Shown piece by piece: positions 1 to 64,000 of a stretch of DNA of 64,000 bases. Within the stretch, counting starts at the first letter, position 1; every line of letters begins with the position of its first letter. The stretch lies in contig OZ076409.1 in NCBI GenBank assembly GCA_964187785.1, forward strand, positions 21,392,001-21,456,000. The letters run 5' to 3'. Both the position numbers and the translations under genes were made by a program. The DNA comes from Amphiscolops sp. MND2022 (Eukaryota). Under the pieces are notes generated by a model that worked only from the letters and a program-made list of their open reading frames with translations, made no database searches and was not told the DNA's origin.

Positions 1-3000
1 GCAATATCAGAATTTGTATTCGCTGAGTAAACCGAACAGTCATCGGCGTATTGGATAATTCTGCATTCGTCCGAGATGTGTTTTGTAATATCGTTAATGT
101 AGGTGTTAAAAAGTAATGGGCCAAGTACTGTTCCTTGCGGTACACCTTGAACGGTTTCGATGAAATCAGATACCGTATTATTGATAACAACTTGTTGACG
201 TCTGTGTGATAAAATGCTTAAATTTAGTGTCAGAGCATTGTCAATTCAGGCGAATAATTTCAATTTATTCATCAAAATTTGATGGGATACATAATCGAAT
301 GCTTTCGAAAGATTTATACATTCTCAATGAATAGAATCGTTATTGTCCACATGTTTAAGGATCGATTCGGTGAAATAAATGAGAGCATTTTGCGTTGATA
401 TCTTCTGGCGGAAGCCAAATTGGAAAGGAGACAGAAGTTTATCAGATGATAGGTATTGATTATTTTGTTTATGCAAAAATTTTTAAGTATTCTCGACAAA
501 CTGCTCGTTTTTGTAATGGGTCTGTAGTTCAAAGGGTTTATTGGATCATCTTTTTTATATAGAAGTGTAATGAGACCTTTTTTTAAAATTGAGGGAAATT
601 ATTGTGTTATATTATATTTGAATCTGTTATTCGATATTCAAGCGCATATTTTTGCTCAGCAGTATATAAAAAAGAAACAACTCATTTAGTACAGTAGGCG
701 TAATTATAAAATGAAATTAAAATTAGTAGCACTTTTGAACTTTTGCAAAAAATGGAAGCCATGCCAAAATTGGTTTTTTAATGTGGACATTGTTTGTAGA
801 GTAGTAACATGTGTTCCTTTGTAAATTTCTTCCATTTTCTTGCTTGTATTTGATTGTTCTAATTTCAGAGGGTAAGGAATTCGAACTTCTCAAACAGGTA
901 TAAAAGAATGTTCCTTGAAGAATCTTACTTGAACCAGGCTCTTTCAATATAGTTTTTTTGTTTCGATCATTCACTCGAAAACTCACTGTTGAGAGTTTCA
1001 AGTGATTCTGAAAAACTGAACCTACGTTTTTGAGAATTGAAATTAATAAATTAATAAGTCAAATGATTTTAAGTCAATTCTTTAATTCATAGCTAATACT
1101 TCTTCAGATATTCTCGAAGAGGTTGAGTATTTGTTTCTAGATCTGTAGAATACGGTTTGAAGAGTCCAATTCAGTTGTTTCTTAAAAGAAAGTAAAAGAG
1201 CAATACTGATGTCCGTTAAAAGAAGGTTACATTACTCAAAATGACTTTGAACAAGAGCATGAAGCTGCACTTTTAAACATTTTTTGGGTAGGTTGTTGCG
1301 AAGTGTTTGGATTGCTTTTATGCCAGGGGCCATTTTTTGAAGTAAACTTTGAACTTGAGTTTCGAAAGTTAGTTTGTTGTAGATGATAAAGCCTAAATAC
1401 TTCACTTCATTCTTAAGTTTTGTATTGGAACCGGCGACTTTAAGTTGATTATTGGATACGGTCATTTTTGGTGTTGTGAAACGTATCAGCTCTGTTTTAG
1501 ATGCATTCAGAGTTACCTGATTCGACCGAAAATATTTTTCTATGTTTTTGACACTGATTTGTAAATTCTCAAATGCAATATCAGAATTTGTATTCGCTGA
1601 GTAAACCGAACAGTCATTGGCGTATTGGATAATTCTGCATTCGTCCGAGATGTGTTTTGTAATATCGTTAATGTAGGTGTTAAAAAGTAATGGGCCAAGT
1701 ACTGTTCCTTGCGGTACACCTTGAACGGTTTCGATGAAACCAGATACCGTATTATTGATAACAACTTGTTGACGTCTGTGTGATAAAATGCTTAATTTTG
1801 GGGTCAGAGCATTGTCAATTAAGGCGATTAATTTCAATTTATTCATCAAAATTTGATGGGATACATAATCGAATGCTTTCGAAAGATTTATACATTCTCA
1901 ATGAATAGAATCGTTATTGTCCACATGTTTAAGGATCGATTCGGTGAAATAAATGAGAGCATTTTGCGTTGATATCTTCTGGCGGAAGCCAAATTGGAAA
2001 GGAGACAGAAGTTTATCAGATGATAGGTATTGATTATTTTGTTTATGCAAAAATTTTTAAGTATTCTCGACAAACTGCTCGTTTTTGTAATGGGTCTGTA
2101 GTTCAAAGGGTTTATTGGATCATCTTTTTTATATAGAAGTGTAATGAGACCTTTTTTTAAAATTGAGGGAAATTATTGTGTTATATTATATTTGAATCTG
2201 TTATTCGATATTCAAGCGCATATTTTTTCTCAGCAGTATATAAAAAAGAAACAACTCATTTAGTACAGTAGGCGTAATTATAAAATGAAATTAAAATTAG
2301 TAGCACTTTTGAACTTTTGCAAAAAATGGAAGCCATGCCAAAATTTGTTTTTTAATGTGGACATTGTTTGTAGAGTAGTAACATGTGTTCCTTTGTAAAT
2401 TTCTTCCATTTTCTTGCTTGTATTTGATTGTTCTAATTTCAGAGGGTAAGGAATTCGAACTTCTCAAACAGGTATAAAAGAATGTTCCTTGAAGAATCTT
2501 ACTTGAACCAGGCTCTTTCAATATAGTTTTTTTGTTTCGATCATTCACTCGAAAACTCACTGTTGAGAGTTTCAAGTGATTCTGAAAAACTGAACCTACG
2601 TTTTTGAGAATTGAAATTAATAAATTAATAAGTCAAATGATTTTAAGTCAATTCTTTAATTCATAGCTAATACTTCTTCAGATATTCTCGAAGAGGTTGA
2701 GTATTTGTTTCTAGATCTGTAGAATACGGTTTGAAGAGTCCAATTCAGTTGTTTCTTAAAAGAAAGTAAAAGAGCAATACTGATGTCCGTTAAAAGAAGG
2801 TTACATTACTCAAAATGACTTTGAACAAGAGCATGAAGCTGCACTTTTAAACATTTTTTGGGTAGGTTGTTGCGAAGTGTTTGGATTGCTTTTATGCCAG
2901 GGGCCATTTTTTGAAGTAAACTTTGAACTTGAGTTTCGAAAGTTAGTTTGTTGTAGATGATAAAGCCTAAATACTTCACTTCATTCTTAAGTTTTGTATT

Positions 3001-5322
3001 GGAACCGGCGACTTTAAGTTGATTATTGGATACGGTCATTTTTGGTGTTGTGAAACGTATCAGCTCTGTTTTAGATGCATTCAGAGTTACCTGATTCGAC
3101 CGAAAATATTTTTCTATGTTTTTGACACTGATTTGTAAATTCTCAAATGCAATATCAGAATTTGTATTCGCTGAGTAAACCGAACAGTCATTGGCGTATT
3201 GGATAATTCTGCATTCGTCCGAGATGTGTTTTGTAATATCGTTAATGTAGGTGTTAAAAAGTAATGGGCCAAGTACTGTTCCTTGCGGTACACCTTGAAC
3301 GGTTTCGATGAAACCAGATACCGTATTATTGATAACAACTTGTTGACGTCTGTGTGATAAAATGCTTAATTTTGGGGTCAGAGCATTGTCAATTAAGGCG
3401 ATTAATTTCAATTTATTCATCAAAATTTGATGGGATACAGAATCGAATGCTTTCGAAAGATTTATACATTCTCAATGAATAGAATCGTTATTGTCCACAT
3501 GTTTAAGGATCGATTCGGTGAAATAAATGAGAGCATTTTGTGTTGATATCTTCTGGCGGAAGCCAAATTGGAAAGGAGACAGAAGTTTATCAGATGATAG
3601 GTATTGATCGTTTTGTTTATGCAGAAATTTTTAAATATTCTCGACAAACTGCTCGTTTTTGTAATGGGTCTGTAGTTCAAAGGGTTTAATGGATCATCTT
3701 TCTTATATAGAGGTGTAATGAGACCTTTTTTTATATTGAGGGAAAATTTTGTGTTTTATCATACCTAAATCTGTTATTCGATATTCAAGCGCATATTTTT
3801 GCTCAGCAGTATATGAAAAAGAAACAACTCATTTAGTACAGTAGGCGTAATTATAAAATGAAATTAAAATTAGTAGCACTTTTGAACTTTTGCAGAAGAT
3901 GAAAGCCATGCCAAAATTGGTTTTTATAATGTGGACATTGTTTGTAAAGTAGTAACATGTGTTCGTTGATAAATTTCTTCCATTGTTCTTGCTTGTTTTT
4001 GATTGTTCTAAATTCAGAGGGTAAGGAATTCGAACTTCTCAAACAGGTATAGAAGAATGTTCCATGAAGAAACTTACTTGAACCGGGCTCTTTCAATATA
4101 ATTTTTTTGTTTCGATCATTCATTCGAAAACTCACTGTTGAGAGTTTAAGGTGATTCTGAAAAGCTGAACTTCCGTTTTTGAGAATCGAAATTAATAAGT
4201 CAAATGATTTTGAGTCAATTCTTTAATTCATACCTAATACTACTTCAGATTTACTCGAGGAGGTTGAGTATTTGTTTCTAGATCTGTAGAAAACTGTTTG
4301 AAGAGTCCAATTCAGTTGTTTCTCAAAAGAAAGTAAAAGAGCAATACTGATGTCCGTTGAAAGAAGGTTACAATATTTAAAATGACTTTGAACAAGAGCA
4401 TGAAGCAGCACTTTTAAACATTTTTTGGGTAGGTTGTTGCAAATTGTTCGGATTGTTTCTATGCCAATGGCCATTTTTCAAAGTAAACATTGAACTTGAG
4501 TTTCGAAAGTTAGTTTGTTGTAGATGATAAAGCCTAAATACTTTACTTCATTCTTAAGTTTTGTATTGGAACCGGTGACTTTAAGTTGATTATTGGATAC
4601 GGTCATTTTTGGTGTTGTGAAACGTATCAGCTCTGTTTTAGATGCATTCAGAGTTACCTGATTCGACCGAAAAAACTTTTCTATGTTTTTGACACTGATT
4701 TGTAAATTCTCAAATGCAATATCAGATTTTGGATTCGCTGAGTATACCGAACAGTGATCGGCGTATTGGAAATTCTGCATTCTTCCGAGATGTGTTTTGT
4801 AATATCGTTATTGTAGGTGTTAAAAAGTAATGGGCCAAGTACTGTTCCTTTCGGTACACCTTGGAACGTTTCGATAAAGTCAGATACCGTATTATTGATA
4901 ACAACTTGTTCACGTCTGTGTGATAAAAAGCTAAAATTTAGTGTCAGAGCATTGTCATTGAAGCCGATTAATTTCAATCTATCCATCAAATTTTGATGGG
5001 ATACGGAATCGAAAGCTTTCGAAAGATCTATACATACTGAATAAATAGAATCGTTATTGTCCACATGTTTAAGGATCGATTCGGTTAAATAATTGAGAGC
5101 ATCTTGTGTTGATACTTCCTGGCGGCAGCCAAATTGGAAAAGGAGACAAAAGTTTATCAGATGATAGGTATTGATTATTTTGTTTATGCAAAAACTTTTC
5201 AAGTTTTCTCGACGAACTGCTCGTTTTTGTAATGGGTCTGTAGTTCAAAGGGTTTAGTGGATCATGTTTTTATAAAGAGGTGTAATGAGACCTTTCTTCA
5301 AATTGAGGGAAGTTTTTGTGTT
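1..5322 (-). repeat. Tandem array (period ~1574 bp; 3 full units plus a partial unit running off the window) of the 3' half of a CR1/L2-type LINE (RT + 3' UTR)
   Basis: Near-identical ORFs recur at 314/1888/3462, 723/2297 and 1232/2806. Unit junctions lie after about 608, 2182 and 3755. RT motifs: GVPQGTVLGPLLF, QYA(D/N)D, KYLG. Confidence 0.95.
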
Positions 5323-6910
5323 CAAATGTTTTCATTTATAACCACTGTGGTGAGATGTGGTTCAATTTCAGTCATTCCATCTTTAAAAACCCAAGCTTGT
5401 ATCAATCATGGTCCTAGAAGTTTTTTGATTTTCAAAGTTTTTACGGCATCGAACACTTCTTTGATGTTGGCTGGTCGGAAACTAAACAATTTTGGTGTAG
5501 TTTCGCTTTCGATGAGTTTTGTTAATTTTTTCCCGTAGTAATCAAAGGTATACTCCTAGTTGTGAGAAAAGTATAGTTCAGTAGGTTGGCAACCTTTTTG
5601 TGTTTGGTGATTAACTCTCCGAGAGAATTCATTAAAGCCAATATTCGCGATTTTTCACTTCTTGGATTGCGCAGGTTGTTGATAAAATTCCATGTTTTTC
5701 TGAATTTTTTGAAAGTTTCCTATGAGTTCAAGCTGTAATCAGATTGCTTATTAGTTATTAGTTCCAAAAAGCTGCTCTCAATTTTTTGTAATTTTCCCAA
5801 GTTATAGGAGAAGTTTGGCGTTGGTAACGTTTTAGAGCTATTGTTCTTTTTTGTACCAGGCATTGACATTCATCGTAGAACCATTCTGATTTAAAGTGTT
5901 TTAAGGGTTTTTAATTACGAATAAAGACTTTTTTAAGGAGCGTTTTATCAACAACCTGCTTCAAAGCCCCAGTTAATAGCGAAATGAAAATGTACAACAA
6001 AGAATCAGCATTAAATTGATTATACATTATGCCCCAATCCAGAGATCTTAAAGTTGTGCGTAATACATCCCTATTGACCCTGGATTTATCGAAAACCATT
6101 TTTTCAATGCCTTTTCTAACACTCATCTTTTCACTACTGAAAAGTATATCCACGAATAAAAAGTGTAAATATCACGAATTATTATGATATTCGTTAATCA
6201 ATAGATTATTGAAATTTCGAATTCGTTCATTGACAGTGTCATAATTTTTTACTGGTGGAATTTTTTAAATGAAAACATTCTGCGGCCTAAATTTCGAAGA
6301 TAAACTCTCAACTTACCATTTCTGTTTTTCGAAATGAATTTCCAACTTGATTCTTCTCTGCTTTAGCAGGCTATTCGTTCCATCCTGGAGAGTTATCGTC
6401 CGTAGTTGTTTGTTTTCGTATGAGTCCAGTATTCCTGCCTTTTCATCAGTCGTTGACCCAGGATAAGCATGGATAGCCACATCACGAAAAAGGTCGTTTT
6501 GGTTTTTTCTACTGATGATGCTCGATCCAATAATAAGGTTTTCGATTTCTGGATTCAGCAAGTGAGGTCGAAATGAACGAATTTGTATTGGTTGTTTATG
6601 ATTGTCTTCGATTTCTTTCACATTGTTCGAAATAGTCACTTTGTTGGTTTCTTGATTGCCTAATATGCCATTCATGTTTTTCTCATGGGTCTCCAGCCTC
6701 ATTGAACCATTTTTAAGTAAATTATTGAGTTTGACGTTTCGTTGGTCAACTTTTTCGGATAGGTTGAATTTCTCTTCCGAAAATGAAAGACCATTAATAA
6801 TTGTTAGATTGTCAGCTAAAAATGGTAATGGAGTGAAATAAGAAAGCAATTTTAAGAACCGAGTGTATTCAACTCAAATCAACTTTCGGAGTTATGGCTA
6901 GTAGACATGT
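3756..6910 (-). mobile_element. Degenerate CR1/L2-like LINE (parent of the array): esterase-like ORF1 plus frameshifted RT, APE domain mostly deleted
   Basis: ORF fragments contain YRPIT, DLSKAFDSV, GVPKGTVLGP, YADH and KYLG. ORF1 fragment lies at 6313-6849. Confidence 0.85.
6313..6849 (-). pseudogene. LINE ORF1 fragment: coiled coil plus SGNH/esterase-like domain
   Basis: LIIGSSIIS...AYPGSTT...LQDGTNSL resembles SGNH blocks I-III seen in CR1/L2 ORF1 proteins. It lies upstream of the RT on the same strand. Confidence 0.65.
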
Positions 6911-7550
6911 AGAAAGCATAGAGAAAACGACCAACAACTAACTCGTATCAGACGCTATTACAATCGACCGCAGAAAGAAATTGGAGAATGTAGAGTTGCC
7001 ATGAAAAAAGCCAATCCCAACGAACAGTACTATATGTAAAGGATTTCTTCGAATGTTTCTCCAATAGAATATCCGTTGCGTCAAAAAACTGCCAGCTCAT
7101 TGATCGTCGTGCTTATATGGCCACCTGTTGAAAAATGTATCATGGTAACAAGGTGATGATATCGAGGTCACTACAATCTAGCCTTCGAGAATTTTCGAGA
7201 TTTTCTCGCGTCAGATAATCAAAACGAAGATCATGGAATCCAACAACATGAACAATTTGTATGCCCCATCAAGACCAGGAGTTCATGGAAGAAAAACTCA
7301 TGAGACACCAGTATTTTATTTATAGTACCGTGGAAACGAATCAGATCAAATTGCGAATTTTGCGAGTACAATATGACTGAATTTACAACTAGAAAATTGA
7401 GACGTGTCCGACCATCACTCAAATAACCTGTTCATTAAATGCTTGCTAGTCGAGTGGTCTATTAAATTGACTTTCCAGGCTGTAACGCCTGCTATGTCGG
7501 ACAAACTGTGCGGCATTTGACCACACGGCTTGCTGGGCATGCGAGAAATC

Positions 7551-8131
7551 GGAATTAGTTCCAGTCTGTGGAATACAAGTTTGTAAAATTCTACAAACTG
7601 GTCCTAGGTGCTCCAGTTTGTAGAATTTTTTCTACAAACTGGATCCTCAAATTCTACAAACTGGACATCCTTCACACAAGATCCTGAGAGCACCACCGCC
7701 TAAAATCTAATGGAAAAAGACCTAAAAACTGGATTGTGGGCTATATCCGGTGTATGCACGCTCACCCTCACTGTCGCAAAGACACGCACCCACTATGATC
7801 GCTTCGCGATCTCCGTTCCCGCTAGGTCGTTGCTACCCTTCGACCTCGCTCAGCTAGATAGGAACAAAAGCGGCCCCAAGGAGCCGCGGGACACTAGAGG
7901 AAGTGGAGCATATCCGAGGGCCAAAAACATTATTGTTTGAAAACGCTAGGTATTTGAAAACATTGATTCGATCTCATTTTCTTTGACCATTTTATTTCGA
8001 TCTCAGTGACAGATTGCATATTCCCGCAAATTGATTCGATCTAAAGATGCACCGCCACTAGATATATGGAATTGCCGATTGGGAATTATATTGCCTGAAT
8101 TCCCTCCAATCCAATCGACAGAACAATTGAT
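7551..8131. mobile_element. Non-autonomous insertion with core A: left arm of TCTACAAACTGG repeats, right arm of TTGATTCGATCT type
   Basis: It interrupts the GIY-YIG coding region. 7753-8131 is highly similar to 8708-9081. Confidence 0.7.
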
Positions 8132-8385
8132 AAATTGTGGTTGACAAATCCCGAGATATCCAAAAATGCTCACACTTCAGGGCCTAAATATAAACCAGAA
8201 GTGCCGGGGGCCTAATCAAAGGGATGAACACCGTCAACGCCTTCTCACGATCAACGTATAGCCTTGTAATTTTGCTACAGTGCCAACACTGTCTTACACA
8301 TTCCATCGCGCACATATACTTTTGATAACATTTTTTTATTGGCAATATAAAATTGTTAAAATTCCATTTGTTTCATTCTATATAT

Positions 8386-8439
8386 TTTTCAGTTGCTGAA
8401 GATGAGTTTATACTCAAAACGCATTCAATAGTTTGAAAA
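8386..8439 (+). ncRNA. Decayed minimal type I hammerhead ribozyme of the Penelope-like element
   Basis: TTG-CTGAAGA-TGAG-TTTATA-CTC(A)AAAC-GC-ATT-CAA. It matches CUGANGA/stem II/GAAA/palindromic stem III except for two G>A changes. Confidence 0.6.
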
Positions 8440-8525
8440 TTGATCTTGTTAATTTCATATTTCAGGTATCGCTCGGGTTAAAAAGACACAAAACAATTCT
8501 GTGAACAGTACAGATTTGAATTTGT

Positions 8526-9083
8526 GGGGTATTTTGAGTATTTTGTGATCGATAGTTCATGTGATCAAAAAGCGAGGTCGAAAAAGTATCAAAAGTTTTG
8601 AGATCGAATTGTTCCGTTTTTGCTATGTTTTTGCTCCTGCAGAGCGTTTAGAAGCGTTTAAAAGATTTTAGGTTCTTTTCCCAACTGAAACAGAGTCAAA
8701 AAACGTTTATGCACGCTCACCCTCACCATCGCGAAGAGTAGTTTCCACTACGACCGCTTAGCGATCTCCGCTAGGTCTTTGCTCCTGTTCGACCTCGCTC
8801 AGCTTGATAGGAACAAAAGCGGCCCCAAGGAGCCGCGGGACACTAGAGGAAATGGAGCATATCCGAGGGCCAAAAACATTATTGTTTGAAAACGCTAAGT
8901 ATTTGAAAACATTGATTCGATCTCATTTTCTTTGACCATTTTATTTCGATCTCAGTGAAAGATTGCATATTCCCGCAAATTGATTCGATCTAAATATGCA
9001 CCGCCACTAGATATATGGAATTGCCGATTGGGAATTATATTGCCTGAATTCCCTCCAATCAAATCGACAGAAAAATTGATACC
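8526..9083. mobile_element. Non-autonomous element with core A and GATC-type arms (ends approximate)
   Basis: Core lies at 8708-8869. GAGATCGAAT in the left arm is inverted relative to ATTCGATCTC in the right arm. No TSD found. Confidence 0.55.
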
Positions 9084-9084
9084 G

Positions 9085-11290
9085 AGATCTTTCAGCAAAC
9101 AAGCTACAAAAATGATTATTGAGATGTTCAACCACGAAGAAACTTCTATGCATTTTATCTTTAAATGCGCTGTTTACAAAAACTTGAGAAAAGGCACAAA
9201 AATCGGTTCAATTGAAAAACTAAGAAGAAGAACAAGCCATGATATGATTAACCTGGTGGATTTCAGTGGCTTTGAAGAAATTCTCTTGTCTTGAGGCGAT
9301 AACTTTCTCAAACACTTTACCTGTATTCGAGGTTAATGATATAGGTCTATATGATGCATTCTGGACGTTTCGTTGACAGACGTTTCGGCGAAAATTTGGC
9401 AGCGGACGTTTCGGCGACAAAAGTGTCGCCAAAACGTCTTTGTTGCCGAAACGTCCTCTAAAAAGCTAAAAACGTTCCTTCTGGAAGCGAAAATATTAGA
9501 ATGTGGGGCCTATGCTGAGTATGCACGCTCCCCCTCACCGTCGCAAAGACCAGCCTCCACTACGATCGCTTCGCGATCTCCATACCCGCTAGGTCCTTGC
9601 TCCTGCTCGACCTCGCTCAGCAAGATGGGAACATAAGCGGCCCCAAGGGGCCGCGGTACTAGAGGAAATGTGAAAATATCCGAGGCACGTTTTATATTTT
9701 TAAATGATATCTTTTGTATGATGTACACAAACCCAAGTCTCCTGATAATTTATGTTGTAAACTTCATATATATGTTTCCGCCAATCCAATGAAGAGACGT
9801 TTCGGCGACAGTTTTCCTCCCACCCTGTTAAGAGATGTTTCAGCGACACTTTGTCGCCGAAACGTCCTCCGCCATATGGTTGTCGAAACGTCTGTCGCAG
9901 AAACGTCTTATTCCCTATATGATCTTGGATTGGCGTAGTCTGATTTCCCGATCGTTTCGAGGAAGATAACATCGGCAGTATCCCATACCTAGTCACCTGC
10001 GGATAGGCATGATGAGTTGAAGAGAGTCCTGATCTACAGCTCTTACTCTCAGGTGTCTCAGCATGATTGGGTGGAAGCCACGATTATCAAACCTTTTGTC
10101 TGACGTTTCATATTTCTTGAAGAAGTGAAGTATCTCTCCTGTTGTTATTTCAGAGCTCAAAATGTTGTTACGTTCTTCATACAAAAAATGCTGCTGCCCT
10201 GTGTTATGCTCCTCGTCTGCTTCTAAGATCACGTTGCAAATTATATTAACGTGATCATAAAAAACATCATCAAAATCTGAGCTTTTTTTAATGAGGGGCC
10301 TTCCAGCAAAGAGGCTATTAAATAGAATATCCTCCATCTCATTTGGATATGTTGCAATGTTATCATCATTAGAGTGGAGCGGATCAACCTTGTTATACAA
10401 TTTACTTGCAAATGACCAATTAAACTCTCTCCAGATCTGCTTACATTGCGCAACATTGAGGTTTCGTGTTTTGTTGAGGATGAATTTCTGACACTCTGAT
10501 ATTCTTATGGTATCAAACTTCTCTTCAGCTAAATCCTTTGTTGCCTTTTTAGAGATGGTGTTGTTCTTCAGGTATGACTTCTTGGCAATCCTAAGTGCCT
10601 TTGATGCTTCTGTAAGTTCCTTTGTCCAGTATGGCTTGCAATGGGTTGAAAAATTTTTTACATTTTGAGAATTTCAGTGTGGCTTCATTGATAGTTCTGT
10701 CAATAATTTTCCATTGGTCCTGTGTTGAGCTATTGAAGAAGTCGATAGAAGCTTTTCCAGGGATGATTCTATGAATTCAGACCACCCTTTCCAGTCCATG
10801 CTGTCTAGATCGATCCTCAATTTGGGAGGTGGATTTTAAGTACCGGGGCAGGTTATCTTCATGGTTGTGCTTGTTGGTACATGTCCGCGGTTTGGAGCTC
10901 CGGAAAACCGTTCGACAACTGGATCTGTGAAGAAGTTACTAAACATTGGTTCTGTTTTATTAGAGCATATAAGAAAGTCAATGTTGCCATTCACATTGAA
11001 GGATAGAAATGTTGGGTCATCAGAGCTGATAATCGAGTATTCTCGGAAATCCAGTTTGTCGGCTAATTCCTCGCCGTATTGGTTGTCAATCTGATTACCC
11101 CACAGACGATTGCGAGCATTGTAGTCACCAGATACTATGATTACCTTTGCTTTGAATTGGCTAGCTTATTTCTTAGCTGTTTCTAAAATTTTGATGATTT
11201 CATTAACCGCTTCTTTGTGGTGAAGTTTAAGAAGGACTGATCCAACAACATACTTGAAACCTTTTCCACGAACGAGACCCAAGTTTTCTT
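9085..11290 (-). mobile_element. Degenerate APE-RT LINE fragment
   Basis: APE motif IIVSGDYNARNRLWG at about 11100-11142. RT N-terminal motif SYRPISLTSNTGKVFEKVI. Many stops and frameshifts. Confidence 0.8.
9356..9914. mobile_element. Mutator-like MITE with core A, GACGTTTCGGCGA subterminal repeats and a 9-bp TSD
   Basis: TSD CTATATGAT at 9347-9355 and 9915-9923. The arms carry inverted repeat arrays. It splits the PRSYRPISL motif of the host LINE. Confidence 0.85.
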
Positions 11291-11319
11291 TTTTACGATG
11301 ATTCAGTAATCAAATCTTA

Positions 11320-13026
11320 AGAAGGCACCCAGCAAAGAGATCCTGAGTCTCCAGCTTTGTTTTCGGATTCCATTCAGGATCTGATTGACAGTTTGGAGTC
11401 GAAAATAAACTTATGGTACCTTGTAATGGAAATTTAAGTGATGATTACCGAACCGTTTTGAAAGATCTCAAACAAATTGTTGAAGCGGAAAGACGCTGGG
11501 ACTCAAAATTAAACCCACGAAATGTGAAATTTTTTCCCTGGTGACATCAGTGAAAAACGATGATCGACAATTTTACCATCTTTCCAAAATCTTTGCCCCG
11601 TGATCAAAACACCAAAGAAAGGTGGACTTATCATTCTTGGTTTACCGCTCGGCCCGAAATCACCAGCAGACTTTTTGGAAAAGAAAATTAATGATTTGGA
11701 AAAAGTTAACGGGATTGTTGAAAAACTAGATCCGCACTATGGTTTTTTTATGTTGAAACATTGCTTCAGTTTGTCAAAGTTGTTGTACTTCCTGAGAACC
11801 AGTACATGTTTTAATCATCCAGTTTTCTTGAAGAAATATGACAAAATCGTGCGCGACGGGCTTTCCAAAGTGTGTAACGTGAACTTCGACGATACTTCGA
11901 GTCTGGCTCATGCCTGGCTCTGCTTGCTGAGATGGGTGGTCTTGGGGTTTCATCCGCATCATTAATAGCACTTCCCGCCTTTTTGGCCTCAGCTTTTGGT
12001 GCGAGTGATTTTCTCACGACGAGTTTCTCAGACACATTCGAAAATGTTTCGTTTACAAAAGCGCTTGAGAAGTGGTTGAATTTGACGAATGAACAGGAAA
12101 GTCCTCTCGATGGAACTCAGAAAATTGGACACACTCTGTCTACGTCAAAACCACCCAAGATTTGATTTCTAGAATGGATGACAAACGTTCGAAAGTTTTT
12201 AATGCTCATCAAGGCCAATTCGGGTCTCAATAGCTGAACGGGTGGCTGTAAAGAGGTCGAACTTTTCTGGTCGAAAGGACAGAGGTCGAACCTTTTGATC
12301 GAATTGCAGGGATCGAATGGAATGCGGTCGAATTTTATCGTATTTGTTGTATGGCTTGGTCGCTTCGCTCCCTTCACCAAGTAGCAACATTGAGGCATGG
12401 CCATATGGCACGTCGCTCCGCTTTGCTTCGCTCCTGCATTCAGGGCACTTGGAGTATGTGAACATATCTGACTACGTTATAAAAATTTCGATCCGAGATG
12501 TTTCGACCCCATTCAAAAATTTGGTATGTCGACCTGAGTACTAACTCTGATTTTCGATCCCGTTCCTTCGACCCACTTCCGACCACCCGCGTGGACTGTA
12601 CCGAACTGATGGCAAACGCCCAGACGGTGTTACCATGATTCCTTGGGAAATGGGTAAACAGCTGGTGTGGGATGTCACGGTTGTGGATGCTCTTGCACCC
12701 AGTCGCTTGAATCAAGGCTCTATATGCAACCCGGGAACCACCGCCACCAAGGCTGAAGCGCGCAAAATTGAGAAGTATCGCGAACTATTAGAAAATGGAT
12801 ACATTTTTTAACTGGTTGCCTTGGAAATACAGGGTTCTTGAAGGCGAGAGCAGTGAAATTTACATCACGCGTCTCTGTAAAATGCTCTGTCGTTCGCACG
12901 ACGATGAGCGAGCAGGCAGCTTTTTGAAGCAACGGATTTCAATGGCTCTTCAGATCGGCAATGCGGCCTGTATTCTAGGAATTGTGAGCGACAGAGATGC
13001 GTTCGAAGAAATTTATTACATATAGC
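11320..13026 (+). mobile_element. CRE-like non-LTR retrotransposon relic (RT C-terminus plus restriction-like endonuclease), copy 1
   Basis: CFSLSKLLYFLRTS, GGLGV, RTDGKRPDGVTMIPWEMGKQLVWDVT, FLKQRISMALQIGNAACILG. Similar to ORF 15448-16605. Confidence 0.85.
12240..12588. mobile_element. GGGTGG-ended MITE (core B), inserted in CRE-like copy 1 with an adjacent deletion
   Basis: Highly similar to 13923-14271. Ends GGGTGGCTG...GACCACCC, with GGTCGAA subrepeats. Confidence 0.85.
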
Positions 13027-13149
13027 CTAATTTTTTTGACCTTTTCATCATAGCACCTTTTTAAAAACTTTCTACCGGTCGACTGCATAGTGGCTGGTTT
13101 GAATAGTTTGTTGGTTGTTTTTTTACTGGTCTACTGGTATAGTGGCTGG

Positions 13150-15150
13150 TATCGGGTTCCCTACTTTCGTTGCCACTCAACTTTTCACTGTAGTAATAAA
13201 GGCAAGAAGATGGCCAAGTGATTGGAAATGCTCACATAAAACGCCGATATATCAGTCTGGAAACCCCGAAAGTGTGGAAAATTATCGGCCCATCAGCATT
13301 TTACCACAGCTCTCACTTATTCTTGAAAAATTGCTCTACCGACACATATACCCGCAAGTGCGATTCTCAATCTGTGATGAACAACATGGTATCACAAAGA
13401 AGCGCTCTCCTATTACCTAGCTCTTACTCTATCTAGACGATTTGTACAACCAAAAATATTAACGCTTCTAGTTATGCTATCTACTTCTACTTTCGGAAGG
13501 CCTTCGATTTAGTTCCACATCATATTCTTCTGAAAAAACTGCCAAATTTTAGCTTTGATGAAACTTTTTTGATCTTATTCAAGTCTTACTTATACTCAAG
13601 GTCACAACGAGTATCAATAAATGGCTCCCTCTCCCAGATGGTGGATATTAATAGCGGTGTATTTCAAGGCAGTGTCCTCGGACCTCTTTTCTTCATTATT
13701 TTTATGAATGATTTTCCTGACAAAATTGTCAATTCCTCATGCTATTTCTTTGCAGATGATAGTAAATTACTGTCTCTTCTGACCAAACCTGATTTACAAA
13801 GGGATATTGATCATTTTACTGAATGGGCTTACAGGAACAAAATGGAATATAACATTGACAAGTGCAAGTCAATCTCTTTCGAGGAAACTTTAGCGTCGTC
13901 GGATCTTCTGTTTCTGAACGGTGGGTGGCTGTAAATAGGTCAAATTTTTCTGTTCGAAAGGACCGAGGTCGAACCTTTTGATCGAATTGCAGGGATCGAA
14001 TGGAATGCGGTCGAATTTTATCGTATTTATTGTATGGCTCGGTCGCTTCGCTCCCTTCGCCAAGTAGCAACATTGAGGCATGGCCATATGGCACGTCGCT
14101 CCGCTTCGCTTCGCTCCTGCATTCAGGGCACTAGGGGTATATGAACATATCTGACTACGTTATAAAAGTTTCGATCCGAGTTGTTTCGATCCCATTCAAA
14201 AATTTGGTATGTCGACCTGAGTACTAACTCTGATTTTCGATCACGTTCCTTCGACCTACTTCCGCCCACCCCTGAACGGTAATATTGTCCCCACCGTTGA
14301 CTCAATTGAAGACCTTGGAATCACCATTTCAAACACTATTACATGGGACAACCATATTCAGAAGAAAATGGTGGCTGCTAGAAAAGCTCATCACATCATT
14401 TCTTGAAGCGCTCAATTCCTCATAGTGTTAGTTCTTCCACGAAGCTTATGTACTACAGGTTGTGTGTTCAGAGTATTATACTATACGGATCCCAAATATG
14501 GTTCCCCTCCATTAATTACCGACGGAAGTTGGATCTATTCAATAAAGAATGCCTTTTTTGGGTATTATATATAATATAATTTCTAAAATGAAGCCCCTCT
14601 TTGCGGGCAGGTATGAAACAGAACAATTTAAGAACAGTTACAATATGGTGGAAGCATACATATTAGGCAGGATCGCCTACGGCAGTTTTTTGGGTAACTC
14701 GTTTACATAATTATTCACAGCAGCTGGCAGCGTCAAATACCCTACCCCTATTATTCTATTTGGATCTAAATGACATGGACTTCCTCAACAAGGCCATAAA
14801 TAACAAATATGACCTAAATCTCAGCACCTTTATTTGTTTCAGCAAACGTTGCAAAGATCTCAGAAATTCCAAATACCAACAACTCCTGCCAGTCGAAAGA
14901 TGTCGCAAATTCTCCACGAGAGACTCCTTCTTCCAACTTCCTCGCCACAAAAAAGATTGACATTTTTGACCCAACTGAAAAATTTAAACATGAACTCATG
15001 GCATACCTACGCAATCAAGTCCCAATGTTCAATTTAGACCGAAGCTGCTCCTGGTTTATGAAATGTCTCTGTAGCATCTGCCGCTCTTAGATTTGATCCA
15101 CTCAGTTTGTAAGAGCCTACATTACAACTGCTTGAATGTTCGTTTATATA
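13150..15150 (+). mobile_element. 5'-truncated CR1/L2-like LINE (RT)
   Basis: NYRPISILP, FRKAFDLV, SGVFQGSVLGPL, FADDSKL, DLGI. Frameshifted. Confidence 0.85.
13923..14271. mobile_element. Mutator-like MITE (core B), 349 bp, 9-bp TSD
   Basis: Perfect TSD CTGAACGGT at 13914-13922 and 14272-14280. Termini GGGTGG/CCACCC. Confidence 0.9.
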
Positions 15151-15169
15151 AAAAGGGAATTAAGTCTTC

Positions 15170-16673
15170 TAAGTCTACCTCGACGACGGAAACCTTTCGG
15201 ATGACAATCGGACGGTTTTTGAGGACCTCAAACGAATCATCGCTAGAGCCGACGAGTATGGGTTATCACTCGAGAAAACTAAATGTTACCTGATTTTCCT
15301 CGGAAATTGTACCGAAAGTTCAAAAAAAAGAATCAAAGCGCTTTTTGACGACGTTTGCCCGGGTATTAAAGTGGAGGATTGTGAGAATTTGGAAATTTTA
15401 GGGTCGCCAATGGGCGCAAGTGCTCGACGAGACCTGTTGAACAAAAAATGATTGAATTGCAAAATTTATCTGAAGTCGTTACGAAATTAGATGCCCACTT
15501 TGGTTTCTACTTGTTGAAGAACTGCTTTAGTCTACCTAAACTACTATACTTTCTTCGTACCAGCCCTTGCTTTGAAGAGGTGGACCTCCTACAGCAGTAT
15601 GATTCCATTATCCGCAAATCATTGTCCAAAATCTGCAATGTGAATTTTGATGAAAGCAGCTATACTCAAGCGATTCTCCCAGTCTCCAAAGGGGGCATAG
15701 GCATTGCATCGGCTTCCCAGATTGCTCTTCCTGCTTTTTTAGCTTCAGCATCGGGTGCCAAACGTGCTTTGTCGTGTATCCTCCCGGAAGACTATGTTGA
15801 TGCATCGTTTGAAAAGGCTCTGGATTTATGGTTGGCGAGGGCGAACCTGATAGAAGCACCGTCGGACTCCATCCAAAAACATTGGACCTCACCTCTGAGC
15901 GATGCTACTTTTGATCAACTTATTACAGACCTTGATGCGGAAAATGTCAAAAGGCTGAATGCTTATCAAGACCCCTTTGGTTCAGCTTGGCTGAATGTTG
16001 TACCAAGCAAAAATCTCGGTCTGAAGTTGACAGATCAGCAACTGCGCATCTCCTTATCCCTCCGCCTGGGTTCGAAAATTTGCGAGAAACACACTTGCCG
16101 CTGCGGTAAACTTGTCGAAGAGAACGGACATCATGGTCTTTCCTGTGCCAGAAGCGCGGGACGTTTCTCGAGGCACCACAACCTCAATACTCTCGTGAAA
16201 CAGGCGTTGAGTTCCATCAAAGTTCCCTCAATTTTGGAACCATATGGTCTGACCCGAACAGATGGAAAGCGCCCAGATGGAACTACCCTTGCGCCCTGGG
16301 AGGGAGGCAAGCAATTAGTCTGGGATGTTACTTGTGTCGATCTTCTCGCCCTCAGTAGAATAGAGAACGGGTCTGTTGCCAATCCAGGCACAGCAGCGGA
16401 GGATGCAGAGGAATTGAAAACGGCTAAGTACGTTTGTTTGACTGACAAAGGATACATCTTCCAACCCTTAGCCTTTGAAATTCAGGGAGGAGTCGGACTT
16501 TCCACGTCTACCTTCTTGAAAAACCTCTGTAAAGAATTGTGCGTGTGCAATCAAGAAAATAGAGCCGGGTCCTTTTTCAGGCAGAGACTCTCGCAATCCA
16601 GGTAGGCAATGCGGCCAGTGTAGTTGGAACGGTTCGGGGCGAAGACCACTTAAGCGAACCTTACTACTTGTAA
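15170..16673 (+). mobile_element. CRE-like non-LTR retrotransposon, 5'-truncated copy 2
   Basis: YLDDGNLSDD at about 15174, followed by ORF 15448-16605. The terminal GNAASVVGTV is out of frame. Confidence 0.9.
15448..16605 (+). pseudogene. RT thumb, zinc knuckle and PD-(D/E)xK restriction-like endonuclease of the CRE-like element
   Basis: KGGIGI; CRCG...HGLSC; RHH; KRPDG...WDVT...EELKTAKY; FQPLAFEIQG. Confidence 0.85.
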
Positions 16674-17176
16674 ATCCGCGTTTTAATGTCCGTTTTGTTT
16701 CATTAAGAAATATGTCTTCTTTGCTTCGTAATCGTTACCAGTTCACATGCCTCTTTGAGTTTCTGAATTGAGATTCCTCCTGGGTCCTTTGAATTCTCTG
16801 GTTGCATGATCCTTTCCTTGTTTTTTTTATGTTTCCTATGTTGGTTGGATTTTTTTGTCTGCCGCCCGGGCTGGGGGCACATGATGAATACAGAAGCGTT
16901 TTTTAAGAAACGCTGATTGATGACGACGATCCAATTCTGATTGCCTAAAGTCTTCTAGTAGTAGTTGCAGACCACGGGTGTGTGTCTTCTCCCCCCAACA
17001 TGATTGTACACATGGCACTTGATTGATGGCGAAGATCCATGATATCTAACGAGACCCCAGGCAGTGCCCATGTTCCTTGAAACTATGTGGCAAAATATGA
17101 ACACCTTTTAGCTGTGAAGTTCATCTATGTATTTCCGAATCTTTGTTATTCAGAACAAACATTTAGTTATTTTCAG

Positions 17177-17846
17177 ATGTCTGTTGAACGATTTCCGACT
17201 TCTTTGAAGTGCAACGTCGACCTTGTAGACTTGGAATCAAAAATCAGCCAGAATATAAAAAACTACAAAGACGCAACACTCAGCCTTGGAAGAGATTCTT
17301 TCAAGGATCTGGTTATTCTCATCGAACAGAAAAGCAATTCTCGTAAAATAGTTCTGGGGAAAGAGTTGAAGTTTTACAAATCTTGTGCCAAGGAAGGAAA
17401 AGCGGGGTTTGAAGTGGTTGGTAAGAAGAGATTTTTAATCAACAATGCAGCGCCTCAACCATTGACGTCATTCCTCAGTTTAATTGCCTTGAAAAGCAAG
17501 AAAACTAATCAGAATAAGGGTTTTGTCGCATCGGCGAATCATCGTTTGAATAACGGATTCCTTGGATCTGGGTTCAATGAAATCAGCCCTTTAACTAATA
17601 ACGAAATAAACCAATACGGCAATACTGGACAACTTCGGAAAAGTTCTGAATCAGATATTTCGTCTACTCCAAAGGGACCGGGGCTGAAAAGGAAACAATT
17701 TTCAGCTGAAACAGATTTTGATAGCGACTCTGCAAGTATATGCTCAGGAAGTTTTTCCGTGAAGTCATCACAGAGTAATTCGACGTCTATAACCAGTCAA
17801 CCATTGAACAGTGAACAACAATATGTCGTGAGCTGCGTCCTTCAAG
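17177..17846 (+). CDS. PIF1: PIF1 DNA helicase, exon 1 (N-terminal domain plus linker)
   Basis: ATG directly after TTTCAG. TLSLGRD...EGKA resembles the metazoan PIF1 N-terminus and the exon ends LNSEQQYVVSCVLQ. Phase-1 GT donor at 17847. Confidence 0.85.
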
Positions 17847-18361
17847 GTCAGACTTTCAAATTTTTCCTACCTCTACATTCAAGTATCTCAATTTAATTCA
17901 TATGCTGAAGATGAAAAGTGCATCACGAGACACAAATATGTTTCAGCAAAAGTAAAATATCCACTTTTGAGTCAGACTCTTGGTGCCCTGAATATGAAAC
18001 TCTCATATGACTTCAACTTTCAATAGAATTCGGGAAACTTTTGTTTCGATTCCATTGTCATGAAGCCATTGCGAATTTATTTGTAGTAAATGGTATTCAT
18101 TTGTTTGATCTGACGCATTAAGCCTTCAATATCGAAATTATAGCGATTTGGATTTTTTGGCATCATGCGATTTTTTGTAAGAACTCAATGCTTCATAGTG
18201 TTTTTCATTTGCTTTATTTGACATTTTATTATAGATGAAACATAAAAAATTGTCGCAATATGAAAAATGGATACGGACGTAATAATTGGAAGTATTCTGA
18301 AATGCCGCTCCCAACGACCTCAATCACCTGGAAGTCAACCTGCAGCTTTGCCTAGGCCAGC

Positions 18362-20533
18362 ATGACGGAAACGTCTGATGAAAAAGAGTTGCGGAGTCGA
18401 TATTGTAATAAATATCCTTTTCTCATGGGTAATTGCAGTGGCCCAGATTGATTGGAGGGTCAGATTTGCAATGTTGGAAACAGTTATTTAGTGTTTATTG
18501 ACCGTTCCGATCAATCTTGGAATCTATTTCTTTAAAGGGAAAAGTATTTTATATAAAAGATTCCTTTGGTTAGATTTTAGTTTCAAGGTAAAGAAAGCAT
18601 CGATTGAATAAAGGTAATTCAACAGAAAAGTTTGAGTTGATCATAATTTGCGTGGGAGAAAGTCTTTCGAAAGTCCAAGTTGGCGGAAATGTTCAATTGC
18701 CTTTTCCGGAAGTGTGAAAAGTTCGTTCTGAATTTCGGACTCGGAGTTGAATCTTTCTTGAGAATTGTTTTGAAGCCACGTGAAATATTCTTTTCGAGAT
18801 GATCACTAACAGCCGGCCTCATTTTGCAACGCAAAATAAATTTCCAAAGTGAAGATCGAAAAAAGTCTTAGTTTTCAGTTCCATCTTGATAAACGAAGTT
18901 TAAAGGTGCAAGCTGTACTGCTGGGTATTCCTTCTCACCCAGTCGAGTTTTGATTAGATATCTCTTGAAGTGGGTTGAATCGTGTGACAGTGCCTCAATG
19001 ACACGACCCAAAGGCCATAAGCCTCTTGGAGTGAATTGTTTCAGAATACAAACTAGCGTACCTGGTTTCAAATCTATGGTTTTAGCTGTCCCTTCCTTTC
19101 TCGAATCAAGCGTTCCCACACACCTCCGAAATGAGAAGCCTGAGCAGGGTTGAAATGCCATTGTATTTCTAAATTGGTGAGAAAGTCATGTACTTGAGTA
19201 GACTCGAAAATTTTTTGTTGTTTCTCGGCAGCAATGAAGTTCGTTCCTCGATCAGATACTAGTTGCGCTGGATAACCTCACCGAGAAAAGAAACGTTGCA
19301 GGGCGTTCATGGTTGCATCGGATGAGAGGTCGACACACATTTCTAAATGAACCGCTCTTGTAGTCAGACAAGTAAGTATGAGCGCGTATCGTTTGTTGTA
19401 AGTAGACGAAGATTTAGAAGCGAAGGGACCAAACAAGTCCAAACCAGTTTGTTGGAAAGGGAAAGGTTTTTCAGCTGGGAAGCGGAATTCAGGAAGGGGC
19501 GACATCTGTGAGAACTCATCAGCTGCCTGTTGTCGGCAACAACCGCGGCAACGTTTGAGCATTTTACGAATTTCGTTTGAAATTGAAAGAATCCAAAACT
19601 CATTCTGATGCAATGCTTTTGTGTGCTGTAGATGGGAATGACTATTGGTAACGTGGATATGTCGTATAAACAATTTAACCATAGGATGTTTGCCATCCAA
19701 GATATTCGGATGTTTTTGGCAATAATCAAAATCCGATTTCTGGAGGCGGCCTCCAGCTCGAATGAACTCATCGGCTGAAACGAAAGGACTCAATTGTATT
19801 AAACGACTGCTTTTTTCAACCGGTCCTTTGGTGACTAGATCTCGTATTTCCTGATGAAAGGTGTCTCTTTGGGACTGACGTAAAAGGTACAGTTTTGTAT
19901 TTGAAAGATCATGAGGCGTAGTGCAACCTTGATTATAATTTGCGTGGAAGAAAGTCTTTCGAAAGTCCAAGTTGGCGGAAATGTTCAGTTGCCTTTTCCG
20001 GAAGTGTGCAAAGTTTGTTCTGAATTTCGGAGTTGAATCTTCCTTGAGAATTGTTTTGAAGCCACGTGAAATATTCTTTTCGAGATGATCACTAACATCT
20101 GAAGTCAACGCCATATCTAGGCTCAAGAAGCGCAAAGTTTTTAAAATAAGCCCAGAGAGTATTTATCATAAGCTCAGAAAACAGTTTTGAGACACAAACG
20201 GTGCCTTTCATGCTCGATAAGTCTCGGAAAGCATTTTTCCCCAACTGGTGCCAAATCATTTTTTATTGAAATAAACTTCAGATTTTTTTTCGTAAAATGT
20301 CGCACATTGGCGAAAAATTGAAAGGGAGACCCTTTATCTCGTTCGGTTTACTAGGTTACGTTTAAAAACTATAAAATAAATGGGGACCCCTTTGCATCCA
20401 GTTTCCGCTGTCCGGACTTGGCTCTAGTAGTTTCTGTAAAAAGTTTCAATGTGAGGTCTGTCGTCTGAAGAAGAAAAAGGTCACTGTAAGAGTCGCTCAT
20501 TTTTCTTTTAAAGGAAAATACGCCGACTAAAAA
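18362..20533 (-). mobile_element. Helentron/DINE-like non-autonomous element, family A (split by the BEL/Pao insertion)
   Basis: 5' end CGCCGACTAAAAA at 20521-20533. The 3' hairpin and subTIR rejoin across the TSD and match 61690-61740. Confidence 0.75.
18379..20097 (-). mobile_element. Internally deleted BEL/Pao LTR retrotransposon (integrase remnant; 3' LTR 18379-18811, partial 5' LTR about 19930-20097)
   Basis: TG...CA ends, 5-bp TSD TCTGA (18374-18378 and 20098-20102), purine-rich tract before the 3' LTR. Protein motifs GLDLFGP, TCLTTRAVHLE, WPLGRV. Confidence 0.9.
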
Positions 20534-20639
20534 TGAACAATATAATTCTCGTGCACTTTACTCACCCACTTGTGCAATGGCAGTATATTGAATTGCGCTT
20601 TTGCGATTTCCGAAGTCAAGTGGAGAACACTGGTATGTT

Positions 20640-21780
20640 CAGAAGTGGTACGCCGACGACGGAAAACTGAAAGATCTACATCGACTCCATGAAGCTCTAG
20701 CGTTTGGATAACACATTACCAGGGGCCAACTTATAGTGAAAAAATCACAGTCAGTGCCATGGAAACCTGCTCGGCACGACTCGAAAACGAAGTGGCAGAG
20801 CAGGTAAAGACCATCTCCAAACTCGCAGCGCACCCAAACTGCCCCTCAGAATGTCTATCAAGCGATACCAGAGGAATGCGAAACAAACTCGAACAACACC
20901 CGACATGGAAGAGTATCTGCAGGGGCCCGAGAATCTAATTAGAGAAAGCCTGAGTCCATAACTGACAGGAAAAACCAACGACCAATGATAGAATTTTTTA
21001 TCCCTACCTGTGAGAAATGGAGGCCTCAAAATCACTTTCCAAAGACAAGAAAAGTAACCTTAGATGTTTCCTATCCCTCGGTGACTGCTTGCATAACGCC
21101 GATCTCTTAGCAGCTGGAAACTCGCAACAAGGATAAGCGCACTATCAAAGAAGATCTCGACGGAAAAATAGATACTGAGACAAGACGGCTCGACAGATCA
21201 GCTCTACGCCCTGCAACTGGAGTCCCAGAAAGGGGCATCCACTTAGCCTAAAACTTAACTCCTCAAGAGATACGGGTTCTCATTAACAAAGACCGAGTTC
21301 CACGACTGTCTTCTAATTCGATATGGATGGGAACGGAAAAATATCCCATGTCTCCTTGGACAGAATTTTGGTTTAGCGTACGCACTGCACTGTGCCAAAG
21401 GCGGATACACACATGAGACATAATGAAATCGGCGACACTTTTGCAAATCTCATGAAAGATGTTTGCTTCAATGTAGAACTTGAACCAAAGCTTCACCCGT
21501 TAGAAGGCTAGTCCTTCGATTACAGAACAACGACCGCTGAAGACGAGACCAGGTAGTATATCACAGCAAATGCTCTCGGTAACAAGATTTAATCGTACGT
21601 TTTTCACTGTGAAAGTTTTCAATCATGCAAAGTCCTGCCCTAGAACGATCAAGGAATCAAATATCATGAAACTCAAAAAATGTTGTAGTACGTCCAAGGT
21701 GAAAACAGTTCCTTTAACCCATTGGTATTTGCCACCACAGGTGGAGACGCACCGCATTAACTGCCTCTATGATTAGAATA
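20640..21780 (+). mobile_element. Highly degraded CRE-like retrotransposon relic (WYADDG subtype), copy 3
   Basis: WYADDG at about 20646, LPVRNGGL at about 21003, CAKGGYTHMRHNEI at about 21391, VELEPKLHP and TAEDETR. Many frameshifts. Confidence 0.75.
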
Positions 21781-21859
21781 CGCTTGCCAAGCCAATAACT
21801 TTTAAATACGTGAATAAGGTTCCCTTTGATTTAGCTAAAGTTTTCGGAAAATTCTTCAG

Positions 21860-22190
21860 TAAATCGCATAGCGGGAAAAAACCCTAACTGGTCCCTCTAT
21901 GCTCACTACACACTGTTTATGCTATAAATTGAAGGGGCTTTGGATTTAAAAATTTCAGAAACAGAGTCAAAGAGTGCCAAAAAACCCAAAAGTTAGACCC
22001 TTTCATTCTCCACTTTTTGAATGAAAAATTAGTGTGGGACTCGAAGCCACTTGTTCCTGTTCTCAGGCCCGGAAATTCCCGCTAACCTATAGACCAAGAG
22101 GCGGGAGCAGATTAGGAATTGTGTCAGTTCGTGGATTTGAAAAAGCCACTACTGTAGTTTGTGTTTTCTGTCGAAAACGGCGACTAAAAA
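21860..22190 (-). mobile_element. Family A Helentron-like fragment with a tRNA-like cassette (22031-22105)
   Basis: 5' end GGCGACTAAAAA. On the minus strand, A box TGGTCTATAGG and B box GCTTCGAGTCC. Confidence 0.65.
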
Positions 22191-22339
22191 TCAGTGAACT
22201 TTGATTTGTCATCAATGACTTTTTTTATAATAACTGGAACTTTTCAATGGATGTAACTCCCACTCTTTCGGGTCAACAATCAGTGAGTGCATGAGTGCAG
22301 TAGTTCGGACTTGTGTGTGTTTCTTTTGGTTCGTTTCAC

Positions 22340-22596
22340 CAGGATTGGTTAAAACTTTCTAAACCAGAGTTTCAGATGTGACCGCCAAAACAAAACGCCA
22401 GTTTGCAGACTTTTCCAGGTTTCAGTCTATTCCGAATATTTCCTCTCATGAAATTCTTCTCACGCCACATCAAGCGGGCGTCGTCCTTTTTTCATAATCC
22501 TGAAAAAACAACAAGACAAGGGATTCTGCGCACCCTTGGAAACTAGCGTTGTTTTAAAACAGTTTTCAAACACCGTTTTAAAACATGTCAACTCTG
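22340..22596. mobile_element. Degraded hAT MITE
   Basis: Ends CAGGATTGG/CAACTCTG resemble those of 41714-42139. Flanks CGTTTCAC/ATTTTCAC match 6 of 8. Confidence 0.6.
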
Positions 22597-22641
22597 ATTT
22601 TCACTGAATACTGAGGTTTGTCTAACAGTCCATGACTTCAG

Positions 22642-22849
22642 GTCAGAGCATTTTCTTCACGGGGAGTGCTGGAACAGGGAAATCTTTTCTGTTGAAAAAA
22701 TTGATATCTCACCTGGCCCCGGAGACAACGGTAGTGGCTGCGAGTACTGGAATGGCTGCGTGTCAAATATCTGGAACCACATTCCACTCGTTTGCCGGAA
22801 TCGGAACTGGCTCTGAGTCTTATGATGAATGTCTCAATCGTGTTATGAG
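22642..22849 (+). CDS. PIF1: PIF1 exon 2 (Walker A)
   Basis: [37 protein letters not shown]...CAG acceptor and GTAGGG donor. Confidence 0.95.
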
Positions 22850-22907
22850 GTAGGGCAAACACTTTTTAGAGTAATGCTTTGGAACCAGTTTTTGAGGAAT
22901 TATATAC

Positions 22908-23108
22908 AACAAGACGCCCGCTAAGCACCGGGATATTTTCCGCCCTGTTCGCCTTCACCAACTGAGCCATAGCTATTTTAGGAGGGGAATAGGATCTAAA
23001 GAATAAGATCTAAAATTTAGTGATTTTAGATCTTATTCCCGCCCTGAAATTTTAGATCTTATTCCCTTTAGATCTTATTCCCTTTTTTGACTTTAGATAT
23101 TATTCCCG
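22908..23108 (-). repeat. Family C Helentron-like 3' end plus a small TTAGATCTTATTCCC repeat element in PIF1 intron 2
   Basis: AACAAGACGCCCGCT...GATATTTTCCGC also occurs at 32430. Inverted and tandem 15-mers at about 22985-23108. Confidence 0.6.
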
Positions 23109-23302
23109 CTGTATGCTATTTTAGTTACTTGACTATTTTAGTTACCAGTAGCTATATAAAATAGTCAATTAATCAAAAGGTGGAGATTTGGCAAAATTTG
23201 GGGAAAAACGCGTCACAGATCATGATTTTCCTCCCCGATCATCATGATGTGCTCCGCGATGCTTTTTTAAATACTTACAATTACTCATTTTGTTTGTTCC
23301 AG

Positions 23303-23906
23303 CAAGCCAGCGGTTGTGAAAAATTATCGGAAATGTCGAACTTTAATCATTGACGAGATCTCAATGATAGACGGAGATTTCTTCGACAAAGTGGAATATG
23401 TAGCTCGCAGTGTCAACCGCAACGATAAACCTTTCGGAGGAATACAATTGGTACTTTCTGGAGACTTTCTTCAACTTCCTCCGGTGAATAAACCCGGAGA
23501 AGCAGTCAAAAAGTTCTGTTTTGAGGCCGGATGCTGGAACGAGTGCATAAATAAATCAATTGAGTTGAGAACTGTCAAGAGACAATCGGATGAAAAGTTC
23601 ATCAAGATTCTCCAACTGATGCGAATTGGGCAGCTTTCAGACAACCACAAGAAGATACTGCTGGACACGGCTTCTCAGAACATAGAAAAGAACGGAATAA
23701 AGGCGACAATTTTGTGCACACATAAAGAGGATTCAAATGCCATAAATGAGAGCAGACTTGATAGTTTGGATGGTCAAGAGAACGCGTACAGTGCAGTGGA
23801 CTCGGGAGACAAGGCCAAGTTGAATGTACTCACCAACGCCAAGGACAGATTGGTGCTCAGAGTTGGAGCTCAAGTCATGTTGACCAAAAACATGTCCACG
23901 TCACAG
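23303..23906 (+). CDS. PIF1: PIF1 exon 3 (Walker B, motif III)
   Basis: LIIDEISM, PFGGIQLVLSGDFLQLPPV, GAQVMLTKN. Frame-compatible AG/GT boundaries. Confidence 0.95.
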
Positions 23907-24525
23907 GTTGGAATTTTTGGGTGTATTTCACTCACCAAGTGCAACTCTAGTGCCCTTTTTGCCGGGGTACTAATTGCTGGGAGCTCCGATTGAATAGTTT
24001 CAGACAATACGCAGGTGGTCTCTTTAAGAAGAGGGGGGCTGTATGTTTATTATGCTTGACATTGCTGTATAGCCAGTCGAGGCCATGTTTAATTGTTAGA
24101 GGCGAGGGGTATTTATTCATGATTTTGACCTTAGGTAGCTACAAGCAGTTCAACCCTGGCAAATTGGAGCACCAGAGAATGTTAAACAAAATGTTAGTCG
24201 CCGTTTGAGGACTCGTGCATTTGCTGTATCTAATGAGAAGGGCGGTACCTTTTATGCATTTACTAAGACATTGCGGCGTCGATGTTTTTATTCAAAATCA
24301 TTTCGGAACAAGTTGACGCATGTGATGTTCTGTTTTGATGATCGAAATATGCTATCATTCCTAGTCAGTCTAGTAAGTTTTCATCCCTCATTATATTCAA
24401 AATGATAACTCTAAGGTACACTATTGTTTTTCTTCAACATCTTTGGTACCTATTCACAATGACCATGATGATGTTGCATTTTTGTGGGTATACCGAGCTG
24501 AAAAATTGAAATGGACATGTTTCAG

Positions 24526-24681
24526 GGATTAGTGAACGGAGCACGGGGTGTAGTTATAGGCTTCAACCCTAAGCGAAAGAACTACCCAGTTGTGAAGTTT
24601 GTCAGTGGAGTTGAACGAACAATCGAGCCCGCCAAATGGATAGTGAAACAGGCTTTCGGCTCTGACATGGTCAGGACGCAG
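24526..24681 (+). CDS. PIF1: PIF1 exon 4
   Basis: GLVNGARGVVIGF...PVVKF...RTQ. TTTCAG acceptor and GTTTGT donor. Confidence 0.95.
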
Positions 24682-25048
24682 GTTTGTTGCGTTCGTGAAC
24701 TATATTCCACTAATGATTTATCTTTCGATGGGTTTTTCGGGATCTATGAGAACATTTTCATTACCCCACTGGCTATATAAAATACACTGTCGGAGTCCAA
24801 GTTTACAAAACATTAAAAGGTGTGATAATTTAGGAGAGCTTGCCAGGTTGATCACGGAGCTTCGTATATCGATTTTCGCCCGATCTAACAGCTCATGAAT
24901 TGGCTCTAGATTCGCTAACGCGATTTCATTCTCGATATGCGAATTATTAACCTGCATTTTAGTGTAAATTGAATTTTGGTATTTTCCGCCTGAATTATTT
25001 TAGCACCAACATTTTTGGGCGTTTTAGTCGTTGATACTTGAACATTTA

Positions 25049-25581
25049 TTTTTAGTCGGCGCTTTTTCCTTTTAAGGAAAAATGCCCGACTCTTACAGTG
25101 ACCTTTTTTTTACCCTGACCTCCTTTCATTTTTTTTTACTTTTTAAGGTAACCTACAAAACCGGACGAGACTAAAGGGTCCCCCGTTTCGATTTTTTTTT
25201 CGGCACTGTGACTTTTCTGACTTGTTTTCCGAATTTTTTTAATGTCTCAAAAGGGTCCCCCTTCGAGCTTTTTGATATTTTGCAACTGAATGTATGTTAA
25301 TAAATCCCAAAAGGTAACTTTTGTAAGCCCCTTTTACATTTATCGGCACTATGCGACATTTTCCGAAAGAAAAAGTCCGGTGTTTTTTCTCGAAAAAATG
25401 TTTTATTTCTTCCCAATTGGGGGAAAATGGTTCCCGAGTCTTATCGAGCTTGAAAGGCAACCTTTGGGTGTCTCGAAACTGTTTTCTGAGCTTTTCATAA
25501 ATACGTCCTGGGCAGATTTTAAAAACTTAGCGCTTTTTGAGACTTAGATATAGCGCCAACTTTAGAAGTTCTCGTCTTGTT
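25049..25581 (+). mobile_element. Family A Helentron-like element in PIF1 intron 4
   Basis: TTTTTAGTCGGCGC...GCCCGACT 5' end; TTAGATATAGCGCCAACT...CGTCTTGTT 3' end. Confidence 0.8.
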
Positions 25582-25706
25582 TGTGTATAAAATTGGAACA
25601 ACTAAGTTATGGGGAAAATCGCGACTGGGATTAATTTTGCTTCATATAGAATATGGAGGAAAATAAAAGTGATGATCGCTAATCATTTCCCTTTTTGCCC
25701 TGGCAG

Positions 25707-26018
25707 ATTCCTCTGGCACTGGCCTGGTCCATTTCCATTCACAAGAGCCAAGGAATGACGTTGGACTGTGTGAGTGTTTCTCTCAGCAAAGTGTTCGAGT
25801 GTGGCCAAGCCTATGTTGCGCTTTCCAGGGCCAAGTCGCTGGATACTTTAAAGGTGTTGGACCTGAATGACAACAGTGTGAGGGCCAACCCCCGTGTGGT
25901 CAAGTATTACGTGTCTCTGCGTAAGAATGCCATGGGTCAGATGCAAATGCAGCCGATGGCGTTGGGGGAAAAGTTCGCAAAATCCACTGGAATGCTGAAA
26001 CGAATGAAAACAATGTAA
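25707..26018 (+). CDS. PIF1: PIF1 exon 5 (motifs V-VI, stop); spliced CDS 1950 nt = 649 aa
   Basis: [30 protein letters not shown]. The exon lengths sum to an intact frame. Confidence 0.95.
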
Positions 26019-26863
26019 ATATGTATAGTAAAATAATGCACTACTAGTGCTCGTTAGATATTTTTGTTATATATAGACCAACCTTCGGGTTATGAAATGA
26101 CACCCTTTGCTTTGTGCAATTTTGCTTCATTTTACTGTGCAACTTTGTAGACTACACTCAATTTTGGTTGCTTTGAATTTTTAAATTCTGCAAATTACTG
26201 TGGATTTGTTTTGGTTTTGTTGTGTTCTGTGTTAGTTTAGAAATAATTTGAGTGAATTTTGGTACGGAACGGTGGCAATGTTGTTCTTTCATTTGCCATT
26301 AATAATTGAAGTCAAGTTTTGTTCTAAATGTCCTCGTCTTTTCTCTTCACACCTGAGCGAGAGAAGGATTAAGCTGCGTCTCCTTAGACACGGATCTCAT
26401 ATACAGGACTGCAGAGAAATAATGACAAGTACTAGTTGTGTAATACTTGTATGGAATATTTGAATTAAGTTTCCCTTTGCATGTACAAACAAAATTATGT
26501 AACCGTGTTAGAAGTCTTAACAATCCCGGAGGTTCCTATTGAACCATTAGCTCATTAGCAGGTTGATCTATCTGGAACACCTTATCGCTCACCTTGTTCC
26601 ACGTGGCGTCTGTTACACACAGATCCTTTGAAACTATCCACGTGTATAAACTACAAAATGGGAAACTTTCTGCTGCACTAACTGATTGCCTACCTACCTG
26701 TTCTGTTCACGTTGCGCTATTTCGCAGATACACTTGCAGAAGTTTGCGCTGTGTCTGAAATCTCCGTTGCCTAAATTAACAACCAGTTCCACGTTTTACT
26801 GGCATTCTGAATCTTGCTCTCATTACTGTGTAGTTTAGTGTCAGTAACTGTTGCATAGCTCCA

Positions 26864-27353
26864 ATGTCGTTGACAAGCAGCATAAAGTCCTCAGATTACC
26901 AGGGGGTGACGCTTCCTATAGCGCCTACACGTGGGCGCCTGTCTATCTCCATACCCCCGGATAATCCTGACTATACTAGGTTTCAGATTCCATCATCTCC
27001 CGAAGACCCGGTCAAGAATCTTGTGTCCAAATACCCTCAAGTCAAAATCCCAAATCCGCTTCTCCAAAGCACTCAAAACTCTAGAAGTGGTAGTCAAAAT
27101 GGAAGTCCTCTGGCGTCTCGTCTGAAATTATCTGTGAAAATCAAGGCCGCCGAAGTTATGAACTCTGTCAATTCTCTAACTGATCAACTCACTACGTTTC
27201 GAACTCAGTCAAATGCGTCACAAGGTCCTTCCCCTTCCAATGCATTAAGTGATCAAACTTACCAGGAAGAAATCTCAACCCCTTTATTAAGTGCAGCTGA
27301 GTCGGAAAACATGGACGAAGATGACGAATGCGAAGATAGTCTTTATGATAATG
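26864..27353 (+). CDS. Probable coding exon (Ser/Pro-rich, Tyr motifs) of an unidentified gene
   Basis: 163 open codons from ATG with higher GC than the flanks. Strong donor G|GTAAGT, phase 1. Confidence 0.65.
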
Positions 27354-28868
27354 GTAAGTCCTCGAATGAAATCGGTTTTTGTTGCGTCACTCACGAATGA
27401 ATTTGTAATGAGCAAACAAGTTAGGAACTCCCTTGAAAAATTACCAGAAAAGGACTGGTATTTGATAGTTGCTGCATAATCTATAATTGGGGACACACTG
27501 AAATCCTAGGTTTGTTCCGCAATACTTGTACTCTTGATGACTCACAGAGCCGCACAAATGGTCAATTTTGAAGCCCGCGATAATTTTTTTCTAAGTTCAT
27601 ATTCCTCCAACTTGAGTTTTGTGCTTTATCCGTCTTTTGAATAAGTTTGAAATAGAGAAACTTAACTATCCATCCAAGTGTGAAATATCCGGACGAGAAA
27701 AGCTGAACAGTCTTGTTTTACGATTCATAAGTGCTCCTGTTACGTCTTGAAAAATCTTCATAGGAAAACTTCTGAAAAAATTTCGGCAGCAAAACTTTGA
27801 AAAGGGTTTGGACTGGTATGTTTTGCTTTTATTTGAAATTATCAAAAAGGACCTTAGAATTTGCTTAAATAATCTTCAGTGGTGAACGATTCTGAGGATT
27901 TGGAGGAAAGCTTGCTGGAAGCCGTTTCAAACCAATAATATCCGGTTGGGAACCAGCTATCGATGAAGCACTCCTAAGAAACGAATTTGATCAAATGTTC
28001 GTGATTTTTCTCATTTAGTTTTTTAGCAGCTAGTCTAGCTTTCGCAAAATTAAAAAAATATATAGATGAAGTTTTGGAAATTTCTTTGGAAGTTTATTGC
28101 AGTTCCAGAAGCAATATTGAGATCCAATGGCCAATTTTTCAAATACGAAAAGGGAAATGGCATAATATATTCTAGTAACGAAACTTGGAATCCAAAAATT
28201 GGCTGCTTTCAGTGAATCATTCTACAAGCCTACACCCCTACAAAGTTCTAGAAATAAATTCAAAGTTTTGAATTAACGAGCCCAGACCAGCTCAAAGTCG
28301 GTGACCCGCTCAAGTCATTTTAAATGAGCTAATTCGGGGTATTGAAGTCAAACTTTCTGCCGAAAAAACCCAAAAGTGCCCTTTGTTTTCATGGGTGGAA
28401 ATGAAAGTGCGGATTAGTACAAATCGAAAAGCCAACGTTAACCACGGAACCAACTGAAATACAATCGCACATCGGCCGCCTTAATCGTTTTCGTCACATT
28501 CGTGTCTTTACTATTTAGGAAAAGTTGTAAGAGTATGGTACTTCTAGTCCCAACTAAAAGAGCGGACTAGAAAGGTAGCATGGTTTAGTGAACAATTTAT
28601 AAGTTTGCACTGGGGCGTTATTAGGTTAGGTTGTCCCTCGACTAAATTTTGTCGTTGTTCAGTCGGTAGCTAAGTTTTTATCCCCCTTTTAGAAATATGA
28701 TTAACAAAAGACTTTTTTTAAAAGCAACCAAATATAGAATATCGGACCTTTGTCGCCTTTGAACTAGTTTTTTAAGTCACATTGTTAAACCCCTGTTTTA
28801 AAGCGTCTGAAGGCTGATGATTCCGATGCATTTAAATTTTCTGAAAGGATAACTTGCTTTTTCTACAG

Positions 28869-28918
28869 CTTTCTCCGAAGTATATTTGGAAATGCACCCA
28901 GACACCGAAGGGCCCTGA
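28869..28918 (+). CDS. Possible short terminal exon (AFSEVYLEMHPDTEGP*)
   Basis: Pyrimidine tract plus CTACAG acceptor, phase-compatible with the 27353 donor. Confidence 0.35.
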
Positions 28919-30117
28919 TACAATTCCGGGGTGGGAAGAAATTCAAATAAACTGTCGACTGATACACGAGCGTCCAATAATTCTCAGTCTTGGAAATTCT
29001 CAATCTGAGCAAAAAGTGTTACAGTAGAGGGAAAATTGATCCAAACTCTTGATTGTGAAAATTGCTTCGGACGAAAATATTAGCCGTAAATGTTCAAAAA
29101 CAATCAAAAATTTCAGGAATTGTTGAAGACAACAATTTCCTGGAATTTTATCTAGTTTACATTCGTGATTTTTTTAATGATCAAAGTTGAGCAAAATGAG
29201 ATCAACATAGACACATGTTTTAGCATAAAACTCTGCCCAGCAAACCGAATGTTCTTTCAGAAACTGAAACATGCTTCAATTGTTAATTACTTTCAATTTG
29301 ATCGCAAAAATTTGCAAGACACTCAGATGCACTGTAATTGAAATAACGAAAAACTTCTAGAGAGCCAATGGTCCCGAATACCCGGTTTTTTGAGTATTTG
29401 TACATTATATATATCGTCCGGAAGTTTGTCAAACTGGAGCGCGAAACATTTCTCCCAACTACTATACAATGTCTAAACACATGAAATGGATCAGAATACA
29501 TTGCTTTCAGAAGTCACTAATTGCTCACGAAAATAACATACTGCAAACTGAAACTTACGATAAATGACCTTTTACCCTTATTATTTTCCGCCCATATTTC
29601 ATATGGGAAAGGAAAATATTTAAATCAAACGTTTTTTTTTACAAAATTTGCCAAGCACCAAATATATACTTAACTTTAAGGGTGTTACCCATAGAATTCA
29701 ACTCACGTAAATTTAGCTTCGTGCGATTTGTATTTGTGGAGATTTCTGGACTTTTTTAAGTTGACCCCAAGGACCCCAGAATGACCCAAAAATGACCCCG
29801 AAAATGAAAAAAATTGCAAAAATTTTTGATGTTTCAAGGCAGTTTTTGTCAATATTTTGAGAGATATCGTAAATAACAAGTTGAAAATGATCAACAAGGC
29901 ACAAACTCGTTGTCCAATAGTCTTCTATGAAGAGATAATTGATGTTTTCCAGAAAAAAATTTCAAAATGACACCGAAAATGACGAAAAACCAAAAAAATC
30001 CCGATTTTTAGCGGCTTTTTGCACATGACGTAGTCAATGTGCATTGCAGTCCAGCTAAGTAAGTTTTTTTCCACTATAGTCAACTTCATAATGAGCGCCT
30101 TTTAGAAAAAAGCCAAA

Positions 30118-30188
30118 ACCCCAGAGAGATTCGAACCTGCAGCCTCCCGATTGCACGGCATAAGTGTTGACCACTGTGCCATAGGGAC
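30118..30188 (-). repeat. tRNA-derived (SINE-head-like) segment
   Basis: A box TGGCACAGTGG and B box GGTTCGAATCT. The anticodon arm is not canonical. Confidence 0.7.
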
Positions 30189-30409
30189 GTTATTGATCAA
30201 AGTTGAACTGTTGAATATATACGCATGCAATTAAAATAATGTATATACGCATATTAAAATAATCGATGTCTTCGTCATGTGTTGCGAAGCACCGCTTCGC
30301 CTCTGTGTAAATGTTTGTCAAATCATCGGTAGACTTCATGCATTAGAATGTGGAAAACGCTCAACATGGCACTACTTCGTTGTTCAGTAGGCTTTTCCCA
30401 AGAGATAAC

Positions 30410-31450
30410 TGCTGTTTTCCGAATGAAAAAAATCTCAAATTGACACCGAAAGTAAGAAAATTCCCAAAAGTTTCAATTTTTCAGAGTTTCTACGCATTTT
30501 TCGTCCAATTTTTGACAGACTTCGTGGATTGGAATATATTCAAGGTTCGACAAGGAAAGGGATGGATGTCCAGTAACCTTTCTTGAAAAGTTTATTTCGT
30601 TTTTCCGAATGAAAATGTCCCAAATCGACACCGAAAATGACAAAAATTCCAAAAATTATCCCATTTTCAAAGATTTTTTGCCTTTTTCCCCACTTTTTGA
30701 CAGACTTCGTCAATTGGAACTTTGAAAAGGGTCAACAAGGAGAAAAGTTGTTGTCCAGTAGGGTTTTCTTAAGAGATTGCAGTTTCCTAAGTGAAAACGT
30801 CTCAAATTGACACCAAAAACTACAAAAAACCCGAAATTTTCCAATTTTCAAAATTTTCATGCATTTTTTGTTGAAGGTTCGACAAACTTCGTGGATTGGC
30901 ATGTTTTGAAGCGTCAACAAGGAATGGGTTTGTTGTCAGATAGTTTTTTATGAAGAGAGGATTGCAATGTTCTGAATGAAAATGTCTCAAATTGACACAG
31001 AAAATGACAAAAATCCCAGAATTTACCAAGTTTCAAAGATTTTATGCATTTTATCCCAAATTTTTGACAGACTTCAGACTTCGTCAATTGGAACTTTGAA
31101 AAGAGTCAACAAGGAGAAAAGTTGTTGTCCAGTAGGGTTTTCTTAAGAGATTATTGCACTTTTCTAAGTGAAAACGTCTCAAATTGACACCAAAGACGAT
31201 AAAAAACCAATTTTCAAAATTTTAATGTACTTTTTGTTGAAGGTTCGACAAACTTCGTGGATTGGAATATTTTAAGGGGTCAACGAGGAAAGGGTTGGAT
31301 GTCCAGTAATCGTTTCTGAAAACATACTTGCAATGTTCTGATTGAAAATGTCTAAAATTGACACCGAAAATGACGGGTGTCCAGTATGCTTATTTATGAA
31401 GAGACATCTGTAGATTCATGTTAGAAAAGTTCCTCTAATTGACCCCAAAG
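30410..31450. repeat. ~184-bp tandem repeat, about 5.5 units, alternating A/B variants
   Basis: AAAT(T/C)GACAC anchor at about 30437, 30622, 30805, 30989, 31181 and 31356. Confidence 0.85.
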
Positions 31451-32429
31451 TTGTCAAAACTATTTCCAATTTTTGACACTTCTGGTGAAACTATGTGCAA
31501 TAATATAACGACCCGGGATCGCTCAACCTCCCTAAAATTGCAATTGACCTAAATTAAAGCTTTTACCATTCTCAGTGCCACAAATTACCTCAAGAAATAC
31601 GCCTGAGACTAGGAAACCACTTTTTCCCCAACAAAAATCACAAAATATCTAATTTTTTATTTTTACCGGTACCGCTCTATGATGGCGACACGAGTATTAG
31701 CTCGCAAAACTACTTTTCTCAAGCCGAAATCAGCTATGGAAGCAAGGGGGTACTCTTTGACCAAATGAAAGTTTCGGAAAGACGCACAGTGCAGAAAAAA
31801 CTGAAATAAGGTAATTTCCACAATCAATAAGAAACTTCGTTAGTTCCATATGATGAAAAGTAACAAAGAAGTCACCCTTAAAACTCGGGAAACTTATTTG
31901 TTTTTCAGAAAACCTCAAAAACTAAAAATTGCGGGAAATGTTTTGAGAAAATTATTTTTAAAAATTCTAATGGAATTTTTCTCTTTTCTCGGAAAGTCGC
32001 ATAGTGCCGAAAAACGAAACGTGGCCAGCTGTCGCAGAAATATTAAATTAGGCGTTTCCTTCAAAATGGGCTCAGTTGAATCAAAGCACTTTTTTCATCG
32101 AACTTCTTTGCGTTTTTTAGTGCATTGGCTACTCTTCAGCCTCAAATTTATGTAGTTGTAGAACAGTTTGAGGCGGAAAATATCTCGCTGCTCAGCGGGC
32201 GTCTTGTTCTATTCCCAATTATTGCTCCAATAAATTTTTACAGCCTTGTGGGTTAGAAATAAGGTGTGCCGGGGGTGGGGGAAATGAGAAACATTACCCC
32301 GCACATTTTCGTCATAAAACAAAATGCGTTTTTGGAAGTGTTTTAAAAAATTATCGAAAATAGGCTCCTGTGGGGCACTAAAAATTCTGCTTCATGCTAC
32401 AATACTCAAAAACTTCAATGTTCAATAAA

Positions 32430-33001
32430 AACAAGACGCCCGCTATGCACCGGGATATTTTCCGCTATAAAAAAATGTAACGCTCCAGCCCGCATTCGAA
32501 CCCATGACCTCGTGACTGGCAGGCAGACACTACCAACTGTGCCACGGTGACTAGTTTATCGTTTCACTAAATGGAGTAAATAAAATGGACTAATTTTGTT
32601 TCTGTTATTTGCTCTTATGTTATTTGGTACGTAATCATTATTCACGGTACCAGTTTATACCGCCTTTAATTCTCGGACTAAAGCAAATATAACTACTAAG
32701 CGTAGACGGAGTTTCGCATTTGCATTTGAATGCAGGCGAAGCTCTCCTAGAACGAATAATTAACACTCATTCGCTTCATCTCAATAACTCGGCTTACGAA
32801 TGCATAATTACCACTCGCTCGTTTCATCGCACGAGAAAATAATTGTTGTCGGCAGCTTGAGAAATTTAAATCCCTTGCTTATACTCACTGCCGAACAAAA
32901 TATCTGAATTTTCTAGTAGATACTCGAATCACGTACAAAAATTTGGCAGAAAAAAGCGGCAAAGTCCAGATTTCAATATTTTTCCTGCTATCGCAGAAAT
33001 A
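32430..33001 (-). mobile_element. Chimeric Helentron-like element: family B 5' end and body, tRNA-like cassette (32482-32551), family C 3' end
   Basis: The body is the reverse complement of much of 38433-38790. The cassette has TGGCACAGTTGG and GGTTCGAATGC. The 3' end matches 22908. Confidence 0.75.
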
Positions 33002-34511
33002 AGAAAAGAAGCCATGCCATTACTATAGTCTGCGTTTTCCACGGAAGAAAGAGCCGAATAAAAACGATAACATCAAAGCGATTGCACTTAATAAAAAAGA
33101 TCCAAAAGTGTTTATCGTGCGGGGGCTTACGGAATTCATATAACATAAAAATAAAACCAAAGGACCATGTGTTCAATTTAACCCCAAGCGGCCGCAGGGG
33201 AAAAGACGCAAGGTTCAAAACCATTATGTCGACATCGTTTGCGTTGAATCTTGGTCCAATAAAGTAATTGATGTCGTTATAATCCTATCCATTGCATGAC
33301 TGTTATTTGAAAGTTGCTCATTAGATTTTATCATGGAGAAAATTTGCGTTGAAATAGGGGCCAATTTATACAATTTTAGCTTGTTCCAAGCGTGAATTTC
33401 TGCTATTTTGGACAATAATATCGAAAAATTAGGGTACATTTTTTGCCTGAAGTGTCAAAACAGTTGTAGAGACAATCCTCCTCTAAGTATTTACATTCAC
33501 AAAACATTCTCTTATTAGTGAATTATTTTTATTCAAGAACAAAATGAATGTACTTTGTTGTTGAGGGGAGTGGGATTCGCAACAAGGTGTACCAGCGGGG
33601 ATTGAACAAATGGTCCGAACCGAATACCCGGTTAAACAATCGAACTCACGAAAGTATATCTGTAATTTTTATACTTTTTCAGTGAATCTTTTGATTTGTG
33701 AATGCTTTTGACCACTAAAATTCTCGGAAACAATTTTACTGTTTAGTGAAACTCATTTAATTTTTGTTATTTGAAAATAGTTTTGTTTTTAATATTTGCT
33801 CTTAATGTTATTTTGGGAATCCACCGTTTTGAATAACCACCGTAAAACCACGTACATGTTGGAAAAACGAGTTCTCAATTGAAGCATCCTTTAGTGAAGT
33901 TACCCTAATCCTTGAACCAACAGCAGTTACATTCCGTTTTGCTTGTTTTCCTGCTTTGACAAACAGCAGACTAAAACTGTAATTAGCTAGCTGTCTTTTG
34001 TTTCCAAGTTGTTTCAATAAGCCGATGTTTGTTTTAACTCTTCTCGCTGCCTCGCTGCAACAGTTGAACAAACACAAACCTTAACTTAATTGAGTGAGTG
34101 AGCATTACCGAACGTGAACAACTTCTGTTGAAGAACACGAAGAAGCTTCGCAGAATTGTTTTTGTTATCACGTTGTTACGATTTGTATTTATGAAATTTT
34201 CATTTCTTTGTTTTCCGCATTACCGTTTCATCAGAAATCCTCATTCAGAATGGTACATATATTTAGGAAAAATAGGACCATTAACGATTAATTAATAGAA
34301 AAGATGGTATTATTTAGGATCGAAAGAAGTGAAAATTTCATTCATATGCGATTGCTATAGTAAAAGTCGATCCTGAATAATTAGACTCCGGAGAGGCAAC
34401 TCAAATAAAAGGGCCGTTTCCTATTTCACACCCCCAGGTACATCTTGTTTTGGATTTCCCCCCTAACACGGAAGCTCTTGAGAGAAAAGTGCCCGACTAT
34501 TAAAGTGGCTA

Positions 34512-35085
34512 GTTTTTAGTCGGCGCATTTTAACAAAATGAGCCCGACTATTACAGTGGCAAGTTTTTTCTTTTTTTTCGTCAGATGACAGAATGTATGC
34601 GTAGTGGACACTTTTTACAGAACTACTAAACTACTGGACCGGCAAGCGGAAACGCCTCTAAGTTAGTGCAAAGGGTCCCCCCTTTCATTTACTCCCTTTT
34701 TAACGTTTCCAGATACAAAACCGGGCGAGACTATATGGTCCCCCTTTGCGTTTTTTCGACACTGTGCGACTTTTTTTTCAAAAAGCCCAAAGGGTCTCCC
34801 CTTTCAAGTTTTTCGGCACTATTATTATAATTGTTATAATTTAATTATTATACTAGTTATCTTACACTACTCCTGGGATGTAATTATGATATTAATACTT
34901 CTATGATGTCATGGTTCATATATCCCATCGAGAATATAGTGTTTCTTTTTTTTAAATATATACCCATTTATTCTCCATATATACCCACAAATTATTTTTT
35001 TTCAATACTATCCGTAACTTTGACGTAACATCTGGAGTAAAGCGCTATATCCGAATTTTTGACGTTATATCCGAACTATATTGCG
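34512..35085 (+). mobile_element. Family A element, 5' part
   Basis: TTTTTAGTCGGCGC...GCCCGACT start and AAAGGGTCCCCC subrepeats. The TATCCGAAC module is shared with about 61810-61875. Confidence 0.7.
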
Positions 35086-37031
35086 TTTTTAGTCGGCGCT
35101 TTTCTGAGGAAAAGTGCCCGACTCTTACTGTGGCTAGTTTTTTTTTTCGTCAGATGTTCCTCGAGAAATGTCTGCACAAACAAATAACTGCTTACGCAGA
35201 GAGTCGTGGGATACTCACACCATTTCAATTTGGTTTTCGATCGAAAGTTTCTGCGCAAGATGCCATTTTGTATTTTATTGAAACAATCCAACACGAGATC
35301 GAAATTGGAAATATAGTTCATGCTGTCCTACTTGATCTATCTAAAGCTTTTGACTCACTTTCACATCAAATTCTTCTCAAGAAACTCGAATCGTTACATT
35401 TTTCACCTTCTTCGGCTACACAAATCGTGGAAAGTTTTTTAACAGGTCGATTGCAACAAGTCTCTCTGAATGGTGTTCTGTCTGAATGGATTGAATTGAA
35501 ACAAGGTGTCCCCCAAGGAACAGTCGCAGGACCATTATTTTTCAACCTGTATGTGAATGATCTTCCAGAACTTATAAGCACACCTGCTCATATATTACAG
35601 TATGCTGACGATTGTTTAGTTTTCTGTAGTGATAAAAAAATCTGAGATTGCTCTTGAAATATTGCAAGACAATGTATATAAATTAGAAGAATACTTTTGT
35701 CTGAATAAGCTGAGTTTAAACGGAAGTAAAACGGAATTCATCACCTTCTCCCTCAAAAATGATAAACGCCTCAACGACTCAGAAACAGTTACTGTGGGCT
35801 CCACCTTAGTAAAGAAATCAGACCATTGCAAATACTTAGGTGTAACCATTGATAAACACCTCGGGTTCCAAAAACAAGTTAAAAAGGTGCTGAAAAATAT
35901 GGCAGTTGGTATAAAAACTGTTGAAACTGTCCAACACAGGTTTCCAACTGGGGTACTTCTCATGCTTTCCACGAACTTGTGATGAGTCACTTGGAATTTT
36001 CTCTATTGTTTTCCTTCAAAGTTAGTTCTTCTTTGTTGCTCTCACTAGAAAAACAGATGAATTGGGCTTTGAAAAGCGTGTTTTCTCGTTCGAATATCAA
36101 GTCATCTCTTGAATTGAGAAAAAACAAAGGTATAATCAGTATACGTCACTTGATTATGTTCAAATCCCTGATTTACTTCTTCCAGTACATTAATAATAAA
36201 AAAAGCTTTCCAAAACCCGTTGAAGTTACCTACAGCAACATATCGATGGAATTCCCGTACGAATCAAGTTATTTATACGGGTAATTTTTCATCTGTTTCA
36301 ACTTCATCATTCTTTCATTGTACTGCACTGAAGTGGAACTCACTACCATTACATATGCGAGATCCAAGTGTGAGTCTACATGTATTCAAAAGTAGATTGA
36401 AAATTCATCTGGAAAAAGAGTCAAATGCAGTTCCTATTCAAGTAGCTAGTACCTGGCGTGATTTCCGCTTCAAATAAACCTGTCTGTCTTTCTTTTTAAT
36501 TGTTGTAAAGTTCGAGAAAACTACTTATGCTTGCATTAGTCATCTACACTTATTGTATGGTAAGCTGTCAGCTATCCCCTTACAATAATATAGTGTTGTC
36601 TTTCTCTCTCAGAATACAATCTCACTCTGATTGGGCCACTTTCCTTACAATCGAAACTACTAAAACTACTACCATAAGGCCAAGTCCGGTCAGCGGAAAT
36701 TAGTGCAAACCCCCCTTTCATTTTTCACTATTTTAACGTAACCTACAAAACCGGACGAGACTAAAGGGTCCCCCTTTCGATTTTTTTGGCATTGTGCGAT
36801 TTTTTTCGAAAGTTTTTTAATGTCTCAAAAGAGTCCCCCTTTTAAGTTTTTTGATATTTTGCAACAGAATATATGTTAATAAAGCCCTAAGGGTCCCCCT
36901 TTTACATTTTCGGCACTATGCGACATTTTCTGAAAGAAAAAAATTCAAAAATTTCAAGTTTTTTTCAAAAAAAGTCTTTTGCGCTTTTTGAGCCTTAGAT
37001 ATAGCGCCGACTTTAGACGTTCCCGTCTTAT
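35086..37031 (+). mobile_element. Family A element with a LINE inserted
   Basis: 5' subTIR AGTCGGCGC; 3' GCGCCGACT plus AGACG-TTCC-CGTCT hairpin at about 37004-37028. Confidence 0.8.
35155..36610 (+). mobile_element. 5'-truncated CR1/L2-like LINE related to the tandem-array LINE
   Basis: QFGFRS, DLSKAFDS, GVPQGT, QYADDC, KYLG. MAVGIKT and EKQMNWAL resemble MAIGIET and EKQLNWTL in the array family. Confidence 0.9.
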
Positions 37032-37530
37032 TATTTCTGCTTCAGCAGGTATATTATTGTAACCTCAAACTGTCTACTTTTTTATCAGTACAATTTTTCG
37101 TACGATACTGAAAAATTCAGATATTTTGTTCGGCAGTGACTGTTAGCGTGGGAATTAAATTTCTCAAGCTGCCGACGACTATTCAATTCTAGTGCGATGG
37201 AACGAGCGAGTGGTAATTATCCATTCGTATGCTGACGTCATTGAGATGAAGCGGGCGAATGTTCGTAATTGTGCTTTCGTTGCCCCGAGTTATTGAGATG
37301 AAGCGAATGAGTGTTAATTATTCGTTCGTTGAGAGCTTCGCATGCATTCGAATGCGAATGCGAAACTTCGTCTACGCTTAGTTCTTATATTTTCTTTAGT
37401 CCGAGAAGAAGTTAAGGGGGTGTAAACTTGTACAGTGATTAATTGTGCGCTAAATAATGATTAAACAAGAGTGTATTGGTATTCCAGATATGATTCCATT
37501 ATTAATGAAAGATTAAAGCGGAGGGGCCTA
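37031..37530 (+). mobile_element. Family B Helentron-like element (deletion at the 3' end)
   Basis: Similar throughout to 38433-38910. Confidence 0.8.
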
Positions 37531-38432
37531 CGTAGGGTACAGCCAAGCTTCGCTTTCGTTAGTCAGAGGTAATAAAGATATCAGTGCCGCTGTGCCTATC
37601 GACTATATTAAGACATCTACGTCAGAAATTAATTGGAACATTTGTTCTTTGCCTGCTAGGCTAAATTTAATTCATGTCATTCATTAGATCACGTACGATT
37701 TCAGAAAAACGAACAAAAATATTTTTAGAGCTAAAACAGTCACGTAAGTTTGTGTTTCCCGTTTTTCTTTTTCGATCACAAACTTTTAACGTTTCATGTT
37801 TATTTGATCTTCTTTCTGTATCGTGCGGCGCAATCCGAAGTCTCCATATTTTTTGTTGCGTTTTTTTTCAGTCTAAAAATTAGTCAGAGATAGTTGGTTC
37901 CTGTAATTCACGTGAACGCACGTAGTAATGTAATCTATGGTGCTTATCTAAATTTTTCTTCTAAGCCAGTGTCATCAAAGCCAATGGAAATAAAAAACAG
38001 CGAAAGTTGAATAACCGATATCAAAAAAGCGGAAGAGGTACATGGGAAAAAGACTGTAATACGTAAATGACACTCGTGTTATGTAAAAATTTTGGTCACG
38101 CCCTTTTGTGCCAGTGTTTTTAGCTAGGTGTGTGTGTGTGTGCTAGGCAAAGTGGATGCACTTCATCGCACCCCTTAAAGTTCAAAAGAAATAGACTTGG
38201 CAGTTATACAATTTGACGCTCAAATTGATGCCATTGCGATCAAAATGCGTTTCGTGGAATTTGTATGAATATAATTATAGGGGCCACGCCATATCGTATC
38301 CACATTAACGTCTTTCGAGGCGGATCAGAGCAATAAGATGTTTGCTCTAAAAATTAGACCTATTTTACAACCATTTTTTGAAATGAATACCCATTTATTT
38401 ACTAGACATTAAAATGGCGCCCATTTTATTAA

Positions 38433-38910
38433 TATTTCTGCTTTAGCAGGAATGTTATTGTAACCTCAAAGTTGGTCCTTTTTTTTTTTTCAGTCGTCAA
38501 ATTTCGTCCTACTGAATAATTCAGATATTTTGTTCGGCAGTGAGTGTAAGCGTGGGAAAGCTGCCGACAACAATTCAATTCTAGTGCGATAGAACGAGCG
38601 AGTGGTAATTATCCATTCGTATGCTGACGTCATTGAGATGAAGCGAATGAGTGTTAATTATTCGTTCGTTGAGAGCTTCGCCTGCATTCAAATGCGAATG
38701 CGAAACTTCGTCTACGCTTAGTTATATTTTCTTTAGTCCGAGAAGAATTAAAGGCGGTGTAAACTTGTACAGTGATTAATTGTGCTCTAAGTAATGATTA
38801 AACAGGAGTGTATTGGTATTCCAGATATGATTCTTTTATTAATGATTTTTTGTTTTAAAAAAATAAAGATTAAAGCAGAAATAGTACTGAGCCCCGGAGG
38901 GGCCTATTTT
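38433..38910 (+). mobile_element. Family B Helentron/DINE-like element, complete
   Basis: Perfect 13-bp subTIR TATTTCTGCTTTA/TAAAGCAGAAATA (38433-38445, 38871-38883), 3' hairpin GCCCC-GGA-GGGGC, then a T run. No TSD. Confidence 0.85.
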
Positions 38911-40420
38911 TTCAAAACGTTATTGATCTGACAAACTATGCCCGCGTCAAGAATGTCATTTCAGAACGTGGAAATTGTCTTTATTTCAGAAGACGTTGAT
39001 TACCGCTTATTTACCCACAATATTCTTAACATTGCCAACATAAGCCATCCAACATATAGCTGCATTCAATTAGATATTGAATTACATCGAATAACCTGTT
39101 TTATTCGATGAACAAGATTTTGCGACAACATTGAGCAGCTTTTAGCAATCAAGTGAAAGCTCTATGTCCCAATTTAAACGGAGATGATGGAAAACTCAAA
39201 TCCGGGTTTTTGATCGAAAAATCGTTTTTGAAGACCCTTTTCTGAGGAAATTTCAAATTCAGTGCTTGACCTAATGATAAAGGGATTGATGATTTTTACC
39301 ATGAGATGCAATTTCATGAGTACTTCCGTGAAACCTTCAAAGCATCCAAAAGGCTCCGTCCGCCCGCTTTACGAATTTTTTTTCATTTTCTTCGTATGGC
39401 ATCTCATTTTTCGTGCGAATTGGTAAACTAATTGGGAATTAGTTCTGATTTTTCTGCTTATAGCTCTATCTTTTGAACTAAATTGCCATCAATGTGAAAT
39501 TAAAGGAGTTCTCAAATACCGCCGAGCACCATGGTATTTTGTACGTAACGTAGTTAATGATGTCATGCGCTTTAAGGTGAGATAATTAAGGGATTATTTT
39601 TGAGGGTGGACATAATTTTTGTAATATCAATTATAACTGGCGTGAATCGCATGCCAGCGCCCTCTAATCCCCTCTATTGTTGGCGCTAGCAATGTACAAT
39701 TTAGCAACCCGTCTGAGACCCATTGTTTGCATTGACTGTTTTGTTCACTCAAGATTATTCGATACCACTCTCTTCACGAGAACAAGGGCTGAACTTTCGC
39801 ATATCCATGAACTTTGCATTCAACCTGATAAGTGCAATGTACTATTTATTCTTCACGGGGCATTAGATGATGTCTTCTTGTTTAGTTTAAATTCTTCGTG
39901 CTCTTGTCGCCATTTAATTGTTCCTGACAAATGCAACATCTTGTAAATTAGTCGTCGTCTTAGTCGCTGTCATCTTTGATCAATGTCGGGTCACCAGAAA
40001 ACAAAACCAATGTCAAATTTTTCTATATATTTTTTCAAGGATGTTTCATGAGGACATCCTCATTGATCAGTGTTTATCAAAAAGCGGATTCGTCAATTAG
40101 ATTTCCAGTCAAATTTGGCTACCACATATTGTTCACGTTTCTTTACCTTAAACCAAAACTAGCTTTGTTTTCATTCAATAATTAATATCCGGTTATCTTC
40201 AAGTGCTATAGCTATCCCCTATCTGGATTTGAAACAGTCAGCACTGAATCGACAACTCTTGCCCTCTATTCTTGTCATCTTTCGGCGTGCTTGCCAACTT
40301 TTCTTAACAACCACCTTACCGACGTTTCAGCAACTGCTCTATTTATAATGTTAAACAACCCTGTAATGTTTACTGTTACAATTATAACGGGGAGTTATTG
40401 AAAAGGAATATGTTATAACC

Positions 40421-40747
40421 ATGTCGGATACTACAGGTTCTTCCATATACCCCTCCCCCCGCAGCAGTTTCTCTGACTACCTCATCCCCCAAAGATCTTT
40501 CAGACACTCTGGATCCTCCAAGGGAGGATCGGGCAGCAGAAAAGCTCCCGTTCAGATACCCCTTGTTAAGTACCCTCGCAAGAGGCGACCCAACTCAGCC
40601 AGTAACTTTTCAAAGCGTAATTATTTTATAGTGGAAGAACAACCCTCCGATACAGCAGCATCAACAGCTGAGTCACCAGATGTGTACAGCAATGTGAAAC
40701 CGGGCATGGGGCCTCCGAAGGGATTATCAAACTCTCCTGCCTTTTGA
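40421..40747 (+). CDS. Possible coding exon (Ser-rich, Tyr motifs)
   Basis: GC-richer ORF containing DYLIP and DVYSNV. Candidate phase-1 donor C|GTAATT at about 40617. Confidence 0.4.
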   Translation: MSDTTGSSIYPSPRSSFSDYLIPQRSFRHSGSSKGGSGSRKAPVQIPLVKYPRKRRPNSASNFSKRNYFIVEEQPSDTAASTAESPDVYSNVKPGMGPPKGLSNSPAF

Positions 40748-41362
40748 AGTTTATCATTTTTGAAGCACTCAAAGATGCTCAAATACTCTAGCGCTTTCAT
40801 ATAAATGATACTTCTCGTCGTGAATTTATGAAAATCATTTTACCTCCATTCAGCATGACAGTGAGAGTCAAGAAAGCGTTTTGTTATTCAGCCATTTTTC
40901 CAAGGCAACCTAAGGTTAACTTTTTGAAAAAACAAGCCAAAAAGCTCCTTTCTGTTACCCCCACCACCACCAATTATTTTTGGATGAAACTTTCAAAAGT
41001 TTCAAAGATTTCGAAATGATTGTTCCAGTTAAGATATCTTTAGAGGAAATTAACTCCAATTAAAATTTCGTTTGACAACACTTTTCACTCATTTTGACTG
41101 AATATGCTCGAATTGATTTTGTCAGACCCAAAAACTAAAACGGTTGATTTCTTGGACAAATTCTCGTGAGAAGAAAAAATGTTAACAGAAATAGTGTCTG
41201 AATGATTTAAGAAATATAAAGGAAATATAGAATACAAACTATGGTTTGATTGCAATTTTGGTTGTGATAACTTCAATATTTTAAAAAGTTGGTGGCGAGG
41301 GGCAGAAAAAGAAGAATGTGAAAAATTGGATTCATGTTGACGAGTCATCTTTTAATTGTTAG

Positions 41363-41672
41363 TTTTTACGGTCAAAAACTTGGTTTTTCTCTGGAAATCA
41401 TCAATTTTACCAAACGCTGAACATCTCGTTTAATAAAGAATTCTATAACTACAACCAAATATCGTTTGATAACTCCTGGAATCGATCCGGACAGGAAGAA
41501 GTGCCCTTTCTGAGCAGCTTCAGTCGCAGGAGGAGGGCATCCGCGTCTTCTGATCAGGGCTTGGGCAAACGGGCCGGCAGTCCCTCTGAGTACACTGACG
41601 TCATTCCGTATATGGAACAGTACCGACAGAAAAGTCTCGAGTCGATTCTCCACGACCCTCTACAGAAACTAG
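41363..41672 (+). CDS. Probable coding exon not in the ORF track (...RRRRASASS...SEYTDVIPYMEQYRQKSLESILHDPLQKL)
   Basis: Open frame from a TTGTTAG acceptor-like site to a G|GTTAGT phase-1 donor. The start is uncertain (internal ATG at 41612). Confidence 0.5.
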
Positions 41673-41713
41673 GTTAGTCTTAAATCATCTCACTCAATTT
41701 CCATCCTTTTGCT

Positions 41714-42139
41714 CAGAGTTGGCATGTTTTAAACAGGGGATGTTTAAAACACTGTTTTAAACACTGTTTTTTTGCGTTTTTTTGTATGTTTTTTTCTAAT
41801 GGTTTGCTCAATGTTTGGAATATTTTTGCGCCTCAAAATTATGTCGTAGTAGAGCAGTTGGGGGCGGAAAATACCTCGCTTGTCAGCGGGCGTCTTATTT
41901 TTTGTTTTCAACTGTTGCAAGATGCTGAACTCTTTCGATGCTCAAATTTGTTGAATTTCAACAACAAAAACATCCAAAAACTGTAGAAAAACTGCTCAAA
42001 ATGGTAAATTGTAGGGATAAAATCAGAGTTTTTGGGCATTTTCCTAACACGAAAAAATGATGTTTTAAACATGTTTTAAACGTTTATAAAACGTTTTAAA
42101 CGTTTTTTCTTGTAAAAAAGCACATTTTGACCAACCCTG
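41714..42139. mobile_element. hAT MITE
   Basis: TIR CAGAGTTGG/CCAACCCTG and perfect 8-bp TSD CTTTTGCT (41706-41713, 42140-42147). Confidence 0.9.
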
Positions 42140-42249
42140 CTTTTGCTGGTTATAATTACACTTGCGATAAGCAAGTGTTATGGGAACGTGCGAATTTTTT
42201 TTTTTCCGGGTGACAACTCTCTCATTTCAGACCGCAAGTCGCATAATTC

Positions 42250-42975
42250 AGACTTTTTTGGTCTAGTGGTAAGATGCCTGCTTTTCAACCCAGAGGCTCC
42301 GGGTTCGAACCCCTGCGTATGCGCTAATTTTTTTCAACCCAGAGGGTCCGTGTTCGAACCCCTGCGTATGCGCTATTTTTTTTTAAAAGTAATCCGAAGC
42401 AGAAGCTCACTTTTCCGGCACTGAGACCTGCCTACCCTTTTCGGCTTTGTGAGACTTTTCTCGAAATCTTTTAATGTCCTCAAAGTGTCCTCCTTTCAAT
42501 TTTTTTGATATTTTGCAACAGAACGAAGGTTAAAAAATCCCAAAGGGTCTCTTTCAGATTTTTCGACACTATGAGACTGTTAAAAATTCGCCTTTTTTCG
42601 AAAATTTTTCAAAGTCTCCAAAGGGTCCCTTCAGTTTTTGATATTTTCAAAAACAGAATGGCTGTTAACAAATCTCGAAGAGCCCCCTTTCACAGTTTTC
42701 GGCATTGCGAGATTTTTCAAAATTAGTCGTTTTTGTCTTAAAATTAGGTTTTCTCAGGCCCAGCACTCTATATCCGATCTTTTTTCAAAGACAGGTGTTT
42801 TTTCTATGCGATTTTTTAAAATTGGTTTTCATCGAAGCCCCCCTCAATTTTTACTAGAAACGAAACGTTTTGCGAGCATAAAGGACTACTCAAGGTTTTC
42901 GGCGACTTACCGGAGACCTTCATCAAAAAATTTTTCGAAAAAATTCCTCAATTTTCTGTTTTTTGAAAAGTTTTC
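42250..42975 (+). mobile_element. Family A body with a tRNA-like cassette (B-box segment duplicated)
   Basis: TGGTCTAGTGG...GGTTCGAACCC at 42260-42313, repeated segment at about 42331-42375, CAAAGGGTC subrepeats. Confidence 0.7.
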
Positions 42976-44169
42976 GCAAGTGTTTGCGAAGCACGGCTTC
43001 GCCTCTGTGTTGAATATAGTTCTAACAATGTCTTAATTATCAGAAGCTTTGTAAGCTGCCTACTAAGATTACCGTAGTTTAGAAAAGATTCCCTCGTTAC
43101 CGTAAAAATGGAACGAACAACAGCTAACAAATTTAACACAGTTAACAACCCTGCTTCGAGGCGCCAACCAATTTATTCGTACCAATTTTCCTCTGAGGAC
43201 ACGGTTGAATGATTACAAAATGTTTCACACCACTCTCACCGACCAATTTTAATTTGAAAAAACAGATCGAGCTCTATGCTACAAAGGTAACGTCAAAGAT
43301 TGTTACGGTTTAATATGGTAGACAAAATTATTGTAAAACGTGACTTATTCTACGAACTCTGGGGACAGTTAAAAGATTAAGTCTCGTTCTAGAATAGTTA
43401 GTTTTATCTACCATCTTAAGGTCTAAGGGATTGTAATGACAATTTTCAAGTTTGCTACCAAATATCAATACACGTGATTTTTTTAATGTGAACTTTCTAG
43501 AATTTATGCAATGTGTCCACATTCAGAAAATCGCGATTGTAGGTTGATGAAAAGTCTGCTGTGATGTGCTTCCCTTCAAATTTTCATTTGAAACCATTTT
43601 TTGGCAATGCAAGTATTTCAACCTCGAAAAGAGGTTTTTTGAAATGGAAATGCAATGGGACTTGAGCTTTAGATGTCTAAGGTAACTTTCGAGCGAACAC
43701 TTTTGAAATTGATTTCAATTCCCACCGAGTTTCTAACAACTCAAATTCGTGTTTAATTCGAATCAAACAGTTTAATTCGCATTAATCAGAGAGCGGTAAA
43801 GTATCCTATCAGCCACATTAAAGAAAAAATTCTTTGCCATGCTTTTTTAAAAAACTACTTTCATAGAATTCCATGGCAAAAGTTTTATTCTAAAGTATTT
43901 TATTCTAAAGTATTCAAAGTTGAAACTTGACCAGTCGAAAACGATATAAGTCAGTGTCCGTTTGAATTTTAGAATGAATAAAGGTGAACCTGGTGGAAAA
44001 ACTAATACACAAAATTTAATTTTGAAAACTTAAAAATTACCATCTTATTGGAATTAACTCTCGACATTTTTACTGGAGATTTACCCGATGTGCTATTTTG
44101 CCCTTGCTGTCTAATATTTCTATCACCAGACTTCTTTGAAAAAATTGTAGATACTGAGAAATCTCTCAT

Positions 44170-44476
44170 CAGTCCAACAGGGCCAAAAAGTATTTAAAGA
44201 GATTAAAACTACAAGAATAGAAAAGATTTTGCTTAACAGAAAACCTCAAAAAACAAAGAAATTAGTGAATTTTTTCGGAAAGTTCGAAATTTTCTTCGGT
44301 AATTCGCAGTACCGGTAATTCGCAGAACCTTAGAGACTCGGGACTCTCTAACCGCTAGGCCAAAAGTCGGGAGCAAGTTAGTTATAACATAAAACTCACA
44401 GAAATGTGTCAGTTCGCGGGTATCAAAAAGCCACTACTATAGTCTGCGTTCTCTATCGTCAGCTCCGACTAAAAAT
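44170..44476 (-). mobile_element. Family A fragment with an A-box segment
   Basis: CCGACTAAAAA 5' end, AAAAAGCCACTACTATAGT, minus-strand TGGCCTAGCGG. Confidence 0.6.
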
Positions 44477-44835
44477 TATGGCAGATGATTTCACCCGCTG
44501 AAATACGCAATTTTTGGCGGGAACCTTTTTAAATTTGGACGAAGTGTATATAGTCATCTACGTGAAACCCCACCAAAAAATCGAACGAAGGCCGCTAAAA
44601 TGATCGGATGTGGATTTTTTATAGAAATGGTTTCTCGGATAACTCACAAAAAGCTTCCACAACAAGTTCATACTTTTGAAAATATTTGTTAGCTCTTTTC
44701 TGAAAAACTATGGATTTCTTCATCCAGACAGTGTGCCAAAGAGCTGATTGTTTGGTCATCGAGCAGCCATGAATTTTGCTGAAATTCATGCCGAAGAAAA
44801 TTTTCAAAAATATACAGAACTCTCATAAAAACATG

Positions 44836-46049
44836 CAGGGTTGGCCATGTTTTCAAACAAGTTTTAAAACATGGCGATAAAGAACGTTTTAAAACAGTCA
44901 TAAAAAACAATTGTTCTTTTTTTGCTCAATAATAAAAATTTTTGTGTAATTTTGCATCCGGTTCAAACTTTGATAAGTAAAACTTGCAGGTTTTTGCAGC
45001 TCAATAATTTTTCAGAGAGTAATGGGTCGCAATAAACATGAGATTTGGGCGTTTTTTACTGAGAAAAAGAGCGACGACGGTACAATTAGAGCTGAATGCG
45101 ACAGGAAATAAAAAACGTTTCACGGCCTTCTCTACCAGTGGAAACGCGATGGAATTTTGTACATGAATCAGTGGATTACTTTGCGAACAACTAGTCAAAA
45201 ATTGCCTGTATAATTAACTCTACTTTGAAATTAAATGAAAACGTCTACCGTTTCATGGAAGACATCCAATTCAAACTCGCAGCTAGTGATATCAAACATG
45301 TGCTTGCGCCAATCAATTCTGCTTCAAACAAAATTCAGCGTGACGACTGCTATTTAAGTGAGTGCTTCAAAAGTTGGCATGAATTAAGAGAAGCATTTCC
45401 AGCAGAATTTCAGCAGTTTTTTTGCAAACGAATGGAAATGGCATTCGATGACTGTATGCTGCCTGCAAACCTACTTGACCATCGATTTTGCGCGAGAAAT
45501 ATGATGCCGGTTGAGCTAACACAAGCCAATAATTTCATCAAAGCAATAGAACTTGGCTTAACCCCCAAATAATTTTGTATATGGCGAAAGAATCTCCCTA
45601 TGTACCCGATTTATTTGACGATAATAATCAAGATGTTCGTCCGGCGCCGTGGTGGAAAAGTGGGGCGAAAATCGGATTCTCCGACAAATTGGTTCCTATC
45701 GCCCTTTCTCTTATTACAGCGGTTGGTTCGTCAGCTGGTCTGGAGAGACAGTTCTCGACTTTAGGTATGACATACGGCAAGGTGAGAAATGAAAACAACT
45801 CTTCCATGAAAAAGCGGGACAACTTGCATTTTGCTACCGACAGTTAAACAAAAACAAATAATTGTTGCTTTACCTGTCAATATGTAATAAAAAGTGTAAC
45901 TTTCTTCGGTAAAAATTGATGTTTTTGAAATAAATGTTTTCCCTAGGAAAAATAATAAAAAACAGTAAGAAACTTAAAAAACATGTTTTTTTGCATAAAA
46001 AACTGTTTGTTTGTTTTTTACGATAAAAAACATCAAATCGACGAACCTG
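44836..46049 (+). mobile_element. hAT transposon remnant with C-terminal transposase fragments (45225-45847)
   Basis: ANLLDHRF, WWKS and SSAGLERQFS (hAT dimerisation region). The left end CAGGGTTGG matches the local hAT MITE ends. No TSD found. Confidence 0.75.
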
Positions 46050-47427
46050 TTTTTAGTTCATGTGGAAGGATTTTTAACTTTTGAGTAGAGAAAAATAGAC
46101 CATTGTAAAATTTGCAAAATTGTTGGCTTCGAAAAAAAAAGATTTTCTCCACATTTTGGAATATCTTACAGAAATTTTTCTCGAGGTGTCTCTGTAATGG
46201 CTACTGTTTTTGTTCAATTTAATATAGTGAGAGGTTTGTAACTAGAGTTATATGGTATAGTGAGATGCAACAACGATAGCTGAAAAGCGAAAATAGCGCA
46301 TGACTGTTTTCCTGCCAAAAACGCTCGCTGATAACGACTTCGATAGCAGGTCACACCTTTGATCACAGCTTTACTATGCTTTAAAATATTCTTTTTCCAT
46401 GGACTTACATTCCATCTACGCAGTGTAATTTTTGACGCGTGGATTTGTATTCCTCGTATAACGTTTTCCCATAAAAGACAAATTTGAAATTGAGGCAAGG
46501 GTCTTTTTTCAAACGAGCGACACTTCTGTGATTTCTTGAAGCTGAGAATCACTGTCCAAGTTTAATGTGGGTACATTAGACCGTTAGAAGAAAGAAAGTA
46601 GACTATTATGAAGCAACTGGAAACCAATAAAAGGCGAAGGTGAGATAGAAAGTACAAAGGGTTGTCTCTCAGTAGGTTATTCATGTTACAAGTTCGCAGG
46701 TACTAGAAAAGGAGCTATAAACTACAAAAGCACCATTTTTCAATATACCGTATTTTTTATTATCCTTCAGCTGTTAGAACGCTGGAAAATATCCCACCGG
46801 CGTGTATCTGTTATTGATGTCTGCCATTTTGTCTTTTTTGTTTTGCTGTTGTTCCTCATTTCAACTCCTTGGACTTTCGTTATCAATAACAGTAAAGCTT
46901 TCTAAAGTCTTTTGAAAAACATTGGGAACAGTAACGAAATGGTCAACTTGGAATTTAAAAAATCGTATTTTCAGAATTCTAAATTACGTTTCAAGCTAAA
47001 TTTGCTAGAGCATAACTTCTGACATACTTTTCAAAATGACGAAGTTGATGTGCACCATTTGCAGACGTTGCCGCCACAGTCAATTACTCAAATTACGGTA
47101 GATAATCACTTTTCTCAGCCATATAGAATTATTTTGACATTGAAATTTATTTTCTGACATTTTGAGCAGAGCTGGTGCGGTAAATTATTCTACTTCTGTC
47201 CATGGAAAATTTCCCAGCTCGTTAACTGCTTACTTTTTTGTCGTTATTTCTTTGATAGACTTCATTATCACGAATCGATTTTCCCAAATCCATCAAATAT
47301 AAATAACGACATGCCATTATGTATTCCATTGAAGAAAACCGCCAGCACTACCTTGCAGGTCAGTTCCCAGATTGACTCTTGAAGTTTCAGAGTTCCATAA
47401 TTCTGTAAGGTACTTTATCAAATTCAT

Positions 47428-48190
47428 TTTTGGTCGGTGCCTTTTACTAGTAAAAAGTGCAATACTCTTACAGTGGCAAGCTTTTTTTCATCAGTCACCG
47501 TGAAACGTCCACCTTTATAGATTTTCATAAAATTAAACTAACTTGCTCCACGCCATAGTTTTAATTCATATGCCACTTGGCCCAGTGGTCAACACGGATT
47601 TCCAGGCCTGGAGACGGAACATGGGAAGTAGGAGTATTCGGGGGTTCGAGTCCCACACGAAACCGATTTTTTGTATGTTTGCAGATATAGAGGAAAGAAC
47701 AGAGATTTTTCGGCGCTACGCGAGTTTTTTGAATGTTTTTAACGAGCCCCAGTTTTGCAAGTATAGAGGGCCCCCTTAAAATTTTTCAGTACTATGCGAA
47801 AAGAATCGAAATGAAATTTCCTCATACTTTTTGAGGTTTTCTGTTGAGGAAAACCGTTTTCCAAGTCTTGAGGGTGACATTTTTGGTAATTTTTAGGTCC
47901 TGTTGGACTGATAAATGCTTCGTCAATACCTGTGGAAAAGGAATACTGTTTTTTGGCACTGTGCCTGTTTTTTTTAATAAATTCATTTGTTCAAAGGGTT
48001 TACCCCCTTCACTTTTTCTCAACTTCACCCCGGTTTTCTTAGGGTATCCCCTTGGGTATTTTTTAGCACTGTAAATTTGATAACAATTTTCACAATTAGT
48101 TTCCCTTCGCATATTCAAAACACTTTGCTCTTTTTCAACCTTTTTAATTACTTTTTCGGAATTAATTTTGAATTACTTTTTGCATTACAT
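47428..48190 (+). mobile_element. Family A element (degraded) with a tRNA-like cassette (47578-47655)
   Basis: TTTTTGGTCGGTGC start, CTCTTACAGTGGC, TGGCCCAGTGG...GGTTCGAGTCC. Confidence 0.65.
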
Positions 48191-49639
48191 TTGCAAAATA
48201 ATTTTATCCACAGGTTTCTACAAAGGATTCACTCGAATTTGAGAAAAAAGAGCCACCAAGAACACTATAATTTAGCCTCAGAGGGTCTAGTGATGAATAC
48301 TCCCGTTACTCAAAACACAAAACTATTTGCATACATTTTAAGGGCCTCGTCCTCATGGAACTTGGCTTGCACATCCGGGCTCGGCGGGCGTCGTGTTGAA
48401 TTTTTCTTTTTCATCTGTTCATTTTTTAATCGGCACTTGTATGAAACATGAGCCGACTATTTGAATTCAATCCACTCGAACATACCAAAAAGATCTACAG
48501 TGCGCCTAAGATCTAACGAAGGTCAAAAGGGTACAAATACAAAGGGTCCCCGTTTTTTTTGGACAACTCCCTTCGTTTTTTTTCTGATGTTTCCAACTAA
48601 GGAAAAGGTTTTTGGAGCCCATCCTTCGAACATTCCTTTGGCAGTGTGATATTTTTGAGAGTTTTTTGAATCCACAGGAATTTGACAAAAACCCTCTCTA
48701 AATGTCTAAAAATTATTATGAAGAAATAAAAGGCCAGTTAGCATAGTTACAGTTACAGTGTGCCTTGTGTCCCCAGATGGTCGAGAATTTTTTAAAATTT
48801 TTTGGTATTGAACTATAGTACTGTAGATACCCTTTTCTGGTATGTTTGTGATCCTTACCTTATTTTTGAAGCGGGGCACCGACTTGTGCAATTCCAGGCT
48901 GGTTTTACTAAACTTCTATGTAACTATATGAATATCTTTTATTTTTTCCATTTATTTGTTTTCTTGCTTTCTTTGTAGCAAAAAAGGGACCGTGCGTACT
49001 GTGACTATATGAATGTGATAAGAACGGCCCGCATTGAAATCGTATTAGGCGAATTAGTGAAACCAATTCGGGATGGTAAAACTTGAAATGGGCTAGCGCA
49101 GTAGAAGGTGTGAATGGAAAAGGTTTTTCTGTATCTGGCAAGCTGTGGAATATTGTTACAATTTCGAAGAAGGTCATCTTCCTTATTGCTTCTGCCTCAG
49201 CTCGAGTAGTATTGCAAACCTAGTTCGACATTTTTCAGTGTAGCTGCTGTTGAAACAAATTGTTCAAATTAAATATCTTTTTACTGGTTAATTTCCAGAT
49301 CGTGTCGTTCACACTGAATAAAAACTCGACAAGCAGTGAGTGTTTTAGATGCTTTTCAGGCAAATTCACTGTGAAGCTGATGGTGTTACAACCATTTTAC
49401 GCTCTTTCAGTATCGACGGTTACTGATCTGTGAAAATGATACCCTGCTATAATTTTGACAAATTAATTTATCAGAGGGTAGACTATACCCTGGGTAGTAC
49501 ATATAACAGTACATATAACAGATACATTGAAAGACAAAATGAAAAAAAGTGATCCGAAGCGCTCTGAAAGTGCTTCCTAGAAGTTCAGAAGCTTTCCAAG
49601 AGGAAACCTGGTAATGGGAAAAAACATTTTTTGCCGATG

Positions 49640-50100
49640 TTTAGTCTGCGTATTTCTTTAGAAAAGAGCGACTATAGTACAGACTTTTTATCAGTTTTTT
49701 TCGATATACCTGAACTAGCCAACATATTTCTCCCAAAAGTTGCTCGGTCACTACCACTTTGCCTAGTAGTTAACGCGGATTTCCCGTCCCGGTGGCGAGG
49801 TCCAAGAAGCAGGGGTCCGTGCGTTCGAGTCTCGCACTAAACCAAAATTTTTTAAACGTTTGCAAAAGTAGGGGGTCATCCATTCAGAATTTTCTCGGCA
49901 CTATGCGACATTTAAACTCTTTTTCTCAATTTTCAGCAGAAACCAAACGTTCTGCGAGCATAGATGGCTACTTTTTTGGCACTATGTGATTTACCGAAGT
50001 TGAAAATTAAAAAAAAAGTTTCAAAAAAAATTCGAAAAAAAATTTCATAATTTTTCATTTTAATGAAGTTTCCTGAAAAGGAAACATGTTTCCCGAGTAG
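49640..50100 (+). mobile_element. Family A element (partial) with a tRNA-like cassette (49759-49837)
   Basis: TTTAGTCTGCG...GCGACTATAGT start; TGCCTAGTAG...GTTCGAGTCT. The body is shared with 42860-42940. Confidence 0.65.
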
Positions 50101-51109
50101 TGTTTATGTTCGTGTTAAAGTTAGGTTAGACTGGTAGTAATTAGTTTTTTTCTAAATCGTTGATGAGGTCGACAATTTCTCCATTGCCAGAAATGTCAAG
50201 ATGTGAGACTTGTTGATAAAGCTTTAGTACTTGCTTTTCGTCCATGCCTCATACTATTTCTTCAGAAGATAAAACGCCCTCCCACGTAGAACTTTTTAAA
50301 GTACTAATGCGAGAGTATCTAGAAAATCATTTCAACTGGAGAAGTTCCAAATATTCAGAGTTCTGTTCCTTGTATGTCATTTTTGGGTCCCAATTTTAAG
50401 GAATCACATCTGGTAGAAGGAAATTTTGAATAATTAAAAGATTTGGTATTCGAATACTGTTCCAAGTTTTAATTCTTTGAAATTTTCCTGAACGCTTTTT
50501 TCATGGGAAAGCCTCAATGCTTTTCTGATCAGTTTTTATCTGAAGTATATTTTCTGGGGTTTAGTTTTTGGAGCTGATCCATACGAAAGAATGCCATAAT
50601 GAACTTTCGCTGAAATATGATGAGGTCGAATATTTTGAACTAATTGATTTACGGTTAGTGTTTCTTTAAATTTGTAGTATTACATTATCACTGTGACTTC
50701 GTTTTGCAAAAAGATTGTTAATGTGTGTTTCAAATTTTAACTTTTGTCAAGATACATACCCAATTATTTGTAAATCTCGCAAGAAAGTTTATCATGGTCT
50801 CCAGTTACCAAGTTTGAATGACTTATGGGTCTTTTCTCCAAAACGACATAATCTTTTGTGTAATTACCACACAAAATTTGTTTTCTTTACCACAAAATTA
50901 AAAAGACAGGTAAACGTTTGTTTGTGAACCATACAGAAACGATATACATCAAAAGTTACGTTTCCCCTATCTAATATTTCATTATTTATTGAAGATTCAT
51001 TGAGCACAGATTTTCTAAATTTCGACAACAAATGAATGCCAAAATCGGCTGAGGCAAGAATTCGATGAATTTTCACAGTTTAAATAAAATTGACAGTGTT
51101 CAGGTGTTC

Positions 51110-51652
51110 TTTTTCAGTCGGCGCATTTTAGTAGAAAATGAGCCCGACTCTTACAGTGGGTTGTTTTTTAGACGCGTACGGTTCACTTCTTTGTTCATTT
51201 GTTCAAGAACTTGATGAACTGAGGAGCTTCAATACACTAAACCTCAGAACCTCGCCAATACAAAAAGAAACAAAACCGACGTCCACAACCTCGAAAACAC
51301 AGTTCGGCTATCTAGGTGTTTTTCACTTCGATTTTTTTCGGCATTATTAGACTATTTTTTTTTTGCAATTTTTTGGATTGCGCCAAAGGGTCCTCCTTCG
51401 TTTGTTTCAATATTTTGCAACACAATGGATGTCAAAAAATCCCAAAGGGTCCTTTTTACATCTTTCGGCACTGTGACACTGTTCAAAAATGTCATTTAAT
51501 TTTTTTTTTAATTTTTTAAAATCTCCCAAGGGTCCCCCTTCATTTTTTTTCATATTTTGCAACCAAGTGGAGTTTCACAAAGCCCAAAGGGTCCCCCTTT
51601 CATAATTTTGAGCCTTAGATATAGCCCCGACTTTGGCCGTTCCCGGCTTGTT
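51110..51652 (+). mobile_element. Family A element, complete
   Basis: AGTCGGCGC start; GAGCCTTAGATATAGCCCCGACT plus GCCG-TTCC-CGGC and TTGTT end. Confidence 0.85.
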
Positions 51653-54414
51653 TCTCATTTCCTCAGTGATTTTTGAAAATGAATTCCTTCCTTTTTCATT
51701 TTTGAACTTTCACAAGGATGTAAAACAGCATATGTGAAAACTTAGATGTCAGAGTTGCATGGATTTCATATCAATCATTTTCTAGGTTTTCGGTAGTTAG
51801 GTGTAAGTAGTTAATTTTGACTTCTTCGTGACGGGCTCCATTCGTGTAATCCTTCGGCTTTTCCTCGAGAAAAGCATGATTTCATCTTATTTGTTTTTCA
51901 TGGGGCATACTTCTAAATCCCCTATGGTTCTGCACCAAACCCTTTGTCTGCGCTGTAGTATACTTGAAACTACGCGCTTCAGGGGTTTCCGGCAATATTG
52001 ATCTGGAATTCAACGAGATTTGCCATTGTTTCTTATCGCAATGAGATTAGTTGTTGACTGGTTGCGCCGTTACTGTGAAGAATGTTTGGTTGATTAATTC
52101 GGCACACTTGCGGAGATTTCACCTGGTGGTGTAAAGTGGCGCCATATTTGCTAATTCCTCGCCAATGGGAAGTGCAATCTTTCAATAAAAGTGGCGATCG
52201 ATTTAATTTCCACACTTTTGTTTGTCTACACAACTGTACTGGTTGTTTTCCGCTACTTTAGTCTATAAACCAGCCCTGAAGACAGGCAGTACAAACTTCC
52301 CGACTCGGTATCCTGAGAATTGACAGAATCGGGAAAAAGCAAAAGAATTATGCCATGAATTCACCAAATATATTACACGACCTTCGCGTTCTACGTAAAA
52401 ACCAGAGTTGATAGTGGTTTACAGTAGGTAGAGCTAACAGTAGAGTTTAAGTGTTTCAAATCCCGCTTAATTAATATCTGACTCGGGAATCTAGCAATTT
52501 CTTTCAACCTGCCGAAAACTCAACTTTGAATACTTCCAAGCCCATCAAAACTGTTTCGACAGCGAAACTTCAGTTGGAATTGTGTGCCACTCGTAGGCTT
52601 ACTGTGTGTTCTTTTGTTTATCCTAGACTGCTGGGGTTCTAAGTGTCTACATGGCGATATATTGGAGGCTTTAGCAGTAATACTTCTTGCTTACTCACTA
52701 CTGTAGTTTCAGTTTGCTAACTTCGCTCCCAACTTATCTCGTATCCGTCGTGTAACTGGTATGTTAACAAGCTTCAAGTGTTGAAATCAAACCTCAAAGC
52801 AGGTGTTTTATTATTCTTCGCTTTTGTGGAATAGACACATATGTTGATAAATTGCTGAAACTTCTTTCTACAAATTTAACGTCTAATTTTTGGGTTTATT
52901 GTGAAATTAACTTCCGCATTTAACACCGATACCTTTTCTCCTCCGGAAATAAATCCTCTTGAATTGCTTCAATTTCCTTTGTATCCTTACAGCGCAAGTC
53001 TTCTCTTTCGAAAAAATACAGATTGCAAGTTTTTCACGCCTGCGAAACAACTTTGACTGTGAAAGTTTCAAATGTACTTTGTGTTGTAAACAATGTAAAC
53101 AGGTTCCCTTGGTGGCTCCTGGGTTTGTTTTCATTTCACTCCTTTTCCCGGAACCCGCTTCCTTATTTGGCAATTGCAGTGGGAAAGTTTTGTTGATGTA
53201 TGAACAGATGTGAGTTGGGCCATAGCATTCACTCTGTTCGTAGTTGACCAGAAAGTGTGAACATTCCGCCGCTTTCCTGCCTGCCGGAAAGGCAACCGCA
53301 ACTTGTGTTTATGCATTACTCAACACCTCAAATTCAGTATCCCCAGGGGTTATATGCTTTATGCATGTACTCATAAAATTTACCATAAACACAGGAACCG
53401 CTTTTGAGATTTTGCTTGCTTTATAGTTGCGCTATATCGTTCACGTAGAACCACCGGGTCTACCAAGAAAGCAACCATCCATTCTACGACCCACAGGTAC
53501 ATATTAAGTTCCCCTATGTTCTTTTTTTGCCGGACTTCGAATACAAATACGTCTTCCAAGAATTTAGCTTTGACTTGAAAGTGGGACACATTTGGTTGGC
53601 ACTGTTGCTTAATTTATGGCATCAAGATCCCCCACATCTCAACTGTGCTGAGGAATAGATGCGATTCCATTTTCCGTGCTAACAGTGAGTGTTCTCGCTG
53701 CAAATCTGGTCTTATCTGTTGGAATTCCCTTGAGTTCAATTCCAACCAAGGCCTCCTTTTTTGCCATTTACTGTTCATCAACTATCATGCTTATTCAGAG
53801 TTATTGTATTACATAATGGAACCGGAATTTGCACCGCATCATCTCTGAAAGTTCACACCATGCACCTTTATTCTTTTTTTTAATTACATCTTAGCCTATT
53901 ATCCTTGACAGTCTTTTCAATACGGCCTTTCAATACATGCAAACCCATCGACCCATTATCTTGAACCACTTTGCGACCCTCTTTTGAAGTCTACTTTCAA
54001 TCTGCCTGTCTCAACCCCCGTCACAAACCCCTAGAATCGTGGAATTTCTGTAGCAGATATTCAAATTAATCGCAATATACAAATCACCTGGGAGAAATTC
54101 TCCACATTCATAAATAAGTCAATACAACAACTACGTGTTTAGTTATCGCTAATACACCTGAAATTTGGCTGCGGTGCCTAAACTGAATTGTGCGTTACAT
54201 TGGCGACGGCGGCTGCTGTTTGTACCTCTGATTTAAATCCCGATTACCTCGATGTGCGGGCTTAGCACCATTTGTAGGTAGCACTTATCACAAATCCCTC
54301 TGGGTCGCCTATTTTACATTACCGTCGGTCACTGTTACTTGCGATTTATCTCGTAATTCAAATTCAACTGGCGCCTCTGTAGTTAGTTTTTTGTTTTTTA
54401 AAAAGAGGGTGAAA

Positions 54415-54832
54415 ATGTTTTCATCACACGTTGTCTACGAAGGTCTTGATACCTTTCTCAAGAGTGGGGGATCTGCAGGGGGTGATAAAAATCCTGGGCT
54501 GTCTGTTTTCCGCAATGGCAACAACTCGGATGATAGCCAATCAACCCTACCTGCTTACGGGTACGCCACTGCAAACAGTTCCCCGGTTGTGGAAACACGT
54601 GTCAGGAGCCGATCTCATGCCAACAAACAGAGAAAAACCGGCAACGGGTTCGCATCTTCGGTCAATGAAGCTGCTTTGTCTGGCGCCAACGACTGTCCCA
54701 CATACGAAGGGGTGTCTGCACTGTCCAGTTTTGGCCGGCCTTTATCCAAGTTATCCACTAACACTAATGTGACGTCATTACTCAACACTCCGGATCACAA
54801 AATGCCCTCCGGCTTCCAGCATTATGAAATGG
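54415..54832 (+). CDS. Probable coding exon (Ser/Gly/Asn-rich, Tyr motifs)
   Basis: 139 codons from AAAATG, GC-richer than the flanks. Phase-1 donor G|GTATTT. Confidence 0.55.
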
Positions 54833-55657
54833 GTATTTATAAATTCGTATGTCCTCGGTTTTAGTAGTATTCATGACGTATGGATTTTACGGACAAACTC
54901 ATAAATTGTTAAAAATAAGCAATAAAATGCGGAGGCAATCTTGCCTCTAACACAATTTGAAAACGAACAATATGATGGTGGTGCCTCAAGTCTTAAGTTC
55001 TAGACAAAAAATATTCCTCAAAGGTTGCGTATAAAGACGTACTAAACAATGCAATGGTTCAACTTCCAAGAATGACCTCTTCCGTAGTGTTTTCAAAATG
55101 CAACTATCGCTAATTTCGTTTGTAATTCGAAGTTTTGAAGATCTTTTTTGTCACGTCAACTCAGCTGAGCATCCTACGAACTCTGTCCTACAATTTTAGT
55201 CCTGTCAGTTAGAATGTTTTAGCAGTAGGTTCAAACGATCCCCTTTAACACATTTTCTAGGTCCATTTCTCTGAAAAATATTTATTACATATACGTGCTG
55301 GATTAACAGAAATTTCGTAGTCGGAAATTTTGTCGTCGGAATCTTCGTCGTCAGAATTTCCGTCTTCGTCGCACTTTAGCTTGCCTATTAAGAACTTTAC
55401 TTGAGTCATTTGAAACGATATAAGTTGAAAATTCGCAAATTCGGCAACGTAAACGTTTGGCAACAAGATGTCAAAAGTTTGCTTAGTTTCATTTTGTTGC
55501 TTGTCAATCATTCAAAACACCATCCATTTTGAGGACATCAGTCAGATTTGGCAGCTATACTTTGAACTTCAATCAATAAATCGCCATCCAAAACCCTAGT
55601 TTTTTTATCAAAGGCAGCTCGAAAACGTATTTGGTACTTTTTGATTGACGGTTCATA

Positions 55658-56780
55658 CTAGTTCAACCAAAAAATGAAACGCACAAAATATTCACTCTTC
55701 AAAATCGTAATATCTGATTTTTCTGAGTTTCTTGGCTTCGAAAAAAGTTGCCGAATTGAATGACTGACAAGCTGGTTTGCAATGTTCATGGTTGTTTTAA
55801 ACATTTGTTGACAAATATTTGATACTTTGAGAGCTCAAACATATTCATGCGTTCCGTTTTTAGTCGGCGCTTTTCGAAGAAAAACGCAGACTATAGTAGT
55901 GACTTCTTTTTTTTTAAAGACCAACGAACTGACAGATTTTATAAATTTTATAAGTTGGTACTAAAACTACACTAACACTAAACTGTGTCACGCTACTTCA
56001 CTGCCACCTGTCCACTACGGCTTTTTCGAGGTCTGACAAGCAGAATGACATGGGTTCGAGTCCCGCCATGACCAAAATTTTTTTGTGCAAATTTTTTTCG
56101 GCTTTGTGAGACTTTTTTCGCAAATATCTCCAAAGGGTCCACCCTTCATTTTTTTTGTCTATTTTGCAAAAGAATGGATGTTAAAAAACTTGCAAAGGGC
56201 CCCATTTTACATGTTTCGGCACTATGCGACTTACGGGAGACCAAAAATTTTTAAAAAATTTCAAAAAAAATCGGAATTTTTTTTTCAATTTTTCCTCAAA
56301 CGGGTACTGTAGAAGAGAATACTTGACACTTTGAAGTCCTTTTGTTATTTTTGAGCCTTAGATATGGCGCCGACTTGGGCCGTTCCCGGCTTGTTTATGG
56401 TTAAACTAGTACTAGGTGAACCAAAAAACAGAACGCACAAAAAATTTTATGCTCTCAAAATGTCAAATATTTGTCAACAAAATGTTTCAAAACAACTTTG
56501 AACGCCGAAATTCAGCTTGTCAATCATTCAATTTGACATTGTTTTCACCCATTTGAGTGTCAAAGAACTTTTACACCTGAAGTGCCAACAAAGTGACTGG
56601 TAATAATGTCTAGACTTTCTCGGAAAGTTTAAAGCATGCTCTGTTGAAGATGTGGTTACGTAATGAAAGCTTTGAATGCTCGACCGAAAAAGTGAATGCT
56701 TAACAGCGAATTGTTTACAAATATTACCATTTTTGAACACTGAAATATTTGTGCGTTCCGTTTTTTTTTGGTTCACGTAG
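55658..56780. mobile_element. Two adjacent Tc1/mariner-like MITEs (55658-56409 and 56412-56780) sharing a TA
   Basis: TA-CTAGTTCAACC...GGTTAAACTAG-TA-CTAGGTGAACC...GGTTCACGTAG-TA, with long inverted arms. Confidence 0.8.
55857..56395 (+). mobile_element. Family A element, complete, inserted in a T run of the MITE; carries a B box
   Basis: AGTCGGCGC (55862-55870)/GCGCCGACT (56367-56375), hairpin 56379-56390, GGTTCGAGTCC at about 56053. Confidence 0.9.
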
Positions 56781-58938
56781 TATCAGACTTACACCTCGTT
56801 TACCTATATTTGGTTCTTGATTTCAGAGAAAAATATTGTCTTCGGATCACCTTGTACTAGTCAATTATTTGGCAATTATAGGTATTAAACGCGCTCAATA
56901 AATTTAGTTCCCTTGTGGAAGATTTTAAACCTACATACATAATGATAATAATTTAATTCATTTAGTGATACATATTACAAATACAAATAGTATACAAACA
57001 GGAACTTCTGACCAAATAAGACCTACCAAGGGCCAATGCCCGCTTAGAAGCCTTCCTTAGAGCAGGTTGCTTCATCATTCTCGCAATCAAAAATCAAATC
57101 ACAGACAGAGTTCGGAGAAATGAAGCGTTTCAATAAGTTTTTCAAAAATGTCAGTTTTTGTATTTGTCTTCTAGTGCATTTCTACTTTAATCTGCACATT
57201 CTACGAAAGTGGCCACCACAAGTCCTAGGTCACTACTATAATTGCTTCTTTTCTAGAAAAATACTTCGTTGTTTTCAAAGCTTATGAAACCACAAAGTAC
57301 CGGAAATTGCCCAGCTTTGAATTTTCGATGAAGTGTGATATTTTTTGAATTTTCAAAACAATTCGTCAAAAAATTTTTTGGGTGGATTGCCGACTTGGGT
57401 CTTTCAAGGCTGCTTTCACTTTTGTGTTCCTCAACTTTTGAAAACTTCAGTTAGCTCTACATTAGTTACGTTTACTAGACAAAAAAAATCAAAAATGTGG
57501 TGCTTGGAATGAATAAATTTTTGCTAAGAAGCTTTGTTTCATGCGTGCACCTTATGTGTAAGCAATCGGCAATTTTGTCCCTTTTAAAAATCGGCTAATC
57601 GTCCAGCTCTCCCGAGAAAATGACAATTTTCATGCTAGAATTTGAATCAATTACCAAAGGTGCTTCGAATCTGTTCTTGCGATTGAAGTGTCAAAGGAAA
57701 ACATAGATTAGACATCGTTCTTTGCAACATATTTGTTCAGTGGCGTCTAGCTTGGAGAAGGATAAAGCTGCGACTGCGATTCAAGTTCCGGAATCAAATT
57801 TGATATACTTTTGATTCGAGTTTATCAATATCCAGTTCTTCAGTGAAAGTATCGTGTTTAATTGTTTCCAAGCTATCATTTATTTATATATATCCTCAAA
57901 TGATTCAAATGAAGCCCCGTTGGCACCGGGGTGAGTTCCATTCTGTCTTCTTTGAAGATATATTTAAAGTTTTTGTTTCTTTTTATTGATTAACTCATAT
58001 TTTTGTTGCTTTTGTTTTTGCTCGTCCGAATCTTTAGTTTTTAAAAAAGCTAAAACAGTATAGAAATTGAACATCAAACATCATAACAGCCCGAAAATAT
58101 ATTTTCTTCCGGTTTCTTGCAATTCAATGGCGAAGTTTCATTACATGATAAGAGCAAAACATCCACCGTTTTTATGAAAGAAAACAACGGTATCGCTGCT
58201 TTTTTGGTACTGAAACAATCGTACAGTCATGTGATCAAAGAATGTAACCCCTGTTTGGTAATGAAGTTGAACGCCTAATGATTTCGTGAATTATTCCAAA
58301 AATTCAAATTTTGCAGTATATGATATAAAAGCAAAAGTCTCTCAGATATTTGTCTAGTCATGAATTTATTCCCAATTGATTTGTTTCAGTGGAGATTGTC
58401 GGTTTTCTTCGGATGCGTAAACATTAAGGGCTTCAACGTTTGACAGTACAATCAGTGGACAGCAATGAATCGGAAAATAAATAAACCCTTAATCAAGGGT
58501 GTTTCTAAATTACGCGAATATCAAAAACTTTATAAATCAAAGTTAGAAACATTGTTCCAAAGGCCAGAGACAAGACTGACCGCCAAAAGGCGTGCGGTTG
58601 TTTATGGATGGTACCACAAATTTCGTGTACTGTTTTTTCAGCGGCCTCGTGCCAAAATCAAATGGTTTCTGTAGATTTTACGCATGTAGATCTCTTTGTG
58701 AGGTCCATCAATTTCTGGAATTTTGTAGGCATTACTGTAAGGCCGTAATATCCTGTTATGAAACGATACGTCCCGGTAGATTTACCTCCAATTATTTGAA
58801 AATTACAATTCTTGTTTTTTGGTTATCTCATGTAACGGTACTTGTCCATAGGCATAAGTCATGCCCACTGACGAATACCAAGCCCCCCTTCCTTTTTGTC
58901 TAGCTTTTCAGCTATCATGTCTCATTATTCTCCAAGTC

Positions 58939-59985
58939 GAACTCATATCAAGCGAAAACTCATGTCAATTTGAAAAAGCGACAACTCGTATCAATTTGAA
59001 AAAGCGACAACTCGTGTCAAACGATTACTCATCCTTAGTCCAGATTGCTTGAACTTTTTACATGCTGCATGGAAACATGCAGGCTAATTTTTTACAAAAC
59101 ATGGAAAATTCCGGGAGCCTGCATGGAAACATTTTCAGGATTAAAATGCAGCCTCCACTATTTGAATTAAAACGGAAAACAATTCCACTTCTTCACCGCC
59201 GCGATCACATTGTTTTCACGCGTAAGTTTCTCAGGTAAGTGCCTTATGTAATCACCGTTAGTCAAGTAGCACGCTGACTATGACGCTACTTTGAGACTTA
59301 TAATGTGACTGGGGTTTTTGCATTAAAATGGCGGTGAAATTGATGAAGGTATCAGCTGCTTTCAAAATTATAACGGCGTCGTAATGAAACCTGCAAAACA
59401 TTGCGGCGCAAAATTGCCGCCAAATTTAGGATGCATTTTATAGGCGGCTTGACAAAATTAAATTGAATCAGTGAAGTTTTAATGCATGGACGTTTCTTTG
59501 AGAATTTTTATAAAATCATGGAAAATTAGCTTGGTAACCTACAAAAACATGTAAAAAGTTCAAGCAGTTCCAACCAGGGATATTAATAAAAACTCATATC
59601 AGAAGAATAAAATCTACCTACTGAAGTTCATTCCAAATTAATCATTAGATCATTAGGGGAAGTTTGTTAGTTGATAAGTAGTTATCAGAAATTATAAACA
59701 GTGCCATGTTTCTACAGTAAATATCAGCGTAATGGATAATCACTTCCTTATCACACCTTTGAGCAAAGCGCATAAAATGCGAAATAATTCCAAATAAACT
59801 TTGGAATTTCTAATTGCAGCAACTTATAAATTGCAGTTGAGGTTGAATTCAAGTGTTTCTAACATATTGGCAAACCTGATATGAGTTGGTGCTTTTCCTG
59901 ATTTGATATGAGTTATCGCTTGGTATGAGTTGTCGCTTTTTCAAATTGATATGAGTTATCGCCTGATATGAGTTGTCGCTATGCC
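58939..59985. mobile_element. Foldback-like element with inverted AACTCATATCA arrays, containing a nested TIR element (59033-59579)
   Basis: The arms are reverse complements. The nested element has a 19-bp inverted repeat TGCTTGAACTTTTTACATG and AT on both flanks. Confidence 0.7.
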
Positions 59986-61315
59986 GAATTTTGTCATTTT
60001 AAACAATGAGGTTGCGATATTTTACAACGCTACTGTAGTTACAGCTGAATCAATCCGCTAATAAAACTTTACCACTTCGATAATTCGCTAAACCGCTAAT
60101 TAGCGTTGTCATAACCCTGGGTAAGATGCTGAATTCAAACTCTGAAACCACTTGTGTTGATTTGAAAACAATTTAGAGTGACGTGATCATGCTTAGCACT
60201 TCTAAGTTAAGTAGCTACTACTCCCTACTGCATTTGTTCAAGAACGGTCATAATTTTTTTCAGTAGTCATTTTCTTCAAGTAGCATGTGCGTTCATTCAT
60301 CTATTTCGTCATCAATACAGTAAGATTTAGCCAGATGACTTGACTGATGAAGACGAGGAGCGACCTAAAAACTAAGTGCTCCATTGGGATCTGCTGGGAA
60401 ATATCATGAAAGCACATGATGCTCTGTGGGAGCCTTTAGTACATCTCAAGAAAAAAAACAAATTTGGTTATAGTCCTCTGCAAGCACTCATGCTTAATTA
60501 GAATTTGGGGTTTTCTAGATATTGTTCGGGTTTCCTTCGAATTTTTTTCTCAATAAAAAGGACTGTCTTTGTTTTTATGTTTTCAGTTGGGACAAAGTTG
60601 CTTCGAGCACAAAGGTCTTCAAATATTATCGGCACCGAGATTTTGAAAAAATTCTATTCAAAAGACTGATCTGTGGGAAGATGGCTTATGCTGATCCCAG
60701 CGTATTAGTAGCTACTACAAGAACTTGCACAATTGAGAATACCAGTGCATCTCTGAAAACAAAGTTATCCAAATTTTTTGGGAAAAGGGGGTTACATTTT
60801 ATTGGACATGACCTTTTTCCCAAAATATTGCACAGTGCAAAAAACCCAAAACATTTGCAAAAAAATACAGCGCAGCGCGGAACTCGATTTCTTAGACACC
60901 TGCGTTCGAGCACCAGTCACAGCACGCACAGACACACGTCCTAACCACTAGTAGTGGAAAGCACTTTTCAGTTTTCCACCAGGATATAGTATTTTCAGGC
61001 AAGTATTGTCGACAGTTTAAAAAAAATTCCCGCACTAAAATCAAGATTTTTCGTATATGAGAAAGAAAAAGAAAACTATAAGAACGTTTAATGTAAGAGA
61101 ACCATATAAAATTTCAAAGATCTTCAAAGATAAATCTTCTAAAGCTCAAAGATAAATAAAGTCGTTTATTCACTTCTAAATCTTGGTAATGAGAAGTCTG
61201 AAAAATCGCACAATGCCCAATAACATTCAGTTCTCCTATCTGAAATCATTTGAGAAATCAATCCCTTTGCAATTTAAAAACATTCAAAAAAAGCGCACAG
61301 TGCATATGGTCTTCA

Positions 61316-61661
61316 GGGAACGTTTATTTAGGCCCGATAAACTGAGGCCCGATAATGAAATGTTATCTGAGGCCCAAAAATTTGTTCATCGAACTTTTTA
61401 TAACGTAGTCAGCTATATTCACATATCCCTAGTGCCCTAAATGCAGGAGCGAAGCGAAGCGGAGTGACGTGCCATATGGCCATGCCTCAATGTTGCTACT
61501 TGGCGAAGGGAGCGAAGCGACCGAGCCATACAACAAATATGCTAACCTCTTCAGATAAATTAAGTTAAATACATATTAGCTGATATAATATCTGACGCTA
61601 ATAGTCACCAAATTGATCGGGCCTCAAATTACACTATCTTCGGGCCTCAAATATGCTACCC
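61316..61661. mobile_element. MITE with GGG/CCC ends and AGGCCCGA subrepeats, carrying core B in reverse
   Basis: Flanks GGTCTTCA/GGTCTACA (7 of 8). 61388-61541 closely matches the reverse complement of about 14022-14172. Confidence 0.85.
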
Positions 61662-61689
61662 GGTCTACATATGGTTTTGAAGATGGAGT

Positions 61690-62419
61690 AAAAAGACGGG
61701 AACGTCTAAAGTCGGCGCTATATCTAAGGCTCAAAAAGCGCAGTTTTTAAAATATGGGAAGGACGTTTTCATGAAAAACTGTTTTCGAACCTCCGCCTCC
61801 TCCTTACTAAAACGCAATATAGTTCGGATATAACATTAAAAGTTCGGATATAGCGCTTCACTTCGGATATTACGAGGGGGGACTTCAATAAAATCGAAGG
61901 GGGACCCTTTGGAGACAACAAATTCAATTGTTTCTACATTCGTTATATTTCAACTAGACGGGAACGTCTCACTCAAGTCGGCGCCTCACTTAAGGCTAAA
62001 CAACGCCAAGTTGTTGAAACTCTTGCTTTTTCAAAGTAAAATGTCACAGAGTGCAAAAAAACACCCAAAGGAAGCATTTCGTGCTCGGAAGGCGCTTTCC
62101 TATAACTAAAAACATCAAAAAAGCACAATTGGGTGATGTTTCTAAATGTCTCACAGTGCCGGAAAAACCCTAATGGGGAACCTTTTGGTTTCAAGTAGTT
62201 TCGATGTTACGGTAAACACTAAGAACAATTCATGATACTATGAGGTAGGACACTTCAGAGTCTGAAGTTCAGACTCCTTGGGCTACTTGGGTACCCTTAG
62301 AACCCCTTGGGCACCCCTTAGAACTTAGGCCTAAAGTGTGTAAAATTTGGACCATTCAATGTGAGGTCTGTGGTCTGACGAAAAAAAACTTGCCACTTTA
62401 CAAAAAGCGCCGACTAAAA
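61690..62419 (-). mobile_element. Two family A elements (3' part 61690-~61925; complete copy 61952-62419)
   Basis: AGACGGGAACGTCT...AGTCGGCGC 3' ends at 61694 and 61956; GCGCCGACTAAAA 5' end at 62407-62419. Confidence 0.8.
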
Positions 62420-64000
62420 GCAAATGCAGCATAACAGTGCTGAACTTCTTTGTATTGACCACGGGTAGTATTTGCAGATTGCCTCAGCTTATTGTTTCAT
62501 TTTCTCAATTATATTGCTAACATAGGACACTTTTTGTATATTGTTTGCACTACGGCCATTTTGAAAGAATTGGTCCAACTACCATCAAAATATCTGATTA
62601 TGAAATGAAAGCTCTAGTCCTCCTGGCCCTTAGATTTTGCTACTTTCATCCTTTTTCGCAACAATTCCCATTTTTGACCGATGCTAGCCATGTGCAATCA
62701 TTTGAATCGATGGGTTACTGTGCTGACGAGCAGGTCCTTTGGGATCTAGGAGCCGAGACAATTGGCCATTCATTCACTTCAAAGCACTGTAATCATCAAA
62801 CTAATCTACCAAATTCTATCTAAGGTATTGCTTAGCAGCGACAAAACAGCGTCATAATAGTCGCAATGTCGCGAGTTTTCAATCTCGAACGGATCAGCGT
62901 ATAATTTTGGGAAATACTCAAAAAAGCTTAATTCAGTAGTGAATGTAAATAAAATTGAACAATGCAGATTGAATAAAAATCTGAAAACTTGAGTGAAGTC
63001 GTACTTTTATGTTGACCATTTTTTGTGTGCTTTTTCATGTCTGGAATGTCTGAAAAATGTGAAATAAATGGAAAGTTTTCCATGAAACAAGAGAGAATTT
63101 ATGATAATCCTTATATGGCATAGTGGCAACGGAAGATAGATTTATGTGTTAGGCAAGCAATCACGGGGTGTTACCATCCAAGATGGTACGTAATAATTTC
63201 ACCCTGGTGTGTAAATCACGGAAGCTGCCTTGCTTGTGTTCTAAGGCATTAACGGACTATTAGTTTCTTACTCTGCATATGTTGTGTGCAAAAATGACTT
63301 GTTTGGTTATTGTGCCCGTAATAAAACAAGACCTTGGTGCCTATAAAATCATTTTTATAGAAGTCCACATTGGTTGTTCGGTGTGGTTGGGAATATTTTT
63401 TGGCAAATACCTGTCTGTGATGTCATACCTGCGGTGCAGTAGGCGTGGCTTGGCTGAACATTAATGAGCAACAACTGTCGTGAAAAAACAACAGCACGGC
63501 AACTTTGCTTTCTTCATAATGCTCCCTTGTAACTTCGGGGAAGCAATCAAGGGCTTTATTATTGCGACTTCACACGGGGTCGGGTTGCAGTATTTCAAAT
63601 GCACGTAACACCGCGTAACACGGAGAAGACACTTTTTGGTATTCTGGTATTCAACAAACTCTGGAATGGGTATTGCTGGCTAAGGCGACTGGCTAATGCA
63701 AAATGAAATGCGTTGTGCCTTTTCTTAACCATACCTTCATCTCTGGTAGTTCTGAAATGAGGCGAAGCAGCGAATCAGTTTTTATAAGGTTGATTAAATT
63801 CAGATAGCAAGTGTGTGTGTGTTAAGTTGATTACTCTGTGAGGAATTACGACTGCGATCTTTTTTGAAGTTTCTTTGATGTCTTTTTTTAACAGTTTCTT
63901 CCGCATATCTTCGCAAGTTGCCTTCATTAGTAGTTCTTTCCCTTTTCACGCCGGCAGACCGACCAGTGTAGAAAAACCAGATGCAAAGACTTGGGCACTT

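Follow-up and report, generated by a model that had tools for sequence, protein, structure and literature searches.

MITEs are classed by their terminal sequences, and what lies between these is mostly regarded as filler. In the coral Acropora, the CMITEs are described as MITE families with different TIRs and a better-conserved interior of unknown origin and function (PMC2872659). The account of Galileo in Drosophila mojavensis gives a central region that occurs with the TIRs of three subfamilies, for which ectopic recombination or conversion was proposed (PMC3573991). Tm1 of Meloidogyne, a Mutator/Foldback element of the Phantom subclass, is presented with a 9-bp TSD and composite TIRs made of 13-15-bp repeats (PMC3169594). 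For Pack-TIRs, gap filling in animal TIR elements is described as template switching to nearby sequence, mostly at less than 5 kb and with microhomology (PMC8277862). Helitrons of the HLE1 type are characterized by a 5′ TC, a 3′ hairpin followed by CTRR and insertion between A and T, and those of the HLE2 type by short TIRs and targets between T and T (PMC11417382).

Here we analyzed one window, the whole 64-kb stretch of DNA studied, from Amphiscolops sp. MND2022, and all conclusions are drawn from six core copies within it. The window is AT-rich (GC content 32-43%) and contains ORF remnants of LINE-like and LTR-like type as well as a PIF1 helicase exon; the best named match among the PIF1 homologues is 52% identical. 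Near-identical tandem blocks occupy window positions 1-5322. As in the CMITEs, the interior of the window elements is more conserved across families than the TIRs (PMC2872659). Compared by description, however, the CMITEs are piggyBac-type elements of about 100 bp with TTAA, CC[C/T]T ends and 13-14-bp TIRs, whereas the window elements measure 346-559 bp and have 8-9-bp duplications, modular repeat arms and two cores (PMC2872659). Their TSDs are non-TTAA, of 8-9 bp, and their termini are GGG, GGA or GCA.

Galileo resembles the window elements in its Foldback-like long TIRs and in chimeric copies whose TIRs are mismatched and which have no TSD, as in element 1 below, but it belongs to the P superfamily, has a 7-bp TSD and has alignable TIR subfamilies (77% in the cited case), whereas the arms in the window are unalignable (PMC3573991). 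With its asymmetric outer ends and its short non-autonomous forms carrying an internal hairpin cargo, Tm1 is a close match to element 3; it is, however, described as a single TIR family whose transposase is known, and the cargo in the window is by inspection not a histone hairpin (PMC3169594). Pack-TIR gap filling, as described, fits the tract probably passed from copy 1 to copy 2, except that its filler is host sequence within one TIR family and that of copy 2 is mostly the interior and arm of another element (PMC8277862). Helitrons HLE1 and HLE2 are described with a GC hairpin followed by CTAG, as found in core A, but the signature of the core is internal and comes without a TC start, a target between A and T or between T and T, or short TIRs (PMC11417382). 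Apart from these precedents, the window appears to stand out by arms that cannot be aligned and by the presence of two cores that cross shells. In the open-access literature, supplements aside, no listed paper was found to deal with core A or with GCGAAGC hairpins in the MITEs of animals. We consider it probable, though well short of certain, that these elements are Mutator/Foldback-type non-autonomous MITEs that trade internal segments with one another, through recombination or gap repair, copy 2 being a local product.

Three copies of core A

A first-pass annotation of this DNA had claimed three cores of about 165 bp. BLAST recovered all of them (E 1e-45 to 1e-52), with pairwise identities of 83-86%:

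7753-7919, plus strand: core A copy 1, detected by BLAST and profile search
8708-8868, plus strand: core A copy 2, with a 5′ half of its own and a 3′ half near-identical to that of copy 1
9520-9685, plus strand: core A copy 3, with a GC hairpin at 9637-9654 and CTAG at 9659-9662, conservation continuing for 23 bases beyond
7723-7752, plus strand: leftward extension of the core, common only with copy 3 (9489-9519; anchored alignment, 1/2000 shuffles)

The left boundary of the core is therefore ragged, 30 nt further being common to copies 1 and 3. A profile search of the 64 kb added no further copy, its best match elsewhere having E=3. The presence of three copies inside 1.9 kb of the 64 kb is hardly due to chance clustering (p=0.003), while for two independent copies inside 1.8 kb the value is borderline (p=0.054). 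The palindrome GATCGC-TTC-GCGATC is present in the cores, copy 2 differing at two positions, and the GC hairpin with CTAG was found where it had been placed in core A. Scanning the window for a hairpin followed by CTRR yielded three sites only on the plus strand, all in core A, and one on the minus strand, in copy 1 only. The GC stem is perfect in copy 3 only, with a C.A mismatch in copies 1 and 2. Core A also contains GAG[A/G]TCG motifs. The word GCTTCGC/GCGAAGC occurs 20 times in the window against about 3.8 expected, and 9 of the 20 lie within cores A and B; the core may resemble stable GCGAAGC mini-hairpins and half of a CTCF site.

Searches for a known RNA or protein in these regions were negative: Rfam gave 15 sub-threshold matches, 0 overlapping any core, ARAGORN gave 0 tRNA genes, and the six frames of 8445-8872 had no Pfam match below E 0.25. 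Folding of the cores was not in excess of shuffles (z -1.55 to +1.58), and compensatory changes in the stems of core A were seen in 0/20 pairs, counted over three sequences of which two have a common right half. The gapped core A pattern occurred outside the window, among the matches listed, in one viral contig and at least 119 metagenome stretches. BLAST of 120 listed pattern loci gave no match longer than 31 nt and all of these loci had at least 54% GC; the outside pattern matches are read as chance. A 29-base pattern had 0 matches in the prokaryote genomes searched.

Arms of the core A shells

The three copies had been assigned to three different TIR-type shells. Three distinct arm motifs are indeed locally enriched (5 vs 1.0, 10 vs 0.8 and 9 vs 0.7 expected), but significant inversion of the arms was obtained only for copy 3 (left3/right3, 0/300 shuffles). 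Inversion was not significant for left1/right1 (p 0.63) and marginal for left2/right2 (p 0.083 strict, 12/300 loose). Of 30 strict arm/core comparisons, no more than two reached significance, left3/right3 and left2/core2, and these did so in both orientations. The arms around copies 1 and 2 are as follows:

7551-7752, plus strand: left arm of element 1, a TCTACAAACTGG motif array with internal inversions; left end at 7551-7557
7920-8067, plus strand: right arm of element 1, with GAGATCGAA-type motifs on the minus strand; right end at about 8060-8073
8544-8707, plus strand: left arm of element 2, with GAG[A/G]TCGAA motifs on the plus strand; candidate left termini at 8445 and 8475

In element 1, the TCTACAAACTGG left arm is combined with a GATC right arm at one site that shows no clear TSD. 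Exact TSDs of more than 7 bp were not found for copy 1, and the left arm has no inverted partner in the right arm. Its right arm is related to that of an element at 13923 described below (0/300 shuffles vs 14176-14271). A GGAATTAG-like site at 11070 was considered as the far end of element 1 and rejected, as it came without a matching TSD. Two pieces of the core recur in the left arm of element 2, one direct (18 nt) and one inverted (12 nt). The 9-bp repeat on either side of 8445-9071 is a candidate TSD of element 2, but the chance expectation for such matches is 0.07, and its right copy also resembles the flank of a Penelope-like element (PLE). Because the right halves of copies 1 and 2 are recent and common to both, the core A shells comprise three left halves and only two independent right halves.

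Element 3 is a complete foldback-type element

The third copy of core A lies in an element with the following limits:

9356-9914, plus strand: element 3, 559 bp, foldback-type, with GACGTTTCGGCGA-repeat arms, carrying core A copy 3
9347-9355 (left) and 9915-9923 (right), plus strand: TSD of element 3, exact over 9 bp

The arms are 83% complementary over 58 nt (0/300 shuffles). The 9-bp TSD already reported for copy 3 is exact, with 0.0014 such matches expected by chance. Element 3 sits in a minus-strand LINE reverse-transcriptase remnant (weak Pfam match to RVT_1, E 0.028), and its excision in silico restores a single open frame over the insertion site. Significantly inverted arms, the exact TSD and the frame opened by removal together make element 3 the only proven TIR element among the three core A copies.

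Mosaic structure of copies 1 and 2

In the 5′ half of the core, copies 1 and 2 agree at 64 of 86 columns (74%); for the 3′ half the count is 79 of 81. Left of 7819, copy 1 sides with copy 3 at seven informative sites and with copy 2 at one; right of 7839, it sides with copy 3 at one and with copy 2 at ten. A crossover is thus placed between 7819 and 7839 (Fisher p=0.0012), in line with the earlier proposal of recombination inside the core. The near-identity extends beyond the core into the flank:

8788-9081, plus strand: common tract, matching 7839-8132 and spanning the 3′ core and the right arm plus about 60 bp of PLE flank
7376-7546, plus strand: host sequence, 5′ part of a decayed PLE GIY-YIG region, interrupted by element 1
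8075-8258, plus strand: host sequence, 3′ part of the PLE GIY-YIG region; 8075-8132 is also in copy 2

The common tract has 7 differences in 294 nt (97.6% identical). An assembly artefact (haplotype or mis-join) might produce this relation between copies 1 and 2, and near-identical tandem blocks are also present at 1-5322. Yet the tract is short, it carries these differences, and its context is different on both sides; moreover, copy 3 and core B would be unaffected. We regard such an artefact as extremely unlikely.

The host of element 1 was recognized by homology to PLEs, a group whose hammerheads are treated in PMC4209133. An initial homolog search with the PLE piece gave no matches. By tblastn, homolog P0132 matched 7376-7546 with E 5e-18 and 63% identity, Pfam GIY-YIG reaching E 0.2 only; the same homolog matches 8163-8258 (E 1e-5), and homolog P0213 aligns 62 residues to 8075-8258 with two frameshifts and without amino-acid gaps. 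The PLE linker between both anchors measures 33-39 residues in 101/101 homologs having both (of 120). Removal of 517 bp at the common GGAATT leaves a linker of 36 codons, within this range, while by arithmetic the linker would shrink to about 16 codons if the PLE began again only at 8133.

Whether 8075-8132 is PLE sequence was evaluated in four tests, two of which it did not pass. The homolog nearest the 5′ PLE piece aligns from 8075 to 8258, with a score of 101 vs 93 without 8075-8132 (0/60 shuffles), and homolog P0124 has its best fit at 8075 (2/300 shuffles). The HMM test (281/500 shuffles) and the PSSM test (811/1000 shuffles) of this segment as PLE were not significant. Two further homologs gained nothing from 8075-8132 (60/60 shuffles), and the pile-up of best fits at 8075 (24/105 linkers; 13 among the top 40) was reached by 8/30 shuffles. 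From the linker and the alignments, 8075-8132 probably represents PLE flank that belonged to locus 1 from the start, so that the right half of copy 2 was probably copied from copy 1. The first-pass annotation had made copy 1 the joiner of copy 2's right arm; the direction is reversed, since the common right half carries copy 1's own flank. Taken locally, the finding at copy 2 is ordinary repair-driven chimerism.

A second core in unrelated shells

Scanning the window for elements with a 9-bp TSD led to a second core, core B, which is present in three elements:

13923-14271, plus strand: TCGAA-arm element with GGGTGG termini and an exact 9-bp TSD; core B at 14018-14175
12240-12588, plus strand: second copy of the TCGAA-arm element, 95% identical; core B at 12335-12492
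61316-61661, minus strand: GAGGCCCGA-arm element ending in GGG and flanked by an 8-bp repeat that has one mismatch; core B at 61388-61545

Excision of 13923-14271 leaves an open frame that continues the RT ORF at 13437-13934. The copy at 12240-12588 is without a TSD, and next to it the host ORF has lost about 80 codons. Core B measures 158 bp and is 92-95% identical among the three copies; between the unrelated shells the identity is 92-93% and the edges are sharp. One copy has CTTG in place of CTAG, and core B carries TTCGAT at the edge into the GAGGCCCGA-arm shell. The arms of 61316-61661 are inverted to each other (0/300) and unrelated to those of the 13923 element (99-284/300). As this element lies 47 kb from the other core-bearing elements, the sharing of cores is more than a local accident. 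The central proposal of the first-pass annotation, an internal module common to different repeat-arm types, held for core A, and core B behaves likewise elsewhere in the window.

Four of 36 arm comparisons passed (<4/300 shuffles): the three within-element pairs, and one pair across elements, formed by the right arms of element 1 and of 13923, the arm link between core A and core B shells thus being one comparison of the 36. The TCGAA arm type is thus present with both cores, and each core also with unrelated arms. Core A is accompanied by three left-arm and two right-arm types, and core B by two arm types.

These features could also have arisen within one family if the arms were homologous and had diverged in place through fast repeat turnover, without exchange between families. 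The ragged core boundary common to copies 1 and 3, the G-rich termini and 8-9-bp duplications found across shells, and the score of left2 vs left3 (4/300 shuffles) are in keeping with this. The arm types are, however, otherwise unalignable while the cores are 83-95% identical, and core B, at 93% identity, is sharply bounded by unrelated arms, which would leave too little time for whole-arm turnover. Divergence in place is therefore very unlikely to account for the shells.

Cores A and B were then compared with each other. They share a 3′ motif of about 30 bp around CTAG: 11/36 tests fell below 25/500 shuffles, in one orientation, the best at 0/500. The core-B profile scored A1-A3 above 592-599 of 600 random segments, and the core-A profile had no match on two of the three core B copies, so that the profiles agree in 4/6 directions and give nothing in 2. 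These comparisons suggest a weak to moderate link between the two cores through the 3′ motif.

Two cores that both cross shells in one window, the 92-93% identity of core B between unrelated shells, the 3′ motif in the same orientation in both cores and the excess of GCTTCGC/GCGAAGC words (20 vs about 3.8, 9 in cores) might point to selection. The core would then be a cis-acting module (transposition enhancer, host-factor site or single-strand hairpin signal) captured repeatedly by unrelated transposon lineages, a reading that is compatible with the exchange mechanism but adds a function to it. The hairpins themselves speak against it: there is no covariation (0/20 pairs, three sequences) and no folding excess, copy 2 breaks hairpin 1, copies 1 and 2 break hairpin 3, and one core B has CTTG. 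In addition, two of the three core B copies escape the core-A profile, and common descent with recent capture explains the same data. Selection on the core is thus possible but rather unlikely. It is unlikely that an ancient cis signal of about 30 bp (short stem, CTAG and conserved 20-nt tail), together with GCGAAGC-type mini-hairpins on one strand, forms a transposition-promoting module captured repeatedly by MITEs of different transposase lineages; animal MITE families would thus be combinations of arms and cores.

The hairpin and CTAG are internal to the core

The hairpin and CTAG of core A had been taken as a possible rolling-circle terminus, with the caveat that CTAG precedes A and that homology runs about 23 nt on. 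The same was seen here: the base following CTAG/CTTG is A or G in 6/6 cores, never T, and homology continues for at least 20 nt beyond, even between cores A and B. At the left core boundary, a TC preceded by A is absent, core A starting with TAT after G or T; core B has no 5′ TC either, its common sequence beginning after G or A. TIRs of the HLE2 type (range 11-18 nt) were searched as inverted pairs of at least 14 nt between the core ends, and none was found; the consensus fold of the core pairs only 4 bp near the ends. Without a 5′ TC or a T after CTAG, and with homology continuing, the terminus was not borne out, and the hairpin with CTAG is an internal feature rather than a working Helitron end.

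The core might nevertheless be, or have been, a Helitron 3′ end, left by a rolling-circle element inserted in or captured by TIR shells. An HLE1-type hairpin followed by CTRR is present in 3/3 core A copies (with a stem mismatch in copies 1 and 2), hairpin and CTAG occur nowhere else on the plus strand, and a short stem also precedes CTAG in core B. Furthermore, the GCGAAGC word is palindromic at 30284 and 42986, two apparent element ends, 8 nt before homology stops, and we take these palindromes to resemble a Helitron-type end. This origin is highly improbable in view of the A or G after CTAG/CTTG with its 20 nt or more of further homology, and of a left boundary that does not have TC after A, whereas HLE1 is described as needing a 5′ TC and a target between A and T (PMC11417382).

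Proposed exchange of internal segments between MITEs

The assignment to Mutator made in the first-pass annotation fits the 9-bp TSDs. Exact TSDs of 9 bp flank two of the six core-bearing elements (9356-9914 and 13923-14271) and an 8-bp repeat with one mismatch flanks 61316-61661; no clear TSD was found at the other three. TSDs of 8-9 bp also fit Merlin or hAT. Composite TIRs of short repeated motifs are significant in three elements and not in elements 1 and 2, and no transposase with these arms was seen in the window.

For the exchange of internal segments between non-autonomous MITEs, which we favor, the following course can be proposed. The arm motif arrays would presumably be transposase-binding sites, and the elements would be mobilized in trans by Mutator-like transposases binding them. 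The cores may descend from the interior of TCGAA-arm elements, as suggested by that motif within core A and one at the edge of core B, and the other shells would have gained their cores by gap repair or ectopic conversion. A common core would then let neighboring elements recombine. At copy 2, a break would have been repaired on copy 1, 949 bp away, and the repair would have brought into copy 2 the core's 3′ half together with the right arm and some 60 bp of flanking Penelope sequence.

Elements of this kind could be mislabeled by structure-based Helitron callers, which may take their cores for Helitrons, and similarity clustering would merge unrelated MITE families. In a genome with two cores crossing wholly unrelated arm types, the origin and role of the conserved MITE interior would become testable.

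Core-bearing elements and other inverted-repeat elements

Core B, a 158-bp internal segment, was found in two shells, the shell being the arms that surround a core:

12240-12588, core B within TCGAA-repeat arms
13923-14271, core B within TCGAA-repeat arms
61316-61661, core B within other arms

The motif CTGAAC (12234-12239 and 13914-13919) just precedes both TCGAA-shell insertions, whose host ORFs are unrelated; it reflects either a target preference or chance.

A further element shares its terminus with element 3 (9356-9914), a foldback-type carrier of core A:

22985-23082, small foldback built from GGGAATAAGATCTAAA repeats

The end of this foldback, GGAATAAGA, is also the right end of element 3. 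Two TIR elements matched neither core A nor core B, and no TSD longer than 5 bp was found near the ends searched:

58940-59974, TIRs 91% identical over 55 nt
55754-56533, TIRs 81% identical over 108 nt

Other features of the window

The PLE, a decayed Penelope-like GIY-YIG endonuclease region, is followed 3′ of its ORF end by one motif:

8397-8425, degenerate minimal hammerhead-like motif (CTGAAGA, short stem, AAAC)

Comparison of the window with Rfam returned no match for it. PLE terminal repeats bear a hammerhead motif at the corresponding place (PMC4209133).

1-5322, tandem copies of a LINE RT fragment, each about 1574 bp

These copies, 93-96% identical to one another, represent either a real tandem or an assembly duplication.

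22904-22944, 32172-32212 and 32430-32465, GC-rich segment of ~40 bp in three differing contexts

Two of the three segments are in inverted orientation, 221 bp apart. The one at 32430-32465 adjoins a stretch that, judged by eye, is tRNA-like.

GCGAAGC palindromes and GCTTCGC repeats also occur outside the cores:

30284-30308 and 42986-43010, palindrome GCGAAGC-ACS-GCTTCGC, identical at both sites
32637-32919, 37028-37508 and 38429-38845, third repeat family with GCTTCGC, then TGCATT

The two palindrome sites have 8 more bases in common after the palindrome, beyond which homology ends, and resemble a Helitron/Helentron-type 3′ end. With its GCTTCGC followed by TGCATT, the third family loosely recalls core B in its 3′ part.

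Follow-up and report, generated by a model that had tools for sequence, protein, structure and literature searches.

Host gene and Helentron-type elements of the window

A host PIF1 gene with introns occupies ~17.1–26.0 kb of the window (the whole 64-kb stretch of animal DNA analyzed here) and contains a PH-domain exon (17081) together with helicase exons. A Helitron origin was considered for the PIF1-like helicase around the first family A copies and was ruled out by the PH-domain exon and by the best named matches of the PIF1 ORF, which are animal PIF1 proteins with 48–55% identity. Of the 37 window ORFs of at least 110 aa, 19 were scanned together with one short exon, and no Rep domain was found in these 20; the helicase among them is that of host PIF1.

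Motif and profile scans located 12 family A 5′ ends (20533−, 22190−, 25049+, 33064−, 34513+, 35086+, 44476−, 47427+, 49638+, 51111+, 55857+, and 62419−) and a probable thirteenth at ~48427. Seven clear 3′ ends were found, and both ends are present in six copies. The 5′ end comprises a T-run and the subTIR AGTCGGCGC together with a partial inverted copy, and the five that were folded all give a predicted DNA hairpin (z −3.2 to −6.3). At the 3′ end an inverted subTIR precedes a short stem-loop and T's; the four 3′ stems folded are 4–5 bp long, have two stem sequences, and are weak (z −1.1 to −1.9). SubTIRs of 9–11 bp stand at both ends in family A and in two further end families, C and D, and a TSD longer than 4 nt is absent at all nine elements examined. 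Family A thus has a non-autonomous Helentron-type (HINE/DINE-1 type) architecture, as the preliminary description had claimed for about a dozen copies, and the elements presumably move by a rolling-circle route. No empty sites for family A were found in the window. Patterns of the family A termini returned 0 loci in metagenomes and 0 in viral contigs; a looser pattern returned two metagenome loci, both GC-rich and coding-like, which were discarded as chance matches.

The family A 5′ ends split into two subtypes, A1 (n = 7) and A2 (n = 5). Six of the seven A1-type copies have no cassette, and they include five of the six complete family A copies. Two of these lie in PIF1 introns (20094–20533, −; 25049–25581, +), one is intact at 51111–51652 (+), one at 35086–37032 (+) is split by a reverse-transcriptase (LINE-type) fragment at ~35156–36620, and one at 61956–62419 (−) has a shortened, A1-like 5′ end and a further 3′ end at 61687–61744. 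The sixth copy without a cassette (34513–34830, +) has a 5′ end for which no 3′ end was found. A probable decayed copy at 48427–48905 (+; 3′ end, E 0.027) is likewise without a cassette.

Family D is represented by two complete elements. The larger, of ~850 bp (42159–43010, +), has the subTIR CACTTGCGA, a 5′ hairpin, an inverted copy from 42974, and a 3′ hairpin at 42986–43002, and is a mosaic in which family A core repeats (42438–42723) lie between family D ends. The site at 42260 had earlier been taken for a family A copy with a missing 5′ end; its 5′ end is in fact present at 42159, belongs to this other end family, and is matched by the 3′ end at 42974–43010. The smaller element (30022–30310, +; subTIR CACATGACG, 3′ hairpin at 30284–30300) is inserted without a long TSD in a 185-bp array. 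This 291-bp element interrupts the array together with its cassette, and its flanks are in register with uninterrupted units to within ~3 nt, which leaves no room for a SINE-size TSD.

The family C element at 29582–32212 (+) has the subTIR TATTTTCCGC, a 5′ hairpin, the 185-bp central array (30415–31374), and a 3′ end at 32173–32208; it contains nested pieces, and its two ends are presumed to pair. Further family C 3′ ends lie at 22903–22969 (−), with a lone A-box match just upstream (22969–22958), and at 41850–41903 (+), with an A-box-like match at 41850–41861. A cassette stands directly before one family C 3′ end and lone A-box matches before these two others, a 12-letter match being weak by itself. 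The 5′ hairpin folds at two family D ends and one family C end as well, and the 3′ stem-loop is 7 bp in family D and 4 bp in family C, where the stem is weak when taken singly.

Pol III-type cassettes and their likeness to tRNA genes

A search for A and B boxes at no more than one mismatch per box returned five pairs in the window, as compared with a mean of 0.1 (maximum 1) in 20 Markov shuffles. Two of the five, at 30127 and 32492, lie on the minus strand in other HINE-like elements and were absent from the preliminary description. The box sites that it did list were recovered, including an A box alone at 44330 and a B box alone at 56053, as was the lack of boxes in the copies at 25049, 35086, and 51110. 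All counts given here refer to one 64-kb window and its 7–9 cassettes.

Five family A copies carry a long-spacer cassette that we term alpha. The A2 copy at 21860–22190 (−; 3′ end not found) has an A box at 22096–22086, a B box at 22047–22037, and T5 from 22028. The A2 copy at 49638–50100 (+; 3′ boundary approximate) has an A box at 49759–49769, a B box at 49822–49832, and T6 from 49848. At 55857–56395 (+) an A2 copy with both ends has lost the A box and retains a B box at 56053–56063 with T7 from 56078. In the A2 copy at 44230–44476 (−; low boundary approximate) an alpha-type upstream flank and an A box (44362–44352) are followed by a hairpin and a 16-bp repeat in place of the B box. The fifth, at 47427–48070 (+; 3′ boundary approximate), is a mosaic in which an A1 head is joined to the alpha cassette (A box 47578–47588, B box 47643–47653, T6 from 47667). 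The A box lies 94–151 bp inside the 5′ end in four of these copies and the lone B box at 196 bp, consistent with the original placement of the cassettes at ~80–200 bp.

Three tRNA-length cassettes are found in the other families. One (42259–42383, +) lies 100 bp inside the larger family D element, whose ends are unlike those of family A; its A box is at 42259–42269, its B box at 42302–42312, and its T7 from 42328, and a 49-bp tandem repeat has duplicated both the B box and the T-run. The second (30106–30188, −; A box 30181–30171, B box 30137–30127, T6 from 30111) is antisense to the smaller family D element, and the fixed orientation previously ascribed to the cassettes is therefore abandoned. 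The third (32426–32551, −; A box 32544–32533, B box 32502–32492, T7 from 32475) is followed directly by a family C 3′ end. An A2-type family A 5′ end (33013–33064, −) lies 520 bp upstream of it with another repeat of ~300 bp between, and a common element is possible only. A candidate decayed cassette before a core-like motif (60860–60955, −) was recognized by eye and falls below the scan thresholds.

The spacers between A and B boxes measure 31–54 nt in the six cassettes having both boxes, a tRNA-like spacing that falls into two length classes. Functional tRNA genes were considered and ruled out. ARAGORN returned 0 matches in the window, and its relaxed mode (-ps80) returned 32, no better than the 22–32 matches in shuffles. 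Six of the seven cassettes tested are without a match to the Rfam tRNA model, and the 42260 cassette aligns weakly to model positions 8–63 (18.1 bits, below the cut-off of 29). No cassette folds better than its shuffles (z −1.4 to +1.7). Remnants of pairing are present: six of seven acceptor-stem pairs are kept in the 30127 cassette, and four of five T-stem pairs are kept in five of the seven cassettes, the latter being partly fixed by the B box itself.

Descent of the alpha cassette

The spacers at 22031, 47578, 49759, and 56053 are related in all six pairwise comparisons (p 0.0005–0.033), whereas 11 of the 12 comparisons between these and the three short spacers gave p > 0.05. The upstream flank of 44330 is linked to the flanks of 22031, 47578, and 56053. 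Family A therefore has a single cassette, alpha, which has diverged by indels. Divergent spacers had been read as a sign of a site repeatedly acquired or selectively kept; the four form one homologous, diverged cassette of one inherited lineage and not separate acquisitions. Repeated acquisition is accordingly not supported within family A, and its repeats would lie between end families.

Presence of the cassette follows the 5′ subtype. A box is found downstream of all five A2 ends as compared with one of the seven A1 ends (Fisher p 0.015), where the end at 33064 is counted through the 32492 cassette, which is of a different type and 520 bp away; the p value is the same without it. A family A 3′ end is visible in only one of the five alpha-cassette copies (55857). 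The alpha and 42260-type spacers are unrelated, and both meet the family A body at one and the same T-run (p 0.001–0.003 at best for four of four segments, each tried against four A1 copies). The conserved slot proposed earlier thus survives in the narrower sense that two unrelated cassettes share one junction with the body, and not as a slot of fixed orientation.

A T-run follows every B box of the cassettes

A T-run of at least five begins 13–16 nt after the B box in six of the seven cassettes and 8 nt after it in the seventh. By standard tRNA numbering, 13–16 nt after the B box corresponds to 2–5 nt past the tRNA 3′ end, which is where a Pol III terminator would stand. Among 19 B-box-like matches in the whole window, eight (the seven cassettes plus one tandem repeat) have a T5+ run 8–16 nt on, as compared with 0.57 in shuffles (maximum 2 in 30). 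All eight lie inside elements, which make up ~16% of the window by the bounds used, these bounds and the 8–16 nt distance having been fixed after the data were seen. None of the eight B-box-like matches outside elements has such a run, and the remaining three of the 19 arise when the same palindromic T-arms are read in reverse. For alpha and for the 42260 cassette, the T-run belongs to the family A body as well, which leaves only three independent downstream contexts.

No TSD was found at any of the seven cassettes: flank repeats are 4–7 nt, as compared with 4–9 nt between unrelated pairs. No SINE tail was found at the cassettes, and no unit of A box, B box, and T-run lies outside elements in the window. 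The cassettes are thus not random SINE insertions, as had been argued, and the same evidence tells against the SINE/Helentron hybrid put forward with that argument. Boxes at tRNA-like spacing are shared with SINEs; a SINE head would stand at the 5′ end of the element before a terminator-free body, whereas here the A box is well inside the 5′ end and the terminator-like T-run comes 8–16 nt after the B box in all seven, with no SINE body, tail, or TSD. With this combination the cassettes look like captured tRNA genes, an origin that we infer.

From established Pol III behavior, the predicted transcript would end before the core and contain neither end of the element, and so could not be a transposition intermediate. 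Retrotransposition of the family from its own Pol III promoter is ruled out on this ground.

Proposed origin of the cassettes as tRNA-gene cargo

The termini, boxes, T-runs, homology groups, and mosaics, along with the missing TSDs, are observed directly. We consider it somewhat probable that they record HINEs of three end families carrying DNA-captured tRNA-gene units as dispensable, neutral or nearly neutral cargo, swapped between element ends; capture at the DNA level and neutrality are the deduced parts of this reading. The HINEs would move as DNA, presumably using RepHel made elsewhere. Two, three, or more times, an element would have acquired, as DNA, a complete Pol III unit of the tRNA-gene type (A box, B box, and T-run terminator). 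The alpha unit, with its long spacer, would then have been passed down in the A2 subfamily and decayed by indels, and other units of tRNA length would have been carried in families D and C. Modules would have been swapped between families, and their junction with the family A body would probably lie at the terminator T-run. A predicted Pol III transcript of ~85–110 nt, ending before the core and without either end, would give no mobilization, and the unit may be cargo that the element can spare. Against the cargo reading stand the weakness of the likeness to tRNA, with only one of seven cassettes matching the tRNA model and relaxed ARAGORN at shuffle level, the T-run that alpha and the 42260 cassette share with the family A body, and a B-box conservation above that expected under pure neutrality.

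Alternative explanations and box conservation

A less probable alternative, which we hold as tentative, is that the element benefits from the Pol III unit and that selection among lineages still active retains it. TFIIIC/Pol III at 100–200 bp from the 5′ hairpin would keep the nicking end open or unsilenced, cassette-bearing subfamilies would spread better, and unrelated tRNA units would be recruited to the slot. Of all 11-nt windows in the four alpha copies, the B box is kept best (0.91, as compared with 0.82 for the subTIR and a median of 0.36), with 3 changes in 44 positions (p 0.003–0.13 depending on the assumed background), in copies that had themselves been picked by their boxes. This suggests higher B-box conservation than pure neutrality would give. 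The use of one slot by two unrelated cassettes, the presence of boxes in all three end families, and the persistence of boxes and T-run where tRNA folding is lost point the same way, as does the C. elegans tRNA-like repeat CeRep3, described as binding TFIIIC without Pol III (PMC6950938).

Other observations argue against such a helper. CpG is not depleted (observed/expected 0.95), so the kept TTCGA requires no special protection. The B box has been lost at 44330 and the A box at 56053; the 30127 cassette is antisense, and that at 32492 stands at a 3′ end. The cassette is missing from most A1-type copies (6/7) and from nearly all complete copies (5/6), and a required role is therefore not supported. 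Selection for a TFIIIC/Pol III site at the cassettes may operate, with a lower probability than neutral cargo.

A broader version of the helper reading, about as doubtful, would have several unrelated rolling-circle families of one animal converge on tRNA-gene promoters that no longer serve as tRNA genes and act next to the nicking ends as helper modules open to exchange. Mobilization would be raised by TFIIIC/Pol III occupancy through open chromatin, insulation, or fork pausing, and thousands of TFIIIC sites would be scattered genome-wide. Fork pausing as an effect of such occupancy comes from yeast. Were the cassette under selection, it would act as a host-factor helper in rolling-circle transposition.

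An origin from the heads of tRNA-derived SINEs is improbable; here a few founder HINEs would have received the SINEs by retrotransposition, the body, tail, and TSD would have disappeared, and the remaining heads would have multiplied along with the HINE. In bats, Helitrons are documented to have received retroposed sequences and then amplified them (PMC4224331), the copy at 35086 contains an inserted reverse-transcriptase fragment, and the orientation and position of the cassettes differ between families. These points are countered by flank repeats no longer than those of unrelated pairs at all seven cassettes, by the T-run directly after the tRNA-like part in every one, and by the confinement of A+B+T units to elements in the window.

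That all cassettes stem from one old capture, differing by long divergence and inversion only and with nothing acquired twice, is very improbable: the A-box regions are alike across 22031, 44330, and 42260, the 42260 and 30127 spacers compare at p 0.006, and homology is easily lost in spacers of so few nucleotides, but the flanks upstream of 42260, 30127, and 32492 show no match, either to one another or to the alpha copies (p > 0.2 in 18 of 18 pairs), the spacer lengths form two classes, and positions and orientation differ.

Comparison with known systems

The elements belong to an established type (HINE), and what is unusual is their decayed, apparently exchangeable tRNA-gene cargo. The HINE/DINE-1 anatomy described in PMC2374699 and PMC4067079 matches the ends of families A, C, and D: a 5′ subTIR with a nearby partial inverted repeat, a short stem-loop behind the 3′ subTIR, ends rich in T, central repeats that vary, and no ORF. 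A clear TSD is lacking in that anatomy, and here flank repeats stay within 4 nt at the nine elements examined. The subTIRs are somewhat shorter here, at 9–11 bp as compared with 13 in DINE-1 and 12–15 in mite HINEs (PMC2374699, PMC4067079). The GTCY microsatellite of DINE-1 is absent among the 31 tandem-repeat rows covering 18000–64000, and the elements are not DINE-1 proper. DINE-1 is reported to be without Pol III promoter sequences or tRNA similarity (PMC2374699, PMC4067079), in contrast to the boxes here. HINE-type elements were set apart from SINEs partly by absent Pol III promoters (PMC2374699, PMC3879986), a test that the present elements blur. Elements with DNA-type ends, an A box, a B box, and a terminator will be mislabeled as SINEs or tRNA pseudogenes. 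With approximately one cassette per 9 kb of the window, such elements might provide TFIIIC sites in large numbers through movement as DNA.

Like tRNA-derived SINEs and C. elegans CeRep3 (PMC6950938), the present elements are dispersed repeats that do not fold as tRNA and whose A and B boxes are spaced as in tRNA genes. Unlike in tRNA-derived SINEs, the boxes here are internal to DNA-type ends and meet a T-run at once, and a SINE body, tail, and TSD are all missing. TFIIIC binding has been measured for CeRep3, whose copies are regarded as putative tRNA pseudogenes (PMC6950938); the boxes here are predicted sites. No description of HINEs with an internal A box, B box, and terminator was found in the literature searched, which excluded Repbase and most subscription journals and gives weak evidence of novelty.

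The elements also resemble cargo-carrying Helitrons (PMC4224331, PMC10701932), in which rolling-circle elements amplify host promoters, retrogenes, and other elements, with one proposed tRNA capture. The bat Helitron Helibat is documented to have captured promoters, retrogenes, and other elements (PMC4224331). That cargo comprises Pol II gene parts and other elements, and the word tRNA is absent from the main text of the paper; the cargo here consists of Pol III-type units. The Arabidopsis tRNA-Cys genes under Helitron annotations (PMC10701932) form one tandem cluster, are mostly intact, and are unconfirmed by Helitron finders, whereas the units here are decayed and dispersed in three Helentron-type families. 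The authors of that 2023 paper state that theirs would be the first capture of a non-coding RNA. If the cassettes are neutral, they would still be a clear case of tRNA-gene cargo, which the paper treats as yet undemonstrated for Helitrons (PMC10701932).

A parallel in modular layout is offered by pearl, DTC84, and Cg_HINE of bivalves (PMC3879986, PMC7492417), which are described as having a left module, an optional spacer of two types, core repeats of 140–200 bp, and a right module, with related flanks around unrelated cores. DTC84 has a swappable spacer between its left module and core repeats (PMC3879986), the position that the cassettes take here. Neither pearl nor DTC84 was reported to have complete A and B boxes (PMC3879986), which are present here. 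In oyster HINEs each core type is tied to one flank pair (PMC7492417), whereas in the window the family A core is also found between family D ends.

Nested family A copies and neighboring repeats

The longer copies of family A, a family of non-autonomous Helentron-type elements (HINEs), have in common an extra body module (31500-32050, 44230-44290, 47830-47910, and 49970-50100), and no 3' ends were found within the window for the copies that bear it. Immediately before the plus-strand copy that starts at 34513 lies part of another family A 5' end (34482-34516), and the flank at 35024-35089 matches the interior of the copy at 61690-61930. Together, these two observations indicate that family A copies nest in one another.

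Another family of repeats, 300-480 bp in length, occurs at 32637-32940, 37028-37508, and 38429-38845. One of its copies begins at the 3' end of the plus-strand family A copy at 35086..37032, and another lies between the minus-strand family A 5' end at 33064 and the tRNA-length cassette at 32492. At least four HINE-type pieces are held in introns of the host PIF1 helicase gene (17081-26018), the N-terminal part of which is a PH-domain exon (17081-17896). CpG observed/expected across the whole window is 0.95, a ratio that suggests little CpG methylation in the host.

Other mobile element remains

A 355-bp inverted-repeat element was observed at 12234-12588, 13914-14271, and 61388-61545. Its two full copies are 94% alike, and each sits within a retroelement fragment; by eye, the ends of the 13914 copy seem to bear a direct repeat. 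Broken reading frames at 45150-45860 resemble, again by eye, the C-terminal part of hAT transposases, and a 125-aa ORF in this region had no match in Pfam.

Positions 1-5322 hold a tandem array of ~3.4 copies of a 1574-bp unit (91-96% identity between copies); the unit contains a reverse-transcriptase fragment on the minus strand. The stretches 11560-13020, 15180-16670, and 20650-21760 are decayed pieces of retroelements in which a restriction-like endonuclease-type motif can be recognized. A 406-aa ORF from this group had no match in Pfam; the fragments are reminiscent of CRE/NeSL-type elements.
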